Source: a virus
IMG/VR virus record: IMGVR_UViG_3300037504_000618
Location: 1 to 64,000 of that record
DNA: 64,000 bases
Direction: 5' to 3' (one strand)
The translations under genes were made by a program, and so were the position numbers. Positions 1 through 64,000 of this stretch are shown one piece after another. The notes below the pieces were generated by a model, which was not told the DNA's origin, searched no databases, and was given only the letters and a program-made list of their open reading frames with translations. Positions within the stretch are counted from its first letter, which is position 1. Each line of letters starts with the position of its first letter.

Positions 1-3000
1 GTCCACGAGGAACTGAAGCGTGCCTTGGCTAGCCGTCCTGAAGGTTATTCCCCCTCCGTGGGTGCAGTGACCGAGGAGGCACGCGCGTGGGAGGAAGAGG
101 TGGAGCGCCTTAAGCGCGCCTACATGGAGGCCAGCGAGGACGTCACCAACGCGCAGTTCGAGATGCTCACCGGTGACGCCGATGAGCTCAAGACACGCCT
201 AATGTTCCGTCGCCGCGAGCTGGAAGGCCCCATGCAGGACGAGATGGCTTTCTGGAAAGAGTGGAGCATGGAGAGCGTTAAGCAAGCGGCGGACTCCCTG
301 CGCTCCTATGGCCAGAGTCAAGCAGCCGCCGCCCTGGAGGAAATGGAGACGATCTCCTCCGAGCGCACCCGCCTACAGGCGCAGATGAAGCGCGCTTTCG
401 GAGGGTTGCAGAAAGGCGGCGAGGTAGAAATGCCCGAAGCGGCCGAGGGGACCATGGTGGACTTTATCTCCGCCGAGCGTGCTCTGGGTAGCGTCGTCGA
501 ATCCACCACCGACGCACTGCATCAGCAGTATCTTGAACTGCGCAAGGTCATCAAACGCATGGACGAGGCCAAGTTGGCCATGGCTGGCTTGGGCGAGGCC
601 GAACGCTACGCCGTCGGGAAACTGCAAAAGCAAGCCAAATCCGAGGTCCTGGACGTGTACCGTGCTAAGAAGGGCACCTCGGTGGAGGAGTTGGCCGGGG
701 GCGAAACTGAGGTCCTGGGACGGCTCACGCAGCAGGTAGCGCAGATCACGGACCTAGCCGACCGTGCCCTCGCCGATCCCGTCATTCAAGCCAGTGAGCG
801 CATTGGCGCTGAAATCAAGGAAGCCATGATCGAGGCCATGGCCGCGCGCGAGGTGGAGGACTCCGCCGAGGAGACAGGTAAGGGCATCGTCGGGATCTGG
901 GAATGGGTCAAAGATCAACTGGTGGGCCACAGCGTGATCCCCGATATGGTGAAGCTGATCAATAAATACCTGGATACCATTGGTGAGGATCAGGAAGCCG
1001 ACGCCAAGGTGCGCGTGGAACTGGCCAAGGCCGAGGCTCAGGAGCGCAAGGAGATTGCCAAGCGCGAAACGGTGGAGCTCCGCGAGCAAGTCAAGGCCCG
1101 CGAGCGCGCCGCCCGTGAAACCCAACGCCTGGCCCAACTGGAAGGCGAGGCCAAGCAGCGCGCATCGGCCCTGGGGATCTCCTGGGACCGTGTACAGCAA
1201 GAGATGGAGGAAGCAGATGCCGATATCAATACCATCATCGGCTCCCTCAAGCGTACCGAACGCGAGCAGGCGGACATCAACCGCCAAGCGCGCCGTATGG
1301 AAGGCGATTACGAGGACGCCGGTAACGCCGTCACCCGCTTCGCCCGGGCTCTGAACAACGCCCGCGAGGGATCACAGGGCATCGGGCTATTGGCCAATGA
1401 TTTACAGGATATCTCCCAGGGCTTGGCCATGCGCGGTACGGCCATCACCGGGGGGCTGACCGTCGCGGCGCGCGACTTCGTCAACCTGCGCAAAGAGGCT
1501 GACGCGGCCAGCCGTGCGCTGGGCCTCAATCGCGAGATGAGCGACCGTATGGCGGAGGGGATTGTCAACCTGTCGGCGGATTTGGCCGTCTTGGACCCGG
1601 AGTCCACTGCGCAGGGGGTCACCGCCTGGGCCACGGCCACCGGGCAACTCGTTGAAACTCAGGAGGACCTCAACGCGCTGCTCTCCCAGACGGCCCCCGT
1701 GCAGCAATTGGCCATGCTGGGGCAAGCCGACATTGGCACCGTCACCGACGCCACCACCGCCTCGATCAACCAGTTCGAGCTATCGTTAGCGGATACCACG
1801 CGCGTGGTCTCAGTATTCAACAAAGTCTCCGACGATACCCTGGCCGAGATTGACCACGTCGCCGAGGCCTTTAAATACGTGGGGACCGACGCGGCCTCGT
1901 TGGGCGAATCCATTGAGGACGTGGGCGCACAGCTCTCCGTTCTGGCGGATAACGCCATCCGGGGCTCACAAGCCGGTACGTCCCTGCGCTCGGTGTATAA
2001 GAACCTGGCGACCCCCACCGCAGCCGCAGCGGATGAACTGGAACGCCTCTTTGGCGTACAGCAGCCGTTCTTCGATCAGGAAGGTAACTGGATCGGCATG
2101 GCCCGGGCGGTGGATATGCTGGCCGCCGCGACCGCCGACATGACCGACGAACAACGACGCGCGACATTGGGCGAAGTCTTCGAGACGGACGCACTCAACG
2201 CCATGATCCAGCTCATCCGCGAACAGACCAAAGCCCGCGAGGAGGGTGTCAACGCCTTAGAAGCGCGTGCCGAGGACCTGGGCCAGACGGCGCTGGATAC
2301 CTGGGAGCAGAAGGTCGGCGACTGGGAGGAATCCGACGTCTACCGCGTGGAACAGGCCAAGATGCGCTGGAAGGCGATGTGGTTGACGATCGGTCAGCAG
2401 GGGCTTGATATGGCTTTGCCTTATTTGGAGCTTGCTACTGGCTACGTAGATGAATTCACGCAAGCTCTTGAGCGCTACCCGTGGATCACGGAAGTGGGGG
2501 CGGCAATAGGTGCCGGCGGGCTTGGCTTAGCCGGTATCCTCAGCGCCATCACCATCGCCACCAAAACCGTGAATATGATCCGCAGCACCCTCACCGCCTT
2601 CGAAGCCGCCATGAAAGGCCGCCCCAGCGCCGAGCAGCAATTCCAAACCACCGTCATCTCCGCCGCCGAGCAATTCGCCCAAATCGTCCGACAGTCCGCC
2701 GTCGAAGAAGGCGAAATTGAGAAAGCCGACGCCGTCGAGGAAGCCCAGATCGAGAAAAGCGGCGCACTGGAAGAAGCGCAGATCGAGAAATCCTCCGCCC
2801 TCAACGTCGCCAGTCTTTTGGGACGCACCATGGGCGCCCTGGCCATTGCCGGCGTTGGGTCCCAGGCCCTCACCGGCCAGGGCATCGGCGGCTGGTTCTC
2901 CCGCGAAGAAGGCGTAGCCGCCGGACAAGCACGCCTCGGGGAATTCGCCGGCCTCAGCGAGGAGGAACTGCGTGCCGAGCTAGGCACCCTCACCGAGCAG

Positions 3001-4449
3001 ATCGCGGCCCTGAACGAGGTTGTGGGTCCCGATACGGGCATATTCACCTTCCTGGACCGCGACTTCTGGGAAGGGGCCTTCGGTGCCGGGGACCAGGGCC
3101 AGATCATCAAGGATTTGATGGGACCGGTGCAGTCCTTCTCCGCGACGGCCATGGTGGATAAGCTAGCTGAACTGGAAGAATTACAAGCGGGCATCGAGGC
3201 GGCGCTAGCCAGCGGCGACGGCATCGACGACTTTGACCAGAAGTGGATTGAGTTGGCCCGTGTCGAGACGGAGGCCGCCGAGGTCACCGCGACGCATACC
3301 TACACGCTCTATGAGTACAACCGCACCGCCCAGGATACCATTCAACTCACCGACGCCGAGGTCAACGCCGCCAAACTGTACGTGGAGATGCTCCAGGAGC
3401 AAGAACAAGCCATCACCGACTTCAACGCCGAACTCGCCGAGGTCAACCGCGAACTCCAGGACGATCTGGCACAAATGGAGCGCGATTACTATGCCAGCCG
3501 CGAGCAACGCACGCAGCAATTCCACGAAAGCCAGGCTGAATCCGAGCGTCAGCATCAGGAACGTCAGGCGCAGGACGCCGCCGAGCACGCCAAACGCATG
3601 CGCCGCATGGAGGAGGATTTCAAGGAACGCGAGCAGGACCTCATTGCCTCCCGCGACGCCTACGGCCTGATCCGCGAGCGCCGTCAGCACGAGAAAGAAA
3701 AGTCACGGGCTGAAGAGGACTATGCCGATCAGCAAGCCCAACGCCAGCAACAATACGAGCAACAGCGCGCCCAACGCCAACAGCAATACGAGCAGGATAT
3801 GCTGGACGCCGAAGCGCAATACCAAGAGCAGCGCGAGCAACGCATCCTAGAGCACCAGGAGCAAGTGGCCGAGATGCAGGCCGAGCACGAGGAGGATATG
3901 GCGCGCCTCCGCGAGCAGTATTTTGACAAGATCAACGCCGAGCTGGAATATTACTCGCGCTCCGAGGAGCAACAGCAGCAGTACCACGCGGCGATGCTGG
4001 AGGATACCAAGGCTTGGCTGGAGGCCAATCGCTCTATTTGGCAAGATTACGTTGCCAATCTGCCCACACCGTCCAGCGGCTATGGTAGCGATTCGGGTGA
4101 TGGCATGAGCGCCTGGGACCAGTACACGCAGTACTCCGGCTCCTACCAAAGCGGCGGCTACATCCCCATCACGGGACTGGCCAACGTGCACGCGGGCGAA
4201 TTCGTGCTCACGCCGTCTACCACGCGCATGGCCGAGGCGGCCGCAGGAGGGTCGCTGACACAGGATAGCCTGCTAGCCTCCATGACGGCGCAGCAGAGTG
4301 ACGGCGGCCGGCGCGTCAGCATCAACATCCCGATTCAAGCCAGTTTCAGCGGCATGCGCGCGCAGGACATGGAGACCGTGCGCGGGGAACTGCACAGCCT
4401 GGAGCGGCGGGTATATCGGAACCTCAGCGAGCAAATGGAGGAAGCATGA
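1..4449 (+). CDS. Tail tape measure protein (5' end outside window)
   Basis: Frame is open from base 1. More than 1470 aa, Ala/Glu-rich and helical, with a TP901-type core (AEAFKYVG...LADNAIRGSQAGTSLRS) and a C-terminal coiled coil. Confidence 0.93.
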   Translation, partial: VHEELKRALASRPEGYSPSVGAVTEEARAWEEEVERLKRAYMEASEDVTNAQFEMLTGDADELKTRLMFRRRELEGPMQDEMAFWKEWSMESVKQAADSLRSYGQSQAAAALEEMETISSERTRLQAQMKRAFGGLQKGGEVEMPEAAEGTMVDFISAERALGSVVESTTDALHQQYLELRKVIKRMDEAKLAMAGLGEAERYAVGKLQKQAKSEVLDVYRAKKGTSVEELAGGETEVLGRLTQQVAQITDLADRALADPVIQASERIGAEIKEAMIEAMAAREVEDSAEETGKGIVGIWEWVKDQLVGHSVIPDMVKLINKYLDTIGEDQEADAKVRVELAKAEAQERKEIAKRETVELREQVKARERAARETQRLAQLEGEAKQRASALGISWDRVQQEMEEADADINTIIGSLKRTEREQADINRQARRMEGDYEDAGNAVTRFARALNNAREGSQGIGLLANDLQDISQGLAMRGTAITGGLTVAARDFVNLRKEADAASRALGLNREMSDRMAEGIVNLSADLAVLDPESTAQGVTAWATATGQLVETQEDLNALLSQTAPVQQLAMLGQADIGTVTDATTASINQFELSLADTTRVVSVFNKVSDDTLAEIDHVAEAFKYVGTDAASLGESIEDVGAQLSVLADNAIRGSQAGTSLRSVYKNLATPTAAAADELERLFGVQQPFFDQEGNWIGMARAVDMLAAATADMTDEQRRATLGEVFETDALNAMIQLIREQTKAREEGVNALEARAEDLGQTALDTWEQKVGDWEESDVYRVEQAKMRWKAMWLTIGQQGLDMALPYLELATGYVDEFTQALERYPWITEVGAAIGAGGLGLAGILSAITIATKTVNMIRSTLTAFEAAMKGRPSAEQQFQTTVISAAEQFAQIVRQSAVEEGEIEKADAVEEAQIEKSGALEEAQIEKSSALNVASLLGRTMGALAIAGVGSQALTGQGIGGWFSREEGVAAGQARLGEFAGLSEEELRAELGTLTEQIAALNEVVGPDTGIFTFLDRDFWEGAFGAGDQGQIIKDLMGPVQSFSATAMVDKLAELEELQAGIEAALASGDGIDDFDQKWIELARVETEAAEVTATHTYTLYEYNRTAQDTIQLTDAEVNAAKLYVEMLQEQEQAITDFNAELAEVNRELQDDLAQMERDYYASREQRTQQFHESQAESERQHQERQAQDAAEHAKRMRRMEEDFKEREQDLIASRDAYGLIRERRQHEKEKSRAEEDYADQQAQRQQQYEQQRAQRQQQYEQDMLDAEAQYQEQREQRILEHQEQVAEMQAEHEEDMARLREQYFDKINAELEYYSRSEEQQQQYHAAMLEDTKAWLEANRSIWQDYVANLPTPSSGYGSDSGDGMSAWDQYTQYSGSYQSGGYIPITGLANVHAGEFVLTPSTTRMAEAAAGGSLTQDSLLASMTAQQSDGGRRVSINIPIQASFSGMRAQDMETVRGELHSLERRVYRNLSEQMEEA

Positions 4450-6959
4450 CCAACCGCGTAGGACCTGACAGCCTAACGATGTACACTGCCGAGGCGCTCT
4501 TTGGCCACGAGCCACGCGTGACCTACTCGCCGGGGATCACGCGCGAGAAACTGGACGGCCAGACGGATTACGTGGGACACGTGCGCGTGACCTGGACGTT
4601 TGCCTTCCTGACGGTATCGCAATGGGACACGGCGCGCAGTACGCTTTTCACGCCGGATACCAATGATTACAGCGGAGAGTGCTATATCGAGACGCGCGAC
4701 GACGATGATAACGATATTGAAAGTGACGCGCTTGCCATTTTTCCCACGCCGGAGCAACTGGACCGCTGGGGCGGTGGGTATCGGGACGTAAGTATTACCT
4801 TTGTCCTTACGGACACCGGCGCGGCGATCCCACCCGGTGGGGGTGGTGGGGACTATGTGACCGAGACGGAACTGACGGCGGCGATTGCGACGCACGCGGG
4901 GGAGGCGAGCGCGCATCACGATCCGGTGACGCTGTCGAGCGATGCAGATAATAATCTGCTTTCCCTGGGCACACAAGAGGTCGGCTTGGACGCACAAAAT
5001 GCCAATAAGGTTTTGGCCGGGCCAACGACGGGTGGGGATACTGTACCGTCTTTTCGCGCACTGGTTGCCGCGGATCTCCCCGGCGCTATGGAGAGTGCCC
5101 GGGGTGCGTTAGAGATCGCGACGACGGCGGAAGCGCAGGCCGGGAGCCTTGATAACAAAATTATTACGCCTGCGAAACTACAGGACGTGACGGCGACCAC
5201 GGCGCGGGCTGGCGTTGCTGAACTGTCAACTGAGGCCGAGATGGATACCGGCACGGATACAGAGCGGATTATCACGCCGGCTTTGCTAAGGACGCGAGAA
5301 CTGGACATCGCGGAACTGCTATTCACCGAGGATGATGGGCTGCTGCTACTCGGTCCCGGCAGTCCGATGACGCCGGATGCATGGGTCTCGCTGCGGGGGC
5401 AAGCGGCAGAAGTTAGCGGCGCATTCAACTTTAGAACGCCTGGGAAATGGGCTGGTACACGCGCTATTACTATAGAGCGCGCCGCTGTAAATTTATGCAC
5501 AAATCCGTCATTTGAGAGTTCTGTAACTACGAACTGGTCTGCATATAGCACCGGGACAGCCGGTGGGACGCGCACACAGTCAAATACACGCGCTTACAGT
5601 GGTGAATACGCGCTTATATTAACTAAGAACGCCGGAGCAGAGAACGACCGATGGGGACAATATAACGTTCTCGGTAATTCCACTAGCGGAGAATCATACT
5701 CGGCGTCCTGTTGGGTGTGGTTAGAGGAGGGCGCTACGGCGCGCCTGTATTTACAGAAAAGTTCAGGGACTGGCGCATTCCAAGCTGTTTCGCAGACCAC
5801 GACGGAGTATGGCAGGTGGGTGCGTTTGGAAACCGATGCACTGGTGGCTAACGCAACCGGCGACGCTATGCTGGTCTACGTTTACATTTACGGCAATCCC
5901 ACTACATCCGTTTATGTGGACGCCGTGCAAGTTGAGCAAACATCGTACATAACTTCCTATCTCGACGGCTCTCTAGGGCCGGGTTATGCATGGGATAGCA
6001 CACCGCATGCTAGCTCTAGTACCCGCACCGTAACGGTGTTATACCTCAATGATTATACCGATTTAGTTAGTGAGAACCAAACTATGTCTTTCTCTTTTTG
6101 GCTGCGCATGCCTTATGATTACAATGCAACGTGGCCCAATTCATCTGTGGCTAACTACATAATGTACCTGGACAACGACGGTAGCAATTATGCGTATGTG
6201 TCCTACAATTCTTCGACCCATGCGTTTAGGACTTACTGTGTCAATGCTGGCAGTAGTGGCTCTGTGGAATCGTCGGCGCAAACGTTTGGATCCGGCGATT
6301 GGGTCCATCTAGTGGTAACGATTGACAATGGCTCTTGGGCACTATATGTAAACGGATCGGATGAAGGAAGCTCTTCTGTGGAGGACCTCCCCGCCATCAA
6401 CTCTATTTACATCGGCGGCGGAACTGGTGGCAATTTCACCATTTCCGAGGTGGCTATTTTTGATCGTGCCTTGACCGCGTCAGAGGTTGCGAAGCTCTAT
6501 GCTTTCGGACAGCCGCTCACAGACGTAGGCGCTATTATGTCTCCCGCAGATAATCTCGGTCCCCTCGCCGGGGCATGGCCTATCTTGTTTGGCTCACAGA
6601 CACACACGGGAGATACCTCATATTCCGAGGCGGGGAGCAATCAGGAAAGCCGCTTTGGATGGGGAACGTGGGTGTCCGGCTCGCTGCAATTCGAGGCGGT
6701 GATTAAAATAAGTGATAGCGGAGACACCGGATATGCCATGCTGCAATGGAACGATTCCGGCACGTGGCGCGACGTGGAGGGAAGTGAGGTTTCCATCACC
6801 GGTAGTACCAGTGCGGACCTGGTACGTTCCGGTGTGATCTATCTCTCGCCGGATGAGCGGGAGTATCGAGTTGTGATAAAAACTTCTGATTCAAGTCAAA
6901 CGATCACTATTTATAAGGCGGCATTGATATGCACGCCGGGAGGATTGAGTGCGATATGA
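4446..6959 (+). CDS. Distal-tail-like N-terminus fused to fibre repeats, carbohydrate-binding and LamG domains (receptor-binding protein)
   Basis: Directly follows the TMP with an ATGA overlap. Contains ATTAEAQAG..IITPAKL repeats, an NLCTNPSFE CBM-like start and a LamG signature (WVHLVVT..LYVNG..EVAIFDRALTASEV). Confidence 0.75.
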   Translation: MTNRVGPDSLTMYTAEALFGHEPRVTYSPGITREKLDGQTDYVGHVRVTWTFAFLTVSQWDTARSTLFTPDTNDYSGECYIETRDDDDNDIESDALAIFPTPEQLDRWGGGYRDVSITFVLTDTGAAIPPGGGGGDYVTETELTAAIATHAGEASAHHDPVTLSSDADNNLLSLGTQEVGLDAQNANKVLAGPTTGGDTVPSFRALVAADLPGAMESARGALEIATTAEAQAGSLDNKIITPAKLQDVTATTARAGVAELSTEAEMDTGTDTERIITPALLRTRELDIAELLFTEDDGLLLLGPGSPMTPDAWVSLRGQAAEVSGAFNFRTPGKWAGTRAITIERAAVNLCTNPSFESSVTTNWSAYSTGTAGGTRTQSNTRAYSGEYALILTKNAGAENDRWGQYNVLGNSTSGESYSASCWVWLEEGATARLYLQKSSGTGAFQAVSQTTTEYGRWVRLETDALVANATGDAMLVYVYIYGNPTTSVYVDAVQVEQTSYITSYLDGSLGPGYAWDSTPHASSSTRTVTVLYLNDYTDLVSENQTMSFSFWLRMPYDYNATWPNSSVANYIMYLDNDGSNYAYVSYNSSTHAFRTYCVNAGSSGSVESSAQTFGSGDWVHLVVTIDNGSWALYVNGSDEGSSSVEDLPAINSIYIGGGTGGNFTISEVAIFDRALTASEVAKLYAFGQPLTDVGAIMSPADNLGPLAGAWPILFGSQTHTGDTSYSEAGSNQESRFGWGTWVSGSLQFEAVIKISDSGDTGYAMLQWNDSGTWRDVEGSEVSITGSTSADLVRSGVIYLSPDEREYRVVIKTSDSSQTITIYKAALICTPGGLSAI

Positions 6960-7429
6960 GCATACGATTGAGCAAGTCTGACTTTGTCCCCCGCCTTCAG
7001 GATGGGGGGATGGATACAACGATTTTGACGGCGTTTGCCAGCAGCATTACGCTGGAGGCGCTGACGGCGGCGATCAATGCCGCGACGGACTGGACGTTAT
7101 CCGAGGCCGACGTGATGTATTATCTAGGAGAGCGCGGGGGTTTGGAGCTGACCGTCACGGGGGGCTCGTTGCCCGCCGCGACCGAACGCCCCGCTGCGCC
7201 AACCGGCTTAGGCTCTGACGGGAACGGTGTATGGTTCAGCACACCGGACGCCGAAACCAAGATCGTGCGCTGGTACGTCAATGGCAACTTAGAGATTGAG
7301 CGCGAGCAGGATCTCGCCACGAATCGCTCCGCAACGCTGGCGGAGCTAGGGGCGCAATCCGGCGACGTCGTCCAGGTGTGCCTCGTCGAAAATGACGTCG
7401 TGGGGTGGTGGGGGCGGATTACAGTCTAA
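6956..7429 (+). CDS. Hypothetical tail-region protein
   Basis: ATG at 6956 overlaps the upstream stop codon. Confidence 0.6.
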   Translation: MSIRLSKSDFVPRLQDGGMDTTILTAFASSITLEALTAAINAATDWTLSEADVMYYLGERGGLELTVTGGSLPAATERPAAPTGLGSDGNGVWFSTPDAETKIVRWYVNGNLEIEREQDLATNRSATLAELGAQSGDVVQVCLVENDVVGWWGRITV

Positions 7430-7450
7430 GGCGCAGTCCAGGAGGTGGCT

Positions 7451-9121
7451 ATGGATACCGTATGTATCACGCTGAAGTCGTTCCGCGAGAACGCCGAGCG
7501 CATCGCGGGGGAAGGGGCGGAGGTGACGACGGGCGCGCCGTATTTTACGGGCACGCCGGATCTGCTGTTGGTGTTCGCGCATCCCAACGCGGCGGGGAAC
7601 GGGTGGATGAACGACGAGCATCAGTTGATCGCGACGGCGGACGATGTGCGCCGCTGGCCCCTGCGGGGGACGGTGGTCTTTCTGGGCGTCTGCTATGGCC
7701 TGGAGAATCAGGCTATGCGGGATGCGCTGTTCGAGGCCGGGGCGGCGGCGGTGCTGGCCGGGCCGGGGGATAATTACGGCGGTTCGGCAGGCGTGTTGGC
7801 CGGGGCGGACGTGTTGGCCATGGCCTTTCGCGGGGCGTTGGAGGCGGGCGCGCCGGTGCGGGTGGCGTGGCATATCGCGCGGCTGTATGCGCGGCTGGCG
7901 GTGCAGCAGGGTATCCCCGGCGCGGAGGATGCGCAGGCGTTTGAGCTGTTGGAGGCGCCCGACCGCCAGCCGGGGCGGACGTGGCCAGGGTGGCTCGGTG
8001 GGCTGGTGACGCTGGCCACGCTGTTGATCGCGCTGCTCCTGGGCGACGGGGGCGGTCGCGAGCCGGGATTGCTGACGCTGTTCTCGTCGATCATCGGGCC
8101 GCCGGCGGGGGTGACGGAGTGGTACAAAAACGCCTACGTCGATGGCGTGGGGCAGGATATCTACAGTACGATATCATTAGTGGATGGGGACACGATCAGC
8201 GTCACCGACTGGATCACGGCAACCTCAGCGTTCACGCTGACGGAGGCTTGGTCCACCACGGCGATCTCGTTGACGGACTGGATCACGGCCAGCGGGGGGA
8301 CCGTCACGACGGGCAGCGGTGTGCTGACGTGGACGGTCAGTTCCCCGATCTCGACGACGGCCTACGGGCTGACCAAGACCTGGAGCACGGTCGCGGGGAC
8401 CTGGACGGCGTCCACGTTGGTGGAGACCTTGCAGACGGCGAGCGAAAGCAAGACGGTCACGCTCACGTTGGGGCACACGGCCTCCACGGCGACGCCCACG
8501 CCCTATCCGACCTACAGCACGGCCATGCCGACGATTGAGCCGACGGTGACGGCCTCGCCCACGCCGGTACCGACGTTCACGCCGTATTACACGCCCGAAG
8601 GATGGCGGCAGCAGCGGGCGGCGATGACGTCCACGGCGACGCCCACGCCGTGTATCTTCGGCTGTGAGCCGGTCAGCGGGACGGTGGTGCTCACGGATAC
8701 TATCCCGGTGTATCTGACCTATTTGCCGGTCGTGGCTAAAAACTACCGGGCCGTCAGTTGGGCTACGTCGTTGTATGTTAATGGCGTACTGACGGCGACG
8801 GGGCAGTATTCGTACACCGTCGCGACCGGGGATTCCCTGATCGTGGTGGATACGCTGCTGACCGGGCGCGGCTATACGTTCACGCTGGTCAGCAATGCCA
8901 GCGCGGGGCTGAGCCTGACAGATACGCTGACCAACACGGCGGGGGCGACGCTCACAACGGGCGCGCGGTCGTACACGTGGAGCGTCACGGGCTACGGTGG
9001 AGGGACCATCGCCGGGACGTATAGCGTGGGGGCGGGGGGGACGGAATACATTACGCGCGTACTCAGTTTGTACGGGGATGCCATGACCACTTATACGAAG
9101 ACCCTGCGGTTGTATCGGTAA
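7451..9121 (+). CDS. Membrane protein: CHAT/caspase-like N-terminus, TM helix, Thr-rich extracellular domains
   Basis: GGAGG RBS. AHP...VVFLGVC...GAAAVLA resembles the CHAT fold. Has a hydrophobic helix, PT linkers and an internal YLPVVAKN motif. Confidence 0.55.
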   Translation: MDTVCITLKSFRENAERIAGEGAEVTTGAPYFTGTPDLLLVFAHPNAAGNGWMNDEHQLIATADDVRRWPLRGTVVFLGVCYGLENQAMRDALFEAGAAAVLAGPGDNYGGSAGVLAGADVLAMAFRGALEAGAPVRVAWHIARLYARLAVQQGIPGAEDAQAFELLEAPDRQPGRTWPGWLGGLVTLATLLIALLLGDGGGREPGLLTLFSSIIGPPAGVTEWYKNAYVDGVGQDIYSTISLVDGDTISVTDWITATSAFTLTEAWSTTAISLTDWITASGGTVTTGSGVLTWTVSSPISTTAYGLTKTWSTVAGTWTASTLVETLQTASESKTVTLTLGHTASTATPTPYPTYSTAMPTIEPTVTASPTPVPTFTPYYTPEGWRQQRAAMTSTATPTPCIFGCEPVSGTVVLTDTIPVYLTYLPVVAKNYRAVSWATSLYVNGVLTATGQYSYTVATGDSLIVVDTLLTGRGYTFTLVSNASAGLSLTDTLTNTAGATLTTGARSYTWSVTGYGGGTIAGTYSVGAGGTEYITRVLSLYGDAMTTYTKTLRLYR

Positions 9122-9134
9122 TTAGGCTTATCGG

Positions 9135-9233
9135 AAAACGCCCGTTAATGGTGATTAACGGGCGTTTTTGTTGTGATTACGCGCGTTTTCGGCGGGTTGG
9201 GACGGGATTAGGGGCATGAAAAACGTCTGTTAA
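9135..9233. repeat. Composite site A: 14-6-14 core plus third arm
   Basis: AAAACGCCCGTTAA-TGGTGA-TTAACGGGCGTTTT (9135-9168), 51-bp gap, AAAACGTCTGTTAA (9220-9233). Confidence 0.9.
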
Positions 9234-9257
9234 TATGTATGAGCACGATATAGAAAT

Positions 9258-9356
9258 TTGTACTCAAGTACAATCTTTCCCGGAAAGCAAAATTCCCTCT
9301 TGACAGTCATAGAATTCTATGTATAATATAGATAGTTGGTTACATAGAATTCTATA
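9258..9356 (+). promoter_or_regulatory. Sigma70-type promoter with paired palindromic operators
   Basis: TTGACA 9300-9305, 16-bp spacer, TATAAT 9322-9327. CATAGAATTCTAT(G/A) at 9308 and 9343. TTGTAC-N4-GTACAA at 9258. Confidence 0.85.
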
Positions 9357-9370
9357 CCAGAAAGGGAAAA

Positions 9371-9970
9371 ATGATGAGGACAGCGAAGGAAAATTACGAG
9401 ATCAGGAATAATATAGGTCAAGCAGGTGAAATGGAAGAGGAAGAAAAGTGGGAGATGGCGGAGAGCTTGTTCGCCAATCCCGAAGCTGTCCCTGAAATCA
9501 TCGGGCGTGAGGAACGTGAGGAAGAGGAAACTGAGGAATTCACCCACGTGACCAGCGAAGAGGCTGCCGAGGCCATCTTGGACTCGGGCTTCAGCCTGGA
9601 CACCACCGACAGCCAAGGCGGAAGCCAGCTTGGAGTCGGGATCTACTTAAGCCAGGCGCCCGACTACTGGGCCGGGCTACTGAACCTGCACAGCTACTTA
9701 AGAGTCACGGTGCGGATGGATCGCATCGTGACAGACGTAAACGAAGTCGAGGGATTTGGCGCTTGGTTGGAAGCCGAGGGCTGGATGAAGGATGGAGGTC
9801 CCACGGAAAAGGCAAATGAATTCATAGCCAAGTTCCAGTTGCCTGAAGAGGCAGTGGGTAGGCTTCAGGTAGAGTGGCTGGCAGAGATTGGATACGATGG
9901 ATTGTGGGATCGCGAGTTTAATAATCTCGTGATCTGGAATCTGGATGCGATCAAAAGTGTGCGTAGATAG
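9371..9970 (+). CDS. Putative ADP-ribosyltransferase (PARP-like ART fold)
   Basis: FTHVT..AAEAILDSGF, LGVGIYLS and GYDGL..NNLVIWN match the H-Y-x ART motif order. Confidence 0.6.
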   Translation: MMRTAKENYEIRNNIGQAGEMEEEEKWEMAESLFANPEAVPEIIGREEREEEETEEFTHVTSEEAAEAILDSGFSLDTTDSQGGSQLGVGIYLSQAPDYWAGLLNLHSYLRVTVRMDRIVTDVNEVEGFGAWLEAEGWMKDGGPTEKANEFIAKFQLPEEAVGRLQVEWLAEIGYDGLWDREFNNLVIWNLDAIKSVRR

Positions 9971-9988
9971 TAGAAAGGAGTTAGAGAG

Positions 9989-10441
9989 ATGGATCAGAGA
10001 GCAGAGTGGTTAGCGTATCAAGTCGGTAAAATTGGGGTAGGGGATTTAGTTTATCCTGAGAATCAGGCCAAGGCTAAAGCTAAGATGGAAGCCAAAGCGG
10101 TCAGTGATCGCGAGCGTGATATTTTCTTGTTGGGGTATCACGCAGCGTTGCTTGAGTGGGCAGAGCTCCCCCTCGCACGGGGGGACGATGATATTCTCAC
10201 GCGCGAGCGGGTGGAGAGTATTATCCAGGAGATTATGGAGCGTAATGATCTCTTGTCACTGAGCCCAGGCGTCAAGAAGATCGCCGGGCCATTTGATACC
10301 CGTGCTCAAGCTGATGCTTGGTATTGGAGCAATGAGGAGAATTATGAGCCATATCTTCGTATAGTGCATGGCTTCGATGGTAAGTATTATGTCGCCGATC
10401 CTCAAGAGGCTGATGCTAAGCGTGAGCATTTGTTTGTTTAG
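9989..10441 (+). CDS. Hypothetical protein
   Basis: AGAAAGGAG RBS, 150 aa. Confidence 0.7.
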   Translation: MDQRAEWLAYQVGKIGVGDLVYPENQAKAKAKMEAKAVSDRERDIFLLGYHAALLEWAELPLARGDDDILTRERVESIIQEIMERNDLLSLSPGVKKIAGPFDTRAQADAWYWSNEENYEPYLRIVHGFDGKYYVADPQEADAKREHLFV

Positions 10442-10494
10442 AAATTGTGCCGGGCGCGCTGGTGCACGCGCCCGGCTTACCAGAAAGGAGTAAG

Positions 10495-11217
10495 ATGTAT
10501 ATCAAGCATGCGGAAGCATATAGAAAGCATTGTGAGGGGCAAGCGGTTTATTTGTGTCCCGAAGGTTTCTGGGTAGAGGAAGAGGGAGATCCGGTTCCCG
10601 AAGATGCCCATGAGGTCGTCTTCGAGCTCACGTTGAGCGAGGCCGCCGATCTATATCCGGTGGCCTACTCGACACTGGCCCAGTACGCCCGTGAGGGCAA
10701 GCTGGAAGCCCGTCGCTCCGGGGCGACGTGGCTGACAACGCGCTGGGGGGTGGAGAAGGCGATCAATCCCCCGGAGGTGGATCTGCGGGCGTTTCTCGCG
10801 GAAGTTTTGGGGAAGGCGCGGGAGAATTATGAGGCAGCAGCGCAGGATGAGGAGTATCGCCCCGCCGATGCGTCGCGGGATGCGCTTGAGGCTATGCCGG
10901 AATCCCCGCTCGCGATTAAGGCGTTGGGTGGGGAGGAGAAGATCGTGCAGCGCGTGGAGCACGCGCTGGCCGGGGGACTGGCCACGCTGGAGCGGCTGTA
11001 CGATGATGCGCAATGGCGCGCGGCGATCCGTGAGGCGGCCGGCACGGAGCGCCAACGCGAGGTCGTGGCGCAGCACGTCAACGCGCTCGTATTCTACTGG
11101 GATACGGGCGGGGAGGAGACGTTTGGACTGCGCTGCGACGTTTGCAGCGCGGCGGACGTGGTAAGCGTTTCCTCCACTGGTGAAGTGTTGTGCGAGGAGC
11201 ATTTGATTAAAGCGTAG
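10495..11217 (+). CDS. Excisionase/MerR-type HTH domain protein
   Basis: AGAAAGGAG RBS before ATG 10495. LTLSEAADLY..STLAQYAREGKLEARRSGATWL motif and a C-terminal CxxC...C. Confidence 0.75.
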   Translation: MYIKHAEAYRKHCEGQAVYLCPEGFWVEEEGDPVPEDAHEVVFELTLSEAADLYPVAYSTLAQYAREGKLEARRSGATWLTTRWGVEKAINPPEVDLRAFLAEVLGKARENYEAAAQDEEYRPADASRDALEAMPESPLAIKALGGEEKIVQRVEHALAGGLATLERLYDDAQWRAAIREAAGTERQREVVAQHVNALVFYWDTGGEETFGLRCDVCSAADVVSVSSTGEVLCEEHLIKA

Positions 11218-11230
11218 TAGTTGTCATTAG

Positions 11231-11257
11231 AGCCCGCTCGATTTGGAGCGGGCTTTT
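11231..11257 (+). terminator. Intrinsic terminator
   Basis: AGCCCGCTC-gatttg-GAGCGGGCT followed by a T run. Confidence 0.75.
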
Positions 11258-11269
11258 GCTTTTAAGGGC

Positions 11270-11545
11270 TATCCTTCTTTAAAGATATATATTTCTTTAG
11301 CTATAATTTCTTTCTTTTCTTTTTCTTACCCCCCGCTATAGGTTAACCCGTCACCCTAATTAAGTTAACTTTTCACCCTAATTATCGTGAAGACTTCGTA
11401 ATCTTTCACACCTAACGGCGTGCAATTTCGCAACTTTTCACTGCGTGGGGGAGACATAAAAGAAGGGCTAGCGGTTAAGCTAGCCCTTGTGTGTGTGGGT
11501 GAATAGGTTAACTTTTCACCCTAATTAAGGTGAAATTTCACCCTA
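11270..11545. other. Putative replication origin (AT-rich tract plus iterons)
   Basis: T-rich tract at about 11275-11330. GTTAAC-N3-TCACCCTAATTA at 11342, 11364 and 11507, partial copy at 11537. Lies immediately 3' of the initiator gene. Confidence 0.7.
11463..11488 (-). terminator. Intrinsic terminator for the leftward operon
   Basis: AAGGGCTAGC-ggttaa-GCTAGCCCTT hairpin with a short T run on the minus strand. Confidence 0.6.
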
Positions 11546-12521
11546 TCCGCCATTGGGTAGGGTCCAGGCCCATCTCGGCCACGAAGGCGTCGTGCTCTTC
11601 CTGGACCTCGGCGGGGAGGGTGGTGAGTTGCGCCGGGGTGAGCCAACCGAGGTTGGTTACGACGCTGACTTCGTAGACCTTGCGGCTGCGGGTGCCCTCG
11701 ATATTGACGTGGGCGATTCCGGCATCCACCAGGCGTTCCAGCAGACCCTTGCGGCGGCGGAAGTATTCAGGCTCCGGTTCCTCGCCCTCGGCGTGGAAGG
11801 TATCCTTGGGAGTGCGTAAGACTGCGCCATCGTCCTCGGCCTCACAGCGTCGCCATGTGCCGCTGATCGTCTGACGGCAGCAGCCGAGCTCCTGGGCCAG
11901 GGTGGGCGCGGAAAAACGGCGGGGAGGGGTCCATTCCGACTTCTTCCGGCGCTTGTCGGTGCGGAAGATTATTTCCCATAAGCGGAAGACGCGCGCGCCT
12001 AAGTATGGCCCCCAAAACTTGCTGGCATACTGGCTGATGCGATACCAGCCCCGGTCCAAGACTTTCTTTTCGGGCGGTTGCCAGCCGGTGGGGGAGGGGG
12101 GTGGAAGGGGGGCACCTTGGAGCTCGGCCAGCTTTTGTTGGATGAGGAGTTTGGCTTCGCGATCCCCGACCTGGTCCAGGAGATCGTAGAGAGTCTGGGT
12201 TAGTTGTTGAGGTTCTGGTGGCGGTGGTGGGTCTGAAGTTTCGCGGGGCGATTCAAGCGTCTCCTGCTCGGCGGCGACGTAGACGGCCTGCGTACCGTTG
12301 CCCGTGAGGCGTTGCAAGGTGCGCTCGATGGGATTCTTGAGGCGATGCTCTAGCCACTCCACGGCATACTCGTTCTTGACCTCGACGATGAGGTTGCCGT
12401 CTTCGTCCACGCCCGTGCAATGTGTATCGCGCAGCCACGTATCGAAGGTGGCGCGCGTCATCTGGAGCTCAAGATCGCCGAGGGCAGATTGCCAGAGGGC
12501 GGTTGGATCTGTGATACTCAT
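11538..12521 (-). CDS. Replication initiator: DnaA domain I fused to a winged-helix-like domain
   Basis: WQSALGDLELQMTRATFDTWLRDT..VKNEYAVEWLEHRL is DnaA N-terminal-like. No AAA+ domain. SAPTLAQELG HTH-like segment. Start chosen at ATG 12521. Confidence 0.75.
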   Translation of the reverse strand: MSITDPTALWQSALGDLELQMTRATFDTWLRDTHCTGVDEDGNLIVEVKNEYAVEWLEHRLKNPIERTLQRLTGNGTQAVYVAAEQETLESPRETSDPPPPPEPQQLTQTLYDLLDQVGDREAKLLIQQKLAELQGAPLPPPSPTGWQPPEKKVLDRGWYRISQYASKFWGPYLGARVFRLWEIIFRTDKRRKKSEWTPPRRFSAPTLAQELGCCRQTISGTWRRCEAEDDGAVLRTPKDTFHAEGEEPEPEYFRRRKGLLERLVDAGIAHVNIEGTRSRKVYEVSVVTNLGWLTPAQLTTLPAEVQEEHDAFVAEMGLDPTQWRIG

Positions 12522-12745
12522 GCGGTTTCCTCTGGCACCGGTAGCCAGATCTCGCACAACAGCGGCACGCTGTTGTGCTTGACCACGATCCCGTCGGGGA
12601 CCAAGTCCTCCGCCTCGGCCTCCCACTTGGGGTGGACGCGGAGGTGGTCGGGGTGGGTGCCGAAGCGCTCCTTATACGCCTCTAGCGCTGCGGGCATTAG
12701 CTTTTCTATGTCTGTTGATCCTCGGTAATTCAGGTATGTGCTCAT
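12518..12745 (-). CDS. Hypothetical protein
   Basis: GAGG RBS. Stop codon overlaps the initiator start. Confidence 0.65.
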   Translation of the reverse strand: MSTYLNYRGSTDIEKLMPAALEAYKERFGTHPDHLRVHPKWEAEAEDLVPDGIVVKHNSVPLLCEIWLPVPEETA

Positions 12746-12765
12746 CGAATTCCTCTCTATCCTAC

Positions 12766-13035
12766 CTAAAACATTTCGTCTAGCAAAGCCCCGGCTTGGG
12801 GATCGACATCCTGCAAGATGGGGGCTGCGGTTTCCGTTGTGCTGATCGTGGCCCGCGCAAGTTCCTCACGTATGATGCGGCGCACAGTTTCGGCGTCGAG
12901 TTGGCGGGTGGAATGGATATACTCGCGAAGGGCCGCGCGCACCGTGGCGCTATTGTTCGGCTGTTCGTCGAGATAGGCCAGTAGATCAGCGTCCTGTATA
13001 TTGTCGAATGTAATCGTTCGTCTAATTGCTGTCAT
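12766..13035 (-). CDS. Ribbon-helix-helix protein, ParR-like adaptor
   Basis: RRTITF..DADLLAYLDEQPNNSATVRAALREYI RHH pattern and acidic tail ending LLDEMF. Directly downstream of the ParM-like gene. Confidence 0.7.
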   Translation of the reverse strand: MTAIRRTITFDNIQDADLLAYLDEQPNNSATVRAALREYIHSTRQLDAETVRRIIREELARATISTTETAAPILQDVDPQAGALLDEMF

Positions 13036-13089
13036 GGTGTCACCATGGCGTCATGCTCCTTCATGCTCATAGCGTCATTATGGCGCTAT
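13033..13089. repeat. 11-bp repeats, candidate parC/operator
   Basis: CATGGTGTCAC 13033, CATGGCGTCAT 13044, CATAGCGTCAT 13068, TATGGCGCTAT 13079. Confidence 0.5.
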
Positions 13090-14079
13090 GAATTTACGGA
13101 TAGCGTAACGATGGAATCCCTGGGCATTCGCCATCTGGGGATCGTCGACCAGGTGGGCGTGGGAGTAGATTTGCTGCACGTAGGGGAAGAGGGCTTGTCC
13201 GCCGCCGCCGGTGACCAGGATAGCGGCCAGACCATCCCCGTATCCCCACTGTGTTTTGGCCTCGCTCAAAATCGCCGTGGCGATGGAGCTGAGGGCGCTG
13301 CCAATCAAGTCCGCGATGCTATGCATTTTACCCTTCCCGCGTATCTGCTGCTGTTCGTTGATTACAAGGTCCTCGGCCTCTCTGAAAGAAAGCTCGCGTT
13401 CGCAGCGGGCGTACACGGTCTCCTGTAGCTGCTCATAGACGCGGCCCATCCCCACTTTGATGCTGTGGGATCCGTCCTCGGCATAGCGTGGGCCGGGGGC
13501 GATATGGATATAGTTGGTGGTGAAGGTACCGATATCTAAGATCCCCACGTCGGCATTGCGTAAGCCTTCGGCATCGACGAATACACCGTTCTCATTGACA
13601 ATCGTTTTATAGTACGTGCCGAATGCCTCCGGGACAACGACCACCTTGGGGATGTAGAGGGAATGGCGCACGCCTTCGACCGCAAAGCCATGCGTCCCCA
13701 TCAGCATGGCGGCCAGCTCGTCTTTATCCTGCTCATACCAGCGGACGGGCAGGCCCGTGACGAGATTCACTTCGCCAGATTTGATCCCCAATTTGTACAG
13801 CGCAGCCAGCGTTAAGACCCGCTGCATGGTCTTGTCACGGGCTCGTGCCCGTGGTTCGATCTCGATGGAGGAATGCAAGCGGGCCATGCTCCCCACGAAC
13901 CACTCTTGACCATGATATCCTATTTTTACACCGCCATTTCCACCGATCATCATGTCCTCAGTGGGCTTGAATTTGAGGTCGGTCGCCGGGGCGATCACGC
14001 TCTCAAAGCATACGCTCGCGGCCCCTGAGATTGCTTTCGTCCATCCATATCCTGTGTTTATTCCTGCTATGTTTTTCAT
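13078..14079 (-). CDS. parM: ParM/StbA-family actin-like ATPase
   Basis: GINTGYGWTK (phosphate 1), VTGLP, VVPEA, ILDIGTFTTN (phosphate 2), VTGGGG and MANAQGF. Confidence 0.9.
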   Translation of the reverse strand: MKNIAGINTGYGWTKAISGAASVCFESVIAPATDLKFKPTEDMMIGGNGGVKIGYHGQEWFVGSMARLHSSIEIEPRARARDKTMQRVLTLAALYKLGIKSGEVNLVTGLPVRWYEQDKDELAAMLMGTHGFAVEGVRHSLYIPKVVVVPEAFGTYYKTIVNENGVFVDAEGLRNADVGILDIGTFTTNYIHIAPGPRYAEDGSHSIKVGMGRVYEQLQETVYARCERELSFREAEDLVINEQQQIRGKGKMHSIADLIGSALSSIATAILSEAKTQWGYGDGLAAILVTGGGGQALFPYVQQIYSHAHLVDDPQMANAQGFHRYAIRKFIAP

Positions 14080-14109
14080 GTTTTCCTTTCTCCTTTCTGG
14101 TGATGGTGA

Positions 14110-14247
14110 TTATTTTAGATGTAGAAGGCCCCGTAGAAGGCCCCCTAGTATTTCGTACTTATCGGGCTTGGCCGCCGGGATCATCGCCACCAGCAGCCAC
14201 GGCCCGAACAACGCCAGCCATACAAGGTACTCTCCCAGATTAACCAC
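14110..14247 (-). CDS. Small membrane protein (45 aa, not in the ORF track)
   Basis: GGGAGG RBS, GTG start: VVNLGEYLVWLALFGPWLLVAMIPAAKPDKYEILGGLLRGLLHLK. Confidence 0.6.
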   Translation of the reverse strand: MVNLGEYLVWLALFGPWLLVAMIPAAKPDKYEILGGLLRGLLHLK

Positions 14248-14327
14248 TTCTATCCTCCCCTAATCTATAGTGTGCTTTGCGTGTTTGGTACCCCGTCTCA
14301 CTCACACTGCATACACACACACGGGTA

Positions 14328-14828
14328 TCACACACGCAAACGTGTAACATCTATCTTATCCTCAACGGCTGCGCGCAGAAGCGCATACCCTGGACCGGTC
14401 CAGCGGGTCCCTACCCGTGGGTCATCCCCAGCCCATTCGAGGAATTTGTGACGCATCAAGGCGTCGCGAAATCCCTCGAATTCGCTGCGACTTAATACGG
14501 GCAACAGCTCACGCAGTGAGAAGCCGCGCCCTTCTTTTTCCAGGTAGTAGGCACGCTTGAGCGCATCGTGGAGTTTGTGCGGGGGGGCCTGGACGGTGCG
14601 CCCATCGGACGTATACAGATAGACGGTCCGGCGAATTGGCTTGACCGTATTCTCGTTAATCTCCACAGCGAGAGGTGGGTATGCCTTATCGTTACGCGCT
14701 TTGCGCACTTCTGCTTCCAACTCATCCATGCGCTGCTTATCGACGATGGACATGAAGACGCCCCCGCCGAAGAATCCGATTACTGCACTTAGCATACATA
14801 TTCCACTCCAAATAAAGAAGTTGTCCAT
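14328..14828 (-). CDS. Membrane-anchored hypothetical protein
   Basis: N-terminal TM helix. C-terminus may be winged-helix-like. Confidence 0.6.
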   Translation of the reverse strand: MDNFFIWSGICMLSAVIGFFGGGVFMSIVDKQRMDELEAEVRKARNDKAYPPLAVEINENTVKPIRRTVYLYTSDGRTVQAPPHKLHDALKRAYYLEKEGRGFSLRELLPVLSRSEFEGFRDALMRHKFLEWAGDDPRVGTRWTGPGYALLRAAVEDKIDVTRLRV

Positions 14829-14915
14829 TCCGACCCCCTTTGTTATAATCTCTGTGGGGCGGAAGGTTGACCCCGCCGTCCCAGGGGCGCGTGGTTGAGA
14901 CGCGCCCCGTTTTCT

Positions 14916-15347
14916 TTACCTCCGTTGTGCCGGTTCGCCGAGCATGGCTGTGTATAGCCATAGCTCTAACAACTGAGACGAGGCCGGCGAGATCAGACCG
15001 TCGAATGCCTCTAAGACCTCGGATAAACATTTATCGGTCCTTTGATGTTGGTGCTTTCTTTCGCGTGCCGGACTGTTTAGCAACTCCAATAGTTGATAGT
15101 AGAATGCACGTAGCTTATTCCAAGCCTCAGTGTGCTCTATCTCAACCAAGGGAATCGGTAAGAATGGGTCAGGGTTTTCATGAGGGAGCACGCGCACGAC
15201 GGCCAGCTCCTCATAAACCCCGACCATCTGGATGTTGTCTACCGGCCCACATACCGCGCCGACACGGGCCGCGATATCTAAGCTGAGGACGGTTGAAGCT
15301 GTCTTGACCGCTCGCGGTTCAGTTTTTGTTATGGTTTGTATGTTCAT
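14916..15347 (-). CDS. Hypothetical protein
   Basis: AAGGAG RBS, 143 aa. Confidence 0.6.
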   Translation of the reverse strand: MNIQTITKTEPRAVKTASTVLSLDIAARVGAVCGPVDNIQMVGVYEELAVVRVLPHENPDPFLPIPLVEIEHTEAWNKLRAFYYQLLELLNSPARERKHQHQRTDKCLSEVLEAFDGLISPASSQLLELWLYTAMLGEPAQRR

Positions 15348-15359
15348 AGTTTCTCCTTA

Positions 15360-15459
15360 TTAACGGACGTTTTTTAAGTTCGTTATTTATGTCACTAAGT
15401 CGCTACTTGCTACATTTTACGGTTAGAAATGACTGTTAAATCTTCTTAGCGGTCATTTT
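15360..15459. repeat. Composite site E (reverse arrangement)
   Basis: TTAACGGACGTTTT (15360-15373), 52-bp gap, GAAATGACTGTTAA-ATCTTC-TTAGCGGTCATTTT (15426-15459). Confidence 0.85.
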
Positions 15460-15590
15460 TTTAGTAGCTTTCGCACCTTGGCTCGCCGTTTAGCTCGTCG
15501 CCGTCGCTTTCTTCCAGACGCGGCCTTACCGCTAGCTTTAGCGGCTGCTTTTACTATAGCCTTAATCGCTTCTAGTTGTTCGTTTGCCAT
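15453..15590 (-). CDS. Small Lys/Arg/Ala-rich basic protein (45 aa)
   Basis: AGGAGGT RBS before ATG 15590: MANEQLEAIKAIVKAAAKASGKAASGRKRRRRAKRRAKVRKLLKK. Confidence 0.65.
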   Translation of the reverse strand: MANEQLEAIKAIVKAAAKASGKAASGRKRRRRAKRRAKVRKLLKK

Positions 15591-15616
15591 ATTAAACCTC
15601 CTATATTTTGAAATAT

Positions 15617-16057
15617 CTATTTTGCTTCTTGTATGACGACACCCGGTCCCCCGAAATGATAGAAGTACTGGGGGGAGTTGCGCTTTCGCCAGTTGCGCAG
15701 GATGTCGTTGGCTATATGCCGTATAGTTTCGTAGCATCGGATCCGCGCTATGGTGCGGCAGTCTATATCGCGCCATGGCCTGTCGTTATGGCAGGATAAT
15801 AGCGCGTTATAGCAGAGATCCATATACATTTCTCCGTTCAGGAGTAGGCCGGCTGCTTGGGCTGCCTTGAACATCTCGTCGTGAAGGTGGGCGTCGAGTT
15901 CATCGTAGCAGTCCGTAATCTGATTCCGTCGTCGGCTGTATTGATCATGGCAGCGCTTTATTTCCCGGCGAGTCGCGCTCGCTGGCCAGGTGAAATCCTG
16001 CCGCGTGAGTGCTGATAGCGGTTTAAGGAGTTCGATGAGCGGCTGTCTAGTCTGCAT
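15617..16057 (-). CDS. Hypothetical protein
   Basis: GGAGG RBS, overlaps the upstream gene. Confidence 0.6.
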   Translation of the reverse strand: MQTRQPLIELLKPLSALTRQDFTWPASATRREIKRCHDQYSRRRNQITDCYDELDAHLHDEMFKAAQAAGLLLNGEMYMDLCYNALLSCHNDRPWRDIDCRTIARIRCYETIRHIANDILRNWRKRNSPQYFYHFGGPGVVIQEAK

Positions 16058-16229
16058 CCTGCACCTCCGTCAGCGCCTTGATCAACGCGGGGAGCTCCGC
16101 TTGGCGAATGCCGACACGCTCCGCGCGCTCCATGCCCTCCTCGAAGATCCAGATCTCGACGAAGTTATCCTCGTCGCGGTAGATCTTCAGCGAGATGCAC
16201 TCGCTGACTTTTTGTTGTTCTATAGTCAT
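16047..16229 (-). CDS. Hypothetical protein
   Basis: AAGGAGG RBS, 60 aa. Confidence 0.65.
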   Translation of the reverse strand: MTIEQQKVSECISLKIYRDEDNFVEIWIFEEGMERAERVGIRQAELPALIKALTEVQDAD

Positions 16230-16255
16230 AGATCCTCCTTTAATTCAAAACCAAT

Positions 16256-16383
16256 TTGGCAAATGGGACTTGAACCCATAGTGCGCCACTTCGACTCCAT
16301 ATTTAGTGATGCTATCACTAGTCGTCCGTTCCACGGCCCAGGCAGGCGCTTCTCATCCGTAGCCCCCAACAGGCAATTGCCAA
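16256..16383 (-). ncRNA. Candidate tRNA-like structured RNA
   Basis: TTGGCAA/TTGCCAA 7-bp terminal stem, canonical T-arm ATGGG-TTCAAGT-CCCAT and an enlarged internal domain. Fully intergenic. Confidence 0.45.
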
Positions 16384-18414
16384 TCATCGTTCCTTCTCCC
16401 AAGGTCTGGCCCAGTCGGCGGGCCAGTTGCGCACTTGCCAGCTCCGCACCTGCGTAAGCGGAAAGGGGAGCGAGCACCAGATCTCTTCCCTTCCGCTCAT
16501 AGGATTGAGGAGCGGGGCGGGCTTATTATCGTTTAATTCGCGTCGCCAGCGGCCTTCATTGACGATGAGATCCATGAGCTGTATCAGGCCGGCATCACGG
16601 CCCAGCTCGTTGAAGTGCTCCGCGAGATAATCCGTCAGGGCGCTAAAGTTGCGTTTCCAGGCGGGTGACTCGTTGCCAATGGTGCGTTGATAAGGCAGCC
16701 AGCCCAGCGGAGCCCAGACCGCGTGACGGGCAAACTTGCTCTTCCACAAGATCGGCATCCAGTTATAGAACTCGGTGCGTGTGAAGAGATCGACGTGGAT
16801 GTCGTATTGACTACTGGGGAGTTGGGGTAGCGCAGATTCGGCGAAGGAGAACAGCTCGCAGCGTGTGAGCAAGGTTCCGCCCTGACTGACCAGCAGGCCC
16901 ATTGCGGGCGCCCGGGGTTCATCGCTTTGAATGACAGGCTCACGGGCGAAGACGCAAGGCGTGCCCCATTCCTCGATATAGTGGCGGCACTTCTCGCACG
17001 TGTGCGCCTGGAAGTGCTGGCGCGTCTCGGCGTCCATTTGATAGAGCTGGAACTTGTAGAACGCGGCCAACTTCTCGCGTATTCGATGTAATCTCGTTGT
17101 TTTGTGGGACTCATTATCACTATTATGATATGGATGGGCCTTGCAGGCTGCGTCATAAAGCTTGAGATAGTCCGGGATATTATCGACATAGTAGAATCCA
17201 TTTCTACGAATTCTTTTTATGTCGATACCAAGCCGGAGAGCCTGTGACCGCATCTGATAATCCGCGTGCGGCATTACAGGATCCTGCGATCCAATATAAT
17301 TCCGGCAGATGGGAATGGCGATCCGTTCTGGGAGTGATATGTGAGGACGCGGGCAGTGGGAGCTTACCAATGGATGGCGCTCGCGTTCGACGTTGCTGAA
17401 AATGCAATCGTGACACGTAAGCCCTTCGGCTTCCACGTAGTGATTCCACGATGGAACACGTCCCTTGGCTTTCAGTGCTTTAACGACCTCTGTTACACTA
17501 TCATAACGAATGATATCCTTAACATGAGCATATAAGCAGGAGATCTGGAGTAATGGCTCCACGTCCGGCTCGCGTGAGCTGGCGTGCCAGAGTTTTAGCG
17601 CCCACTGGATCCAGCGCAAGCTATTGCGCTCGCGTGGCGTGTACTCCTGCGCGGGGTTGATGGCCCAGCGGTTCACATCCGTGAAGCGGGCCACGGCTTT
17701 GGTCAACGCCTCGATGTCGCGTGTCGTGGCCCCGTCCACGTCCACCTTGCGGATCACGGCCTCCGTCATGCCCTTCTGGAGTTTCTCGGGCACGGAGGCC
17801 AGTGCACGCGCGTGGGCCAGACCCAATACGCGCGTATTCAGCGCCTCGTGGGCCTGCTCATTGAGCTGAAGCAAGCTCAGACGCTGCGCGATGTAACCCT
17901 GGGATTTATTGACGTACTGCGCCAGCTCGCGTTGGGACCAGCCATAAGCGTCAATGAGGCCCTGATAGCCGTGGGCCTCTTCCAGGGGGTTGAGGTTGGC
18001 ACGGTCCAAGTTCTCGACGATGGCGAGGACGTGCAGATCCTCCATGGCCATCCCGCGCTTGATGATCGCGGGGACCATGACCTGCGCATCTTTGAGCGTG
18101 GCGATCTCCTGGGCGTTGAGGCCCTGCAGGCCCACGTGGGCCAGGCGACGCACGTATTGCTCCGGGCCATGATTGTCGTAGCGCTCGCCCAGGGCCAGGC
18201 CCAGCAGGGCGCGGGTGCGACGCTCCCCGGCGACCAGCTCGTAGACGGTATAGCCGTCCGCGTCCGGCTCGTCAAAGACGGTCACGGGGTTGATGAGTCC
18301 GTGGTCGTCAATGGACTGCGCCAGCTCCCAGAGCGCGTCCTCGTCGAACGCGCGTCGGGGTTGCCAACGCGAGGGCTTGATCAGCCAAGCGGGGACTTGT
18401 TCGATCTCTGTCAT
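16384..18414 (-). CDS. ParB/RepB/Spo0J-family protein with long Cys-rich C-terminus
   Basis: QPRRAFDEDALWELAQSIDDHGLINPVTV, LVAGERRTRA, ENLDRANLNPLEEA and HTH. CxxC pairs in the C-terminal half. Confidence 0.88.
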   Translation of the reverse strand: MTEIEQVPAWLIKPSRWQPRRAFDEDALWELAQSIDDHGLINPVTVFDEPDADGYTVYELVAGERRTRALLGLALGERYDNHGPEQYVRRLAHVGLQGLNAQEIATLKDAQVMVPAIIKRGMAMEDLHVLAIVENLDRANLNPLEEAHGYQGLIDAYGWSQRELAQYVNKSQGYIAQRLSLLQLNEQAHEALNTRVLGLAHARALASVPEKLQKGMTEAVIRKVDVDGATTRDIEALTKAVARFTDVNRWAINPAQEYTPRERNSLRWIQWALKLWHASSREPDVEPLLQISCLYAHVKDIIRYDSVTEVVKALKAKGRVPSWNHYVEAEGLTCHDCIFSNVERERHPLVSSHCPRPHISLPERIAIPICRNYIGSQDPVMPHADYQMRSQALRLGIDIKRIRRNGFYYVDNIPDYLKLYDAACKAHPYHNSDNESHKTTRLHRIREKLAAFYKFQLYQMDAETRQHFQAHTCEKCRHYIEEWGTPCVFAREPVIQSDEPRAPAMGLLVSQGGTLLTRCELFSFAESALPQLPSSQYDIHVDLFTRTEFYNWMPILWKSKFARHAVWAPLGWLPYQRTIGNESPAWKRNFSALTDYLAEHFNELGRDAGLIQLMDLIVNEGRWRRELNDNKPAPLLNPMSGREEIWCSLPFPLTQVRSWQVRNWPADWARPWEKER

Positions 18415-18711
18415 AATGCTCCTAATTCCTTTCTGATGATGAGTGAAGCCCCCTCTTGCCCGGCGGATGGTGGGCCGCCGGGCTTTGTAAGGAGGGTCCC
18501 CGGTATCACGTAAGCCGGGGAGCTAGAGGGCGTATGATAAGGCCATACGCCCTCTAGCTCCCATTCCTGCGTGAGCTGCGGGATCGTCACTTGGCGACGA
18601 CTCCGTAGCGCGTCTGCGGCGTGATGCGACCGGTTTGCACGTCGTACCATGCGCGCAGGTGGCCCAGGAGATCGCCGGTGATTAAGCTGTCCAATATGAC
18701 TCTGAGTAATT

Positions 18712-18951
18712 CTAACATTGTGCCCCTCCCAGATATTTATTGATAGCGCTTTGCCTAAGATCGTAGAAATCTAAGGCCCATTCGCGCCTGATTGGATTCA
18801 TCCGACGCTGAATTTCAGCATAAACGCAAGGGTCAATAAAACCACCTTCGTATAAGTTCTGTAGTAATTCGGCGTCACTCATTTTTCTGACGCGCGCTTC
18901 CTCGCCCGGAGGCGCTGTTATCGGACCGATTGGTGTTTGCAGGGTCAACAT
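18712..18951 (-). CDS. Hypothetical protein
   Basis: GGAGG RBS, translationally coupled ORF. Confidence 0.6.
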   Translation of the reverse strand: MLTLQTPIGPITAPPGEEARVRKMSDAELLQNLYEGGFIDPCVYAEIQRRMNPIRREWALDFYDLRQSAINKYLGGAQC

Positions 18952-19226
18952 GATTCTTCCTCCAATACTTGGCGTGCTGCATCGAGAAGGACACGCAATA
19001 CGCGGACGTTGACTAGGGCCAGCATCCCCGGATATTGCTCATAGTCCGGCGGGGTCAGGTGGACCGGAATATCCTTTTCGACGATGCGCGCGGCGCAATG
19101 CTCAAAGTGCGCCAAGTGCTCCGGCGTCAACTCGAACGGGTTTTGGTCAACGTACTGGCGTCGCTGTCGGCGGGATGCCACCCCCGTTTTCTGTCCGATG
19201 AGACGATATGACGATGATCCTTTCAT
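18945..19226 (-). CDS. Hypothetical protein
   Basis: AAGGAGG RBS and ATGA overlap. Confidence 0.6.
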   Translation of the reverse strand: MKGSSSYRLIGQKTGVASRRQRRQYVDQNPFELTPEHLAHFEHCAARIVEKDIPVHLTPPDYEQYPGMLALVNVRVLRVLLDAARQVLEEESC

Positions 19227-19453
19227 CGTGTTTGCCTCCTTAGCCCCTTGAGGAAGCGGGCTTTTAAGCTTTTGCGGGTCATTTGATTGTAGGCGCTGAG
19301 GACGTTCAGCGCTCTAATGAGCTGCGCTTGGAGCGCGATGACGTAGGCCAAGATGCCCAGGGCTTCCTCGCGGGTGAGGCTGTCGCGCTCACCGTCGAGG
19401 AGCGCGTCAAAGAGGGCGTCGATTTCGTTTTTGGCTAGCATCAGTCGCTCCAA
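19223..19453 (-). CDS. Hypothetical protein
   Basis: Overlaps the recombinase stop codon. Start uncertain (19453 or 19441). Confidence 0.5.
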   Translation of the reverse strand: MERLMLAKNEIDALFDALLDGERDSLTREEALGILAYVIALQAQLIRALNVLSAYNQMTRKSLKARFLKGLRRQTR

Positions 19454-20472
19454 TTGGTCTTTTCGACGGCGGCTTGTAAGTCCGCCTCGCTGGGCATCGT
19501 ATACAAGCGTGTGGTGTCCAGATTCTCATGGCCCATCAGTGCGGCCACGCGCTCCAGGCCCACGCCCGCGTCCACGAGATTCTTGCCGAAGCAATGGCGC
19601 AGGGTGTGCGGATGGATGTCCTCCATCCCGCCGCGATCCGCCAGAACGTAGATGCGCCCGGCGCAGGCGCGCTTGCTTAAGCGCCCGCCCTTCTGCGAGA
19701 TGAAGAGGGCCGTCTCGTCGTCCGCTGCGACGTGACCGCGCACTTCAAGCCACGCGCTGAGGGCTTTGCGCGTGTCCTTGTTCAGGGGGACGGTGCGCGT
19801 TTTGTTGCCCTTGCCCTGCCGCACGATTAGCTTGCCGCTGCGGGGGTTGATCTCGATGTCTCCCACGTCCAAGGCTGCGGCTTCGCTGATGCGCAAGCCC
19901 GCGCCGAAAAGGACGTAGAAGATGGCCTTATCCCGCTTGGGCCAGAGGTTGCTAGGCGCGGCCTCATCCCCGGCAGCACGCAGCTCGCCAAGCTGGACGT
20001 TCTCATCAATAGCGCGCAGGAGCTTGTATTGCTCCGGGCGCTCAAGCCACTTGAGGGGCTTGTCCTGGATCTTGAGGCCGCCGATGCCGTCCGTGGGGTC
20101 GTGCTGGGCATGGCCCGTGGTCTGTGCCCAGGCGGCGAAGGCGGAGAACCCGCTCAAGTAGTTGTTGACGCTGGCAGCGGCAAGGCGTTTCGCCAGATCG
20201 TCGCGCCACATCCGCACATCGAAGGACGTGACGTTGACCGGCTGAAAGCCTTTCCCATTATTCAGTTCAAACCATTCCACGAAATTGCTTGCTCCTATGA
20301 CGTAAGCCCGAACCGTCGCTGAGGAGATATCTCTTCCTCGCAAATGCGCCTCGAACTCCGCCATGTAGTCGACCGTCTCGGCGACCGGCAGGTCGAGGAT
20401 CGAGGGCGCTTTTTCCTCGATTGACAATTCGCACGTTTGTTCTATAATCTCTGTTGAGTGTCTCTTTCCCAT
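19441..20472 (-). CDS. Tyrosine recombinase 1 (Xer/resolvase-like)
   Basis: GLRISE, GKGNKTR, HTLRH and MGHENLDTTRLY are intact. AAAGGAG RBS before ATG 20472. No arm-binding domain. Confidence 0.95.
   Translation of the reverse strand: MGKRHSTEIIEQTCELSIEEKAPSILDLPVAETVDYMAEFEAHLRGRDISSATVRAYVIGASNFVEWFELNNGKGFQPVNVTSFDVRMWRDDLAKRLAAASVNNYLSGFSAFAAWAQTTGHAQHDPTDGIGGLKIQDKPLKWLERPEQYKLLRAIDENVQLGELRAAGDEAAPSNLWPKRDKAIFYVLFGAGLRISEAAALDVGDIEINPRSGKLIVRQGKGNKTRTVPLNKDTRKALSAWLEVRGHVAADDETALFISQKGGRLSKRACAGRIYVLADRGGMEDIHPHTLRHCFGKNLVDAGVGLERVAALMGHENLDTTRLYTMPSEADLQAAVEKTNWSD
20421..20448 (+). promoter_or_regulatory. Consensus promoter antisense to the leftward operon, with an SOS-box-like spacer
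   Basis: TTGACA-attcgcacgtttgttc-TATAAT. CGCAC-GTTT-GTTCT lies between the two hexamers. Confidence 0.55.
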
Positions 20473-20520
20473 CGGATACTCCTTTTTCCGTGATGGCCCT
20501 GCCCCAAGCAGGGCCATTTT

Positions 20521-20832
20521 TTATAGGCTGGGTTTCTGTTGATTAAGCCAGCGTATAATAATGGATGAGTTCGCGTCCACATCTTGACGATAGCGTGCTT
20601 GCGCCGCTACGTTCAATGCTAGCTTATCAAGGTTGCCCATAGCGTGGATCGCCAATGAAACCATGTCCATGGCCCAGGTATTTATGCTTGCCATTTTCTC
20701 AACGTGAGCCACATGACCAGGTTCATATTCCACGGCGGCCACAAATGACATATCGTTATCGGCGCAGCGTTGCGCTAGTTCTCTCAATTTCGGTGCGACT
20801 TCGTTATCGTAAAAGTCCTCTTTTGTTTGCAT
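20521..20832 (-). CDS. Hypothetical protein
   Basis: GAGGAG RBS, 103 aa. Confidence 0.7.
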   Translation of the reverse strand: MQTKEDFYDNEVAPKLRELAQRCADNDMSFVAAVEYEPGHVAHVEKMASINTWAMDMVSLAIHAMGNLDKLALNVAAQARYRQDVDANSSIIIRWLNQQKPSL

Positions 20833-20844
20833 GTTCTCCTCTCT

Positions 20845-21843
20845 TTAAGCGGTGCTTCCCTTCCGATAATGCACCTTATCGGAATGGCCGTTATTTTTCT
20901 CCAAGGCGGCCCGCACGGGACCGCCCAAATGCTTCGCGGGATTGTTGCGTTCTAGATCGCGCACGCGGGCGTAGATCTCGGTGGTCTGGATGCTGGCGTG
21001 GCCTAGCATCTCCTTGATGTAGCGCATCTCTTCATGGTCCATAGCGTGGGTGGCGAAGGAGTGGCGCAGGCTGTGGCATGAGACCCCCGGCCGCTTGAGC
21101 CCCGCGAGCTCTAGGTAGTGGTCAACCGTGAGGCGCACTGCCCGCAGGCTGAGACGCTGCGGTAGGCCCTCACGATTGTGATGCATATTCACGAAGACGG
21201 CCTTTGTTTCCGGCCCCATGAGCATACGATACTTGAGCCACAGCTTCATGATGCTGTGGAGCTCCTCATTCATGGGGACCGCGCGCATCTTGCGACCTTT
21301 GCCCACGATGGTAAGCCGCTTGTTCTCCAGGTCCACGTCGCCAACGTTCATACCTGCGACCTCCATCGTGCGCAGCCCGCCCAGGTACATGCAGGCCAGC
21401 ATGGCGAGGTCACGGACGCCTTTGGGTGTGTGGGGATTGGGCAGCTCGAAGAGGCGGGTGATGTCGCGCTCCGACAAGTACTTGATCTTAGCGGCGCGAT
21501 CTTTCTTGTCCTCTGGGGCTTCGAGATCGTGGGCGGGGTTGCGGTCGAGGAGATCGCGGGCGGTGAGCATGTCGTAGTAGGTGCGCAGGCTGGCGATCTT
21601 GCGGGCGACGGTACTGGCGGCGTATTCCTCCACCAGCCAGGCGCGATAGTCGGCCAGGTCCTCGGCATCCACGGCGAGGAAGGGGACGCCCTCCTCGTCG
21701 AGCCAGGTGAGATGCTGCGCGACGTCCGTGCTGTAGTTGCGCAGGGTGATCGGCGCGGGGTTGCCGCGCGCGACGTGGCCCTTGCACCACTGGCGGAATT
21801 CCCCCAGGAGTTTTCCGGAGGTGATGAGTTCAGCCGCTTGCAT
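20845..21843 (-). CDS. Tyrosine recombinase 2 (XerC/D-like)
   Basis: GLRTME, GKGRKMR, HSLRH and LGHASIQTTEIY are intact. SAM-like N-terminal domain. Confidence 0.95.
   Translation of the reverse strand: MQAAELITSGKLLGEFRQWCKGHVARGNPAPITLRNYSTDVAQHLTWLDEEGVPFLAVDAEDLADYRAWLVEEYAASTVARKIASLRTYYDMLTARDLLDRNPAHDLEAPEDKKDRAAKIKYLSERDITRLFELPNPHTPKGVRDLAMLACMYLGGLRTMEVAGMNVGDVDLENKRLTIVGKGRKMRAVPMNEELHSIMKLWLKYRMLMGPETKAVFVNMHHNREGLPQRLSLRAVRLTVDHYLELAGLKRPGVSCHSLRHSFATHAMDHEEMRYIKEMLGHASIQTTEIYARVRDLERNNPAKHLGGPVRAALEKNNGHSDKVHYRKGSTA
20861..20884. repeat. Perfect 9-6-9 dif-like site inside the 3' end of recombinase 2
   Basis: TTCCGATAA-TGCACC-TTATCGGAA. Confidence 0.7.
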
Positions 21844-22405
21844 GGCCGTCCTCGGCTTCCGGCATGCGCCACTGTGTGGCGAGACGACAGATCGCTTGGG
21901 AGATCATGGCCTCGTGTTCGCGGTCGATCTCGTGCTCGTGTTTGAGCCCCTTGAGATCCTCGAGACACTGCTTGAATTCCTCTTGGGGCAGCTTGGTGAG
22001 CTGCTCGATGATTCTGAGCAATTCGCGCAAGAGCATCTCGTATTCCTCGCGCTTCTTGATGTCCACGACGTGGCCCTCGAAGGCCAGCGTCAGTGCGCCT
22101 TTCGGCAGGCCGATGACGCGCTCGGCGAAGGTCCAGGCGTTTTCCCCATCCGCGCTTTGTAGCAGATAGGAGAGGGAATTTTCCTGGAGCATGTGGGCGC
22201 GTTGTTCATCGCCATCCCGCGTGAGCAGGAGAGCGAACTCGCGTTCATCCAGCAGCATGCTGTATTTGTCGTGTCCCGCTTCCTCGTGTGTGAGGTGCTG
22301 CGCACAGAGCTTCTGCGGGATCACGTGCCGCAGCGATATCTTCACGCCCATCTGCTGCACGTGGTCGTTGTTTCTGGTTTCAAAGACTACGGTTCTGGCT
22401 GTCAT
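21830..22405 (-). CDS. Hypothetical protein
   Basis: AGAAAGGAG RBS, 191 aa. Confidence 0.7.
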   Translation of the reverse strand: MTARTVVFETRNNDHVQQMGVKISLRHVIPQKLCAQHLTHEEAGHDKYSMLLDEREFALLLTRDGDEQRAHMLQENSLSYLLQSADGENAWTFAERVIGLPKGALTLAFEGHVVDIKKREEYEMLLRELLRIIEQLTKLPQEEFKQCLEDLKGLKHEHEIDREHEAMISQAICRLATQWRMPEAEDGHASG

Positions 22406-22406
22406 C

Positions 22407-22676
22407 TTACTCCTTTCTGTTGTGATACCGCCGCTCGGCTTGTTTCTGGGCCAGTAGCTCGCCCAGGAGTTCCTGCGCGCGGTCGGCTTGATCTACGATC
22501 CGGGAGAGTTCTGCTTGTCCCGGATCCACAAGCGCGCTCAACTGTGGCGCGCGCCTGTGGATCTGGCGCAAGCGGATGGCTAAGAAGCCGGTGGCCTTGA
22601 GGACGTCGGCCAGGGCCATGCTGGCCGACTCCAAGCGCTTGAGTTCCTCGGATTGGGCCTTGGTGGGTCTAGCCAC
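22407..22676 (-). CDS. Hypothetical protein
   Basis: GAGGAG RBS before GTG 22676. Confidence 0.55.
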   Translation of the reverse strand: MARPTKAQSEELKRLESASMALADVLKATGFLAIRLRQIHRRAPQLSALVDPGQAELSRIVDQADRAQELLGELLAQKQAERRYHNRKE

Positions 22677-23034
22677 GGGCCAGCTCCTCGAGGTCATGCA
22701 CGTCCTCCGTGAGGGCGCGTTTCTCGTGAAGCGTGTCGATGACGTAGGGGATGACAGTGCCGATGCCCGCTGAGCAGGCGCAGGCACAGAGGTAGAGGAC
22801 GGCGTGCCAGATGTTGACGGTGAGGATGCCTTCCTCGACGCGCAGGAGCGCGCCCAGAGCACAGCCGATAATAATGGTCAGCGTGCCGTGGGTGTAGGCA
22901 GGCACGCGCCGGAGTCTCCCGCACGCGTTGGTGATCCCCGGGATGATGGCCCAGGGGAACCAGTGCGCGCCCCAGTTGAGTGAGGCGACGACCAAGAATA
23001 CTATGCCGTCTGCCCTGTTTAGTTCAATTCCCAT
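22669..23034 (-). CDS. Multi-pass membrane protein
   Basis: Three hydrophobic segments and a charged C-terminal tail. Confidence 0.6.
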   Translation of the reverse strand: MGIELNRADGIVFLVVASLNWGAHWFPWAIIPGITNACGRLRRVPAYTHGTLTIIIGCALGALLRVEEGILTVNIWHAVLYLCACACSAGIGTVIPYVIDTLHEKRALTEDVHDLEELARG

Positions 23035-23171
23035 CGTAAACCCCCATTTTTCGTTAAGTTCTCGTATAATGAATATAGAACCTTAAAACTTTGTTTGTGG
23101 GCGGTCGGGTCTACGTCCGACCGCCCCGGTTGATATGTCCCAAACCTAAACCAACACTTCTGCTACTTCTC

Positions 23172-23289
23172 CCGCGCCACACGGGGATAGAATCGTTGCA
23201 GGCCGTGGCCGCCTATCAAGCTTAAAGCACAGATTTTGTTTACACTCCGCGCCACACGGAGATAGAATCGTTTTAGGCCGTGGCCGCCT
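23172..23289. repeat. Two 43-bp direct repeats separated by 32 bp
   Basis: 23172-23214 and 23247-23289, 40/43 identical. Confidence 0.9.
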
Positions 23290-23515
23290 CTTCAGATATA
23301 TCCCTAAGATTATTCGCTTGGGTGCTGAGCGTGTTTGCTCGGTAGCAACTCCTTTCTGGGTTTCTAAGTGTTTCCCTCTCGGTGCCGGGCCGGGTGCCCC
23401 AACCCGACCCGACACCTTCACAAAAAGGAGGAAAACAGATGAACAGCCCCGGCGTGAGCGGGGGCGGGCGGCGGCCCACGTCACTTGATGCGGGTGGGTC
23501 GCTCCCCGCCACGGC

Positions 23516-23821
23516 TCACGCTTCCATGTCGGCATCGGCGGCTCCTGCGGGGACGGGGGCGACTTTGTTTTGTTGAAGCACTTCATTTAATTCTTGGGCA
23601 ATAGCTTCGGCGGTGATTTGCCGAACTGATCTCTCATCACCCGCAAGCACGCGAACGGCGCGCTCTACGGGAGGGTTGATGCGTTCGTAGTAGGCGATGC
23701 CGATGTCGATGAGGTTCCGCAGCATGCTGGAGCGGGTGCGCCCCTCTTGCTGTGCCAGATCGTCAATGGTCCGGATCTGCTGCTTATTTGATACGAACGC
23801 TATGGTGTATTCACTTGGCAT
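23516..23821 (-). CDS. Ribbon-helix-helix (CopG-like) regulator in the Cro position
   Basis: YTIAF..IDDLAQQEGRTRSSMLRNLID. AGGAGG RBS. Divergent from the XRE gene. Confidence 0.75.
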   Translation of the reverse strand: MPSEYTIAFVSNKQQIRTIDDLAQQEGRTRSSMLRNLIDIGIAYYERINPPVERAVRVLAGDERSVRQITAEAIAQELNEVLQQNKVAPVPAGAADADMEA

Positions 23822-23953
23822 TATTGCCTCCTGTTCTCTTTTGAGATTAATTGTCCTCTTTAGAGAACAGTATACATCAAGCGGTTTTATTTGTCAATAC
23901 CCAAAAACGCTTTGTATACAAAAAAGGACGGATTTTATGGGACAATGTAATAA

Positions 23954-24343
23954 ATGAGTGACACTTTGTCAACTTGGGTGAACAGTGAATTGGGAAAACG
24001 TGGTTGGTCAATCCGTGAATTGGCGCGTCGTGCTGATATATCGCCATCTTATGCATCACGGATTGCCAATGGTGAAGTGACGCCTAGCGCGGATATATGT
24101 GTGAGTATTGCTAAGGCATTAAGTATACCACCGGGGATTGTTTTCCAGAAAGCGGGTTACTTACCAAAAACTCCTGCAGGTGAAGATGACGATGAACTGC
24201 AGGAGCTTTATATGGCGGCTAAGCTACTGGATCACAAGGGCCGGCGTCAGGTTCGCGAGTACATTGAGTTTTGCTATCAGAAGCAAATAGAACGCGAGCG
24301 TACAGCCAACGACGGAAGCCTGCCGGCCACCTCCGACGCATAA
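23954..24343 (+). CDS. XRE-family HTH repressor (CI-like, no peptidase domain)
   Basis: WSIRELARRADISPSYASRIANGEVTPSADICVSIAKAL. Confidence 0.88.
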   Translation: MSDTLSTWVNSELGKRGWSIRELARRADISPSYASRIANGEVTPSADICVSIAKALSIPPGIVFQKAGYLPKTPAGEDDDELQELYMAAKLLDHKGRRQVREYIEFCYQKQIERERTANDGSLPATSDA

Positions 24344-24489
24344 GCCACCAGTATCCGGCGCTTAGACAAGGACAACGATCAATGATGTTAAAGATGAAAC
24401 GACGCATAAACACACCTCCTTGATAGTAAGATTGAGGCATGTTATTAAGAAATATTGTCATGTGTACCCCGAAATAACAAAGGAGATCT

Positions 24490-25350
24490 ATGAAACGCTA
24501 TCGTTTGCTGGCCCTGCTGTTTATTGCTCTGCTCTGCGCGTGTGGGGGGAAAGACACGCCTGAATCGACCGCGACGTCCAGGCCCACAAACACGCTGGTG
24601 GTTAGGCAGGTTTCGCCCACGCCTTCAGCGACGATATTTTTCGCACCCACGGCAACGCCGGTACCAACCGCGACGCCAGTGCCTACAGCGGTGCCGACGG
24701 ATACACCGATGCCGCCCGACACGCCCACCGCGACGGTGCAGGCCACTGCGACCGAGGAGGCTACAGCCTTGCCAGAGGATTGTTGGGACGCGCAATACGT
24801 CGCCGACGTGACGATCCCGGACGGGACGCGCCTGGATCCGGGGGAGGTGTTCGTCAAGACGTGGCGGGTGCGCAATACGGGCGCGTGTGCGTGGGAAGGG
24901 GTGACGTTGCAGGCTAAGGGGCTTTCGCCCGTGGACGTGCCAGAGGTGGCGGTGGGTGCGGAGGCGGAGGTCAGTGTACAGTTGCAAGCCCCTGCGGCGG
25001 AGGGGGAGTATACCGCCGTGTGGTATTTCGTGGCCCCGGACGGGACCAACTTCGGGCGCTTGACGAGCGTGATCAGGGTAGGGGACCCGGCGACGGCTGT
25101 ACCACGGGCCACGGCAACGAGCGCCCCGGCAGCACCACCGCCCACGGCGACGAGTGCACCAGTGGCCCCGCAGCCGACGGCGACCACGGCGGCGGTGTGT
25201 GAGTGTGGCGGTGATACGTACAACTGTGGGGATTTTTCAAGGCAAGCGCAGGCGCAGGCCTGCTATAACTACTGCGTTTCGATAGGGCGTGGTGATATTC
25301 ACCGCCTGGATCGGGATAATGATGGGGTGGTGTGCGAGAGTTTGCCTTAG
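24490..25350 (+). CDS. Lipoprotein with NBR1-like Ig domain and Excalibur Ca-binding domain
   Basis: Lipobox LCAC, PT linkers, YVADVTIPDGT..KTWRVRNTG and NCGDF..HRLDRDNDGVVCE. Confidence 0.85.
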   Translation: MKRYRLLALLFIALLCACGGKDTPESTATSRPTNTLVVRQVSPTPSATIFFAPTATPVPTATPVPTAVPTDTPMPPDTPTATVQATATEEATALPEDCWDAQYVADVTIPDGTRLDPGEVFVKTWRVRNTGACAWEGVTLQAKGLSPVDVPEVAVGAEAEVSVQLQAPAAEGEYTAVWYFVAPDGTNFGRLTSVIRVGDPATAVPRATATSAPAAPPPTATSAPVAPQPTATTAAVCECGGDTYNCGDFSRQAQAQACYNYCVSIGRGDIHRLDRDNDGVVCESLP

Positions 25351-25372
25351 TATGAAGATTATCGGAATGTAG

Positions 25373-25397
25373 AAAACGCCCCGTTAAGGGGCGTTTT
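25373..25397. terminator. Bidirectional terminator-like hairpin
   Basis: AAAACGCCCC-gttaa-GGGGCGTTTT. Confidence 0.6.
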
Positions 25398-25494
25398 GAT
25401 GCTGTTAGCGTCTACACGGGGGAAGATCTGGGCAGGTAACACGGCTTGGCGAAAATGGTACCCGTGTGGCGTGGTGCGTGGGCTAGCGGGTAAC

Positions 25495-25540
25495 CGGTTC
25501 ACATCCGTGAGGTCCAGAGTTCGAGTCTCTGCTCGCCCAC
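25495..25540 (+). other. attP core: 3' half of tRNA-Val(CAC)
   Basis: Anticodon loop TT-CAC-AT, CCGTG, AGGTC, T-arm CAGAG-TTCGAGT-CTCTG, CTCGCCC, A73. No D-arm upstream. Lies about 170 bp before the integrase. Confidence 0.85.
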
Positions 25541-25713
25541 TTTTAGCCACACGGAAAGGGCTTTTTAGTAGCCGTGTGGTCCCCACGAAGTAAATGCCCG
25601 CCTGGGCAGGCAGCACGGTTCCGGTGATCTTCTCTTAAAAAAAACGCTATGGGGCTTTATCGGAAGTCAATAAGCGTTTTATCGGAAGCATACAAGAAGA
25701 GGAGGTTACACGG

Positions 25714-26715
25714 ATGGGAAAATTGATGTTGTTTGATGCGTATAAGTCCTTTATGCACTATAAGGAGGCGGCGGGTCTGAGTAAGTATACGATCCGCAAC
25801 TACGGGAACACGTTGAAGAAGCTGGCGCTGTTCTTCGACGAGGAGCCTTCGCTTGAGGACGTCGCGTTCGATGACTGGGTGGAGTTTTTCCACTGGCTTC
25901 AGGAGGATTACACGCCCGCGATGAACGGGGTAGCCCCTCGAAAGGTGAAGACACTCTCGCCCAAGACGGTGCGGAATATCCACACGAATCTGAGCGCTTT
26001 CTATACCTGGGCGCTAGAGTTCGAGCTGGTAGAGGAGCACTTGATCCGCAAGATCGAACAGCCGCGCTATGAGCCCCCCGTGATTGAGCCCTTTACAGAG
26101 GAGGATATCGCCGCGATGCTCAAGGCGTGTAATCATACCAGTGCGTATGATACGCGGCCCAATGTGCGCAACTCACGTCCGACGGCGGAGCGGGATCGTC
26201 TGATTATCGCGCTGCTGTGGTCCACGGGCCTGCGGGCTTCGGAGCTCTGCGATGTCCGTTTTGGCGATCTCAATATGAGTCGCCGTGCCATCCGCGTGCG
26301 CGGGAAGGGCGGGGGCCGGGGGAACAAGGAGCGCATTGTCCACTTCGGCAAGAAGACTGAGAAGCTCCTGTGGAAATGGCTGACTCCGCGCATCTCGGAG
26401 CTGGAGGAGGATGATCACATTATCACGGTCAGCGAGGGGACGGTGAATGAAGGCCCTATGCACCGTAACGTCCTCACAAAGTTGATCCGCCGGATCGGGG
26501 AGCGTGCGGGGATCAAGGATGCGTATCCGCACCGCTTCCGGCATACATTCGCGATCTGGTACATCCGCAACGGCGGCGATCTGTTCACGTTGCAGGGGTT
26601 GCTAGGGCATAGCGACCTGGCCATGGTGCGACGTTACGCGCGGCTCGCGGCGGCGGATTACGCAGCAGCCCACGAGCGTGCAGACCCTTTGGATAATTCC
26701 AAGATCAGATTATAG
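25714..26715 (+). CDS. int: Tyrosine recombinase 3, probable phage integrase
   Basis: GLRASE, GKG..KER, HRFRH and LGHSDLAMVRRY. Adjacent to attP. GGAGG RBS. Confidence 0.92.
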   Translation: MGKLMLFDAYKSFMHYKEAAGLSKYTIRNYGNTLKKLALFFDEEPSLEDVAFDDWVEFFHWLQEDYTPAMNGVAPRKVKTLSPKTVRNIHTNLSAFYTWALEFELVEEHLIRKIEQPRYEPPVIEPFTEEDIAAMLKACNHTSAYDTRPNVRNSRPTAERDRLIIALLWSTGLRASELCDVRFGDLNMSRRAIRVRGKGGGRGNKERIVHFGKKTEKLLWKWLTPRISELEEDDHIITVSEGTVNEGPMHRNVLTKLIRRIGERAGIKDAYPHRFRHTFAIWYIRNGGDLFTLQGLLGHSDLAMVRRYARLAAADYAAAHERADPLDNSKIRL

Positions 26716-26732
26716 CATCTGAGGAATGATAG

Positions 26733-26757
26733 AGCCCGGCTTAGACCGGGCTTTTTC
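26733..26757 (+). terminator. Intrinsic terminator
   Basis: AGCCCGG-cttaga-CCGGGCT followed by a T run. Confidence 0.75.
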
Positions 26758-26764
26758 TATGTTA

Positions 26765-26864
26765 AAAACAGCCGTTAATTAGGGTTAACGGTCGTTTTCC
26801 CTCTGATTACGCGCGTTTTCACCGCGTTGGGGCGGGGGTAACGCGCTCAAAAAACGTCCGTTAA
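26765..26864. repeat. Composite site B
   Basis: AAAACAGCCGTTAA-TTAGGG-TTAACGGTCGTTTT (26765-26798), 52-bp gap, AAAACGTCCGTTAA (26851-26864). Confidence 0.9.
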
Positions 26865-26985
26865 TTCGGTGTGATTGGTGCTTTACTTTTGCAGGGATTG
26901 GTGGTATGATGGGGGTATCAAAATAAAAGCGCCCCGGCGCTGCATACACAGCCCGGGGCTTTGGCTCACCAGAAAGGAGTTTTCG

Positions 26986-27225
26986 ATGAGCAACCACATT
27001 ATACCACAGAATTTATCCAGTGGTAGCCCTGATTTGCAGGCGCTACTGCTACGGTTGACGTTGGCCGAGATCAACGCCTATCCTCTCACGGCACAGGGCG
27101 ATTGGTTGCTAACTTTGTCTGATATTGAGGGGCTTTCCCTTGAGGATGGATGGGCATTGGTCTACGCGGCGCGGCTGCTGGCGGACAATCCTGATCCTGA
27201 TTTCTGGCAGCGCAAGTTAGTATAA
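26986..27225 (+). CDS. Hypothetical protein
   Basis: AGAAAGGAG RBS before ATG 26986. Confidence 0.6.
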   Translation: MSNHIIPQNLSSGSPDLQALLLRLTLAEINAYPLTAQGDWLLTLSDIEGLSLEDGWALVYAARLLADNPDPDFWQRKLV

Positions 27226-27227
27226 AG

Positions 27228-27323
27228 TTGTACCGTGGTACAATCTTTTTCAAATAGTCAAACTCGCCCTTGACAAATAGCGATACCGCTATATAATGAT
27301 AGCGTAGGGTAGCGATAACGCTA
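27228..27323 (+). promoter_or_regulatory. Sigma70-type promoter with paired palindromic operators
   Basis: TTGTAC-N4-GTACAA at 27228. TTGACA 27270, 16-bp spacer, TATAAT 27292. TAGCG-N4-CGCTA at 27278 and 27310. Confidence 0.85.
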
Positions 27324-27350
27324 TAATATTACTAAAAGGGGAGGATATAG

Positions 27351-28343
27351 ATGCAAGCAAGGCAAGTGCTGAAGAATAAGCATTTTAATCGTCTGGCAGC
27401 CATAATCCGCGTTCCGTTTCATTCGTCTGAATGGCGGCAGGAGCACTACAGAGTTGATTTCTGGAGTATGATAGAATCACTTGATGGGGCTATTGAAATT
27501 GATAGCCCCGAATATATCCTGGAGACGCTCACCAGCCTGCTGGTGGCGATTACCAAGGCCGACAGCAACCTAAGTTATTCCCCGGAGGACTTCGATTGGA
27601 TTGTTGAGGTCCTCGAGGATGGGGATCGCGAAATGGTGTTCAGGCTGTTCCAGGCCTGGTATGCCGCAGAGGATAAAGTGGTCACCAGCGAGGAGGCCGC
27701 CGAGATCACCGGCGAGGCCGCATCGACATGGCGCAATCGCGCCAACCGGGGTGAGGTCCCCGGCGCGCGGAAGATGGGCAAGACGTGGCTCTTGCCCGTC
27801 AGCGCATTACGGATGATGGGGGTAGCCCCCATCGCTCGTGGTACGCGGGGGAAGGATCCAGATGTGGCGCTAGTGTTCGATGAATCCAAGTTTGAGATCG
27901 TCAAGGATATGCGCTCTCAAGATCTCGACTGGCTGGCATCCTCGTTACTGGCCCGTCGCAATGAAATCATGGCAGCGCGGTTGGAGAAGCGCGGCCTTCA
28001 GACGCGGACCAAGGCGGAGCTCGGCGAGCATACGATTTATTTCCGCTATATCCTGGTCTATGATCCTACTGGGGAATCGCCAGCAGAGTGGGCGACCCTG
28101 GAGGAAGCCCGGATATTGTTAGACACGGTTCGCGAGCTGGAGCCAGCCGAAGCGTTTGCCCGTTGGCAGCCGAAGGTGACCCCGCTTGAGCGTGAGCCAT
28201 ATACGCGCGATGAGGCACTGCGCGATATGCAGGCCGAACGCGCGGAGGCCAAGCGCTTGTATGAGGCGGGGGAGCTAGACGCAGAGATGTATCAGTTGTT
28301 TCATTCAGGTGCGCGCGATTATCTCGATCTGGTAGAGGATTAA
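27351..28343 (+). CDS. Excisionase/MerR-type HTH domain protein
   Basis: VTSEEAAEITGEAASTWRNRANRGEVPGARKMGKTWLLP. Confidence 0.78.
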   Translation: MQARQVLKNKHFNRLAAIIRVPFHSSEWRQEHYRVDFWSMIESLDGAIEIDSPEYILETLTSLLVAITKADSNLSYSPEDFDWIVEVLEDGDREMVFRLFQAWYAAEDKVVTSEEAAEITGEAASTWRNRANRGEVPGARKMGKTWLLPVSALRMMGVAPIARGTRGKDPDVALVFDESKFEIVKDMRSQDLDWLASSLLARRNEIMAARLEKRGLQTRTKAELGEHTIYFRYILVYDPTGESPAEWATLEEARILLDTVRELEPAEAFARWQPKVTPLEREPYTRDEALRDMQAERAEAKRLYEAGELDAEMYQLFHSGARDYLDLVED

Positions 28344-28344
28344 G

Positions 28345-28545
28345 ATGCCGCTATATGTTGATGAGTATGTAACTGTGGATCCAGGAGTGCCGCTCGCCGA
28401 GTGGCGCACATGGGAAGAAGCGGGGATCACGGAGCATTCGCAGTCCGTAGTCAAAGTAGCTCCGTCAGAATGGCATGATAGGCTGCGTGAGTATGCGCGG
28501 CAGCCCGTGGGTTTCTGGGGCGAAAGCCAGTTATTCACGGAATAG
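28345..28545 (+). CDS. Hypothetical protein
   Basis: GAGG RBS, coupled to the upstream gene. Confidence 0.55.
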   Translation: MPLYVDEYVTVDPGVPLAEWRTWEEAGITEHSQSVVKVAPSEWHDRLREYARQPVGFWGESQLFTE

Positions 28546-28631
28546 CTATCGAGGCGGGGGCTACGGTCCCCGCCTCTACCAGGGCAACGGACGGGGCTCC
28601 GAGGTCCTGGTAGAGGTAAAGGAGGAAGAGG

Positions 28632-29465
28632 ATGGGATTGGAGAAAAATTTAAAGAAAGCGGGTTATATCGCCCGCCCACAGGAACTTTTAGCCCTGCGG
28701 GCAATGACCGCCCGCAGGAACGGGGCGAACGTCCTGATCCTGGAAGGCGCGCCCGGCACGGGCAAGACCTTCCTGGGTGAAGCGTTCGCCCAGGCGATGG
28801 ACGCAGAGGCCATTTACTATCTCTGCCACCATTGGACATCAGAGGAGGAGATGTTCATTGGCGTGGACGTCGGGGCCGTGGCCGCGGGCGTCGAGAAGGC
28901 GGCTGATGCGTACCGACCTGGATTCCTCCTGCGCGCAGTGCAAGCTTCGCAGCAGGGGCCGGTCGTCGTCGTGATCGACGAGATCGACAAAGCCCCGGAG
29001 CGCGCCGAGGCCCTGCTGTTGGACTTCCTGCAATCGGGCCGGGTGCATGGCCCGAACGGGGAAGTCTGGCAGGGGGACCTGGCCAATATGTTCGTGTTCA
29101 TTACCACGAACGGCCTGCGTCCCTTGATGGAGCCCACGCTGCGGCGCGGGTTCCGGCTGACGATGGAGTTTCTACCTGCCCACGTCGAGGCGGATGTGCT
29201 GCGCAAGGCCACGGGCGCGCCCACAGGGGCAATCCGGGCCGTGGTGCGGATGGCGAATGTGATCCGCACGCAGGGCACGACCTCCGTCTCGCTCCAGGAG
29301 ATGCGCCATCTCCTGGAGGACATGACAGTGGCCACGTCGGCGCGTGACGTGGAGATCTTGCTGAGCGGCTGGCTGGTGAAGGAGCCCGCCGATCGCGAGG
29401 CTTTAGACGCGGAGTTTGGCGGCAAGGCGGCCGCCGTGCTCTGGGGGGAGTGGAAACGTGGGTAA
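28632..29465 (+). CDS. MoxR-like AAA+ ATPase
   Basis: LEGAPGTGKT (Walker A), VIDEIDKA (Walker B), ITTN and TLRR. Confidence 0.9.
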   Translation: MGLEKNLKKAGYIARPQELLALRAMTARRNGANVLILEGAPGTGKTFLGEAFAQAMDAEAIYYLCHHWTSEEEMFIGVDVGAVAAGVEKAADAYRPGFLLRAVQASQQGPVVVVIDEIDKAPERAEALLLDFLQSGRVHGPNGEVWQGDLANMFVFITTNGLRPLMEPTLRRGFRLTMEFLPAHVEADVLRKATGAPTGAIRAVVRMANVIRTQGTTSVSLQEMRHLLEDMTVATSARDVEILLSGWLVKEPADREALDAEFGGKAAAVLWGEWKRG

Positions 29466-31227
29466 TAAGTTGGAGCTCCCGCTGAGCGTGCGGGATGCGC
29501 AGAAGCTTTTCCCGCGCCTCACAGCCAGGTCCTGGTTTGTGGAAGAGCGCAACCAAATTGAGCGCATTGCGTTTGCCGTCGGCGTGAAGCCGTTTCATCG
29601 CGGTTACGCGGATGCGGTCAGGGCTGAGCTTGCGCGTCTCGCGCAGCAGCGGGGGCCGAAGGCAGTGCTTTTGCCTTCGCCAGAGTCCGAGTCTCAGGGG
29701 GAGGCGCAGCCTTCCCCCACATCCGACCGTGAGCATCAGATCGGGACGGATGAGGTAGCCGAGCAATCTGAGAATCCCAGCGAGGATTCACAGATGCACG
29801 GCGGGGACTCGGCCTCTGGCGAGGTCGAAAGTGGGACCTCAGAAGGGGGTGATAACGAATCAGGAGCCCCCTCCGCCGACAGCGTTCAGACCTTCACGGG
29901 ATCTGGAACCGGTGGCGGTGAGATGGGGCAAGGCGCGGGGCAGGGCTCCGCACAAGCAGGGACGCGCTTCTCTGCACAATCCGGCAAGGCTGACGCGGGC
30001 GAGGAGCCCGGTGAGTCGGCTGGCGAGACGGGGGCTGAAGACTCAGCAAGGGCTGAGAGCACTGCAGCTTTCACGTCGCCAGAGGCACACACCAAGCCTA
30101 CTGGAGGGTCAAACGGCCTACGGGCCGATGCGCAGGCAAGGCAACGTAGCCAGGAGGACGAGTCGGCTCCGTCCTCCCAATCTGCAAAGAACGCCGGTGG
30201 GCAGAATGCCCTTAATCGTGCCTCCTCGGAGGAGACCGGCGCAGAAGAAAAGGGCGACGCCATGCCTAAGGCTGACGAGCATGCAGCGCGTGACACCGAC
30301 GCGCTCCGCGCTGCGCTCACCGGACGGGCCAACGCCGCTGATGCGGTGGATGCAAGCCCAGGCGCTCAGGGCAAGGAGTCCGGCGACCCCGACGAGGCCA
30401 AGGGGTCGGAAAAGATCAGCTATCGCTATCGCAGTGTCAAGCGCGGTAGCGGTAAGCAAGCCTCCGTTTCCGCCAAGCGAGAATTTGGCGGCGTGACCGC
30501 CGAGCTGAGTCGCGCGGGCCTGGACCCGCACATCGCGAAAGAAGCGCGTCGAGCGCTGGCGCGACTCATCGAGGGCGGGGAATCCCAAGCCGGGCCGCGC
30601 TGGGACTGGGTGGAGTTTAGCAAGCGGTTGAAGACCGCACGCTCCGTCTATCCCGCGCGCAAGGAAGAGGAAGGTCGCCCGGCGATCTTGGTGCTAGCCG
30701 ATGTATCAGGTTCCTGTCAAGGATTTTCGGATGAGAGCTTGATCGTAGCGCAGGCGGCAGCCTCGTTAGGCGTGCGCGGTGCGGATGTAATCGTCGTGGC
30801 GCATTCCAACGGCTACCCGCAGCAAGTCAAGATCAATCGCGATGCCGTCGAGGAAGTCGGGCGGATGGCGGAAGGCGCGGATATCGCTTGGTATGAGGAT
30901 CTCATCAAGCGCTTCGATATCCAGGCCGTGGTGGCCCTCGGCGATTGGGATGCCGAGTGGCTATATCACAAGCTGGCCGATCTCCCGCGCGTGCGACGCT
31001 TCGTGTGGCTCGATAACTGGAGCAATTCAGTGATGGAGCCGACGGTACGCGCTGATCTATTCAGCAAAGCGGCGCGAAGCACGTGGGATGATTGCTCATG
31101 GCATAGCCCATGGCACTTCGAGTCGGCTTGGTCCCCGCAGGCACAGCGCAAGGCGACGTATGTCGTGGGCTGTAGCCACGCGGAGGATTTTGTGAAGGGC
31201 CTGGAACTGGCCCTGAGGAGGAAATAA
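29458..31227 (+). CDS. VWA (MIDAS) domain protein with long acidic linker
   Basis: VLADVSGSC MIDAS motif and LGDWD. Follows MoxR. GTG start at 29458. Confidence 0.8.
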   Translation: MGNKLELPLSVRDAQKLFPRLTARSWFVEERNQIERIAFAVGVKPFHRGYADAVRAELARLAQQRGPKAVLLPSPESESQGEAQPSPTSDREHQIGTDEVAEQSENPSEDSQMHGGDSASGEVESGTSEGGDNESGAPSADSVQTFTGSGTGGGEMGQGAGQGSAQAGTRFSAQSGKADAGEEPGESAGETGAEDSARAESTAAFTSPEAHTKPTGGSNGLRADAQARQRSQEDESAPSSQSAKNAGGQNALNRASSEETGAEEKGDAMPKADEHAARDTDALRAALTGRANAADAVDASPGAQGKESGDPDEAKGSEKISYRYRSVKRGSGKQASVSAKREFGGVTAELSRAGLDPHIAKEARRALARLIEGGESQAGPRWDWVEFSKRLKTARSVYPARKEEEGRPAILVLADVSGSCQGFSDESLIVAQAAASLGVRGADVIVVAHSNGYPQQVKINRDAVEEVGRMAEGADIAWYEDLIKRFDIQAVVALGDWDAEWLYHKLADLPRVRRFVWLDNWSNSVMEPTVRADLFSKAARSTWDDCSWHSPWHFESAWSPQAQRKATYVVGCSHAEDFVKGLELALRRK

Positions 31228-31646
31228 TGAATGAAGTAATAGTAATGCCCGCGAGGGCATGGCAGTTTCCGGTGAAAGTTGAGATGCCGCAGTTCTCGGC
31301 GGCATTGGCGAGGCTAGAGGCGCAAGGTCTCGGCCGCGCCAACTTCAAAGTGTTGGTGCGTGAGGCAGCGAAGCGGCATCCGCTGTATCACACGCCAGTG
31401 CAGCTTGATCCGCAGGTGGCCGGACGTTCGGATCAAGGCGAAGAGATCCCGGTCAATACGTTGGGGCGCTGGTTATTTGGCGTCCCCGGCTACCAAGGCA
31501 ACGCTCGGTTCGTGGGGTGGGATGAGGTACCTCACGTCGAGTTACCTGAGGATTGCCCGGTGCACGTAGTTGCGTTGCTCCAGGGATTAAGCCTTGGAGC
31601 TATATACGATGCATTATCGAGATTGCTTGAGGCGGTGCGGTCATGA
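31227..31646 (+). CDS. Hypothetical protein
   Basis: TAATG coupling, GAGG RBS. Confidence 0.65.
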   Translation: MNEVIVMPARAWQFPVKVEMPQFSAALARLEAQGLGRANFKVLVREAAKRHPLYHTPVQLDPQVAGRSDQGEEIPVNTLGRWLFGVPGYQGNARFVGWDEVPHVELPEDCPVHVVALLQGLSLGAIYDALSRLLEAVRS

Positions 31647-31930
31647 ACCGCAAGCAAGTGCTTCTCTGCGTCAATGGCGCAGAGACAGCGCGAGATGATG
31701 GTGATCCGGCTGTGGATATAATCGCGGCCCCGCCGACTGGCTGGCGAATTGAGTTCGTCAGCAAAGACGAGTTCGGCCGTCTCCATTTGCGCTTTGTCAA
31801 GCCTGAAGGAAACGGGCGTATGTGGCTACGGGATGAGGCGCGGATGCGACAGGCGGAAGCTGAGCTGGCGGCGTGGCTGGCTGATTTATGGCGGCTGGTT
31901 ATGCCGGTGGAGGAGGATGACGACAAATGA
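31643..31930 (+). CDS. Hypothetical protein
   Basis: ATGA coupling at both ends. Confidence 0.65.
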   Translation: MNRKQVLLCVNGAETARDDGDPAVDIIAAPPTGWRIEFVSKDEFGRLHLRFVKPEGNGRMWLRDEARMRQAEAELAAWLADLWRLVMPVEEDDDK

Positions 31931-34551
31931 CCCTCACCATCCGCACCCACCAGACCCCATCACACCAGGTCGCTACTATCGCCCTGGAGGATGGCGTGAT
32001 CCAGACACGCCTCCCCCAGCGGGATGACGATTTCGTGGACCTCGTTCGCGAGCTCCACTACCGTTGTGATGGGGCCTGGTGGGCGCGCCGCCCCTCGGAG
32101 CGCTCCGGCCCCTTGCTGCACCGTGCAGCGGAGTTGGGCCGGGCGCTCTTAGAGGCCGGTTATATCGTGACGTTCCCCGCTGAGGATGTGCAGGCCCTTG
32201 CTGTCAGTGGGGACTATGAGCCGGAATGCCGCCGGTGGATCTTGCGGGATGAGGATAAGTTCCGCGTCTGGTGGGGCTACGAGCTGGACTATTACAACGA
32301 GGCGCGCGAGATCACGGGTAGCTTCTACGATAGCACGCGCAGCGCCGTGCTGGTCCCCCGCGAGAATTTCGCCGAGGTACTGGATTTCGCGGAGGCGTAT
32401 GGTTTCAGCCTCACGGAAGCGGCACAGCGTCTCGTTGCTGAAGTGCAGGCGTGGTTCGAGGCGTTGCCCGTCGTATCCCTAGGGGAGGCGGAGCTGGTCG
32501 CCAGGCCAGAGACGCCCACGTCAGCCTTGACCGCCGTGATAGAGATCGACGATCACGCGGTGCGCGTGCGTTTATCGCGCAAGGACGAGCGCTTCGTCGA
32601 GATCGTCAAATGCCTGCATTATGTCTGGAACGGCGCGTGGTGGGCCAGGGTGCTCAAGCCGCGTATGGGGCGCGTGTCCCATCGGGCGGCCGAGTTGGGC
32701 CAGGCGTTGCTGGCGGCGGGCTACATGGTGGAATTCCCCAACGAGGCCATACGCGCGCTGGCGATCAGCGGCGCGTATGAGCCCGAATGTCGCAAGTGGA
32801 TCTTGTGGCATGAGCGGGGCTTCCGCGTTTGGTGGGGGCCGGAGCTCGACTTCTTCCACGAGGCCAAGCGCATCGCGGCCAGCACGTATGATGCTTCATC
32901 GTATTCCGTGATCGTGCCCCGTGAGTATTTCAATGAGGTGCTCGGCTTCGCGGAGACCTACGATTTCCGCATCGCGGCCAAGGCGCAGCAGCAGATCGAC
33001 CAGGCGCGCGCTTGGTACGACGGCGCGCAGGTCGTGGACGTGGCTTATGACCCCGCGAATCAACAGACGGCTTACGTCCGGCCCAAGCTCAAGACCCCGG
33101 CGCACGTGGATGTGCCGGTGCGCCTGCTCGATTATGCCGGGCTGGATTTCGGCGTGACAACGCGCCTCTATAGCCATCAACAGCGCGCCGTGGACAAACT
33201 GCGCGATCTGCGCGTGGGTGCGCTGTTTATGGCTATGGGGACGGGTAAAACGCGCACGGCGATTGAGTTAGTGCATCGCCGTCGCCAGCGCATCAGGAAC
33301 GTGGTGTGGTTCTGTCCGGTCTCGCTCAAGGAGACGATTGCCTACGAGATCGACAAGCACACCGACACGCCCCCGAACCAGATCTATATCTTCGATGACA
33401 CGACTACCATGCGCACGCTGCCGCGCGCGTTCTGGTACATCGTGGGCCTGGAATCCATCAGCGGCAGTGACCGCGTGACGCTCACGGCCCATAATTTGAT
33501 TGACGCGGATTCATTTGTGATCGTGGATGAGTCCTCGTATATCAAAGGGCACAACTCGCTGCGCACGCAGCGGGTGACGCGCATGGGGCACAAGGCGCGC
33601 TACCGCTTGATCCTCACGGGCACGCCTGTGAGTCAGGGCGTGGTGGATCTTTTCGCTCAGATGCGCTTTCTCGATCCGGCGATCCTGGGCTACAATTCTT
33701 TCTACTCGTTCGAGGCCAACCACCTTGAATACTCGGAGAAGTATCCGGGCTTGGTCGTGCGCTCGCACAACGAAGCGTGGCTCGCGGCCAAGATGCAGCC
33801 GTATGTCTATCAGGTCACGAAGGAGGAATGCCTGGATCTGCCGGATAAGTTGTTCGATACGCGCTATTATCGGATGACGTCCGAGCAGCGCGACCTCTAT
33901 GAGCAGGCAAAATACGATATCCTGTTTAGCCTGCCGGATGAGGACATCGACAGCTACGTGATCTTCCAACTGTTCACAGCGTTGCAGCAGATCGTCTCCG
34001 GCTTTTGGCAACAGGGCGAGACGCTGTGGGAGGTACCGCATTATCGCCTGGAACATCTGGTCCAGGCGCTTGAGGATCTCCCCGACGGCAAGAAGGTCGT
34101 GATCTGGTGCAAATATCGTTATAGCGTGCGCGCGATTGCCGACCGCCTGCGGGAGGATTACGGTGAGGACGCGGTGGCGTTATTCTATGGCGATCTGAAT
34201 GAGCACGCGCGTAATCAAGAGCTGGCGCGCTGGCGGGCTGAGGCGCGCTTCCTGGTGGCGACAATGGCCACGGGAGGCTACGGCCTCGATCTGACGGCGG
34301 CGCATTATAGCATCTTTTATGAGAATGATTTTAAGTATAGCCTCAGGCTTCAGTCCGAGGATCGTATCCACCGCATCGGGCAGGATAAGCACCCGACGTA
34401 TATTGACCTGGTCTGCCGGCAGAGCATCGACGAGCGGATCCAGGACGCGCTAGCCACGAAAGGCAACGCGGCGGATGCGTTCCGTCGCGAGGTGGAGCGG
34501 GTGAAGGACGCGGGGCGTGAGGCGTTGGAGAGGATGGTGAAGGCGTTATGA
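31927..34551 (+). CDS. SNF2-family helicase with duplicated N-terminal domain
   Basis: AMGTGKT, VDESS, LTGTP, GGYGLDL and QSEDRIHRIGQ. Two similar N-terminal repeats of about 190 aa. Confidence 0.92.
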   Translation: MTLTIRTHQTPSHQVATIALEDGVIQTRLPQRDDDFVDLVRELHYRCDGAWWARRPSERSGPLLHRAAELGRALLEAGYIVTFPAEDVQALAVSGDYEPECRRWILRDEDKFRVWWGYELDYYNEAREITGSFYDSTRSAVLVPRENFAEVLDFAEAYGFSLTEAAQRLVAEVQAWFEALPVVSLGEAELVARPETPTSALTAVIEIDDHAVRVRLSRKDERFVEIVKCLHYVWNGAWWARVLKPRMGRVSHRAAELGQALLAAGYMVEFPNEAIRALAISGAYEPECRKWILWHERGFRVWWGPELDFFHEAKRIAASTYDASSYSVIVPREYFNEVLGFAETYDFRIAAKAQQQIDQARAWYDGAQVVDVAYDPANQQTAYVRPKLKTPAHVDVPVRLLDYAGLDFGVTTRLYSHQQRAVDKLRDLRVGALFMAMGTGKTRTAIELVHRRRQRIRNVVWFCPVSLKETIAYEIDKHTDTPPNQIYIFDDTTTMRTLPRAFWYIVGLESISGSDRVTLTAHNLIDADSFVIVDESSYIKGHNSLRTQRVTRMGHKARYRLILTGTPVSQGVVDLFAQMRFLDPAILGYNSFYSFEANHLEYSEKYPGLVVRSHNEAWLAAKMQPYVYQVTKEECLDLPDKLFDTRYYRMTSEQRDLYEQAKYDILFSLPDEDIDSYVIFQLFTALQQIVSGFWQQGETLWEVPHYRLEHLVQALEDLPDGKKVVIWCKYRYSVRAIADRLREDYGEDAVALFYGDLNEHARNQELARWRAEARFLVATMATGGYGLDLTAAHYSIFYENDFKYSLRLQSEDRIHRIGQDKHPTYIDLVCRQSIDERIQDALATKGNAADAFRREVERVKDAGREALERMVKAL

Positions 34552-34925
34552 AGGCGCTGTCAATACGCCCTCCTTGGGGCAATATGATCTTTGATTCGTC
34601 TAATCCCAAGGACGTGGAGAATCGTAGCTGGTCCACGAAGTATCGAGGGCGCTTCTGGGTCCATGTAGGGAAGACTTTTGATAGCGCGGGGTATCACTGG
34701 ATCACGACAATGGGGATAGCGTTGCCTACGCCGTCCGCATTTATTCGCGGGGGAATTATCGGCTCGGTGTGCTTGGTGGATGTGGTCACGGAGAGTGATA
34801 GCCCATGGTTCATAGGGCCTTATGGTTTCGTGTTGGAGGATCCGCGCCCGTGCGAGTTTGTGCCGTTGCGGGGGCGGTTGGGGTTTTTTGAGTTTGAGGG
34901 GGAAGAATGCCCAAGCGATATTTGA
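34548..34925 (+). CDS. ASCH domain protein
   Basis: KALSIRPPW..KDVENRSWSTKYRGRFWVH..GGIIGSV..RGRLGFF. Confidence 0.9.
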   Translation: MKALSIRPPWGNMIFDSSNPKDVENRSWSTKYRGRFWVHVGKTFDSAGYHWITTMGIALPTPSAFIRGGIIGSVCLVDVVTESDSPWFIGPYGFVLEDPRPCEFVPLRGRLGFFEFEGEECPSDI

Positions 34926-36292
34926 GCATTAATGTACTTACGGCTGCGCGCCAACGTCTCGAGCTGATATTTGACGAGTTCGAGACGCTGGTAGTCTCCT
35001 ATTCTGGGGGGAAGGATTCAACCGTGTTGCTTGAGTTGGCACGTCGCGAGGCCCAGAGACGGGGACGCAAGATCTATGCCTTGTTTATAGATCTTGAGGC
35101 GCAGTATCAGGCGACGATAGCGCAGGTCGAGCGGCAGATGCTCAATGATCCGGTCATTGAGCCGATTTGGGTAGCAGTGCCGCTTAATCTACGCAATGCT
35201 GTATCGGTTTTTCAGCCCCATTGGGCATGCTGGGATCCGCAGGCTCGCGATATGTGGGTGCGACCGATGCCGGAGTATGATTGCGTGTTGAAAGATTACG
35301 AGGCGCTGCCTTTCTTTCGCTATCGGATGGAATTCGAGGAATTCATCGTTGAATTCCCCCGTTGGTTTTGCGAGACGCGGGGCTTGAATAATTACGCCAG
35401 CCTCGTGGCGATTCGGAGTGATGAATCTTTGAACCGCTATAAGGCTGTAGCACGCCGTCTCGATGGGCCGAAGAAGAGCGCGTATTATGATCGCGCCGGG
35501 GAGATTCGACGGTGGGGCACGGTACAGGATAAGGAGCCGAGTATTGTGGCTTTCTATCCCATCTATGATTGGCGCGTTGAGGATGTCTGGCGCTTCATCG
35601 GCGGGGAGCGCTTGCCCTATAATCGGATTTATGACCAGATGTACTGGGCCGGCTTGCCCCTCTCTGAGCAGCGCATTTGTCAGCCCTACGGCGATGATCA
35701 GCGCAAGGGCTTGGATCTATGGGCCAAGTCTGAGCCGGAGACTTGGCAGCGTGTGCTGGACCGCGTGCGCGGGGTCAATTATGGGGCGCGGTATGCCGGG
35801 CAAAAGCTCCTAGGGTATCATCGGGGCGTCGCTTTGCCAGAGGGGCATACATGGAAGAGCTACACGTTCTTCTTGCTCGCGACGCTCCCGGACGTGATGC
35901 GGGAGCGATACCTGAGTAACTTTGCCGTGTTCTTAGAGTGGTGGATGCGGCATGGTTACGACAATCTGGAAACGGTCCACGATGACGAGACCGCGCCGCT
36001 TAAGCAAAGTGACTGGCGGCGGCTGCCTTCGTGGCGGCGGCTGGCGTTGGCAATTCTCAAGAATGATTTCCTGTGCAAGTCACTCTGCATTGGTCGGATC
36101 AAGAATGTGTATGCCGATGTGTATGAGCGTGTAGCGGCGGGGAAGCCGGTGAAGGTGCGCAAGAGCGTGAAGCCCGTATATGCCTACTTGCGCAAACAGT
36201 ATCAAGCCTATCTTGATGGGGGAATTGAGCAGGTAGATGTGGATTTTGTGTTACCTGAGCACCCCATGAAGAAACGATATCGGGACATTTAG
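34907..36292 (+). CDS. IbrA-like PAPS reductase / PP-loop protein (DUF3440)
   Basis: NVLTAARQRL, SYSGGKDS, IDLEAQY, IRSDESLNR, YPIYDW, QRICQPYG and SWRRL..LKND. Confidence 0.9.
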   Translation: MPKRYLSINVLTAARQRLELIFDEFETLVVSYSGGKDSTVLLELARREAQRRGRKIYALFIDLEAQYQATIAQVERQMLNDPVIEPIWVAVPLNLRNAVSVFQPHWACWDPQARDMWVRPMPEYDCVLKDYEALPFFRYRMEFEEFIVEFPRWFCETRGLNNYASLVAIRSDESLNRYKAVARRLDGPKKSAYYDRAGEIRRWGTVQDKEPSIVAFYPIYDWRVEDVWRFIGGERLPYNRIYDQMYWAGLPLSEQRICQPYGDDQRKGLDLWAKSEPETWQRVLDRVRGVNYGARYAGQKLLGYHRGVALPEGHTWKSYTFFLLATLPDVMRERYLSNFAVFLEWWMRHGYDNLETVHDDETAPLKQSDWRRLPSWRRLALAILKNDFLCKSLCIGRIKNVYADVYERVAAGKPVKVRKSVKPVYAYLRKQYQAYLDGGIEQVDVDFVLPEHPMKKRYRDI

Positions 36293-36297
36293 GAGGA

Positions 36298-36702
36298 ATG
36301 ATGATAACGTATAAGACTTTGGAGCAAGGACGTGAGTTTTACGTACTGATGGGACCTTTCCTGGTAAGTCGAGCCGTGCGTCGCGAGTTGGGCATTGCTA
36401 TTAGCAGTGATGAGCACTATCGCTGGGTGTTGGCGCTGGACGGCGATACCGTTGCCGGGTTTGCAGCGGTGGAGTTGTACGGGGATACAGCGCAGCTTAG
36501 GCACGTTTATGTTGTGCCAGAGTATCGCGGGCGTGGGGTTTGCAGTGAGCTAGTAGAAGCCCACGAGGAGATTGCCCGGAAAGCTGGCTTTGCCAGTATT
36601 GAGGCTGTGGTGGCTCCTACACTACGGGCGCTTTTAGATAAGCGGGGGTATGAGCAAGTCGGGAATCGCGGTAAGTACGCGATTATGGAGAAAAGCTTAT
36701 GA
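36298..36702 (+). CDS. GNAT acetyltransferase
   Basis: LRHVYVVPEYRGRGVCSELV acetyl-CoA motif A. Confidence 0.88.
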   Translation: MMITYKTLEQGREFYVLMGPFLVSRAVRRELGIAISSDEHYRWVLALDGDTVAGFAAVELYGDTAQLRHVYVVPEYRGRGVCSELVEAHEEIARKAGFASIEAVVAPTLRALLDKRGYEQVGNRGKYAIMEKSL

Positions 36703-37337
36703 AATCCTTATTTGCCCCTTTAGTTGAGGATGTGGTAGCGCAGGCCCGTGAGCTGGCGGCGGCTATAGAGGAATTGCCGTTGGAGCAGAAAGTGGAAGCG
36801 TTGAATCAGGTGCGCGCCCTGCTTCATGCGGTCAGTCCTTTCTGCGAGCAACCGGTGGACTATGTGGCATGGGTTCCCGCTGATGAGGTCGAGGGCAACG
36901 ACTATAATCCGAATAACGTTGCGCCCCCGGAGATGCGCTTGCTTAAGATTTCTGTGGATCACGATGGCTTCACGCAGCCTATCGTGACGTGGCCCAGGGG
37001 GGACGGGATGCTTGAGGTCGTGGATGGGGAGCACCGCACCCGCGTGGGACGGGAGCGGGAGGAGCTGCATGGCTATCTCCCTGTTACGCGGGTCTCGGCG
37101 GGTAGGCAGGGCCGCAAGGATCGTATGGCTGCTACGATTCGGCATAATCGCGCGCGCGGTGTACACGCGGTGATGTCGATGACGGACATCGTGGCCGAGT
37201 TGGTCAGCCTCGGTTGGACGGATGATGAGGTAGCGCGGGAGTTGGGGATGGACGCCGACGAGGTACTGCGATTCAAGCAGACGGCGGGAATTGCCGATCT
37301 GTTTGAGGATCGTGAGTACAGTAAGGCTTGGGAGTAG
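36699..37337 (+). CDS. IbrB-like ParB N-terminal domain protein
   Basis: PVDYVAWV..NDYNPNNVAPPEM..GFTQPIV..VVDGEHR..ATIRHNRARGVH. Confidence 0.9.
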   Translation: MKSLFAPLVEDVVAQARELAAAIEELPLEQKVEALNQVRALLHAVSPFCEQPVDYVAWVPADEVEGNDYNPNNVAPPEMRLLKISVDHDGFTQPIVTWPRGDGMLEVVDGEHRTRVGREREELHGYLPVTRVSAGRQGRKDRMAATIRHNRARGVHAVMSMTDIVAELVSLGWTDDEVARELGMDADEVLRFKQTAGIADLFEDREYSKAWE

Positions 37338-37413
37338 TAACGGTTAGCCGTTCGTACCAACGGTTAGCCGTCTCGGTAGTAACGGTTAGCCGTTCGTACC
37401 AACGGTTAGCCGT
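37334..37413. repeat. Four copies of the near-palindrome AACGGTTAGCCGT
   Basis: Copies at 37339, 37359, 37381 and 37401 (period 20/22/20; a duplicated 42-bp unit). Confidence 0.92.
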
Positions 37414-37425
37414 CCCGGATGTAAA

Positions 37426-37525
37426 TTAACAGTCGTTTTTTACCCGCGTTATCCCGCCTCAGACCCCCATCTGGGGCGGGGTTGCGTAAGAGAAACAGCC
37501 GTTAAGATAAGTTAACGGCTGTTTT
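37426..37525. repeat. Composite site C (reverse arrangement)
   Basis: TTAACAGTCGTTTT (37426-37439), 52-bp gap, GAAACAGCCGTTAA-GATAAG-TTAACGGCTGTTTT (37492-37525). Confidence 0.9.
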
Positions 37526-37558
37526 TGCTTAGTGTAGACTGCACGGTAGTGACCCGTG

Positions 37559-37586
37559 TTGCACAAATGTTCTATCCGTTTATAAT
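37559..37586 (+). promoter_or_regulatory. Promoter, probably leaderless, with SOS-box-like motif
   Basis: TTGCAC-16-TATAAT with ATG 6 nt downstream. GCAC-AAAT-GTTC overlaps the -35. Confidence 0.55.
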
Positions 37587-37592
37587 GGCAGT

Positions 37593-37841
37593 ATGGAGCA
37601 GATTGTATGGACACCCAAGAGTCACGGTCACAGTTTGGCGCGCGAGCTGCTGAGCTGGTTGCTCAGGTTGCGTAACTACGGGCTGCTTGTGATCTATGCG
37701 GATGAGATCGAGGGCCGTTATTGTTATGTTATGTTACGGGCCAGACCCGCGGATGCGTTGGTCGGTGCATCGACACAACAGCGCGTTTTAGGGGACTTCA
37801 GAAGATTTCTCATAGGAGCGCTGCATTGGGGACTCCAGTGA
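37593..37841 (+). CDS. Hypothetical protein
   Basis: Starts at the predicted transcription start. Confidence 0.55.
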   Translation: MEQIVWTPKSHGHSLARELLSWLLRLRNYGLLVIYADEIEGRYCYVMLRARPADALVGASTQQRVLGDFRRFLIGALHWGLQ

Positions 37842-38038
37842 AGCCGTCCTTGGCGGCGGCGACGGATAGCGACGATATTGAGGCCATCGTGCGCGACATG
37901 GTGACCGGGCTGCGGTTCATACGCAGCGCCGAGGGCTATGGGGAGTTGGTGGTCGAGATCCAGGTGCGGCCCCACGGCATCGCGCAGTGGCGCGTCGCCC
38001 CGGCTTTCTCGCGAAAGCCTCGGTTTAGAGAATCTTAG
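37838..38038 (+). CDS. Hypothetical protein
   Basis: GTGA coupling with the upstream ORF. Confidence 0.5.
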   Translation: MKPSLAAATDSDDIEAIVRDMVTGLRFIRSAEGYGELVVEIQVRPHGIAQWRVAPAFSRKPRFRES

Positions 38039-38050
38039 GAGTGACCCCAA

Positions 38051-38215
38051 ATGTTATCGGAGCAAGCCCAGACTATTTTTCGTAAGTATCTGACGCGCGA
38101 GCCGTACCGGCTGCCCCAAATCCGTATTATGGGGCGGGGATCATTGGAGGAGTTAGACGCGGAGATCTACGGCTATGACCACCACCCCGCCATCAAGGTG
38201 GACGTGATAGCTTGA
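38051..38215 (+). CDS. Small hypothetical protein (54 aa, not in the ORF track)
   Basis: AGGAG RBS: MLSEQAQTIFRKYLTREP...IKVDVIA. Confidence 0.5.
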   Translation: MLSEQAQTIFRKYLTREPYRLPQIRIMGRGSLEELDAEIYGYDHHPAIKVDVIA

Positions 38216-38240
38216 TAATCACCAGAAAGGAGAATGAGAG

Positions 38241-39065
38241 ATGGATGAACGAACGTTAGTGCTCAGGGGCGCGCGGGTAGCATGGTGTGATTCAAAGTGT
38301 CCGCAGTGTGGTGGCATCTATTTTGATGCTGCGTTGGAGAAAGCCCAAGCTTTGCATGATGAGCAGTTCCCTGCTTGCGGGGGCCAACTTGTCATTACAG
38401 GGGCTTCTTGGACTGCGTCTCGCGAGTTGGATTTAGAACAAGCGCAGAGTATCGCAAACGTGATCTGTGCCAAGCTGTCGCCCGTCTGCGAGAAGGTCGC
38501 CGTCGCGGGCAGTGTGCGCCGGGGGAAGGACAAGGTCAAAGATATCGAGATTGTCTACGTCTCCAAAATGGAGGAACGGCGGCAGGATCTTTTTAACTGG
38601 GCGCCATTCCCCATCGCGGAGGATCGCATCGACGATCTGCGGTATGCCGGTTTCTGGCAACTCGATACGCAGGTCAAGCGCAACGGGTCGTTGTATAAGC
38701 GTTTCCGCCTGGGCCGCGAGGGCGCGGGGCCAGTGATCGAGCTCTTCCGCGCGCGCCCGGAGAACTGGGGCTTGATCTATGCCCTGCGCACGGGATCGAG
38801 CGAGTTTATGAAGGCCGTCGTGACGCGTCGCGATGCACGCTGGGCCATCGGCTGTATGCCTACGGATATGTTTATGCGCGACGGCGACCTGTGGAAAATG
38901 ACCCCGCAGGGACGGCAAGTTATCCCCACGCCCACGGAGGAAGCCTTCTTCGGAGCGTTAGCATTGCCCGTATTCCCCCCATCGGAGCGTGAGTATGAGC
39001 GGCTGCTGGCGTGGGGCGTGGCGCGGGGGTTGAAGCGGATGGAGGGAGAAGTGAGGATATTTTAA
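38241..39065 (+). CDS. DNA polymerase X/beta-family nucleotidyltransferase with N-terminal CxxC
   Basis: VAGSVRRGKDKVKDIEIV, WGLIYALRTGS and TPTEEAFF. Confidence 0.85.
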   Translation: MDERTLVLRGARVAWCDSKCPQCGGIYFDAALEKAQALHDEQFPACGGQLVITGASWTASRELDLEQAQSIANVICAKLSPVCEKVAVAGSVRRGKDKVKDIEIVYVSKMEERRQDLFNWAPFPIAEDRIDDLRYAGFWQLDTQVKRNGSLYKRFRLGREGAGPVIELFRARPENWGLIYALRTGSSEFMKAVVTRRDARWAIGCMPTDMFMRDGDLWKMTPQGRQVIPTPTEEAFFGALALPVFPPSEREYERLLAWGVARGLKRMEGEVRIF

Positions 39066-39394
39066 TGGATTCCACTGAACAATCTTTACGCGCGTATCTC
39101 TACGAGCGATACGCTGCCGAGGGCATTACGGAGCGGATGATACGCCTGGTAGAACCTAAAGTCGGCGACAAGGTATATCCGCACCCGCTCCCGCCATATT
39201 TGTATCAGTGCGAACCCTGGACTCTAAAGGCGCAGCTCCGTAACGGCCAATTTGTGGCTGAGTATGTGCGTTATTCTTTGGACGGGAAAGGGACCGCGCT
39301 AAAGACCTTGACGTCGGATGGGGCGCGGGTGGCACGCCTGCGTTACATCTTATGCCATGAATGGCCGGATGTGGCGAAGTTGATGATGCTTTAG
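39065..39394 (+). CDS. Hypothetical protein
   Basis: TAATG coupling. Confidence 0.55.
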   Translation: MDSTEQSLRAYLYERYAAEGITERMIRLVEPKVGDKVYPHPLPPYLYQCEPWTLKAQLRNGQFVAEYVRYSLDGKGTALKTLTSDGARVARLRYILCHEWPDVAKLMML

Positions 39395-39411
39395 GCTTTC
39401 CCTAAACTTTT

Positions 39412-39449
39412 AACAGCCCAACCTTATCACAAGGTTGGGCTGTTTTTTT
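39412..39449 (+). terminator. Intrinsic terminator
   Basis: AACAGCCCAACCTT-atcac-AAGGTTGGGCTGTT followed by a T run. Confidence 0.85.
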
Positions 39450-39651
39450 GTCTCCCCCGCGTTTTTTCGCCGTCCGGGGCCATTGGTGTCCTAGACCATA
39501 TAAAACTATGCGTCCCCCCCTCAAAACGTCTCCCTATGCTTTTCTGGCGCGCTCTTAGCACACGTGTGCTAGTTTTTGGCGCTGATCCTTTCTGGAATCC
39601 TCGGCGTCCCTCACAAAACTCGTGGAAAATTAAGGGATATTTTGGGTAATC

Positions 39652-39688
39652 TCGTGATTGACAACTAAAGTTGACTGTGAGAGAGTGA
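39652..39688 (+). promoter_or_regulatory. Repeated promoter/operator P1
   Basis: TCGTGA-TTGACA-ACTAAAGTTGACTGTGA-GAGAGT-GA. Confidence 0.85.
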
Positions 39689-39721
39689 GGACATCAAACA
39701 AAAACCAGAAAGGAGTAAGCA

Positions 39722-40639
39722 ATGGCAAAAAATGGAGCGTCACGTAGGGTCGAAGTCAACACGGACACAATCACTTTCGGGGTGGAGATCGAGTGCACAT
39801 TACCGGAGTCCTTCATCCAGGAGCGCGGTATCGAGATCGGTAGTTATCGACACGGGGCTGCGTTGCCTGCGCCCTTCCCCATCGGATGGGTGGCGAAATA
39901 CGATAGCTCGGTGCGGGAGAACGATTTGCGATATGAAGCTCTCGAAATCGTCTCCCCGGTCCTCAAGGGCAAGGACGGTTTGGAGGAGGTCCTGGCGGTC
40001 TATGACATCCTCAACGAGGCGGGCGCCACGGTGAACACCAGTTGCGGGTTCCACGTCCACGTCGGGGTGGAATCGGTCCTGGGGGACAAGGCGGAGGTCG
40101 AGGGTATCCTGGTGCGGTGGGTGCGGCGGATGCTGAACCTGGTGAGCAATCACGAACTGGGCCTTTTCGCCATCACGGGGCGCACTTCACGGTTTAATAA
40201 CCACTATTGCAACACAATCACTCATAAGTGGGACGGGAAGTTAACGACCCAGAGTTCAGTGAAGGTCATCGAGGACGAGACAGCGGGGCACAGTCAACGG
40301 TATTACACGTTGAATCTCTGTAACTTAAACGCAGCCTCCAAGCGCACGGTGGAATTTCGGCTGTTCGGGGCGACCTTGAACGGATACCAGGCCATCGGGT
40401 ACATTATCACCGCCATGGGTATTGCGCACCGGGCCGCGCAGGTGGGGACCGCGCCGAAGTTTAAGGCGTCCTACAGCACGGCGGACGTCCCGGACGCGGT
40501 GCGCGACCTTCAAAAACTCCTCCGTAACTACGGGTGGCCGTCGGGGGCGAAAAAGGCGTGGGGGCGGGAAATCCGCCAGGTACAGCGGGAGGCCGCCGAG
40601 CGCTTTGACCGAGATTTGGTCCAGGGGGTAACACGATGA
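39722..40639 (+). CDS. Putative amidoligase (COOH-NH2 ligase, Amidoligase_2-like)
   Basis: TFGVEIE, DSSV, EIVSPVL, NTSCGFHVHVG, RYYTLN and TVEFR. Confidence 0.9.
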   Translation: MAKNGASRRVEVNTDTITFGVEIECTLPESFIQERGIEIGSYRHGAALPAPFPIGWVAKYDSSVRENDLRYEALEIVSPVLKGKDGLEEVLAVYDILNEAGATVNTSCGFHVHVGVESVLGDKAEVEGILVRWVRRMLNLVSNHELGLFAITGRTSRFNNHYCNTITHKWDGKLTTQSSVKVIEDETAGHSQRYYTLNLCNLNAASKRTVEFRLFGATLNGYQAIGYIITAMGIAHRAAQVGTAPKFKASYSTADVPDAVRDLQKLLRNYGWPSGAKKAWGREIRQVQREAAERFDRDLVQGVTR

Positions 40640-41265
40640 AAACGGTTCTCATTACACAGGGGTCTTGGGCGCGGGAAATCGCCCGGACGTTACAGGGTCT
40701 AGGGGCAAGGACACACGTCCTTGCCCCCCACGAAAACGACCTCGAGCAATATGATGCGTACAGCCATATCCTTATCCCCGGCGGGGCGGACATCCATCCC
40801 CAGCACTACGGGGAGGACGTGGTGTGGGCGCGGCCCTACGCGCCGGAGCGCGACCAGGGGGAGATCCCTCTGGTGAAACGCGCCTTGGCGGGGGGGAAAC
40901 CCGTGCTGGGTATCTGTCGCGGACACCAGGTCATCACGGTGGCGGCGGGGGGCAGTCTATATCAGGATATCCAACTAGACCTGGACCTCAGCCACGACGC
41001 GCACACGCATTTGGTGCGGGTCGCGCCCTGGTCGCGGCTGTCCACGTGGTTAGGAGTAGCGGGGCGGTATCGGGTCAATTCTTTCCATCACCAGGCGGTG
41101 AAGCGGGTCCCGGCAGGGTGGCACGTGGCGGCGGAATCCTTCACGGGCGTGGTCGAGGCCATCGAGCACCCGCACCTTCCCGTTATTTCGGTGCAGTGGC
41201 ACCCAGAGCAATTATCGGACCCCGCGTCCCGCAATCTCTTCGTTAAATTCCTGGCATTTGAGTAA
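40636..41265 (+). CDS. Class I glutamine amidotransferase-like / peptidase C26
   Basis: PGGADIHP, LGICRGHQ, VNSFHHQAV and VQWHPE. Confidence 0.92.
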   Translation: MKTVLITQGSWAREIARTLQGLGARTHVLAPHENDLEQYDAYSHILIPGGADIHPQHYGEDVVWARPYAPERDQGEIPLVKRALAGGKPVLGICRGHQVITVAAGGSLYQDIQLDLDLSHDAHTHLVRVAPWSRLSTWLGVAGRYRVNSFHHQAVKRVPAGWHVAAESFTGVVEAIEHPHLPVISVQWHPEQLSDPASRNLFVKFLAFE

Positions 41266-41278
41266 TGGCGCCGCCCCC

Positions 41279-41315
41279 ACCTTCCGGGAAGCTATGACGC
41301 AGCTTCCCGGAAGGT
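41279..41315. terminator. 15-bp hairpin between cassettes
   Basis: ACCTTCCGGGAAGCT-atgacgc-AGCTTCCCGGAAGGT with only a weak T tract. Confidence 0.55.
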
Positions 41316-41329
41316 TGACCATTAAAATC

Positions 41330-41366
41330 TCGTGATTGACAACAAAAGTTGTCTGTGGGAGAGTGA
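41330..41366 (+). promoter_or_regulatory. Repeated promoter/operator P2
   Basis: TCGTGA-TTGACA-ACAAAAGTTGTCTGTGG-GAGAGT-GA. Confidence 0.85.
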
Positions 41367-41394
41367 TGACATCTTAACCGGAAAGGAGTTTGCA

Positions 41395-42381
41395 ATGACA
41401 ACACAGGTACAAAACATTCGAGTGGATCAGATCGTTCCCGGTGACAACGACCGGGAACGTTTTGACCCGGAGGGGCTGCGGGAACTGGCCGACAGCATCA
41501 AGCAGCACGGTCTGGCCCAGCCGATCACGCTGCGGATCTTGTTTCACTGTCAGCGCTGTCAGATTTACGTGACGGCTACGCCCGGCGATCCTTATGAGTA
41601 TTGTGAGTGTTTCGGGGGGCAGTCGTGGACGCCGCGTTATCAGATCGTGGCCGGGGAGCGGCGGTGGCGCGCAGTGCAATTATTGGGGTGGGCACACATT
41701 CCCGCCCTGGTGCGCACCCTGGACGACGAGGCCGCGAGTTCCATTATGCTGTTGGAGAACATCCAGCGCGCGGAGCTGAATCCTATGGAGGAGGCGCGCG
41801 CGTACCAAAAGCGCATGGATCAATTCGGGTGGGACGAGGAGCAGGTGGCGCAGGTGGCCAACGTCCCGGTGCAGCGGGTGCGGTTGCGCCTGGTGCTCCT
41901 GGACCTGGTCCCCGAAGCCCAGGATTTGGTGCGCAACGGGAATCTGGGCGTGAAGTACGGGTACGTGATGCGTGACCTGGACGTGAACCGGCAGCGCATC
42001 GCGTTGCGGTATCTCAACCAGGTGGACACGCCCCGTCTGCGGGAGTTCCGGCAGTTGTGCGCCGATCTCCTGGCGCAACAGGCACAGGAGGCCATGTTCG
42101 ATATGGCCGCGTTTATGAGCGAGGTCCAGGACCTCCGCGAGGCAGAGGCGGCGAATCGCGGGGAGCGCATCATTCCCGTCTCCGAGGACCTGCCCGGGGT
42201 GCGCAAGGCCAGTTCGGTGAGTCAGGCGTTGGAGCGGTATATCCGCGATCTATTGGACGGGGGGCACAAGGACGCGGCCATGGTGGTGGGGACCGTGTAT
42301 CGGGGGTTGCTGTCGCAGCACCTGGTGGGATTCCCCAAGGGACCGAGTCCCCTAATCCCCGGTGAGACGTTGGAGGCGTGA
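41395..42381 (+). CDS. ParB/Spo0J-family protein with Cys-rich insertion
   Basis: GAAAGGAG RBS before ATG 41395. LRELADSIKQHGLAQPI, IVAGERRWRA and ENIQRAELNPMEEA. CQRC..CEC insert. Confidence 0.9.
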   Translation: MTTQVQNIRVDQIVPGDNDRERFDPEGLRELADSIKQHGLAQPITLRILFHCQRCQIYVTATPGDPYEYCECFGGQSWTPRYQIVAGERRWRAVQLLGWAHIPALVRTLDDEAASSIMLLENIQRAELNPMEEARAYQKRMDQFGWDEEQVAQVANVPVQRVRLRLVLLDLVPEAQDLVRNGNLGVKYGYVMRDLDVNRQRIALRYLNQVDTPRLREFRQLCADLLAQQAQEAMFDMAAFMSEVQDLREAEAANRGERIIPVSEDLPGVRKASSVSQALERYIRDLLDGGHKDAAMVVGTVYRGLLSQHLVGFPKGPSPLIPGETLEA

Positions 42382-42382
42382 G

Positions 42383-42616
42383 ATGAAAAAGCAACAGCGG
42401 TTATTCGGTGAGGAAACGCTACCTTTGTTTTCCGGTGTCCCGCAGCGTGGCGCGGTGGGGGTCTTTGATCCCCGCCCCGCCGTTACGCAGGAGACGTTTG
42501 TGACGTGCCGTTTCTGTCGGGACACGGGCCGGGTGGGTGAGGGGTTCTGTTGGTGTGCGGCCGGGCAACGGGCACGGGCGCGACAATCTAAAAAAGCAGG
42601 GGGTGAATTATGTTAG
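42383..42616 (+). CDS. Small zinc-finger protein
   Basis: CRFCRDTG..FCWC. Confidence 0.6.
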   Translation: MKKQQRLFGEETLPLFSGVPQRGAVGVFDPRPAVTQETFVTCRFCRDTGRVGEGFCWCAAGQRARARQSKKAGGELC

Positions 42617-42939
42617 CACAGGTGGAACAATTGAGCTTGGCGGTCAAGATCCGGCGGGCGGTCGCGGCTGCGTCGCGGTACAGCGAAGCCCACGACTGTG
42701 AGACCTTCGTGGTGGTGGATGAGGGCGTCGTCTGGGGGACCGGGCGGGACTATCGGTATGGGCATTTACAGGGGGTCCCGGAGTACAACGTCATTTGGAA
42801 CCGGTACGACGGGTACTATCCGGAGTGGTATTGGGTGCTGGATTTGGATGCAGATTGGTGCGCACGTTTGGCGCGTCAACTCGTGGACGTGCAAGCTGAT
42901 CTGGCGCAGCTCCAAACTTTCCTACAGGAGGAGGGCTGA
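42610..42939 (+). CDS. Hypothetical protein
   Basis: Coupled ORF, 109 aa. Confidence 0.6.
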   Translation: MLAQVEQLSLAVKIRRAVAAASRYSEAHDCETFVVVDEGVVWGTGRDYRYGHLQGVPEYNVIWNRYDGYYPEWYWVLDLDADWCARLARQLVDVQADLAQLQTFLQEEG

Positions 42940-42973
42940 GCAATCAGCCCTCACTTTTAAAACTCGTGTAATT

Positions 42974-43010
42974 TCGTGATTGACAAACAGAGTTGACCGT
43001 GGGAGAGTGA
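42974..43010 (+). promoter_or_regulatory. Repeated promoter/operator P3
   Basis: TCGTGA-TTGACA-AACAGAGTTGACCGTGG-GAGAGT-GA. Confidence 0.85.
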
Positions 43011-43040
43011 GAGTATCTTATAAACCCAAGGAGGTTGTAA

Positions 43041-43262
43041 ATGTCGGAGCAAATCATTATTTTGAACGAGGAGAGCAGCAGTCCGGTGGTGGTGAGCCGT
43101 TACGTGTTGCACGGTGGCGAGCGTTTGGGGATTCGGTTGTACCATCGTTCGGAGGACGGGGAGTTACTCGCCACGCGGAGCGGCGTGGACCTGTTGATCG
43201 AGGGCGGTCTGGCTGCCCAGGCCGTTGAGGCGTTACAAACGTTGTTAAAGGGCGCGTCCTAG
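43041..43262 (+). CDS. PC4/p15-like ssDNA-binding protein, paralog 1
   Basis: AAGGAGG RBS. Closely similar to the next ORF. Confidence 0.7.
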   Translation: MSEQIIILNEESSSPVVVSRYVLHGGERLGIRLYHRSEDGELLATRSGVDLLIEGGLAAQAVEALQTLLKGAS

Positions 43263-43330
43263 TACGCGCGACATCAATCAGGGGGACCGAGGACAATCCC
43301 GGTCCCCCAACGAAACCAAGGAGGTTTTCA

Positions 43331-43555
43331 ATGTCGGAGCAGAAGGTCGTTTTGAATGGTGAGAGCAGTAGTCCTATTGTGGTCAGTCGCAGTGTGTATC
43401 GCGGGGTGGAGCGTTTGGACATCCGCCGCTATTACTATGCAACGGGGGATGGGGAATTGCGCCCCACCAAAAAGGGCGTGAGCCTGCCCATTGAGAGTGG
43501 TTTAGCGGCCCAGGCCGTGCAAGTCTTGCAGGCCATGTTGAACGGAAGTGACTGA
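43331..43555 (+). CDS. PC4/p15-like ssDNA-binding protein, paralog 2
   Basis: YRGVERLDIRRYY..GELRPTKKGVSL PC4 signature. Confidence 0.85.
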   Translation: MSEQKVVLNGESSSPIVVSRSVYRGVERLDIRRYYYATGDGELRPTKKGVSLPIESGLAAQAVQVLQAMLNGSD

Positions 43556-43787
43556 GATGTCTACAGCATACGCGCTTAATCAGAAAGCACAAGTAACACG
43601 TGAGGATTTGCAGGATATTTGGAGACGACTACGCGGTAAGCCTTTGGCACAGGAGCACATAGGCGGAATGCTACGCTTCGCAAATGGACTGTTGCGGGAT
43701 TGCAAGCGACGTCATCCACACAGCGTTCAATGTATTGCGGAAGTCGAATTTGGTGGCGTGGACTTTCGTTTTTGCCGTCCAATGTAG
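43548..43787 (+). CDS. Hypothetical protein
   Basis: Overlaps the upstream stop codon. Confidence 0.5.
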   Translation: MTEMSTAYALNQKAQVTREDLQDIWRRLRGKPLAQEHIGGMLRFANGLLRDCKRRHPHSVQCIAEVEFGGVDFRFCRPM

Positions 43788-43869
43788 ATGCGCTTTAGTA
43801 CGCGCGTAATCAAGGGGGACCTAGTGTCATCGCGGTCCCCCTCACAAACACCAGAAAGGAGATGTTGAA

Positions 43870-44457
43870 ATGTTTGAGGAAGTTAAGCAGTTACGGGAGA
43901 AGGCAGCCCAGATCGTGCGGTATCTATCCCCGTGGGAGTTGGCCCCGGTGAATCCCCGGGTTGACAACCTGGTGCAGCTCGTCAATACTCAGGTGGAGGG
44001 GCCGGCGATCATGCTGCGGTTGCGCAAAGGACGCATCAGCTTCTCCGGGCAGTATCCGCACCCGTATTACCCCTCCGACCCGGCCGAGCGGGCCTACATC
44101 ACGGTGAGCGCGAGCCGGTCCCCGCAGTCCATCGCCGGGGACGTGCAGCGGCGGCTTCTGCCGAGGTATCAGAAAAGTTACGCGGCGGCCGTCGCGCGGC
44201 AGGAGGCGGACGAGGCGTATGAGCGGCGCCGGTGCGACGCCTTGGAGATGCTGGCGGCGATCAGCCAGATGCCGATCTCCCATCACAACGACCGTGAGCC
44301 GCAGATCTATCACTATGCTCATCCTCCGGGGACCCTGGCCCGGATCAAGATCCGCACCTATTCCCTGGACGATACTATGCAGGTGGACTTAGACCTCGAC
44401 GGTATCCCCTTCGACGTGGCCAAGCAACTGTGTCGGGTTTTAAGTACGATTTCCTAA
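43870..44457 (+). CDS. Hypothetical protein
   Basis: AGAAAGGAG RBS, 195 aa. Confidence 0.75.
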   Translation: MFEEVKQLREKAAQIVRYLSPWELAPVNPRVDNLVQLVNTQVEGPAIMLRLRKGRISFSGQYPHPYYPSDPAERAYITVSASRSPQSIAGDVQRRLLPRYQKSYAAAVARQEADEAYERRRCDALEMLAAISQMPISHHNDREPQIYHYAHPPGTLARIKIRTYSLDDTMQVDLDLDGIPFDVAKQLCRVLSTIS

Positions 44458-44467
44458 TCTCCAAATA

Positions 44468-44497
44468 AAAAGGGGGGCGAAATTTCGCCCCCCTTTT
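44468..44497. terminator. Perfect 30-bp palindrome, bidirectional terminator
   Basis: AAAAGGGGGGCGAAA|TTTCGCCCCCCTTTT. Confidence 0.8.
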
Positions 44498-44506
44498 CTT
44501 ATAATT

Positions 44507-44543
44507 TCGTGATTGACAACAAAAGTTGTCTGTGAGAGAGTGA
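44507..44543 (+). promoter_or_regulatory. Repeated promoter/operator P4
   Basis: TCGTGA-TTGACA-ACAAAAGTTGTCTGTGA-GAGAGT-GA. Confidence 0.85.
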
Positions 44544-44570
44544 GAGCAACTTAATCAAACAGAAAGGAGC

Positions 44571-45278
44571 TTGAAGATGGAGCAGACAACTTTTTTACAG
44601 GTAGAGAGCGGGTATCGGGTGGCGGACTTTCCGGCGTCCGAGCGTCCGGTCAATCGGCTGCGGGAGGTGGGGCCGCGTGCGGTCTCCAACGCGGAGCTGC
44701 TGGCGTGCATCTTGCAATCGAGGGAGGCCCTGGATCAGGCGAACGCGCTGTTGGTGGAGATGGGGGGACTGGCGGGCCTGGTGCACGCGGACGCGGTGAT
44801 GTTCGAGGCCATTCGGGGGATCGGACCGGCGCAGGCCGCGCGGCTGTACGCGGCAGTGGAACTGGGGCGGCGTCTCAAGGCTGAGGCCCCGTTGGAGGTA
44901 CAGATCCGCGCCCCGGCGGACGCGGCCAACTTCCTATTCCCGTTGATCAGCATGGAGGAACAGGAGAACTTCGTGGTACTGTACCTCAACACGCGGAACC
45001 AGGTGATGACCCACGAGGTCCTCTATCGAGGGACCCTAAATACTTCCGTCGTGCGGGCTGCGGAAGTCTTTAGGGGCGCAATTCGGCGCAACAGCGCGAC
45101 CATCGTCGTGGCGCACAATCACCCCTCGGGTAACCCGGACCCCTCGGCGGAGGACATCGGGCTGACGCGCCGCTTGGTGGAGGCGGGACGCTTGGTGGAG
45201 GTGGAGGTGCTGGATCACCTGGTCATCGGGCACGGGCGGTATGTGAGTTTAAAGGAGCGGCAGTTGGGGTTTGATTAA
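44571..45278 (+). CDS. radC: RadC-family JAB domain protein
   Basis: ERP.NRL..LSNAELLA, HhH motif GIGPAQA, AHNHPSGNPDPSAED and LDHLVIG. Confidence 0.93.
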   Translation: MKMEQTTFLQVESGYRVADFPASERPVNRLREVGPRAVSNAELLACILQSREALDQANALLVEMGGLAGLVHADAVMFEAIRGIGPAQAARLYAAVELGRRLKAEAPLEVQIRAPADAANFLFPLISMEEQENFVVLYLNTRNQVMTHEVLYRGTLNTSVVRAAEVFRGAIRRNSATIVVAHNHPSGNPDPSAEDIGLTRRLVEAGRLVEVEVLDHLVIGHGRYVSLKERQLGFD

Positions 45279-45373
45279 CGGACGTTTTTCAGCGCATTAA
45301 ACGGGGCAAAAACCGCAGTTTTAGCCCCGTTTCCCCTTAATAACTTCCGTTAATTTGACTTATCAGACGTTTT
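45275..45373. repeat. Composite site D (reverse arrangement)
   Basis: TTAACGGACGTTTT (45275-45288, contains the radC stop), 51-bp gap, ATAACTTCCGTTAA-TTTGAC-TTATCAGACGTTTT (45340-45373). Confidence 0.85.
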
Positions 45374-45471
45374 CTTCTATAATGAAGGTAATAGGTTAGC
45401 CTGTCAGTAGATATAAATTCCGGGGCGATCCGCTTAGGCGGGTCGCCCCTTTTCGTTTTCTGAGGTACTTA

Positions 45472-46233
45472 ATGACTGAAGACAGTGCAAAAGGGAAAAG
45501 GGACATCCACAGCCTCGATGATTTGATCCTCGACGACCACAACGCCAACCAGGGGACCGAGCGGGGGATGTGGTCATTGCAGGAGAGCCTCATTCGCTTT
45601 GGCGTGGGGCGCGGGGTCCTGGTGGACCGCCTGGGGCAGGTGATCGGCGGCAATAAGACCATCGAGACCCTGGCGAAGCTGAATCCCGACGTTAAGGTCG
45701 TGGTGGTCCCCAGCGACGGGGACACGTTGGTCGTCACGCAGCGCGTGGACCTGGACCGCGAGACGGACCCGGCAGCGCGCGAGCTGGCGGTTGCGGATAA
45801 CCGCGTGGCCGAGCTCAACCTGGCCTGGGACGCGCAGCAGATCGTCCAGGGCGTGGAGGATGGGCTGGACTTGGCGGCCTTTTTCCATCAGGATGAGATC
45901 CGCCGCCTGGGGCTGGAGGCCGATGAGGAGGAGGATGAGGACCTCGACGAAGAGCCCGACTACGACCCCGTGCCGGAGATGGAGATTCAGCCCTTCGAGC
46001 ACTATGATTATGTGATGGTGGTTTTCCGAAATACCTGGGACTGGGCCAAGGCTGTGGATTTCCTGGGTATCGAGGATAGGGCTTTCGCGTTTACGTCGAG
46101 TAAGGGGAAGCCCCATCGTAAAGTGGGTTTATGCCGCGTGCTGGATGGCGCGCGGTTCTTAGAACTTTTACAGAACAAATGCGAATCGTCATCCCCAGCA
46201 GAAAGCGCGTCAACGCCTGCCGCGACGTCCTGA
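45472..46233 (+). CDS. ParB/Srx-fold N-terminal protein of the type found beside DNA-modification genes
   Basis: DDHNANQG..SLIRFGVGRGVLVD..VIGGN..LAVADNRVAELNLAWD, followed by an acidic linker. Confidence 0.7.
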   Translation: MTEDSAKGKRDIHSLDDLILDDHNANQGTERGMWSLQESLIRFGVGRGVLVDRLGQVIGGNKTIETLAKLNPDVKVVVVPSDGDTLVVTQRVDLDRETDPAARELAVADNRVAELNLAWDAQQIVQGVEDGLDLAAFFHQDEIRRLGLEADEEEDEDLDEEPDYDPVPEMEIQPFEHYDYVMVVFRNTWDWAKAVDFLGIEDRAFAFTSSKGKPHRKVGLCRVLDGARFLELLQNKCESSSPAESASTPAATS

Positions 46234-46916
46234 AGCTTTTTCCGGGGGCGCTGGTTGTGGTGCACCAGGAGGAAGTGGAAGACTACGGCGTGCTGGACGC
46301 TGAGTTACTTGCGCACCCGCCGGAGGTGGCCGGGATCGCGCCGTTGAAGAATTGGATCTTGGACAACGTGCCGGATGAGACGGTCTTTATCGTGGACGAC
46401 GACATCAGCATGCTCAAGGCCATGGGCGGCCGACCTCGGAAGTCGGCGCCGATCCGTGATCCAGCGGTGATCCGTCAGGTCGTCGAGAACGCCGCGCAGG
46501 CGGCCCGGGTGCTGGGCACGCCGGTCTTCGGCTTCAATCAGAACGGCGGCGACGTGCGGAAGTTCAGCAATCAGGACCCTGTCGGGATGAGCGGGTGGGT
46601 CGGGGGCGCGATGGGCATCATCGGGCGCGAGCTGCGCTATGACTCCAATCTCAAGCTCCGAGCCGACATTGACTTCTGCTTGCAGGCGCAGCTTCGCTTT
46701 CGCTGCATCTACTCTGACCTGCGCTTTGCCTTCGTCGAGCAGCGCTTCAACAACACGGGCGGTAACGCCCACATGCGCAGCGCGGAGCGGAATCGGCGCG
46801 AGCTGGCGTATCTCAAGCAGAAGTGGGGGCGCTGGATCAGCCTCCGCGAGGGCAAGGGGACCGTGATGATCAAGGTCCACGTCAAGCGGCGGCAAAATCT
46901 GGTGATAATTTCGTGA
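46179..46916 (+). CDS. TAGT/GREB1-like GT-A glycosyltransferase
   Basis: MRIVIPSRKR, EEVEDY, KNWILD..FIVDDDI, DIDFCLQ, NTGGN and LKQKWG. ATG at 46179. Confidence 0.75.
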   Translation: MRIVIPSRKRVNACRDVLKLFPGALVVVHQEEVEDYGVLDAELLAHPPEVAGIAPLKNWILDNVPDETVFIVDDDISMLKAMGGRPRKSAPIRDPAVIRQVVENAAQAARVLGTPVFGFNQNGGDVRKFSNQDPVGMSGWVGGAMGIIGRELRYDSNLKLRADIDFCLQAQLRFRCIYSDLRFAFVEQRFNNTGGNAHMRSAERNRRELAYLKQKWGRWISLREGKGTVMIKVHVKRRQNLVIIS

Positions 46917-46920
46917 GCTT

Positions 46921-46957
46921 TCGTGCTTGACAACCAAAGTTTCCTGTGAGAGAGTGA
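46921..46957 (+). promoter_or_regulatory. Repeated promoter/operator P5
   Basis: TCGTGC-TTGACA-ACCAAAGTTTCCTGTGA-GAGAGT-GA. Confidence 0.8.
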
Positions 46958-46989
46958 GAAAAGTACAAACTATCTCATAGGAGGTTGCA

Positions 46990-47622
46990 ATGGAAGGGAG
47001 TTATCGGCCATACACACAAAACGGTTACCCGTTGGGGGACGTGATCAGCGCTCTGCAAAAGGACATCCGGCGGGGCAACGAGGAACAGGCGTTGTACTGG
47101 TGCTTGGAGCTGTTGCCGCGATACGAGATGTATCTCTGGCGGCGGCTGATGGTGATCTGTAATGAGGACATCGGCCTCGGTAACCCGGATATCCTAGTCC
47201 AGATCCCGATGCTGCGGGCGCAGTATTTCGAGTTTCGTGGGTTGGGCAAGAATGGAACGTGTCGGCTGATTTTGGCTAATGCCATTATGCTGATGTGCCG
47301 GTCGCCCAAGGCGCGCACGGCGGATCACTTTCAACGGGTGGTCACGCAGCAATGGGTGGAGGACAGTCGGGCCAAGCAGACCCGCCCTATCCCGGACTAT
47401 GCTTTCGACAAACACACTAATAAAGGGAAAACGTTGAAGCGGGGCTTTGATCATTGGTTGGACGTAGGCTGTCAGTTGGACGACCCCGCCGAGGTTGAGG
47501 ATCCGTATCAGGAGCGCGCGGAGGCACTGTGGCGCAGTGGGAAAAACGACGCGCCGGAGTGGGGCAAACGCCGGAAGCGCAAGGATGATGATGTCACGCA
47601 GTTGAATCTGTTTAATAGTTAG
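46990..47622 (+). CDS. Stand-alone RarA/MgsA C-terminal-like domain
   Basis: DVISALQKDIRRGNEEQALYW, WRRLMVICNEDIGLG, SPK and IPDYAFDKHT. No Walker motifs. Confidence 0.8.
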   Translation: MEGSYRPYTQNGYPLGDVISALQKDIRRGNEEQALYWCLELLPRYEMYLWRRLMVICNEDIGLGNPDILVQIPMLRAQYFEFRGLGKNGTCRLILANAIMLMCRSPKARTADHFQRVVTQQWVEDSRAKQTRPIPDYAFDKHTNKGKTLKRGFDHWLDVGCQLDDPAEVEDPYQERAEALWRSGKNDAPEWGKRRKRKDDDVTQLNLFNS

Positions 47623-47647
47623 CTAGTCCGTCAGTGGCAGTGATCCC

Positions 47648-47687
47648 GGGACGATTCACCTCTAAGGTGAATCGTCCCCTTTTTTTA
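47648..47687 (+). terminator. Intrinsic terminator
   Basis: GGGACGATTCACCT-cta-AGGTGAATCGTCCC followed by a T run. Confidence 0.85.
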
Positions 47688-47704
47688 TCTTATAGGAGGT
47701 TGCG

Positions 47705-48115
47705 TTGAAGAAAAGATTGGGAATATCGTTGTTAGTTGCCGTTTTGATGTCGGTTATGGCCGTGGGCGCGGTAGCAGCGCAAGGAGAGCCTCCTATCGCC
47801 GGGCCGGATAATCCCACGGATTTGCTGGCCGTGTTGGGGTGGCTGGCTGCCGGTGGCGCAGGGCCGGCAATTGCCTTCGCGTTGAATAAGCTGCCGTGGT
47901 TCCGGGCTATCGAAAACGACAATGTTAAGTTGGGCATTGTGGTTACCTGCGTCGTGATCGTGCCGTTGACGGCGAAGGTCGCGATTGACTTGGTGCCTCC
48001 GCACATTTGGCCTCTCGTTCAGCCCTACTGGGCCACGGCGGTGGGGGCGTTGCTCCTCGGCTGGCCTGCTTCGCAGATCACGTTCGAGACGTTTATTAAG
48101 CCGAAGAAGGGATAG
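47705..48115 (+). CDS. Holin-like membrane protein
   Basis: AGGAGG RBS, 3-4 hydrophobic helices and a basic C-terminus. Confidence 0.55.
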   Translation: MKKRLGISLLVAVLMSVMAVGAVAAQGEPPIAGPDNPTDLLAVLGWLAAGGAGPAIAFALNKLPWFRAIENDNVKLGIVVTCVVIVPLTAKVAIDLVPPHIWPLVQPYWATAVGALLLGWPASQITFETFIKPKKG

Positions 48116-48117
48116 GT

Positions 48118-48516
48118 GTGGAAGCTGGCGGCGGTTTCGATACGTTTATAGAAATCGCCAACGGGATAACGGCTCTGGCCCTCTCGTTGGCCTGTCTCTA
48201 TGCTTTTTTTAAAGGGCTCGTTATCCCTGCGCCAGTCGTGGAGGCCATTATTCAAAAGACTGTTGCTGCCGTCTTGAAGGAGACGCGCGAAGATTATGAG
48301 CAAATGCTCATGGAGATGATGGCTGAGATCACGGCGCGCACCCTGAAGGCCATCGACGAGATGGAGCGTGAGCAAATGACGGCGATGCAGCGCAGTTTGA
48401 AGGAGCTCCGCGAGTTCCTGGAACGCGAGATGGATCGTGCGGAATGGCGTGAGCTGCGCCGTCAGACCAGCCCGTTAGATACAGGGATACTTGAAAGGAG
48501 CGCTAAAGATGACTAA
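48118..48516 (+). CDS. Single-TM coiled-coil protein (lysis accessory/holin-like)
   Basis: One N-terminal TM helix followed by a coiled coil. Confidence 0.5.
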   Translation: MEAGGGFDTFIEIANGITALALSLACLYAFFKGLVIPAPVVEAIIQKTVAAVLKETREDYEQMLMEMMAEITARTLKAIDEMEREQMTAMQRSLKELREFLEREMDRAEWRELRRQTSPLDTGILERSAKDD

Positions 48517-49231
48517 AAATCCGGCTACATTAGCAACGCAAGTTTCCAGCGCTATTGGGACTTTGGACGCTGTACGTGATGGACTTTTTCAACTGGCTAC
48601 GGAAGGGGCGGAAGAGCAAATTCGCCGTCCTCCCGCATTCTGGCAACGCGACCGGCTGCGTTGGGCGTCACATCAGTACGCGCGGCAGTGTGGCGGCTGG
48701 CATACGATTGAGAGCGCCGGTTGCCTGGTCTGCTGCGTCTCCATGCTGGCGGCCTGGGCGGGATATGACACGGATCCCAAACGCACGGCGCAGGGCTTGG
48801 ACGAGGCCAAGGCTTTTGTAGGGGACAATCTGAGTCACCCTTCGCGCGTTGAGGAAGTTTTCCACACGCTGCGCTGGCATCATAATGCCGACCTTCTGGG
48901 GAAATACAGCTCCTACATTAACTGGCGCAAGGCGGCGGTGGATCTGGAGGCCCTGCAAGCATTACTCAGGGAGTATCCGGTGACGGTCGAGGTGGATATG
49001 TCGCCGGGAGGCGCGGTGCAGCAGCATTTCGTTCTAGCGTATGAGTATGTGCCTGATCCTGACGGGGGACTCTATGACGATCTCCTGATCGCGGACCCCT
49101 GGACCGGGGGCTATGGCTCCATCCTGGATTATTTCCATCCGGCGTGGTTGAGCTGGTGTGAGCGCGTCTCGATTACGCGCGTACAGCGGGCGGTCACCGG
49201 CGCGCGGGTGTGGGAGGTCCTACCGTTCTGA
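48509..49231 (+). CDS. C39-like papain-fold peptidase, candidate endolysin
   Basis: WQRD..W..SAGCLVCCVSM, QHFVL and IADP (Cys-His-Asp). GAAAGGAG RBS. Confidence 0.7.
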   Translation: MTKNPATLATQVSSAIGTLDAVRDGLFQLATEGAEEQIRRPPAFWQRDRLRWASHQYARQCGGWHTIESAGCLVCCVSMLAAWAGYDTDPKRTAQGLDEAKAFVGDNLSHPSRVEEVFHTLRWHHNADLLGKYSSYINWRKAAVDLEALQALLREYPVTVEVDMSPGGAVQQHFVLAYEYVPDPDGGLYDDLLIADPWTGGYGSILDYFHPAWLSWCERVSITRVQRAVTGARVWEVLPF

Positions 49232-49452
49232 TGAGCAGGCTCAGGCTAACACGCTTACAGCGTGAGGAAGAGAAAGCACAGGAGTGGTTGGGCGTCCTCA
49301 AGAAACTGGAGGCTCAGGGCCACGTCGAGCCGTGGCGCGCGGAGATTATCCGCCTGACCGCCGATATCTATCTGGGTTCAGAGCGCGTGGCTTATCTGCT
49401 GCGCGCGCTTGATTGGATCCAGATGCATGGAGTGGCTGACGCATGTACATAA
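49231..49452 (+). CDS. Hypothetical protein
   Basis: TGATG coupling. Confidence 0.55.
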   Translation: MSRLRLTRLQREEEKAQEWLGVLKKLEAQGHVEPWRAEIIRLTADIYLGSERVAYLLRALDWIQMHGVADACT

Positions 49453-50630
49453 CAGTTTTTGGGCTTGGACGCGCCGGAGCAGTGACTGCGGCACTATTAG
49501 CTCATCTTGGCCATAATGTCTATGGGGTGGATACAGATTTAGACAAGTTAGCCCTGTTGCGCTTGGGGCGCATTCCATTCTATGAGCCAGATCTTTCGCA
49601 GTATGTCTATGAGGGATTGGACACCGGTCGCCTTAGCATTACGACGGATGGAGAAGATGCTGTAAGACACAGCGAGTTTTCCTTGATCTGTGTGGGAACG
49701 CCCAACTGTGATGGAGGTGTAGAGTTATCTGCCGTCTACAATGTTTTGGAGACCATCGGCAAGGCATTGCGGGAGCACACTACGTATCACGTGGTAGTTT
49801 TGCGTAGCACGGTGCCCATTCCTGAATTGGATAAGCTGCTTTTGCACCTAGAGATAAAATCCCGACTTGAAGTAGGACAAGACTTCGGTTTTTGTGTCAA
49901 TCCTGAATTTCTCCGTGAGGGTAGCGCCATTAAGGATTTCCTTAATCCGCCCTTTGTGTTGATTGGGCAGGAGAATAAGCGTGCCGGAAAACGCCTGCGT
50001 GAACTTTACAATGTCATTATGGCTCCTCAGATTATGACCGATTATCGCACCGCTATGTTGGTGAAGTACGTGTCTAACGCCTGGCATGCGTTGAAGATCG
50101 TCTTTGCTAATGAAATCGGGGGGATTGCTAACGCGCTACATATCGCGCCCCAGGAAGTGATGGGTGTTGTTACACAGGATACCATGCTCAATGTTTCCCC
50201 GGCTTATATGCGTCCAGGGGGGCCGTATGGCGGATCCTGCTTGCCTAAAGATCTTACCGCCTTACTGCGCATGACGATGGTGCAATCCCCCGTTTTGGCC
50301 GCGATTCCCCAGAGCAATGCTCTGCACATCTTGGACATTATTGAGCGCATTTTAGCGAGCGGGCGGCAACGCATTGGCGTTGTGGGGCTCAGTTTCAAGC
50401 CGGACACCGACGACTTACGCGGCAGCCCTTGGGCCGCCGTCGTCGATGCTTTGCTCAAGGCCGGTCGTGATGTGAAGATCTATGATCCTGATGTCTCCCA
50501 TGTTATGGCCGGACGCTATCGTGACATGATGGTCGAGGAGTTTGATGATCTGGAGGCTTGGGCCGAACAGCTATTCTACGCCAAGCCGGAGCTGGTACCC
50601 AATTCAACACAGGAGGAAGTTGGTGACTAG
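49443..50630 (+). CDS. UDP-glucose/GDP-mannose 6-dehydrogenase family (AlgD-like)
   Basis: GLGRAG, CVGTP, RSTVP, NPEFLREG, KYVSNAWHALK, LNVSPAYMRPG, GGSCLPKD and FKPDTDDLRGSP. Confidence 0.93.
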   Translation: MYITVFGLGRAGAVTAALLAHLGHNVYGVDTDLDKLALLRLGRIPFYEPDLSQYVYEGLDTGRLSITTDGEDAVRHSEFSLICVGTPNCDGGVELSAVYNVLETIGKALREHTTYHVVVLRSTVPIPELDKLLLHLEIKSRLEVGQDFGFCVNPEFLREGSAIKDFLNPPFVLIGQENKRAGKRLRELYNVIMAPQIMTDYRTAMLVKYVSNAWHALKIVFANEIGGIANALHIAPQEVMGVVTQDTMLNVSPAYMRPGGPYGGSCLPKDLTALLRMTMVQSPVLAAIPQSNALHILDIIERILASGRQRIGVVGLSFKPDTDDLRGSPWAAVVDALLKAGRDVKIYDPDVSHVMAGRYRDMMVEEFDDLEAWAEQLFYAKPELVPNSTQEEVGD

Positions 50631-50937
50631 TAATCAGGAAGAAATAAGGCGGTTGCGAGTAGCTTCGCTACACTTACGCGGTTTGACCCCTTTAGAAATT
50701 AGCTCTGCCCTCGGACCGGATATGCCGGCTGACGTCGAGACGGTCTGTGAGGATATTGCTTATCTGGAACGCATTTGGACAACAGAGGTCAAGCCGACCC
50801 AGCGTCACTTGGCACGGATGCTCGCGGAAACCCGTGAGGCCCGACGTGTAGCTTGGGCTAAGGCGGATATGAGTTTGGTATTGGATTTAATCAAGCAAGA
50901 GGCGAAGCTATTGAGGATAGACACGCTTCTATTATAA
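50623..50937 (+). CDS. HTH protein
   Basis: RRLRVASLHLRGLTPLEISSAL..VETVCEDI. AGGAGG RBS before GTG. Confidence 0.6.
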   Translation: MTSNQEEIRRLRVASLHLRGLTPLEISSALGPDMPADVETVCEDIAYLERIWTTEVKPTQRHLARMLAETREARRVAWAKADMSLVLDLIKQEAKLLRIDTLLL

Positions 50938-50971
50938 GAAACGTCTGCTAATGGAAATTAACGGCTGTTTT
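50938..50971. repeat. Site G: 14-6-14 core, third arm degenerate
   Basis: GAAACGTCTGCTAA-TGGAAA-TTAACGGCTGTTTT. Only AAAACG remains 53 bp downstream (51025). Confidence 0.75.
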
Positions 50972-51062
50972 ATTTCGCGTAATCATGCGATATCGAGGGG
51001 GAAAAGCGGAACCTCTCCCGGAATAAAACGCACAATTGTTACATATGGGGAGTTGAGGGGTT

Positions 51063-51656
51063 GTGGAGGATGATCGGAGCACGGCATTTCCGGCCAACGA
51101 AAAGACGCCGGGGCAGCGCAAGAGTCGCACTGCCTATCAGAAGTTTAGCGACCAGTTGGAGTCTTTTCCGTGGATGGAAGAGTATTTGGAGCTACGTCAA
51201 ATGGAACTGCGAGGGCGCAAGCTGGACTGGCGCAAGGCGGTCTACGTCGCGTGGGCCAGCATGCCTACGCCCAGACGCCAGCCGGAGACGCAGGATGAGC
51301 TGGCGACGCAGGTCTTGGGGCTTAGCTCCTATCGCACGATCAGCCGGTGGAAGAAGAAGTACCCGGAGCTGGAGGAGCTGGTGGCCGAGCGGCAGGCCGC
51401 GCCGTTGCTCAAGTATCGGGCGGACGTGTTCGAGGCGCTGGGCCAGGTGGCCCGTATGCCTGACCCGAAGGCCCATCGGGACCGCAAGCTTTTCTTGGAG
51501 ATGTCGGGGGACTATAGCCCCCGCAAGGCCGTCGAGGTGACCGGTGAAGATGGTGAAGCTGTTCAACAGGTGGTGGCTTTTGACCTTAGCGATATCCCTT
51601 CTGACATCCTACGGCATATCGCCAACGGCAACGCAGATCACGAGCCTGAAGACTGA
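51063..51656 (+). CDS. terS: Terminase small subunit (HTH)
   Basis: TQDELATQVLGLSSYRTISRWKK and VEVTGEDG tail. Upstream of TerL. Confidence 0.75.
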   Translation: MEDDRSTAFPANEKTPGQRKSRTAYQKFSDQLESFPWMEEYLELRQMELRGRKLDWRKAVYVAWASMPTPRRQPETQDELATQVLGLSSYRTISRWKKKYPELEELVAERQAAPLLKYRADVFEALGQVARMPDPKAHRDRKLFLEMSGDYSPRKAVEVTGEDGEAVQQVVAFDLSDIPSDILRHIANGNADHEPED

Positions 51657-53103
51657 AGCGCGCCGCGAGTTGGCCCGCCGGCACCTCGTGGACTTCACCT
51701 GTTGGACGTATCCGCAGTACGTGGACGACCCGGCACACTGGCTGATCGCGGAGCATCTGGAGAAGGTGCTCACGGGCCAGATCAAGCGGCTGATGATCTT
51801 CGCCCCTCCGCAGCATGGGAAGTCGGAGCTGGTCTCTATTCGTTTCCCGGCCTTTTGGCTAGGGCACCGGCCCGATGACCCCGTGATCTTGGCTTCTTAT
51901 GGAGCCAGCCTAGCGGAGCGGCATAGCAGTGAGGCACGGGCGGCGGTGGAGAGTCAGGAATATCAGGATATCTTCACCGAGACGCGCACGCGGCAGGACA
52001 GCCGATCCAAGCAACTCTGGCGTATCCAGGATCATCGCGGGGGGCTATTAGCCGCCGGTGTAGGTGGCCCTATCACGGGCCATGGGGCTGTGCTGGGCAT
52101 CATTGACGACCCGTTTGAGAACTGGCGGCAGGCGCAGTCCCTCACGGTGCGCAATCACGTCTGGGATTGGTGGCGGGGTACATTTAGGACGCGGATCTGG
52201 GAGGACGGCGCGATTATCCTGGTGATGACGCGCTGGCATGAGGATGATCTCGCGGGGCGGCTCTTATCGGAGCAGGGCGACCGCTGGACCGTGCTCCGGC
52301 TCCCGGCGATTGCTGAGACGCAGGAGGATCGCGATAAGAGCAATGCGTTGCTAGGACTTCCGACAGGGGAGCCCGACCCGCTAGGCCGTGCGCCGGGCGA
52401 GGCGCTGTGTCCGCAGCGCTTCAGCACGGAGGCGCTCACGGTCATTCGCTACGATGTGGGCAGCATGGTCTGGTATGCGGAATACGTGGGCGTGCCCCGG
52501 TCGCCGGAGGGGAACAAGTTCAAGCGGTCGTGGTTTGAGGGACGGATGGTTGAGGCGGTGCCCTCCGAAGGGCGGCGGGTGCGCTATTGGGACAAGGGCG
52601 GGACGCAGGGCGGCGGCGATTATACCGCCGGGGTGTTGATGGTGCTGCACGAGGGGCGGTTCTTCGTCGCGGACGTTGTCCATGGGCAATGGTCTGACTA
52701 CGAACGCGATAAGACGATCAAGGCCACGGCTGAATTGGATGGCGTGGAGACCGTGACGTGGGTCGAGCAGGAACCGGGCAGTGGTGGGAAGGATTCAACA
52801 AACGCCACGATCCGCAAGCTGGCGGGCTTCAACGTGCACGCGCATCGGCCCAGTGGGGATAAGGAAGTCCGAGCCAGCCCCTTCGCGGCGCAGTGCGAAG
52901 CGGGGAACGTGTTCCTCAAGCGCGCGCACTGGAACGCGCAGTATCTCGCGGAGCTGACAGCCTTCCCCAACGGCGCGCACGATGACCAGGTGGACGCCAG
53001 CAGCGGCGCGTTTAACCGGCTGGCCCCAGCGGGGGGACAGTCTTATTTGGATTGGATGAAACAGCGCGTTGCGAAGGAACAGGAAGCGCAACAAGGGAAT
53101 TAA
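51544..53103 (+). CDS. terL: Terminase large subunit
   Basis: PPQHGKSE, IIDDP, MTRWHEDDLAG and HDDQVDA. The true start may lie slightly downstream. Confidence 0.95.
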   Translation: MKMVKLFNRWWLLTLAISLLTSYGISPTATQITSLKTEARRELARRHLVDFTCWTYPQYVDDPAHWLIAEHLEKVLTGQIKRLMIFAPPQHGKSELVSIRFPAFWLGHRPDDPVILASYGASLAERHSSEARAAVESQEYQDIFTETRTRQDSRSKQLWRIQDHRGGLLAAGVGGPITGHGAVLGIIDDPFENWRQAQSLTVRNHVWDWWRGTFRTRIWEDGAIILVMTRWHEDDLAGRLLSEQGDRWTVLRLPAIAETQEDRDKSNALLGLPTGEPDPLGRAPGEALCPQRFSTEALTVIRYDVGSMVWYAEYVGVPRSPEGNKFKRSWFEGRMVEAVPSEGRRVRYWDKGGTQGGGDYTAGVLMVLHEGRFFVADVVHGQWSDYERDKTIKATAELDGVETVTWVEQEPGSGGKDSTNATIRKLAGFNVHAHRPSGDKEVRASPFAAQCEAGNVFLKRAHWNAQYLAELTAFPNGAHDDQVDASSGAFNRLAPAGGQSYLDWMKQRVAKEQEAQQGN

Positions 53104-53199
53104 CGGATGTTTTTATGAGAGTTTACGGAGGGTTTTTGGGCGTGAAAACGCGCGTAATCAGGGGAGAAATAACCGATAATGCCTATTAACGGCTATTTT
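53100..53199. repeat. Composite site F (reverse arrangement)
   Basis: TTAACGGATGTTTT (53100-53113, contains the terL stop), 52-bp gap, GAAATAACCGATAA-TGCCTA-TTAACGGCTATTTT (53166-53199). Confidence 0.88.
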
Positions 53200-53212
53200 T
53201 ACGGGGGGCACA

Positions 53213-55330
53213 ATGGCCTTCTTAGATAATGCGCTGCGCTGGCTAGGGTTGCAGCGCGTCGCGGACGAGCCGCCTCAGATGCCCACGCCGCCGGTGGACG
53301 TCAATGAGCTGGAGCAAAAGCAGACGCTCACGACGGGACGGCGCAACGTCTCCCTGCTGCGCGCTGCGGCGGATAACGTGGACGTGATCCGCGCGGCTAT
53401 CAACGCCAAGAAGCGGCACGTCACGGCCCTGCGCTACGCCGTGAGCGGCCCGGACGACGACGTGGCGCAGGACCTCACGCGGTTGCTGGCCAAGCCGGTG
53501 CCGGGGATGACCTGGCGGCAATGGCTTGGGCTGGTCCTGGAAGATGTGTTGGTCCTGGACGCGGGCGCGGTGTACGTCTGGCGCACGCGGGGCGGGGGGC
53601 TTTATGGCCTGCTGCCGATTGACGGGAGTACGATCCGGCCCGTGAGCGCGGGGTTGATCCCGCAGCCGCCGGAGATTGCGTATGAGCAGTATATCGCCGG
53701 GGGAAAGGTGGCGGCGCTGACCACGGAAGAGTTGCTCTACGCGGTGATGAATCCGCGCACGCACACGCGCTATGGTTTTTCGCCCACCGAAGCGGTGTTA
53801 CACACGGCCAGTATCGCGCTGCGGCGGATGGACGGCTTCGCCGATGAGCTGGATGACAGCAACGTGCCGGCCTTCTTCGGGGAGGTTCCCGAAGGCTGGC
53901 AGCCCAACCAGATCGAGGAATGGCAGACGTACTGGGACGCGCTGACGAAGAACAAACCACACCGGGGCGTGTGGGGACCGGCAGGGTCCAACGTAGCATT
54001 TCCGCCCCGGGTGAATGTGGATACTGATTTTGACCTGTGGCTGGTGCAGTTGATCCTGGCCATCTTCGAGGTGCAGCCCCAGGAGCTCGGCTTGACGGCG
54101 GACGTGAACCGGGCCACGGGTGAGGTCCAAGAGACGATCACGCAACGGCGCAGCGTGCGCCCGCTGGCGATGTTGATCAAGGAGATGATCGACGACGCCT
54201 TCAGTGTGACCGGCTACGCGGACTATGAACTCCTCTGGCCGGAGCTGGAGGAGCGCAGCCGCGAGGAGATCCGCAGCGACGCGGAGAGCTTCGTGCCATT
54301 GGGCGTGATGCTGGTCAACGAGGTGCGCGAGGAACTGGCGCTTGAACCACTGGCGAAGGGGGACTTGCCTCAGCAAGCCCCGGCGTTGGACCGCCTACAG
54401 CGTGACCGCCCCAAGCGCAACTATGACGTGGACGTGCCGGGGCCGGACGATAATCCGACGCTGATGCGCCTGCAGGATGCGCTGCGGCAGGCGTTCCTGG
54501 ATGCGGGGACGCGGGTCAAACTGCAAACGCTTCTCGACGAGGTGCGCGAGGCGGTGAACGCGGGGGAGACGGTCGGCGATAACTTGATCCAGGCCATCGC
54601 GACGCTGATCGGGGAGGCGCACGCCGAGGAGCTGCGCCGGTTGATCCCGCTCCTGGCCGATATGGCCGGGGTAGGGGCGGAGGCCGTGGGCGAGGTGTTC
54701 AACGCGGCGGTCAACATCGAATTGGATTGGGGGTTGGCGAACGCGGCAGCGGCGGAATGGGCGCGGGAGTATGGCTACGAGCTGATCAAAGGCCTGGGCC
54801 AGACCACGCGCGACGAGATCGCGGCGGCCATGGGGACGTGGGTGGAGGCGCAAGAGACTTACCCTGACCTGGTGCGACGCTTGGAGGAGATCCTGGGCGA
54901 CCCCCGGCGCGCGGACCTGGTGGCCAGTACAGAGGCCACGCGCGTCTACGCGGAGGGCAACAAGGCTGCCTGGGCGCAGGTGGAGACGGAGCTGGGCGTG
55001 CAGACGGTGATGGTCTGGCATACAGCGGCGGATGATCTCGTGTGCCCGATCTGTCAGCCGTTGAACGGGAAGACGGCCCCTCTGGGAGAAAATTTTCCGG
55101 GCGGGATCAAGTCGCCCCCGGCGCATCCACGCTGCCGCTGCTGGCTGACGGCGAAGGTGATCTTCCCCACACAGCGGGTACGGCGGCGGCGGTCGCCCTT
55201 TACGCAGGCGGCGATCTTCGCAACGCTGATGCGCGGCGGCTTGCGGGTGACGGATTACGGGCAAGCGGTCCCCACCGTATGCGACTGTGGGCATACGCAC
55301 GACCACGCTCACGAGGTGGCGCATGAGTGA
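53213..55330 (+). CDS. Portal protein fused to MuF-like minor head domain
   Basis: HK97-type portal (LLPIDGSTIRP, YGFSPTE, VNEVREELALEPL), then RADLVASTEATR..CPIC..PPAHPRCRC. Confidence 0.88.
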   Translation: MAFLDNALRWLGLQRVADEPPQMPTPPVDVNELEQKQTLTTGRRNVSLLRAAADNVDVIRAAINAKKRHVTALRYAVSGPDDDVAQDLTRLLAKPVPGMTWRQWLGLVLEDVLVLDAGAVYVWRTRGGGLYGLLPIDGSTIRPVSAGLIPQPPEIAYEQYIAGGKVAALTTEELLYAVMNPRTHTRYGFSPTEAVLHTASIALRRMDGFADELDDSNVPAFFGEVPEGWQPNQIEEWQTYWDALTKNKPHRGVWGPAGSNVAFPPRVNVDTDFDLWLVQLILAIFEVQPQELGLTADVNRATGEVQETITQRRSVRPLAMLIKEMIDDAFSVTGYADYELLWPELEERSREEIRSDAESFVPLGVMLVNEVREELALEPLAKGDLPQQAPALDRLQRDRPKRNYDVDVPGPDDNPTLMRLQDALRQAFLDAGTRVKLQTLLDEVREAVNAGETVGDNLIQAIATLIGEAHAEELRRLIPLLADMAGVGAEAVGEVFNAAVNIELDWGLANAAAAEWAREYGYELIKGLGQTTRDEIAAAMGTWVEAQETYPDLVRRLEEILGDPRRADLVASTEATRVYAEGNKAAWAQVETELGVQTVMVWHTAADDLVCPICQPLNGKTAPLGENFPGGIKSPPAHPRCRCWLTAKVIFPTQRVRRRRSPFTQAAIFATLMRGGLRVTDYGQAVPTVCDCGHTHDHAHEVAHE

Positions 55331-55811
55331 GGATATTCGTGTGGAGATGGTGGGGCTGAGCGAGCTGGTGCGGCGGTATCAGAACGGGGATGTACGGGCA
55401 AGGCTGGGGTTGTATCGGGCGACCCAGAGCGCTTTAGAGCATCTGCGCACCAAGGTGGCGGATTATCCGAGCAAGCAATCGTCCGTCCCGCGTTCGATGC
55501 GGGGGAAGTGGTTCAAGTCCGAGCGGCAGCGGCGTTGGTTCTTCGCAGCGCTGCGCAATGGAGAGATCACGGTCCCCTACCGTCGGACGGGGACTCTGGG
55601 CCGCCGGTGGACGATTGATGTGCGCATGGCGGATGACGTGCTGGGCCTGATGGGGAACGCCACCCCGTATGCGCCCTACGTGCAGGACTTGGAGAACCAG
55701 GCGCGCATCCATCAGGGGAATTGGCAGACGGTGCAGCAGGTGGTCGAGGAAGAACGGGAAGCGGTAGTGGACTATTACGCTGAGGAAATTAAGACTTTAG
55801 TTTCACCATGA
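55323..55811 (+). CDS. Virion morphogenesis protein (HK97 gp10-like)
   Basis: YRRTGTLGRRW..GNATPYAPYV. Confidence 0.7.
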   Translation: MSEDIRVEMVGLSELVRRYQNGDVRARLGLYRATQSALEHLRTKVADYPSKQSSVPRSMRGKWFKSERQRRWFFAALRNGEITVPYRRTGTLGRRWTIDVRMADDVLGLMGNATPYAPYVQDLENQARIHQGNWQTVQQVVEEEREAVVDYYAEEIKTLVSP

Positions 55812-55815
55812 GGGG

Positions 55816-56166
55816 GTGGGTATGGCAGCAACAGAGTTGACGGTGCAGGATATGAGCCGGGATGGGCTGGAGGCGACGTACTCGGCGGCCAACGCCGACG
55901 GGCACGTAGTCGATAATCAGGCCGACCGGCGGATGTTTCTCCATGTAAAGAATGGAGATAGCGGCTCGCATACCGTGACGGTGGCGACGCCCAATACGGT
56001 GGACGGGCTGGCGATCACGGATTTGGCGGTCGCGGTCCCCGCAGGGGAGGACCGGTTCATCGGGCCGTTCCCGGCCCCGGTGTATAACACGTCGGGGCAG
56101 ATCACGGTCTCGTTTGACGCGGTGACCAGCGTCACGATTGCCGCGATCCGCCTGCCGAATAGCTAG
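55816..56166 (+). CDS. Small beta-rich virion protein
   Basis: Position in the head cluster and Thr/Val-rich composition. Confidence 0.55.
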   Translation: MGMAATELTVQDMSRDGLEATYSAANADGHVVDNQADRRMFLHVKNGDSGSHTVTVATPNTVDGLAITDLAVAVPAGEDRFIGPFPAPVYNTSGQITVSFDAVTSVTIAAIRLPNS

Positions 56167-56179
56167 AGGAGATTTGCCT

Positions 56180-57352
56180 ATGCCTTATGAGAGTTGGGAC
56201 GAAGTTAACGAGGCAATTCAGGGGATTGATCCCCCGGTCACGCTAGAGCAGGCCAACTTAATTGCAGAGTGGGCCGATGCGCTGGCAGATGAGGAGGACG
56301 GGCCGGAGAATCCCTGGGCGGTGGCGATTGCACAGTTTAAGGATTTGTACGAGGTGCAGGAGGGGGAATGGGTCAAGAAGGAAACTGAGGGAAGGTTGAA
56401 GAAGCGCGCTGTGCAATTGCAGCGCTTGACGCTCTACGGGCAGATTCAGCGCGTGGCGGATGAGGAACGGATGGTCTATGGGGTCGCCACCACGGAGACG
56501 CCCGTCGAGGACCTGCCGGGGCTGAACGTGACATTGACCTATGAGGCCACGCGGCGCGCAGCGTTGCAGTGGGCCGAGTGGGGCAATATCCGCGAGATGC
56601 ATCAGCCTAGCGCGGTGGGCGTGGCGCGGGAGATCACGCCGCGTGAGGATCAGCGCGATTTATTCATCGGGGCCTATATCTCCGATGATGGCGCGTGGCG
56701 GAAAGTGAAGGACGGGGTGTATCGCGGCTTCTCGATCAATGCCGATCCATTGACGTGGGAGGAGTCGCGGGATGATGAGGTGGTACGAGTAACGGAGTAT
56801 GAAATCATAGAGGTGAGCTTGGTTGATCGGCCCCACGATCCGCAGGCGCGGATCACGGTGTGGCGTAACAAGCCGCCCAGAGGAGATGAGCGAGTGAGTG
56901 CATTAGATGAAATGTGGAAGCAAGTTATGGGGGACGCCGAAGTCCCCGACGATCCAGCGGAGGCGCGCGCGATGCTGGCGGAGCAATTAGCGCCGGAAGA
57001 GGACGAGGAGCCGGAAGAGGGAGAGGCCGCGACCTCGGTCCCGGAGCCGGTGCCCGAAGTGGACGCGGAGCCGGAGACGGCCACCGAACCCCCGATGGAG
57101 CGCATCGCGCGCCTGGGGGGACGGGTAGACGGGCTGCGTGAGCAGATCCAGGCGTTGGAGGCGCGGATCGCGCGGCTGGAAGCGCAACCGGCAGCGGTGC
57201 CGGTGCAGGTAACCGGACCAAGCGAGCCGACGGTGGAGGAACAGATTGAGGAACTGGAACGTGCGGTAAAAGGCAAGGGCCTTCCGCCCGATAATCCAGA
57301 CGTGAAGCGGCTGTTGCGGTTGTATGCGCAGGCGCGCCAACAGGCCGGGTAA
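56180..57352 (+). CDS. Prohead protease / scaffold
   Basis: RMVYGVAT, NIREMHQ, AWRKVKDGVYRGFSI and EVSLVDRP, with an acidic coiled-coil tail. Confidence 0.85.
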   Translation: MPYESWDEVNEAIQGIDPPVTLEQANLIAEWADALADEEDGPENPWAVAIAQFKDLYEVQEGEWVKKETEGRLKKRAVQLQRLTLYGQIQRVADEERMVYGVATTETPVEDLPGLNVTLTYEATRRAALQWAEWGNIREMHQPSAVGVAREITPREDQRDLFIGAYISDDGAWRKVKDGVYRGFSINADPLTWEESRDDEVVRVTEYEIIEVSLVDRPHDPQARITVWRNKPPRGDERVSALDEMWKQVMGDAEVPDDPAEARAMLAEQLAPEEDEEPEEGEAATSVPEPVPEVDAEPETATEPPMERIARLGGRVDGLREQIQALEARIARLEAQPAAVPVQVTGPSEPTVEEQIEELERAVKGKGLPPDNPDVKRLLRLYAQARQQAG

Positions 57353-57383
57353 AACGGCCTTATATTTGGGGGAGGATTAGATT

Positions 57384-58367
57384 ATGAGTGGACAAGATTG
57401 GAATGCGTTATTTGGGGACGTTAATGCGCGGATTCAGCAACTCGAACGCGCGGTGACGACCTCGTCGGGGTTTCCGATTCGTGAGAACCTGCTGCCGGAG
57501 GCGCAAGTCGTCACACCGGCGGAGACTCCGGTTTTGAATCGGTTGGAGCGGATACCGGGATCGGGGAAGGCGGCAGCGTGGAAGGAGATCACATCGTTCG
57601 CCACTTTAGGGGCCGCCAATGTCTTTTATGCCGAAGGGGGCTCGCCCACCGAACGGACGACGACCTATAGCGAGAAGTCGGCTACCTACAAGCTGATGGG
57701 CAATGAGTTCGGCATCACCGGGCTGGCCCGGGCAGCGGGGGAGTCGCTAGGGGATGCGCTGGTGAATGAGCGGGAGAACGCCATTATCTCGCTGAAGTTG
57801 GATATCGAGAATGCGATCCTCAACGCGGACGGCACCGGCAACAGCTTCGAAGGGTTGGTCACGCAGACGGCTGCCGCGAACGGGGCCTACGTGGCTGACA
57901 TCGGCGGGGCGCTGGTGCTGGATGATCTCAACGACGCTTTAAAGGACTGTTGGGACGACGGGTATCAGATCACGTTTATGCTGTGCAATTCACTACAAGC
58001 CCAGCAGATCAACGATCTGGTGCTCAATGCGGGAACGCACTCGATCACGGTCTTGAGAGACCAGCAGGGGATGATGGCCGGGATGGGCCGCGTGACGCAC
58101 ATTATTGATCCCATTACGGGCTACCCGATAGAGTTAATCGCGCACCGCAACCTGGCGGCAGGGACGATCTTGGGTGTGCCGGAGAAGTTACCGGCCCCGG
58201 TCCCCGGTCGGCAGGGGCAGCGCGGCATTTGGTGGGACGAGCTGTTGGGGATCACGGAGATGGAGGTGGGCATCACGGCAGATGCAATGATGTACTACCT
58301 CAAGACTTATGCGACGTTGGTATACCCCGCGCGGCGTGGTGCGTTTAAGCTGACGGGGATCACGTAG
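57384..58367 (+). CDS. Major capsid protein
   Basis: Follows the protease, 327 aa. ETPVLNRL, DIENAILNAD..FEGL and terminal KLTGI. Confidence 0.85.
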   Translation: MSGQDWNALFGDVNARIQQLERAVTTSSGFPIRENLLPEAQVVTPAETPVLNRLERIPGSGKAAAWKEITSFATLGAANVFYAEGGSPTERTTTYSEKSATYKLMGNEFGITGLARAAGESLGDALVNERENAIISLKLDIENAILNADGTGNSFEGLVTQTAAANGAYVADIGGALVLDDLNDALKDCWDDGYQITFMLCNSLQAQQINDLVLNAGTHSITVLRDQQGMMAGMGRVTHIIDPITGYPIELIAHRNLAAGTILGVPEKLPAPVPGRQGQRGIWWDELLGITEMEVGITADAMMYYLKTYATLVYPARRGAFKLTGIT

Positions 58368-58403
58368 GTATTACATAGCACTGAATATTAGCAGGAGGTT
58401 GAT

Positions 58404-59066
58404 ATGAAGAGGCGAGTTTTAAGTGTGCTGACCGTGGCGGTGCTATTAGCCGCGTTGTTGGTCGGTTCGATAGGGGCAACCGGGCCGGGGGATCCTAACC
58501 CGGGGACGGTGTTGGGGATCGGGAGTTATACGTTGTACTCTCAGACGTTTGTGACCAATACCACCACGCTTTACGGTGGCAGTAGTTCAGGGGAGGCAAC
58601 GCGGTTTCAGAGCTTCAATGCGCTGGACGTGTTCGTGACCGGTGACATCAGCGGCACGCGCACGACCACAGTGACGATGCAGGTGAGCGCGGATGGTAGC
58701 AATTGGGTGGATGCATCGTATACCTACGTGGGGACGCCATTGAGCTATTCGTCCACCAGCACGAACACGCAAACGCTGAGCGATTCCTCGACGGTGACGG
58801 CGACCACGACCAGCACATCCACGGCGACGGTGACGGGGACCATGAGCACCAGCGGCACCTCGTCCGTTACCTCGACGGTGACGGCCAGCGGGACGCCCAC
58901 GGAATATGAGTCCGAGTATCAGATCGTGTTGAGCTCGGATAGCACCGACTATCTCCGTATGCCCGTGGTGGGGATGTACGTGCGGCCTAAGATAGAATTC
59001 AGCGGGACCGTGACACAGAACCAGGGAATCACGTTGACTATTAAGGCCGTCGCGCGGAATAATTAG
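58404..59066 (+). CDS. Signal-peptide-bearing Thr/Ser-rich protein
   Basis: MKRR plus a hydrophobic leader. AGGAGG RBS. Confidence 0.7.
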   Translation: MKRRVLSVLTVAVLLAALLVGSIGATGPGDPNPGTVLGIGSYTLYSQTFVTNTTTLYGGSSSGEATRFQSFNALDVFVTGDISGTRTTTVTMQVSADGSNWVDASYTYVGTPLSYSSTSTNTQTLSDSSTVTATTTSTSTATVTGTMSTSGTSSVTSTVTASGTPTEYESEYQIVLSSDSTDYLRMPVVGMYVRPKIEFSGTVTQNQGITLTIKAVARNN

Positions 59067-59135
59067 CGTGAGGCATAGTGAGCGCAGGCGGCAGCAGCGG
59101 GCGGCTGTCGCCCTGCGCTCCTGGAGGGGGATGCT

Positions 59136-59444
59136 ATGAGCGTAGCAACTGCGCGGATTTTGACGCGCGCGTTGGTGGTGAAGGGCTTTGAGTCCATCAC
59201 GGCCACCACCGGCGTGAAGACCTTGTCCCCGGCAAGCGGGACGGTGCAGGCGGTGTGTCAGGTGCAAGATGAGCCGATTCGCTTCCGGCTGGACGGCGCC
59301 GACCCGACCAGCGCGACGGGGCAAGAGGCGTTCGCCGGGGACGTGATCACGATTGACGGGCCTGACGATATCGCCGCGTTTGAGTTCATCCGGCACGCCG
59401 ACTCTTCCCCCAACGGGAAGCTGGTGTGCCATTACTACGGGTAG
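59136..59444 (+). CDS. Hypothetical virion protein
   Basis: GGAGG RBS. IRFRLDGADPT motif. Confidence 0.65.
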   Translation: MSVATARILTRALVVKGFESITATTGVKTLSPASGTVQAVCQVQDEPIRFRLDGADPTSATGQEAFAGDVITIDGPDDIAAFEFIRHADSSPNGKLVCHYYG

Positions 59445-59451
59445 GTGAGAT

Positions 59452-60024
59452 ATGAGCGTTGACGTGACACCGGGCTTAGGGGAGCTGCAAAAGCTGGATA
59501 AGAAGGCGACGGATGGATTGAATGGCGTCTATGGCAGCATCGCGCATACGGTGAATGAGATCGAGGAGCATCTGCACAGCCCGGCGCGTTGGTTGGGGAA
59601 GAGCGCGGATCAATCCGGTGACGATTGGGCAGCAGATAATCTGACACCATTCCAGGCGATCAGCGGGAACGGGGACTATGGCAGCGACGCCGACGATGAG
59701 GCCAAGGTTCTGGGGCCGGACGATACGCCCCTCTTCAGCGGCTCGGCCTACTTCGATATGCACCGGATGCTGGTCTCCGGCGCTTCGTCCACGTCGCCGT
59801 ATAAGCTGCGTATCATCTATGGCGCGGGGACCATGGCCGATGCAATCACGGCGGGGCAGTATAGCGAGGTGATGTTTACCGTCGTGGCTTCATCGCGACG
59901 CACGCCGATTGAACTACAGATGGCGCGCGTGGCCGTCGGCTCCAAGATGTGGGTGCAGGCGAAGAACGACACGGACGACGCGACGGTGTATTTCTTCGTC
60001 GAAGTCCATGAATACGAGGGCTAG
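59452..60024 (+). CDS. Hypothetical virion protein
   Basis: Position and RBS. Confidence 0.65.
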   Translation: MSVDVTPGLGELQKLDKKATDGLNGVYGSIAHTVNEIEEHLHSPARWLGKSADQSGDDWAADNLTPFQAISGNGDYGSDADDEAKVLGPDDTPLFSGSAYFDMHRMLVSGASSTSPYKLRIIYGAGTMADAITAGQYSEVMFTVVASSRRTPIELQMARVAVGSKMWVQAKNDTDDATVYFFVEVHEYEG

Positions 60025-60027
60025 CGG

Positions 60028-60561
60028 ATGGCTTATTGCACCGTAGCGGACGTGCAGGCGCGGATACGGAGCGCGTTTGATGATCGCGACCTGGAGAACG
60101 CTATCGAAGCCGCGACGACGCGCATTGAGAAGGAGACGGGGCGCGTCTTTGCGGCCAGCGCTAGCGAGAGCCGCACCTTTGAGGCGGTGCGGGACTACTT
60201 CTGCGCGATTGACGATCTACTAACGGTCTCCGCCGTCGTCTGGGAGGATGCGGAAGTAGATGAGGATTCGTATTCCTTCAAGCCGGGGGGCTCACGCACG
60301 CCGAAGTATGCGATTGTGAACGGGCCATGGCTGGAGGGCGACGAGGTGACCATCACGGGGACGTGGGGCTATGCGGAGAGTTGTCCCGCTGACATCCGTG
60401 ATGCTTGCGTTGAGTGGGTCGTGCGGGCGATCAAGCGCGCGGATCAGGGCTATCGGGATGCCTCCGCGATCCCCGAATTGGGGGAGCTGGTGTACTCGAA
60501 GGCGGTGCCGGCAGAGGTGCGCAGGGTCCTGGATCGCTATACCCGGTGGGTGCCATCATGA
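60028..60561 (+). CDS. Head-tail adaptor (gp6/gp15-like)
   Basis: MAYCTVADV..AATTRIEKETGRVF..WGYAESCPADIRDAC..VLDRY. Confidence 0.85.
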   Translation: MAYCTVADVQARIRSAFDDRDLENAIEAATTRIEKETGRVFAASASESRTFEAVRDYFCAIDDLLTVSAVVWEDAEVDEDSYSFKPGGSRTPKYAIVNGPWLEGDEVTITGTWGYAESCPADIRDACVEWVVRAIKRADQGYRDASAIPELGELVYSKAVPAEVRRVLDRYTRWVPS

Positions 60562-60708
60562 TCATTAAGCTCGAACGACGGCGGGGTTTGCGCCTGGCAT
60601 GGGCCTTATTGTCGCGTAGCGTGCCGGCCTGTTATGTGATTTTTCGTTCTGCTGGTCGTGGAAGATGGGAGTCTTTAGTCTCTGCTTTGCGGCTCGCGGT
60701 GGCGGTCT

Positions 60709-61143
60709 ATGAGTGAGATTATCGCGGATGCTATCGCGCGCACGCTGCGTCTGGACGAGGACATCGCGCACGTGTTCGCCGATCCCCCGGAGGGGGTGCA
60801 CGACTTCCCCACGGCCATTGTCCTGGAGACAAGCGGGGATACCAACCGCGCGGGATATCGCGGGCTGTGGGAGATTGAGAGCGAGACGCGCGTGTGGCTA
60901 TTGGTGGAGACGCGGCGCGACTTGGAGCCGAACGTGAACGTCACGCGGCCTTGGGAGTTCCGCCTACTGAATCTGTTCGCGGAGAACGACACGTTCTGCG
61001 ACGAAGACGGCACGATCTTCGGGGAGATCACGCGGCTACGCTTCAGGACCGGGCAGCTCACCTATGGTGACATCAATCACCTGGGGGTGGAGCTGACGAT
61101 CAACGCGCGGGTGGATATTCAGGTGGCGGTGGGGTGTAGCTGA
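60709..61143 (+). CDS. Putative tail terminator/completion protein
   Basis: Position and FPTAIV motif. Confidence 0.55.
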   Translation: MSEIIADAIARTLRLDEDIAHVFADPPEGVHDFPTAIVLETSGDTNRAGYRGLWEIESETRVWLLVETRRDLEPNVNVTRPWEFRLLNLFAENDTFCDEDGTIFGEITRLRFRTGQLTYGDINHLGVELTINARVDIQVAVGCS

Positions 61144-62690
61144 TGGGCCTACGCAAGAGCGGGACGAACGCCTTGATCCGGCTGACTGCCCCTGACGGCA
61201 GTTACATCGACTTGAGCGGGGTAGCCTTGGACGGGCGCAGCCGGGCGAACAACTTCGCTTTTGAGATCGGGGCCAACGTCCTGGAGGCCGTGGGCTACAA
61301 CGAGGACTGGGTTGAGCACGTGCCGGCCGGGTCCTCGTTCTGGAAGGCGGCGGTCAGCGTCTTCTATAACGCGGCGGCAGACGAGGTGGAGGAATTCCTC
61401 AACGCCATGCACGTGGCGCAGCACGCGGTGGCGGATTGCGCGGACGCGGGGGTGTATACGCTGCGCATTATGCCGGAGGGCGATTGCGAGGGCGTGACGG
61501 ATTGGCGGGGGGAGCACGCGGTGCTGCTGACGCGCACAGTGCACGCGCTGCCCCACGAGCTGCTGATGATCGAGGCGGCCTTCGGCGGGTGGATCTTCCG
61601 GCAGGAGGATGCGGAGGTGGGCATGCTGGTAGCCACGACGGCCTCCGGGCTGTATTATGCGCAGTCCTTCACGTTTGATGACAGCGACCCGACGTGGTCG
61701 CCGTTGGGCCAGGCGCTGCCGATCTCGCAGATCTCGTATGACAAAAGCGCGCCCGCCGCGCGGCAGGTGTGCCGTTCCGGGGGGAGTGTATGGCTGCGCC
61801 GTCCGGCGGTGAGCGGGGATAACTGGATCCAGATCTTGACCGGGGCGGAGGCGCAGTCGCTGATCGGCGACGCCGACAATGGGGAATTCACTTGGGCGGA
61901 ATATAACACGGTCAAGCAGCATATCTACGCGTTGTGGAACTATAGCCTTACGGCGGGCGGGATCTGGTTTCTGAAAAGCACGGATTGGGGGGCGTCATGG
62001 ACGGCGGTCAACGTCTACAGCAATATCTTCAATTACGAGGGCGGCAATATCGCCGTTGGGTTGCAGACGGGGAATGTGGTGTACGTGACGGCGCAGACGG
62101 AATCCGGCGGCAAGGGGACGGTCTGGGTGAGCGAGGACGCGGGGGACTCGTTTACGCTGGCTTACCGAGATTATGGGGGCGGTTGGACGCCCTATTTGTT
62201 CGTCGATCCGGCGGATGAGGACACGGCATATTTGGGCATCCACTTGGGCGTATTTGAGGAGTACGAATTGTGGAAATGCACGTTGCCGGGCTTTAGTTGT
62301 ACGGAAATAGACGGCGACCTGCACGCGGGGACCCTGCTCATCGGCTTCTCCAGTGCGGGGTGGATCAGCCCGGAGGATAGCCAGATCATCCGCACGACGC
62401 GCAACGGAGCGTTGTTCGCGGGGGATGCGGGGGTGATCACGGCGCGGCGTGAGCTGAACGTGTTCGAGGTGCGCGCGCTGGCGGGGTGGCACCCGCACGA
62501 TTTGGTATACGGAACGTACATTGAGGCGGCGGTGGACAATCCCCATCTGGTCTTTGCGACCCCCGACGATGGGGTGACGATCTATAACAAGGGGGGCGCG
62601 AATGCAAATCAGGCGGACGGGGGCGGGGATAGTATTCCCTATACCGCACGCCGGGTTTCTCAGAATGGCATTGCCATTATCGAAAGTTAG
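61143..62690 (+). CDS. Tail-tube-like domain fused to an Asp-box beta-propeller
   Basis: First ~150 aa are paralogous to 62702-63181. KSTDWGASW, VSEDAGDSF and TPDDGVT Asp-boxes. Confidence 0.7.
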   Translation: MGLRKSGTNALIRLTAPDGSYIDLSGVALDGRSRANNFAFEIGANVLEAVGYNEDWVEHVPAGSSFWKAAVSVFYNAAADEVEEFLNAMHVAQHAVADCADAGVYTLRIMPEGDCEGVTDWRGEHAVLLTRTVHALPHELLMIEAAFGGWIFRQEDAEVGMLVATTASGLYYAQSFTFDDSDPTWSPLGQALPISQISYDKSAPAARQVCRSGGSVWLRRPAVSGDNWIQILTGAEAQSLIGDADNGEFTWAEYNTVKQHIYALWNYSLTAGGIWFLKSTDWGASWTAVNVYSNIFNYEGGNIAVGLQTGNVVYVTAQTESGGKGTVWVSEDAGDSFTLAYRDYGGGWTPYLFVDPADEDTAYLGIHLGVFEEYELWKCTLPGFSCTEIDGDLHAGTLLIGFSSAGWISPEDSQIIRTTRNGALFAGDAGVITARRELNVFEVRALAGWHPHDLVYGTYIEAAVDNPHLVFATPDDGVTIYNKGGANANQADGGGDSIPYTARRVSQNGIAIIES

Positions 62691-62701
62691 GGAGGTCAAT
62701 C

Positions 62702-63181
62702 ATGGGTTTACGGGTAAGCGGTAAGAAAGCGCTGATTCAGTTGCAGCGCGGGAGCGGGACGGAGTTTGACATCAGCGGCGCGGACACCGATGGACGGGGA
62801 CGCGCCAACGATTTCCAGTTCGAGATCAGCGGCAACGTCGTGGACGCCGTCGGCTACAACGAGGATTGGACGGAGGACGTGCCCACGGGCCAGAGCAACG
62901 TCACCGGCAGCATGACGGTGTTCTACAACGCGGCGGCAGACGAGGTGGAGGAATATCTCTGGACGATGTGGGACGAGGAACATGCGACGGCGGATTGTAC
63001 CGACGTGCAGGAATATACGATGTATATCATGCCAGAGGGTAACTGCGCGGGAAAGACCAAGTGGACGATCTCCAACGTGATCTTGCGCACGCTGACGTTC
63101 CCGATCCAACACCAGGAGGTCTTGGTGATTCAGTTCACGTGGGGCGGTTGGCAGGTGAGTCGCGCGACGATTAGCGCTTAA
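62702..63181 (+). CDS. Major tail tube protein
   Basis: GGAGG RBS, 159 aa, beta-rich, just upstream of the chaperones. Confidence 0.75.
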   Translation: MGLRVSGKKALIQLQRGSGTEFDISGADTDGRGRANDFQFEISGNVVDAVGYNEDWTEDVPTGQSNVTGSMTVFYNAAADEVEEYLWTMWDEEHATADCTDVQEYTMYIMPEGNCAGKTKWTISNVILRTLTFPIQHQEVLVIQFTWGGWQVSRATISA

Positions 63182-63648
63182 TGTGGGAGGGGCTTATGCG
63201 GTGGATAGCTAAATCGCGGCTGGTGCGCCCGGACGGGACCGTTATTGAGCCGGGTGCGCCCCTACCCCCGATGCCGCAGAGCGCGATCAACGCGCTGCTG
63301 CGCGGGGGGCACATCGCGCAGGTGGTGGAGGAGGACGCCCCCTCTGTGAAGCTGGAGCACGTTGTAGCTTTCAATGTGGGGCCAACGGCCTCTGGCGTGA
63401 CGACGATACCGGGGATCGGGACGGAGCGCGCGGCAGATCTGGCCGCGATGGAGATTTACGCACTGCGGGATTTGGTGGCTGCGGATCCCGCCGTGATTGC
63501 AGAGCAGTTGGCTAAGGTAAATGTGGACATGGTGCGGGATTGGCAGGACTTTGCCCGCATGGAATTAGAAGGAGATGAGGATGGAGCAGAACGAGATCAA
63601 GCAAGCACCGAAGAAGAGAACGCGCCCTGTGCGCACTGCGGAGATTGA
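63181..63648 (+). CDS. Helix-hairpin-helix domain protein
   Basis: TTIPGIGTERAADL..DLVAADP. Start may be 63196. Confidence 0.65.
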   Translation: MWEGLMRWIAKSRLVRPDGTVIEPGAPLPPMPQSAINALLRGGHIAQVVEEDAPSVKLEHVVAFNVGPTASGVTTIPGIGTERAADLAAMEIYALRDLVAADPAVIAEQLAKVNVDMVRDWQDFARMELEGDEDGAERDQASTEEENAPCAHCGD

Positions 63649-63925
63649 ACTGGCGGAGCCTTACGAGGGCTGGCGGGCGACGATCCGCACGAACATTCCC
63701 ATGGCGACGTATAACGCGCTGGTGGGGGGCACGTGGGAGGAGAAGGCCCAGGCGCTGATTGCAACGATCCTGGAATGGAACTACGTAGACGACGAAGGGG
63801 AGCCGATTCCTCTGGAACCCGCCGCGTTGCGGACGCGCTTGGGCTTCGACGAGGTCAAGCTCACGGTGGCGGCGATTGATCAGGCGATTGGCGATTTTTT
63901 ACGCCAACTGAGTACGCGCGACTGA
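63581..63925 (+). CDS. Tail assembly chaperone (gpG-like)
   Basis: ILEWNYVDDEGEPIPL motif and a slippery site near the 3' end. Confidence 0.8.
   Translation: MEQNEIKQAPKKRTRPVRTAEIELAEPYEGWRATIRTNIPMATYNALVGGTWEEKAQALIATILEWNYVDDEGEPIPLEPAALRTRLGFDEVKLTVAAIDQAIGDFLRQLSTRD
63895..63901 (+). other. -1 ribosomal frameshift site T TTT TTA (gpGT-like)
   Basis: In-frame GAT TTT TTA. The -1 frame (TPTEYARLIQYISVGTG...) stays open to the window end. Confidence 0.75.
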
Positions 63926-64000
63926 TTCAGTATATCAGCGTGGGGACCGGGAGCCCCCCGCCGATCTACACGAAGGTCAAGGTATGTGAGCGGATGCACT

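What the first reader, a model, noticed from the sequence alone, without database searches (positions are those of the whole stretch)
9135..53199. Genome-wide family of dif/lox-like 14-6-14 sites, each with a unique spacer and a third arm 51-52 bp away
Seen: seven cores of consensus RAAAC-N2-CYGTTAA-N6-TTAACGG-N2-GTTTT lie at gene boundaries: 9135, 15426, 26765, 37492, 45340, 50938 and 53166. Six have an extra single arm after a gap of 51, 52, 52, 52, 51 and 52 bp (9220, 15360, 26851, 37426, 45275, 53100), about five helical turns. The spacers are TGGTGA, ATCTTC, TTAGGG, GATAAG, TTTGAC, TGGAAA and TGCCTA; none match in either orientation. Known: TAA-N6-TTA is the architecture of Xer/dif-type tyrosine recombinase sites, strand exchange normally needs identical spacers, and Tn4430 TnpI uses extra copies of its binding motif as accessory sites. 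Inference: these are addressed crossover sites for recombinase 1 and/or 2, which have no other obvious substrate. They should not recombine with each other, but each could recombine with its twin in a dimer or a related phage. Alternative: dispersed operators of a KorB-like ParB regulator.
Basis: partly seen in the sequence, partly recalled or inferred. Interest (0 to 1): 0.9.

Follow-up and report, generated by a model that had tools for sequence, protein, structure and literature searches.

The report
Dispersed three-armed protein-binding sites in phage
A 72-kb phage that probably also lives as a plasmid carries eight copies of a 100-base, three-armed DNA signal between its gene blocks; the signal looks like a recombinase target but may equally be a set of switches for a master regulator.

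Summary
An eighth complete module lies just beyond the window, at 64082-64182 of the same 72,037-bp virus record. The same architecture recurs in related phage contigs whose terminase is about 70% or more identical. The centre is always 6 bp, and the third arm starts 85-87 bp from the far arm in 25 of 25 modules. It is missing from more distant relatives, and the core pattern was found in only 1 of 301 sampled Anaerolineae genomes.

These are DNA-level protein-binding sites, not RNA hairpins. The two core arms do not covary, half of the cores fold weakly, and separate GC-rich terminators sit inside or beside several modules.

The layout closely matches the Tn4430 TnpI resolution site. A catalytically intact Xer-like recombinase and a 676-aa ParB-like protein both co-occur with the modules, so the binding protein is unresolved.

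The "addressed spacer" idea is not supported. Centres at orthologous loci are 61% identical, and four-fold sites of the terminase gene are 36-61% identical.

My best reading is boundary or operator modules for a master DNA-binding protein (0.45). True heterospecific recombination sites come second (0.28). Earlier notes of this scan describe similar spacer-unique palindromes in unrelated phages. Novelty: new variant of a known kind.

The parts
9135..9168 (.). Core 1: perfect 14-6-14 palindrome, spacer TGGTGA. It starts 14 nt after the stop of the 558-aa gene.
9219..9234 (+). Third arm of module 1 (16-mer), preceded by TTA at -11..-9 where most third arms read TAA. A consensus sigma-70 promoter follows at 9300-9327.
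15426..15459 (.). Core 2, spacer ATCTTC, lying between minus-strand genes.
15359..15374 (-). Third arm of module 2. It sits 11 nt ahead of the start codon of minus-strand gene 14916-15347; those 11 nt hold its ribosome-binding site.
26765..26798 (.). Core 3, spacer TTAGGG. A separate GC-rich terminator (26731-26754) lies immediately upstream.
26850..26865 (+). Third arm of module 3.
37492..37525 (.). Core 4, spacer GATAAG. This module is in reverse orientation, with the third arm upstream.
37425..37440 (-). Third arm of module 4.
45340..45373 (.). Core 5, spacer TTTGAC. The -35 hexamer of promoter 45355-45383 lies in its spacer and right arm.
45274..45289 (-). Third arm of module 5. It overlaps the stop codon of the RadC-like gene. 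The 50-bp inter-arm stretch holds a GC-rich hairpin that has a different sequence in each of three orthologues.
50938..50971 (.). Core 6, spacer TGGAAA. It has no third arm and starts directly after the stop of the 131-aa gene.
53166..53199 (.). Core 7, spacer TGCCTA, lying 13 nt ahead of the portal gene start.
53099..53114 (-). Third arm of module 7. It overlaps the stop codon of the large terminase gene.
20861..20884 (.). Simple 9-6-9 palindrome with the same inner arm (TTCCGATAA-N6-TTATCGGAA). It lies in the last codons of recombinase 2, upstream of the 103-aa ORF and recombinase 1.
19441..20517 (-). Recombinase 1: Xer-like, 358 aa, catalytic residues intact. Orthologues at 44-45% identity occur in G001 and G005. 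Candidate binder of the arms.
16384..18414 (-). ParB-like protein of 676 aa (ParB_N plus HTH_ParB domains). Its helix-turn-helix and GERR motif are invariant in three orthologues. Rival candidate binder.
9176..9185 (+). Copy of the second motif ATTACGCGCG (half of the palindrome ATTACGCGCGTAAT), 7 nt after core 1. Similar copies lie at 26806 and 53149.

Best explanation
Each module is a roughly 101-bp DNA-level binding platform for a phage-encoded sequence-specific protein.

Proposed mechanism:
- Two protomers sit on the inverted core arms, around a 6-bp centre that the protein does not read.
- A third protomer sits on the best-conserved distal arm, which is preceded by a conserved TAA one helical turn upstream.
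- The fixed 65-66 bp between the near core arm and the distal arm lets the three protomers form one complex.
- That complex bends or wraps the 51-bp intervening DNA. This stretch carries locus-specific signals: a terminator hairpin, short tandem repeats, or the ATTACGCGCGTAAT palindrome.

Proposed role: one module stands at the head of nearly every operon (replication/partition, lysogeny, DNA-modification, terminase, head, tail). I therefore read the modules as dispersed operator or boundary elements. Through them a master regulator would silence or insulate the lytic operons while the genome is kept as a plasmid prophage. Known parallels are the P1 C1 operators, SPbeta SPBRE/MrpR and RK2 KorB.

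Which protein binds is unresolved. My conditional odds are:
- Xer-like recombinase 1: 45%
- ParB-like 676-aa protein: 30%
- another protein: 25%

Shown by the calls: the sites, their geometry, their conservation as sequence rather than as pairing, and their restriction to this clade.
Inferred: the binding itself, the three-protomer complex, and the regulatory outcome.
For: Geometry is fixed across phages:
- The spacer read out as 6 bp in all 26 cores; the arm search behind these placements allowed +/-2 bp.

Selection acts on sequence, not on pairing:
- In 12 orthologous pairs the identities are: third arm 87%, inner arms 76% and 72%, spacer 61%, inter-arm DNA 60%.
- Four-fold sites of the terminase gene are 36-61% identical.
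- Left/right arm complementarity in 26 cores is no better than in shuffled pairings (p 0.18; 0.70 when shuffled within genomes).
- 13 of 26 cores have a predicted MFE weaker than -7 kcal/mol on both strands.

The third arm is a larger unit: TAA at -11..-9 is present as T 24/25, A 19/25, A 21/25.

Position:
- 25 of 25 modules are intergenic and fit tightly between a stop codon and the next start codon.
- Both orientations occur relative to transcription: in G000, 4 forward and 3 reverse. This argues for a DNA-level, non-polar function.
- Core 5 overlaps a promoter matching 11 of 12 consensus positions.
- The orthologues in G005 and L215 have TTGACA-17-TATAAT or TTGACA-17-TACAAT right at, or just after, the core.

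Distribution:
- Real modules occur only in phages with terminase identity of about 70% or more. Among the 78 new loci scanned, only L129 and L130 had them.
- Five more distant records show the arm pattern at background level: 6 hits against 11 control hits. These records also lack close orthologues of recombinase 1 and of ParB-676.
- The core pattern was found in 1 of 301 sampled Anaerolineae genomes, so it is neither a host dif site nor a host regulon motif.

Published precedents (passages read):
- 22 C1 operators are dispersed on the P1 genome (PMC8546580).
- MrpR, a repressor with the tyrosine-recombinase fold, binds SPBRE at ten promoter regions of SPbeta (PMC10516654).
- KorB silences promoters from OB sites at a distance (PMC11790492).
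Against: - No call shows that any protein binds these sites.
- A 34-bp palindrome whose half-sites are centred 20 bp apart is unusual for helix-turn-helix repressors and typical of tyrosine-recombinase core sites.
- Core-to-promoter geometry is not conserved at the one locus with three orthologues. The -35 lies inside the core in G000, at its edge in G005 and 19 nt beyond it in L215.
- Only 1 of 8 G000 modules overlaps a consensus promoter.
- Three modules lie inside what looks like the late operon.
- Modules come and go at given junctions. G003 lacks the module that G002 and G005 have. G001 and G003 have a module ahead of the UDP-glucose dehydrogenase gene where G000, G002 and G005 have none. 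That turnover is odd for essential operators.
- The recombinases are catalytically intact, unlike MrpR.
- My gene calls are a simple longest-ORF set.
Confidence: 0.45

Rival explanations
1. The modules are true heterospecific recombination sites. The phage's own Xer-like recombinase would cut at the borders of the 6-bp centre, and the third arm would be an accessory site, like DR1/DR2 of the Tn4430 IRS. Because every centre differs, sites would recombine only with their own copy. That could happen in a plasmid multimer or in a related phage. The result would be multi-point multimer resolution and module exchange without internal deletions.
For: - The layout matches the published Tn4430 IRS. 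That site has two 14-bp inverted motifs cut 6 bp apart and 16-bp accessory motifs sharing the same 9 bp (PMC2847244).
- Acinetobacter plasmids carry many pdif sites with differing spacers at module borders, and crossover needs matching spacers (PMC13141974).
- The recombinases are catalytically intact.
- Recombinase 1 is conserved in G000, G001 and G005, and a core-type site lies upstream of its operon in all three.
- The conserved terminase gene (71-74% aa identity) is joined to unrelated or very distant head-gene sets. A module sits at that junction in G000 and in G002-G005 and G007.
- Contigs from other samples start to match at 50950 (inside core 6) and at 53099 (first base of a third arm).
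- The closest pair, G002/G005, keeps spacers at 6/6, 6/6 and 4/6.
Against: - Spacers at orthologous loci are near neutral overall: 44/72 identical, against 36-61% at four-fold sites. One orthologue shares only 1 of 6 positions.
- No joint between two cores appears among the 15 joints listed for the four runs (28 further joints were not shown). These were Logan contigs only, which drop rare forms.
- The large strand inversion that separates G000 from G001 and G005 is not bounded by cores.
- A multimer needs only one resolution site.
- At the terminase/portal junction the module is absent in G001 and G006, although the swap pattern is the same.
- Gene-boundary mosaicism is expected in phages without any special site.
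Confidence: 0.28
2. The modules are loading or centromere sites for the 676-aa ParB-like CTP-switch protein. On this reading they would be a composite site like P1 parS (an inverted pair plus a distal motif across a bend), dispersed like the N15 centromeres. They would serve plasmid segregation, with or without KorB-like silencing.
For: - The ParB_N and HTH_ParB domains are present.
- The GERR motif and the helix-turn-helix are invariant in the G000, G001 and G005 orthologues, while the rest of the protein is 32-38% identical.
- The orthologue is absent from 4 of 5 module-less relatives, and the fifth has only a weak 26% hit.
- In G001 a third arm overlaps the parB start; in G005 a module follows parB.
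- The P1 parS and N15 layouts are recalled from memory and were not checked in any call.
Against: - Known ParB and KorB sites are contiguous 13-16 bp palindromes (OB sequence read in PMC11790492). They are not 14-6-14 sites with a gap.
- No canonical parS is present: 3 matches at 3 mismatches against 1.64 expected.
- The genome has an actin-like ParM partition gene. I found no ParA among the 40 proteins scanned against Pfam.
- A module lies upstream of parB in only 1 of 3 phages, against 3 of 3 for the recombinase 1 operon.
Confidence: 0.15
3. The modules are ordinary transcription punctuation: conserved bidirectional intrinsic terminators, or terminator-plus-promoter cassettes like the PeSLs of T4-type phages. 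They would be spread and shuffled by homologous recombination, with no dedicated binding protein.
For: - The cores have an A-tract, a stem and a T-tract, and the scan lists core 1 and core 3 as terminator-like.
- Cores 1 and 4 fold at about -18 to -21 kcal/mol.
- PeSLs are composite promoter/terminator motifs at sites of gene exchange (PMC2839356 passages; PMC4122927 abstract).
Against: - There is no left/right covariation (p 0.18 and 0.70), and 13 of 26 cores fold weaker than -7 kcal/mol on both strands.
- The 6-nt centre never varies in length.
- The single third arm cannot pair with itself and is the best-conserved part.
- Separate GC-rich terminators lie beside or inside modules.
- No conserved sigma-70 hexamers occur in the inter-arm DNA. 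The TAA at -11..-9 lacks the T at hexamer position 6 (3 of 22).
- Rfam gives no match.
Confidence: 0.05

Closest known systems
Internal resolution site (IRS) of Tn4430, acted on by tyrosine recombinase TnpI (PMC2847244; passages read)
   Same: Both have two 14-bp inverted motifs around a centre cut 6 bp apart, plus extra 16-bp copies of the same motif beside the core as accessory sites. Both are about 100-116 bp in all. In the IRS the accessory motifs set orientation even for symmetrical cores.
   Different: The IRS is a single site next to tnpI with two tandem accessory motifs. Here there are 8-9 dispersed copies per genome, one accessory arm at a fixed 51-52 bp, and a different centre in each copy. 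No recombination has been shown here.
pdif sites and dif modules of Acinetobacter Rep_3 plasmids (PMC13141974; passages read)
   Same: Both are many dif-like sites with 6-bp spacers of differing sequence on one replicon, lying at the borders of gene modules. Both show TAA-N6-TTA at the centre.
   Different: pdif sites are asymmetric 11-6-11 XerC/XerD sites that mimic the host dif site and are served by host enzymes. Here the arms are near-symmetric 14-mers. The core pattern was found in only 1 of 301 sampled genomes of the likely host class. There is a third arm, and the phage encodes its own recombinases.
Dispersed prophage operators: the 22 C1 operators of phage-plasmid P1 (PMC8546580) and SPBRE bound by the recombinase-fold repressor MrpR in SPbeta (PMC10516654)
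   Same: Both are a conserved motif repeated in many intergenic regions of a temperate phage, ahead of operons. In SPbeta the binding protein has the tyrosine-recombinase fold.
   Different: The P1 operators are single asymmetric 17-mers and SPBRE is a 15-bp motif. Neither has a 14-6-14 core with a third arm at a fixed distance. MrpR has lost its catalytic residues, whereas the recombinases here keep them.
KorB OB operators of plasmid RK2 (PMC11790492)
   Same: In both, a ParB-family CTP-binding protein is encoded on the replicon and its sites are spread over that replicon.
   Different: OB is a contiguous 13-bp palindrome. Here the palindrome is 34 bp with a free 6-bp centre and an extra arm.
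PeSL promoter/terminator cassettes of T4-type phages (PMC2839356; PMC4122927)
   Same: Both are short composite motifs repeated between genes, at places where relatives differ in gene content.
   Different: PeSLs are a sigma-70 promoter plus a terminating stem-loop and act through homologous recombination. Here the stem is not kept by covariation and no conserved promoter is present.

Membership tests
Tyrosine-recombinase core site (lox/dif/IRS type) | Two inverted arms of about 9-14 bp | tested here: met
   26 cores examined. The inner 9 bp are the best kept part, at 72-76% identity between orthologues.
Tyrosine-recombinase core site (lox/dif/IRS type) | Central region of fixed length (6-8 bp) and free sequence | tested here: met
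   The centre is 6 bp in 26 of 26 cores. All eight G000 centres differ.
Tyrosine-recombinase core site (lox/dif/IRS type) | A cognate, catalytically intact tyrosine recombinase encoded by the element | tested here: inconclusive
   Three intact recombinases are present. One is conserved across module-bearing phages. Nothing shows which of them, if any, is the cognate enzyme.
Tyrosine-recombinase core site (lox/dif/IRS type) | Binding and strand exchange at the site | not testable with these tools
   Only Logan contigs were available, and no core-to-core joint was listed.
Tyrosine-recombinase core site (lox/dif/IRS type) | A partner site with the same centre | tested here: not met
   Within G000 the best pair shares 4 of 6 positions over 28 pairs. 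Only the site's own copy in a multimer or in a close relative could be a partner (6/6 in 2 of 12 orthologous pairs).
Tn4430 IRS-type resolution site | Accessory copies of the recombinase-binding motif beside the core | tested here: met
   A third arm is present in 7 of 8 G000 modules, and in all 25 catalogued modules by definition of the catalogue.
Tn4430 IRS-type resolution site | A single site per element, adjacent to the recombinase gene | tested here: not met
   There are 8 dispersed copies in G000. Only a simple 9-6-9 site lies near recombinase 1.
pdif / dif modules | Asymmetric XerC and XerD arms that mimic the host dif site | tested here: not met
   The arms are near-symmetric. The core pattern was found in 1 of 301 sampled Anaerolineae genomes, and in a different form there. 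The true host is unknown.
pdif / dif modules | Several sites per replicon at module borders | tested here: met
   There are 8 sites in 72 kb, all intergenic.
Intrinsic terminator / PeSL cassette | A stable stem kept by compensatory change, followed by a U-tract | tested here: not met
   There is no covariation (p 0.18 and 0.70), and 13 of 26 cores are weaker than -7 kcal/mol on both strands.
Intrinsic terminator / PeSL cassette | A conserved sigma-70 promoter within the cassette | tested here: not met
   Position-by-position counts over 22 modules show no conserved hexamers. Only core 5 overlaps a promoter.
Dispersed prophage operators (P1 C1, SPBRE/MrpR) | A conserved motif in many intergenic regions ahead of operons | tested here: met
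Dispersed prophage operators (P1 C1, SPBRE/MrpR) | Overlap with the promoters that are controlled | tested here: inconclusive
   1 of 8 G000 modules overlaps a consensus promoter. The geometry shifts between orthologues.
Dispersed prophage operators (P1 C1, SPBRE/MrpR) | An identified repressor that binds the motif | not testable with these tools
   The candidates can only be listed.
ParB/parS or KorB/OB | A ParB-family protein with a helix-turn-helix and a CTP motif | tested here: met
ParB/parS or KorB/OB | A contiguous 13-16 bp palindromic site | tested here: not met
   The site is 14-6-14 with a free centre. No canonical parS is present.

The most novel reading that the evidence does not exclude
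The phage carries a natural set of heterospecific, IRS-like recombination sites served by its own Xer-like recombinase. Each operon boundary would have its own crossover address. Plasmid multimers could then be resolved at many points without internal deletions, and related phages could swap whole functional modules by site-specific exchange. That would be a natural form of recombinase-mediated cassette exchange, with the third arm imposing alignment.
Probability: 0.25. Interest if true: 0.85.

Novelty: new variant of a known kind. Interest (0 to 1): 0.62.

Why it matters
If the modules are operators, they would define the whole lysogeny or plasmid-state regulon of an uncultured group of phages of the Anaerolineae-associated phage lineage. 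They would do so with an unusual three-protomer site, possibly read by a recombinase or a ParB-type clamp.

If they are crossover sites, they would show that phages can build addressed joints for exchanging functional modules. That bears on the old question of how mosaic phage genomes are assembled. It would also provide a ready-made set of mutually incompatible recombination sites.

Either way the binding protein can be tested directly. The sites are sharply defined and there are only a few candidate proteins.

Tried and rejected
Searches that gave little or nothing:
- A 14-base palindrome pattern in viral contigs returned 115 loci. These were mostly unrelated terminators and too unspecific to use.
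- A composite core-plus-arm pattern found 1 viral locus and 0 genome loci.
- The terminase protein scan of metagenome contigs gave 1 locus. The same scan of genome contigs gave 1 Anaerolineae MAG contig, which has no arms.
- A scan with the recombinase 1 alignment found only the two orthologues already known.
- No RNA holder was listed for the stretch, so expression could not be examined.
- Read laying used Logan contigs only. Parts without cover, and the absence of core-to-core joints, say little.
- The variant joint 37484>37937 has no arm at its right end.
- Rfam gave no match.
- No canonical parS was found.

Ideas rejected:
- The TAA ahead of the third arm as a sigma-70 -10 element. Hexamer position 6 is T in only 3 of 22 modules.
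- An attenuator in which the third arm pairs alternately with a core arm. The third arm does not follow the variable positions of its core, and both orientations relative to transcription occur.
- A MITE-like mobile element. The inside of the module is not conserved while its length is, and there are no terminal inverted repeats.
- The DnaA_N replication protein as binder. It has its own iteron-like repeats at 11338-11545.
- The two HTH_17 proteins as binders. They have no orthologues in G001 or G005.
- The small ORFs ahead of recombinase 1 in G000 and G005 as a shared accessory gene. They are not homologous.

Limits:
- Supplementary files of papers were not consulted.
- The P1 parS and N15 centromere layouts, the loxP and SloxP arm sequences, the phiC31 repeats and the mycobacteriophage stoperators were only recalled. 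They are used as leads, not as tests.

Full report
WHAT IS THERE

The window is the first 64,000 bases of a 72,037-bp virus record.

An eighth module lies at 64082-64182, beyond the window. It has a core and a third arm.

Each core is two inverted 14-bp arms of the type AAAAC-nn-CYGTTAA around 6 free bases.
- Exact TTAA-N6-TTAA occurs in 3 of 7 cores. That is 3 matches against 0.21 expected.
- The arm pattern with up to 2 mismatches is found 32 times against 13.65 expected, and no shuffle of 100 reaches 32.
- A weight matrix from the arms finds 23 sites scoring 18 or more, and nothing else above 15.7.
- 100 shuffles gave a mean of 0.05 such sites. The matrix is built from the same sites, so this is circular. 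The independent evidence is what follows in relatives.

Seven of the eight cores have a third arm in direct repeat with the far core arm, 85-86 bp from its start. The third arm is a 16-mer close to AAAAACGTCCGTTAAT and is more uniform than the core arms.

THE GENOME

Pfam and PHROGs scans show these genes:
- large terminase
- portal fused to a Mu F-like domain
- SU10-type capsid protein
- an actin-like ParM homologue
- a 676-aa and a 349-aa ParB-like protein
- a replication protein with a DnaA N-terminal domain
- three tyrosine recombinases
- DNA-modification genes

This gene set fits a phage that is also kept as a plasmid. Terminase relatives in public data are named from Anaerolineae and Aggregatilinea MAGs.

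RELATIVES

Phage contigs with 71-76% identical terminase carry the same module. They are G001 (43 kb), G002, G003, G004, G005 (55 kb, with ends that overlap by 27 nt inside a core), G006, G007 and L215.

I built a catalogue of modules that needed a strong third arm plus arms near the expected places. It gave 25 true modules. The third arm starts 85 bp (4 modules), 86 bp (20) or 87 bp (1) from the far arm and 65-67 bp from the near arm (a slop of +/-2 was allowed).

The modules stop at a clear boundary:
- Of the 78 further terminase loci I scanned, only L129 and L130 (G005 and G006) had real modules.
- Five whole records with 59-63% identical terminase show the arm pattern at background level: 6 hits against 11 control hits.
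- An Anaerolineae MAG contig with 64% identical terminase has none.
- The core pattern with up to 2 mismatches occurs in 1 of 301 sampled Anaerolineae genomes, and in a different form there.

So the module belongs to one narrow phage lineage. It is not a host dif site or a widespread host motif among the genomes searched.

DNA SITE OR RNA HAIRPIN?

The cores look like bidirectional terminators, and the consensus scan lists two of them as such. Four results argue that pairing is not what selection keeps:
- Over 26 cores the left and right arms are no more complementary than shuffled pairings. The mean is 9.65 of 14 against 9.43 (p 0.18). Shuffling within genomes gives p 0.70.
- Within G000 alone there was a weak trend (p 0.076).
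- 13 of 26 cores fold weaker than -7 kcal/mol on both strands.
- The centre is 6 bases in every case.

The genomes also have ordinary GC-rich terminators:
- One lies directly before core 3.
- At the RadC junction a GC-rich hairpin of different sequence sits between the third arm and the core in each of three orthologues, while the inter-arm length stays 50-51 bp.

The part that cannot pair, the third arm, is the best conserved. Rfam has no match. I conclude the arms are read as double-stranded DNA by a protein.

ANATOMY IN MORE DETAIL

- The third arm is preceded by TAA at -11..-9 (T 24/25, A 19/25, A 21/25). The far core arm has no such feature, and its outer half is degenerate in the G002/G005 group.
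- Arm quality runs: third arm, then near core arm, then far core arm.
- The 51-bp inter-arm DNA is otherwise free. It holds terminator hairpins, tandem heptamers, or the palindrome ATTACGCGCGTAAT.
- That second motif is enriched genome-wide: 26 sites with up to 1 mismatch against 5.0 expected. Of its 8 exact copies, 4 lie in modules.
- All 25 modules are intergenic and fill the gap between a stop codon and the next start codon. Either the third arm or the core often lies within 2-30 nt of the start.
- Both orientations relative to transcription occur: in G000, 4 forward and 3 reverse. This argues against a polar RNA or promoter function.
- The TAA is not a sigma-70 -10 element. Position 6 of such a hexamer would be T in only 3 of 22 modules.

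Spacers. In 12 orthologous pairs (not all independent) the identities are as follows:

| Region | Identity |
|---|---|
| Third arm | 167/192 (87%) |
| Inner arms | 76% and 72% |
| Spacer | 44/72 (61%) |
| Inter-arm DNA, gapped alignment | 60% |

Four-fold degenerate sites of the terminase gene in the same kinds of pairs are 36-61% identical. The closest pair, G002/G005, keeps spacers at 6/6, 6/6 and 4/6. The L215 orthologue of core 5 shares only 1 of 6 positions with G000. Spacers therefore drift at about the neutral rate and are not fixed addresses.

Mosaic boundaries:
- The terminase gene (71-74% aa identity in all relatives) is joined to head-gene sets that are unrelated or at most 29-55% identical.
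- In G000, G002, G003, G004, G005 and G007 a module sits at that joint. In G000 it is in the opposite orientation. G001 and G006 have no module there.
- Contigs of other samples start to match the window at 50950, inside core 6, and at 53099, the first base of a third arm. I could not fetch those contigs.
- Modules are gained and lost. G003 lacks one that G002 and G005 have.
- The large strand inversion that separates G000 from G001 and G005 is not bounded by cores.

This evidence is compatible with exchange at the modules, but it does not require it.

WHO BINDS?

Proteins shared by the three large module-bearing genomes are few:

| Protein | Identity to G000 |
|---|---|
| Recombinase 1 | 44-45% |
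| ParB-676 | 32-38% |
| Replication protein (DnaA_N) | 41-49% |
| MgsA_C-like protein | 73-77% |
| UDP-glucose dehydrogenase | 52-54% |
| Large terminase | 71-72% |

A few proteins of unknown function are also shared.

- The replication protein has its own iteron-like repeats at 11338-11545.
- Recombinase 1 is Xer-like (best solved relatives XerA, XerC and XerD) and keeps all catalytic residues, as do the other two recombinases.
- A core-type site lies upstream of the recombinase 1 operon in all three genomes. In G000 it is a simple 9-6-9 palindrome at 20861-20884. In G001 and G005 it is a full module.
- ParB-676 keeps its GERR motif and helix-turn-helix unchanged in all three genomes, but a module lies upstream of it in only one of them.
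- Close orthologues of both proteins are missing from five module-less relatives. Co-occurrence therefore does not separate them.

COMPARISON WITH WHAT IS KNOWN

- The layout is nearest to the Tn4430 IRS. That site has two 14-bp inverted motifs cut 6 bp apart, plus 16-bp accessory motifs sharing the same 9 bp (PMC2847244).
- The dispersal recalls pdif sites of Acinetobacter plasmids (PMC13141974), the 22 C1 operators of P1 (PMC8546580), SPBRE/MrpR of SPbeta (PMC10516654) and KorB OB sites (PMC11790492).
- PeSL cassettes are the closest model that needs no binding protein, and they fail the covariation and promoter tests.
- Searches for 'Anaerolineae' with 'phage-plasmid' (0 papers) and for heterospecific sites at phage module boundaries (1 unrelated review) found nothing on this family.
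- Earlier notes of this scan describe spacer-unique dif-like palindromes in unrelated SPbeta-like and other phages. They are unchecked and are not evidence here. In contrast to what those notes claim for their phages, the centres in this family are not kept letter for letter.

VERDICT

- The elements are clade-specific, three-armed protein-binding modules at operon boundaries.
- I give 0.45 to a regulatory or boundary role for a master DNA-binding protein, with recombinase 1 or ParB-676 as the likeliest binder.
- I give 0.28 to true heterospecific recombination sites, 0.15 to a ParB centromere or loading role, and 0.05 to plain terminator cassettes.
- The remainder goes to anything else.
- The family is a new variant of known kinds, and it is worth a binding and recombination test.

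Noticed in passing
window 11338-11545: Two 43-nt direct repeats made of iteron-like units ending in TCACCCTA lie at the end of the DnaA_N replication gene. This is probably the plasmid origin.
   Followed up: no
window, genome-wide (e.g. 9050, 9176, 17825, 26806, 34206, 43801, 49172, 53149): The palindromic motif ATTACGCGCG(TAAT) is enriched: 26 sites with up to 1 mismatch against 5.0 expected. Half of the exact copies lie inside modules and others lie inside genes, one of them in parB. Its meaning is unknown.
   Followed up: partly
window 45355-45449: A near-consensus promoter that overlaps core 5 is followed within about 40 nt by a strong GC-rich terminator hairpin (45422-45449), ahead of the gene at 45472. 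The promoter and hairpin are also present in G005 and L215. This could be a short leader or a small RNA.
   Followed up: partly
window 41260 / 44503: A contig from another sample joins 41260 to 44503 and so skips the ParB-349 block. The ends fall at copies of the separate 37-bp promoter repeat that another first-stage finding noted. This looks like cassette loss by recombination between those repeats.
   Followed up: no
G005 (L207:1-47 and L209 end): The 55,168-bp relative has 27 identical bases at both ends, and the break falls inside a core. The record is probably a complete circle that the assembler opened at a module.
   Followed up: partly
G002 6235-6859, G003 8873-9517, G005 18686-19308: One gene of about 650 bp sits at three different places in three otherwise collinear relatives. 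It behaves like a small mobile gene.
   Followed up: no
G002 15300-15345, G004 3310-3335, G003 18680-18730, G005 8880-8920: The inter-arm DNA of the terminase/portal module holds 3-4 tandem heptamers. Their sequence differs between phages (GTAGACG, GAAACGT, GGTTGTR).
   Followed up: no
window 18506-18574 and 14276-14340: A 31-nt inverted repeat lies upstream of parB-676 and an 18-nt inverted repeat lies upstream of the ParM operon. They could be the operators or centromeres of those systems.
   Followed up: no
window 37485-37936: In the likely source sample a minority variant (depth about 15 against 59) replaces this stretch, including core 4 and the 82-aa ORF, with 7 other bases.
   Followed up: partly

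Follow-up and report, generated by a model that had tools for sequence, protein, structure and literature searches.

The window analysed here comprises positions 1 to 64,000 of the record IMGVR_UViG_3300037504_000618, which belongs to an uncultured phage (designated G000). Its replicon has plasmid-type partition genes, and searches against Pfam and PHROGs back an earlier note's labels of ParM-like, DnaA_N initiator, AAA/MoxR-like, SNF2, PAPS-reductase/DUF3440 (IbrA-like), GNAT, ParB_N (IbrB-like), RadC and TerL, as well as the label of portal, but give no support for ART, VWA, ASCH, terS and parR. Three Xer-like tyrosine recombinases are also encoded, and short repeated elements sit at the borders between gene blocks (Table 1).

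These elements are built from a 15-nt half-site, ATTAACRGNCGTTTT, with 22 occurrences where 3.2 are expected; at a threshold of up to 3 mismatches, ATTAACGGNCGTTTT gives 22 matches against a mean of 3.23 and a largest count of 10 in 100 shuffles. At up to 1 mismatch, the whole record holds 11 half-site matches, compared with 0 for the reversed control. The half-sites form seven elements within the window, all at the positions given in the earlier note, which had also recognized the degenerate third arm of element G, and an eighth (H) lies just beyond. Each element spans about 100 bp and is laid out as P1, 4 nt, P2, an interior of 51-52 nt and P3: P1 and P2 are inverted arms, each with a TTAA end, that form a core around a central 6 bp, and P3 lies 51-52 bp past P2 in the same direction as P1. 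The 4-nt gap and the 51-52 nt interior are kept in all G000 elements (8/8), and the interior length in 46 of the 50 elements collected from nine non-redundant genomes, in which TAA-N6-TTA is nearly invariant (A13, T22 and A23 each 50/50). The element centre is strand-asymmetric, with an nGGy polarity (G 79 versus C 50, p = 0.013) that matches the P3-bearing side, and the central 6-mers are all different inside each genome, in line with the heterospecific sites that had been proposed. Interiors are free to vary in sequence; they have diverged past recognition, yet their length is still 51-52 nt, which argues for selection on geometry. They hold additional motifs, namely a palindromic box GATTACGCGCGTAATC, heptamer repeats and ordinary terminator hairpins, and elements A, B and F are 74-82% identical across their full length. 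The stop codons of radC, terL and the gene at 15453 do fall inside arms, those of radC and terL as the TAA in the ATTAAC of an arm.

Table 1. Elements, recombinase genes and promoter repeats of the G000 record
Feature	Position	Strand	Layout	Context
Element A	9135-9234	+	P1 9135-9149, 4-nt gap, P2 9154-9168, 51-nt interior with box GATTACGCGCGTTTTC at 9175-9190, P3 9220-9234	Flanked by tail-fibre-like gene (end 9121) and 9371 operon
Element E	15359-15459	-	P3 15359-15373, 52-nt interior, P2 15426-15440, P1 15445-15459	P3 directly adjoins ribosome-binding site of minus-strand gene 14916-15347; P1 (outer arm) holds stop of gene 15453-15776
Recombinase, group Rec1 (Xer-like tyrosine)	19441..20517	-		45-51% identical to G004 and G006 proteins
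Second recombinase (Xer-like tyrosine)	20845..21843	-		In tandem with Rec1, 103-aa ORF between
Third recombinase, group Rec3 (Xer-like tyrosine)	25714..26715	+		38-39% identical to G006 and G007 proteins
Element B	26765-26865	+	P1 26765-26779, P2 26784-26798, box 26805-26820, P3 26851-26865	50 nt past recombinase gene 25714-26715, after ordinary terminator hairpin 26731-26757
Element C	37425-37525	-	P3 37425-37439, P2 37492-37506, P1 37511-37525	G+C-rich hairpin in interior; tandem repeats 37338-37414 before element
D1 promoter repeats	39646-46987			
Element D	45274-45373	-	P3 45274-45288, P2 45340-45354, P1 45359-45373	radC stop (TAA 45276-45278) inside P3; hairpin in interior; core overlaps promoter-like TTGACT-17-TATAAT, 45355-45383
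Element G	50938-51037	+	P1 50938-52, P2 50957-71, third arm degenerate	Upstream of presumed terS
Element F	53099-53199	-	P3 53099-53113, box 53144-53159, weak P2 53166-53180, P1 53185-53199	P3 holds terL stop (TAA 53101-53103); between terL and portal
Element H	64082-64182 of same record, outside window			Before tape-measure gene

At least ten contigs of related uncultured phages show this architecture as well, with 8-10 element loci in each genome. Across 401 genomes of one class, chosen as that of the one MAG holding a TerL relative, the sole match with the 81-nt span was in that same MAG; the elements are not a host repeat. The placement and direction of elements persist even between deeply diverged genomes: the A-like element that follows the tail-fibre homologue points the same way in G000, G006 and G007 (3/3), as does the element after a 174-aa gene in G004, G006 and G007 (3/3), and several positions and orientations are kept although the portals are only ~55% identical. 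Downstream of terL, the site points the other way in G001-G003 and is missing from G004, G006 and G007, in which portal directly adjoins terL. Between corresponding sites, the central 6-mers drift at an approximately neutral rate, with 2/3 shared between G010 and G002 and 3/6 positions matching between G010 and G003 in the 6-mer after terL. Interior motifs are common to non-corresponding elements, both within and between genomes, a pattern that homologous recombination or transposition could also produce by copying. Among the 34 elements with co-directional flanking genes, the core comes first in 23, and P3 often adjoins the ribosome-binding site of the next gene.

Tyrosine recombinases, with 2-3 Xer-like members per genome, occur in all five large element-bearing genomes; the only other families found so widely are TerL, portal and tail proteins. 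The catalytic R, HxxR, H and Y are intact in 12/12 of these recombinases, which match the XerC, XerD and XerA families best, at scores under the curated cut-offs, and an element lies just past the 3' end of the Rec3 gene in G000, G006, G007 and G012 (degenerate in G012). The likeliest binders of the arms are the phage-encoded Xer-like recombinases, one or several of them, a link that rests on co-occurrence. Temperate phages usually carry an integrase anyway, and a cI-like HTH protein or a ParB-like protein, each found in four of the five large genomes, could be the arm binder instead.

An alternative is that the elements act at the RNA level, as bidirectional intrinsic terminators or otherwise, through a P1/P2 hairpin. 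A-runs and T-runs flank the palindromes in G000, element A stands at the end of the tail operon, and A, C and D give much stronger folds than shuffled sequence does (z -3.7, -7.7 and -4.3), whereas B (z -2.4), G (-1.4), E (-0.05) and F (-0.5) show no or only a marginal gain. Arm covariation, looked for in 34 elements, was absent: P1-P2 identity is 9.35 versus 9.46 after permutation (p = 0.75), and P2-P3 identity 10.97 versus 11.22. Since the arms vary independently and P1 of G006 and G007 is reduced to its inner 8 nt, with no A-run, the constraint appears to act on each arm and not on pairing. In addition, the 19 terminator-like sites in 37-54 kb include none of the four cores there, ordinary G+C-rich terminators occur next to B and within several interiors, both F and H are internal to late operons, and the elements have no match in Rfam. 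Given the lack of covariation, the inconsistent folds and the blank Rfam result, we read the arms as protein-binding sites and not hairpins, and an RNA-level role seems extremely unlikely.

Among approximately 23 recent mosaic boundaries, five are no more than 7 nt from the TTAAT end of an arm (two of the five at one site), which supports breakage and joining at the arms. The likeness between G007 and G012 (90.4% over 4367 nt) extends to a point 1-2 nt past P2, 1-2 nt into the central 6 bp, with unrelated sequence beyond; G012 and G013 are ~68% alike left of that element, with the last difference at 10374, and identical right of the core. The likeness of G014 to G006 (97%) begins 1 nt after P3, while contigs of relatives are alike from 50950, inside the G core (run X4, record 28), and from 53099, the first base of F's P3 (run X3, record 22). 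The earlier note had expected breakpoints in the 6-bp spacers; the G007/G012 junction does lie there, but two exact junctions sit at the outer end of P3, without a partner arm and not in the core. Neither these junctions nor the missing P1 of G007 at its junction are explained by clean core-by-core exchange, and on the partner side of the G014/G006 junction there is no element at the crossover point. The majority of mosaic boundaries have other positions, and some of them coincide with a second repeat family. Of 667 BLAST segment ends, only 20 come within 12 nt of a landmark in an element; the G007/G012 block has its left end in the interior of a gene, and the other five G012/G013 block ends are not at elements. 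By a weak test, gene-order breaks are no more frequent in element-bearing gaps (71/92) than in others (536/709; p = 0.8). One module deletion in a relative is bounded by D1 promoter copies, a different repeat.

In our judgement, the sites represent a new dif-like, three-arm module-border element that is likely to be used by recombinases. The explanation we favour, tentatively and at somewhat less than an even chance, is that they are conserved tripartite sites whose arms are bound by the phage Xer-like recombinases, with breakage and joining at arm ends; we infer both the identity of the binding protein and the origin of the junctions by site-specific recombination. A recombinase dimer would occupy the core (P1/P2) and a further protomer P3, with the interior bent, perhaps by a second factor binding the interior boxes, and DNA broken and rejoined at an arm's TTAAT end would bring blocks of different ancestry together there. 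Because the central 6-mers all differ in a genome, elements inside one genome would not be expected to recombine with each other, whereas exchange could take place between an element and its counterpart, either in a co-resident relative or within a dimer of its own replicon.

The earlier note had likewise proposed recombinase sites, and that proposal is supported in part by the TAA-N6-TTA core, built like that of a simple tyrosine-recombinase site, by the third arm to one side, the three Xer-like recombinases and the exact junctions, but not in its inward geometry. It held that the heterospecific pairs A/E, B/C and G/F are a selected layout for module swaps by double site-specific crossover, as in recombinase-mediated cassette exchange. 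The window is indeed arranged with cores outside and third arms inside in each pair, and the differing central 6-mers suit such a layout; the B-C block (26875-37337) is without a homologue in any relative, the A-E block is common with relatives only in the initiator, and TerL (71% identical to G004/G006, 26% to G007) is discordant with portal (29% identical to G004, 54-55% to G006/G007). However, the pairing is not significant: at least three adjacent +/- pairs arise in 8 of 128 random strings for seven sites (p = 0.06), and in 37 of 256 once H is included (p = 0.14); D stays unpaired, as the note had said, but so does H. The orientation pattern is not kept in G004 (-+-----), G006 (--+--+++-+), G007 (++-+--++) or G010 (+---+++), and the F-like site is inverted in G001-G003. 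The TerL/portal discordance is also seen without a separating element (G004, G006, G007), and the exchanged unit is not exactly terS-terL, as terS is 31% identical in G004 while terL is 71%. Cassette exchange requires matching sites in both partners, not inward orientation, and among the relatives compared there was no replaced module whose two ends both lay in cores; replacement is in part unrelated to site positions, some boundaries being at arm ends. Inward-facing pairing as part of the mechanism, and the cassette-exchange geometry with it, is unsupported, and such a selected layout is very improbable.

Two further explanations were considered. Operator arrays of a global phage regulator (a repressor or other), with junctions arising by homologous recombination between dispersed repeats, are unlikely without being far-fetched; in PeSL cassettes of T4-type phages, dispersed conserved repeats serve as substrates of this kind. 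The independence of the arms as protein sites, the extra interior motifs, the adjacency of P3 to ribosome-binding sites, the core-first order, the cI-like protein and the D1-bounded deletion all agree with operators, and the top promoter-like site in 37-54 kb overlaps the core of D, with the -35 in the centre and P1 between -35 and -10. Recognizable promoter overlap is nevertheless confined to one of eight G000 elements, elements also occur inside late operons (F at terL/portal; H before the tape-measure gene), and it would be unusual for operators to keep three sites in a rigid arrangement, with a 51-52 bp spacer in every copy; moreover, since the G014/G006 partner lacks an element at the crossover point and G007 lacks P1, plain inter-element homology fails to explain the exactness of the junctions. 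It is improbable that the elements are miniature mobile elements, mobile now or once, in which an ~81 bp unit (P2-interior-P3) with 15-bp inverted repeats would spread into intergenic DNA, P1 being target-like or a leftover end. The inverted terminal arms, the exact coincidence of junctions with either end of the 81-bp unit, the whole-element identity of A, B and F, the variable presence among relatives and the recurrence of interior types at non-corresponding places in both orientations (G007_3012 versus G002_15279, 39/52; G002_3917 inverted) are in keeping with mobility. On the other hand, flanking direct repeats are not visible, by eye only, around the eight G000 copies, no transposase family was found among 60 G000 ORFs scanned with Pfam, the constant length of diverged interiors points to selection on geometry, and positions and orientations persist between genomes with such dissimilar portals.

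Tripartite recombinase sites, as favoured here, have counterparts among simple tyrosine recombinases, for which FRT (with its third symmetry element) and the Tn4430 TnpI resolution site combine a core with accessory arms: two protomers bind the palindromic core, and extra motif copies on one side give polarity. The elements share the palindromic core and a same-motif accessory arm to one side, but this arm is 51-52 bp away instead of adjacent, and there are 8-10 loci per genome instead of one, with a putative function. P1 C1 operators (which are asymmetric), L5 stoperators and RK2 KorB sites are dispersed operators of phage-plasmid or plasmid global regulators; the elements resemble them as an asymmetric ~15 bp site scattered singly and as incomplete palindromes, and G000 resembles P1/RK2-type replicons in its partition genes. 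Those operators are not known to have a fixed three-site geometry or to serve as exact mosaic junctions, whereas the elements have both and overlap a promoter only once in G000.

The pdif sites of Acinetobacter plasmids mediate Xer-dependent module shuffling and are similar in several respects: many short recombinase-type sites per replicon, arms around a 6-bp spacer bordered by TAA and TTA, and positions at module borders, with differing spacers and modules that vary between related replicons (PMC13141974). In the same account, pdif sites have two different arm sequences (XerC and XerD sides), rely on host recombinases, must alternate in orientation, include pairs that share spacers and recombine, and have no third arm 52 bp off, whereas the elements have the same half-site in both core arms, phage-encoded recombinases, no alternation in relatives, no shared centre inside a genome, and P3 (PMC13141974). 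In PeSLs, described as mobile regulatory cassettes of T4-type phages, repeated intergenic motifs similarly mark the ends of inserted, deleted or replaced blocks; PeSLs consist of a promoter plus stem-loop and act through homology (PMC2839356, PMC4122927), while the elements lack any constant promoter or hairpin and instead carry three arms of protein-binding type, spaced at fixed distances. The closer PeSL analogue in G000 is the D1 promoter repeats at 39646-46987.

The elements bordering the blocks of this phage genome are conserved three-site modules that putatively bind protein. In G000, the genome to which the window belongs (a record of 72,037 bp rated as approximately 70% complete, with the window forming its bases 1-64000), the half-site ATTAACGGNCGTTTT has 22 matches at no more than three mismatches, compared with 3.2 expected and a maximum of 10 in 100 shuffles. 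These matches cluster at the seven sites listed in the earlier note, and an eighth element, H, lies past the window end. Once turned to face the same way, all eight show one build: an arm P1 (AAAACGNCYGTTAAT), a 4-nt gap, a second arm P2 that repeats P1 in inverted form, 51-52 nt of interior, and a third arm P3 pointing in the direction of P1. With TTAA counted as the end of each arm, the 6-bp centre proposed in that note is recovered, and the stop codons of radC, terL and the 15453 gene do fall inside arms as it described. The G000 elements are all intergenic, filling 8 of about 31 gaps of at least 60 nt. Three of them (A, B and F) are 74-82% alike across the whole element and have an interior box in common, GATTACGCGCGTTTTC, in three exact copies.

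Isolate collections contain no close relative of G000: megablast of 20-kb pieces against phages and plasmids returned no match, and the best cultured terminase large subunit (TerL) is 43% identical. Relatives were instead found among uncultured contigs through TerL searches and element-pattern searches, including G004 (43 kb, 7 elements), G006 (58.9 kb, 91% complete, 10 elements), G007 (40.9 kb, 8 elements) and G010 (55 kb, 7 elements), together with G002, G003, G011, G012, G013 and G014, which carry 1-3 elements each. Portal and initiator queries of viral contigs yielded zero related loci, while the TerL query retrieved a single 5-kb contig (L154) from metagenome contigs and a single MAG contig (L139) from genome contigs, the latter with terL but without an adjoining element. 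A scan of the collection with the bare 15-mer gave mostly single chance matches. One Anaerolineae MAG was found to contain one TerL relative and one element; since the 81-nt span had no match in any other of 401 genomes of that MAG's class, the elements are assigned to phages rather than to the host, and a host repeat was dropped from consideration. Regarding gene content, the genes presumed to be ART, VWA, terS and parR had no PHROGs match, nor did the inter-recombinase ORF, and the presumed ASCH gene matched just one family, of unknown function.

Across 50 elements from nine non-redundant genomes, 41 have an interior of 52 nt and 5 have one of 51 nt, and the nearly invariant arrangement TAA-N6-TTA with inverted arms is present in all 50. 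Near-invariant positions comprise C8, G10, T12, A13 and A14 of P1 and T21, T22, A23 and G27 of P2; P3 is the best conserved arm, and P1 is reduced to its inner 8 nt in G006 and G007. Among 34 elements, P1 and P2 are no more alike within an element than between elements (9.35 vs 9.46, p=0.75), and the same applies to P2 and P3 (10.97 vs 11.22); in G000 alone, the P1-P2 likeness reached p=0.026. From these comparisons, together with the RNA-folding, Rfam, terminator-scan and strand-bias results given below, it is concluded that each arm is constrained independently and that the spacing is strongly selected, a combination that is the signature of a protein-DNA complex of fixed geometry. Interiors are unlike in sequence, yet built from few motifs, namely a palindromic box (GATTACGCGCGTAATC), four GGTAGAC repeats, and ordinary G+C-rich terminator hairpins. 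A near-identical interior, in which four GGTAGAC repeats are followed by AGGGGTTTAAGG, recurs at non-corresponding places in G007 and G002, two otherwise distant genomes, and is also present inverted in G002.

Coordinates of the elements, recombinase genes and further features (positions in each genome's own record)
Feature	Genome	Position	Strand	Remarks
Element A	G000	9135-9234	+	
Element E	G000	15359-15459	-	
Element B	G000	26765-26865	+	
Element C	G000	37425-37525	-	
Element D	G000	45274-45373	-	
Element G	G000	50938-51037	+	
Element F	G000	53099-53199	-	
Element H	G000	64082-64182	+	
Recombinase gene, Rec1	G000	19441-20517	-	
Recombinase gene	G000	20845-21843	-	
Recombinase gene, Rec3	G000	25714-26715	+	
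Elements with GGTAGAC/AGGGGTTTAAGG interior	G007	2993-3093; 9208-9308; 39670-39772		
Element with GGTAGAC/AGGGGTTTAAGG interior	G002	15279-15379		
Element with GGTAGAC/AGGGGTTTAAGG interior, inverted	G002	3917-3998		
Shared promoter region	G000	9251-9305; 27221-27275		outside the elements; contains TTGACA plus a TTGTAC-N4-GTACAA palindrome; follows element A and, at its second position, the first ORF after B
Whole B-C block	G000	26875-37337		HTH_17 protein, AAA ATPase, SNF2, PAPS-reductase/DUF3440 protein, GNAT, ParB_N protein; no detectable homologue in related contigs
Two tandem 38-nt units	G000	37338-37414		directly upstream of C; two AACGGTTAGCCGTT palindromes each; run X1 contigs break and vary here
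D1 cassette, five copies	G000	39646-39718; 41324-41396; 42968-43040; 44501-44573; 46915-46987		73 nt, promoter-like
Gene run	G000	39722-50630		
Hairpin, 40 nt	G000	41277-41316		CCTTCCGGGAAGC...GCTTCCCGGAAGG; between GATase gene and D1 promoter
TAGTACGCGCG(T/A)AATC-type box	G000	43253-43283; 43789-43819		repeated regulatory box outside the elements; upstream of gene 43870
Promoter-like site TTGACT-17-TATAAT	G000	45355-45383		strongest of 37-54 kb
Stretch alike to G002	G000	45395-45459		78% alike to a place in G002
Terminator hairpin, strong, with T-run	G000	45422-45449		
terL-portal stretch	G000	51544-55330		TerL 71% identical to G004 and G006, 26% to G007; portal 29% to G004, 54-55% to G006 and G007; portal carries fused Mu F-like domain

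Comparison of relatives located several exact mosaic junctions. G012 and G013 are essentially identical save three blocks, one of which (approximately 68% alike) stops at their single element: position 10374, immediately ahead of P2, is the last to differ, and to the right of the core the two are identical throughout. Over 4367 nt, the same block of G012 matches G007 at 90.4% identity, and this likeness breaks off 1-2 nt past P2, within the central 6 bp, beyond which the two are unrelated; G007 has no P1 at this junction. The likeness between G014 and G006 (97%) starts 1 nt beyond the outer end of P3, and among contigs from public sequencing runs compared with 36.5-56.5 kb of the window, one shows likeness only from 50950, in the core of G, and another has its boundary at 53099, the first base of the P3 of F. 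Altogether, about 23 recent boundaries were counted, and 5 of these coincide with an arm end, including two that share a site; the public-run contribution is a sample of Logan contigs, covering 30 of 776 pieces (the longest) and 24 of 496 loose ends. Arm ends make up roughly 2% of intergenic DNA by a rough estimate. Two junctions are at the outer end of P3, outside the core. On several occasions DNA has been broken and rejoined precisely where an arm ends.

The remaining recent boundaries are located away from elements, including one inside a gene, and two joints beside C in run X1, one linking 37484 with 37937 and the other 37597 with 37829, did not resolve into an arm-end event. Over all genome pairs, only 20 of 667 BLAST segment ends come within 12 nt of an element landmark. 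A crude gene-adjacency test revealed no enrichment of breaks (71 of 92 vs 536 of 709, p=0.8), and it is given little weight either way because it is saturated (about 76% of adjacencies are "broken" everywhere) and the ORF calling is crude. One deletion, seen in a run X4 contig that joins 41260 to 44503 with loss of the genes that two D1 promoter repeats enclose, looks like shuffling of the PeSL type.

The D1 cassette itself (TCGTGATTGACAAC...GTTG.C.GTG.GAGAGTGA) precedes a gene or small gene set at every copy, and copies are also present in G004 and G002. The 40-nt hairpin next to one D1 promoter reaches a summed contig depth of about 1600 in run X1, compared with about 60 for its neighbours, and occurs in many contigs with differing flanks in all four runs, as a widespread short repeat. 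The strong terminator hairpin begins about 40 nt or less past the strongest promoter-like site, which suggests a transcript of approximately 60-70 nt. The genes from 39722 onward form a run typical of DNA base hypermodification or sugar metabolism, comprising an amidoligase, a class-I glutamine amidotransferase, ParB-like and RadC proteins, a member of the TET-associated glycosyltransferase family, an MgsA_C-like protein, and a UDP-glucose/GDP-mannose dehydrogenase.

With regard to candidate binding proteins, no family other than the tyrosine recombinases is shared by all five large genomes, leaving aside TerL, portal and tail proteins; there are three in G000 and G006 and two each in G004, G007 and G010. 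Those of G000 have XerC, XerD and XerA as their best families, with scores below the curated cut-offs (171.8 vs 335, 187.5 vs 329.6 and 170.9 vs 220), and the catalytic R, HxxR, H and Y are kept in all 12 recombinases of the five genomes. Two orthologous groups, Rec1 and Rec3, can be recognised among them, and in G000, G006, G007 and G012 the Rec3 gene is closely followed at its 3' end by an element (degenerate in G012). When small DNA-binding proteins common to all element-bearing genomes were sought by BLAST and phmmer clustering, only the recombinases reached five of five; a cI-like HTH protein and a ParB-like protein were each found in four of the five, their G000 genes lying at 23954-24343 and 16384-18414, respectively. 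Two candidate identities were dropped: partition centromeres, as the 91%-complete G006 has no ParB-like gene, and integron attC sites, as the recombinases score far below integron-integrase cut-offs and the elements point in either direction and have non-hairpin interiors.

The earlier note had proposed that inward-facing site pairs bracket whole functional modules in a natural cassette-exchange layout. The pairs do lie as it described, the orientations along the record reading + - + - - + - +, but the arrangement does not exceed chance, given that random orientation strings contain at least three adjacent +/- pairs in 8 of 128 cases for seven sites and in 37 of 256 cases for eight. Nor is the pattern conserved, as the strings of G004, G006, G007 and G010 are non-alternating. 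Some element positions and orientations are old; the element following the tail-fibre homologue has like orientation in G000, G006 and G007, and that following a 174-aa gene has like orientation in G004, G006 and G007 and is missing in G000. The idea of terS-terL as a bracketed unit fails in relatives, where the flanking sites are absent or inverted: G000, G001-G003 and G010 carry a site after terL, which in G001-G003 is inverted relative to G000, and terL abuts portal with no site between them in G004, G006 and G007. Furthermore, terS is 31% identical in G004 compared with 71% for terL, and TerL and portal have discordant relationships with or without an intervening element. In line with the proposed heterospecificity, all central 6-mers differ within every genome (no centre-sharing pair among 8, 7, 10, 8 and 7 sites); two of three central 6-mers are common to corresponding sites of G010 and G002. 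No relative has a block replaced between two cores, and the combination that cassette exchange would leave behind, namely the same heterospecific site pair in both partners with a two-ended replacement, was not found. A selected layout of inward-facing pairs for cassette exchange is therefore considered very unlikely.

Among the other readings, the elements as recombinase sites are ranked first, albeit tentatively, because the core is dif-like, the 15-bp arms are monomer-sized and the accessory arm has a fixed geometry, and because multiple Xer-like recombinases are universal and the junctions exact. Ranked second, and somewhat unlikely, is an array of operators that, being repeats, also serve as starting points for homologous exchange, as in PeSL; only one of the eight G000 elements (D) overlaps a promoter-like site, and relative to transcription the core comes first in 23 of 54 elements and P3 in 11, with 20 ambiguous, although these counts are not independent. 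A miniature mobile element, ranked third, has in its favour that P2 and P3 are inverted 15-mers bounding a unit of 81-82 bp, but inspection by eye found no flanking direct repeats of the target-site-duplication kind, and no transposase family was detected in 60 G000 ORFs scanned, with about 37 small ORFs outside the scan and the record incomplete; this reading is doubtful. An intrinsic terminator or structured RNA appears highly improbable. RNA folding is clearly better than shuffled for A, C and D and marginally so for B, but no better for G, E and F; a conserved hairpin with compensatory change followed by a U-run was not observed, Rfam gave no match for the elements, and a terminator scan covering 37-54 kb did not call any of the four cores in that region. 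A strand bias marks the centre (nGGy; G 79 vs C 50 in 50 elements, p=0.013).

Extending the recombinase-site reading, uncultured temperate phages, probably of Chloroflexota, might run their own multi-site Xer-like recombination system with three-armed sites through which blocks are traded, a picture that is possible yet rather speculative. In such a system, 8-10 three-armed sites with mutually incompatible centres would split each genome into blocks, and the two to three recombinases of the phage would cut at the TTAAT arm ends, so that blocks could be traded between co-resident relatives while the genome stays unscrambled.

The origin of phage mosaicism has long been open, with illegitimate recombination followed by selection set against special boundary sequences. 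A defined conserved element, exact natural junctions and candidate enzymes encoded alongside make this question testable at the bench with few clones. If the recombinases act on the arms, the mutually incompatible sites would double as a natural set of orthogonal recombination sites; with a regulator as the binder instead, they would define a previously undescribed control circuit spanning the genome, in phages that have no cultured member. The multi-site system outlined above would, if real, be the phage equivalent of the Acinetobacter dif modules, built on a novel site plan of a core, a distant third arm and a fixed-length cargo interior.

The PeSL cassettes of T4-type phages appear to be the nearest phage precedent for repeat-bounded module shuffling, and in both cases copies bound insertions, deletions or replacements between close relatives. 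Unlike PeSL cassettes, the present elements do not have a promoter and stem-loop in every copy, folding being no better than shuffled in three to four of seven. The closest described system is that of the Acinetobacter plasmid dif modules, in which sites with 6-bp spacers border modules, exchange requires matching spacers, and the pdif table lists an 11-6-11 build (PMC13141974). The present elements likewise have the form of a Xer/dif site, in which inverted arms of some 11 bp each flank a central region of 6-8 bp. In contrast to pdif sites, which have distinct XerC and XerD arms, P1 and P2 share one consensus and thus form a symmetric core, the recombinases are phage-encoded, the orientation is non-alternating, and a third arm is situated 52 bp off.
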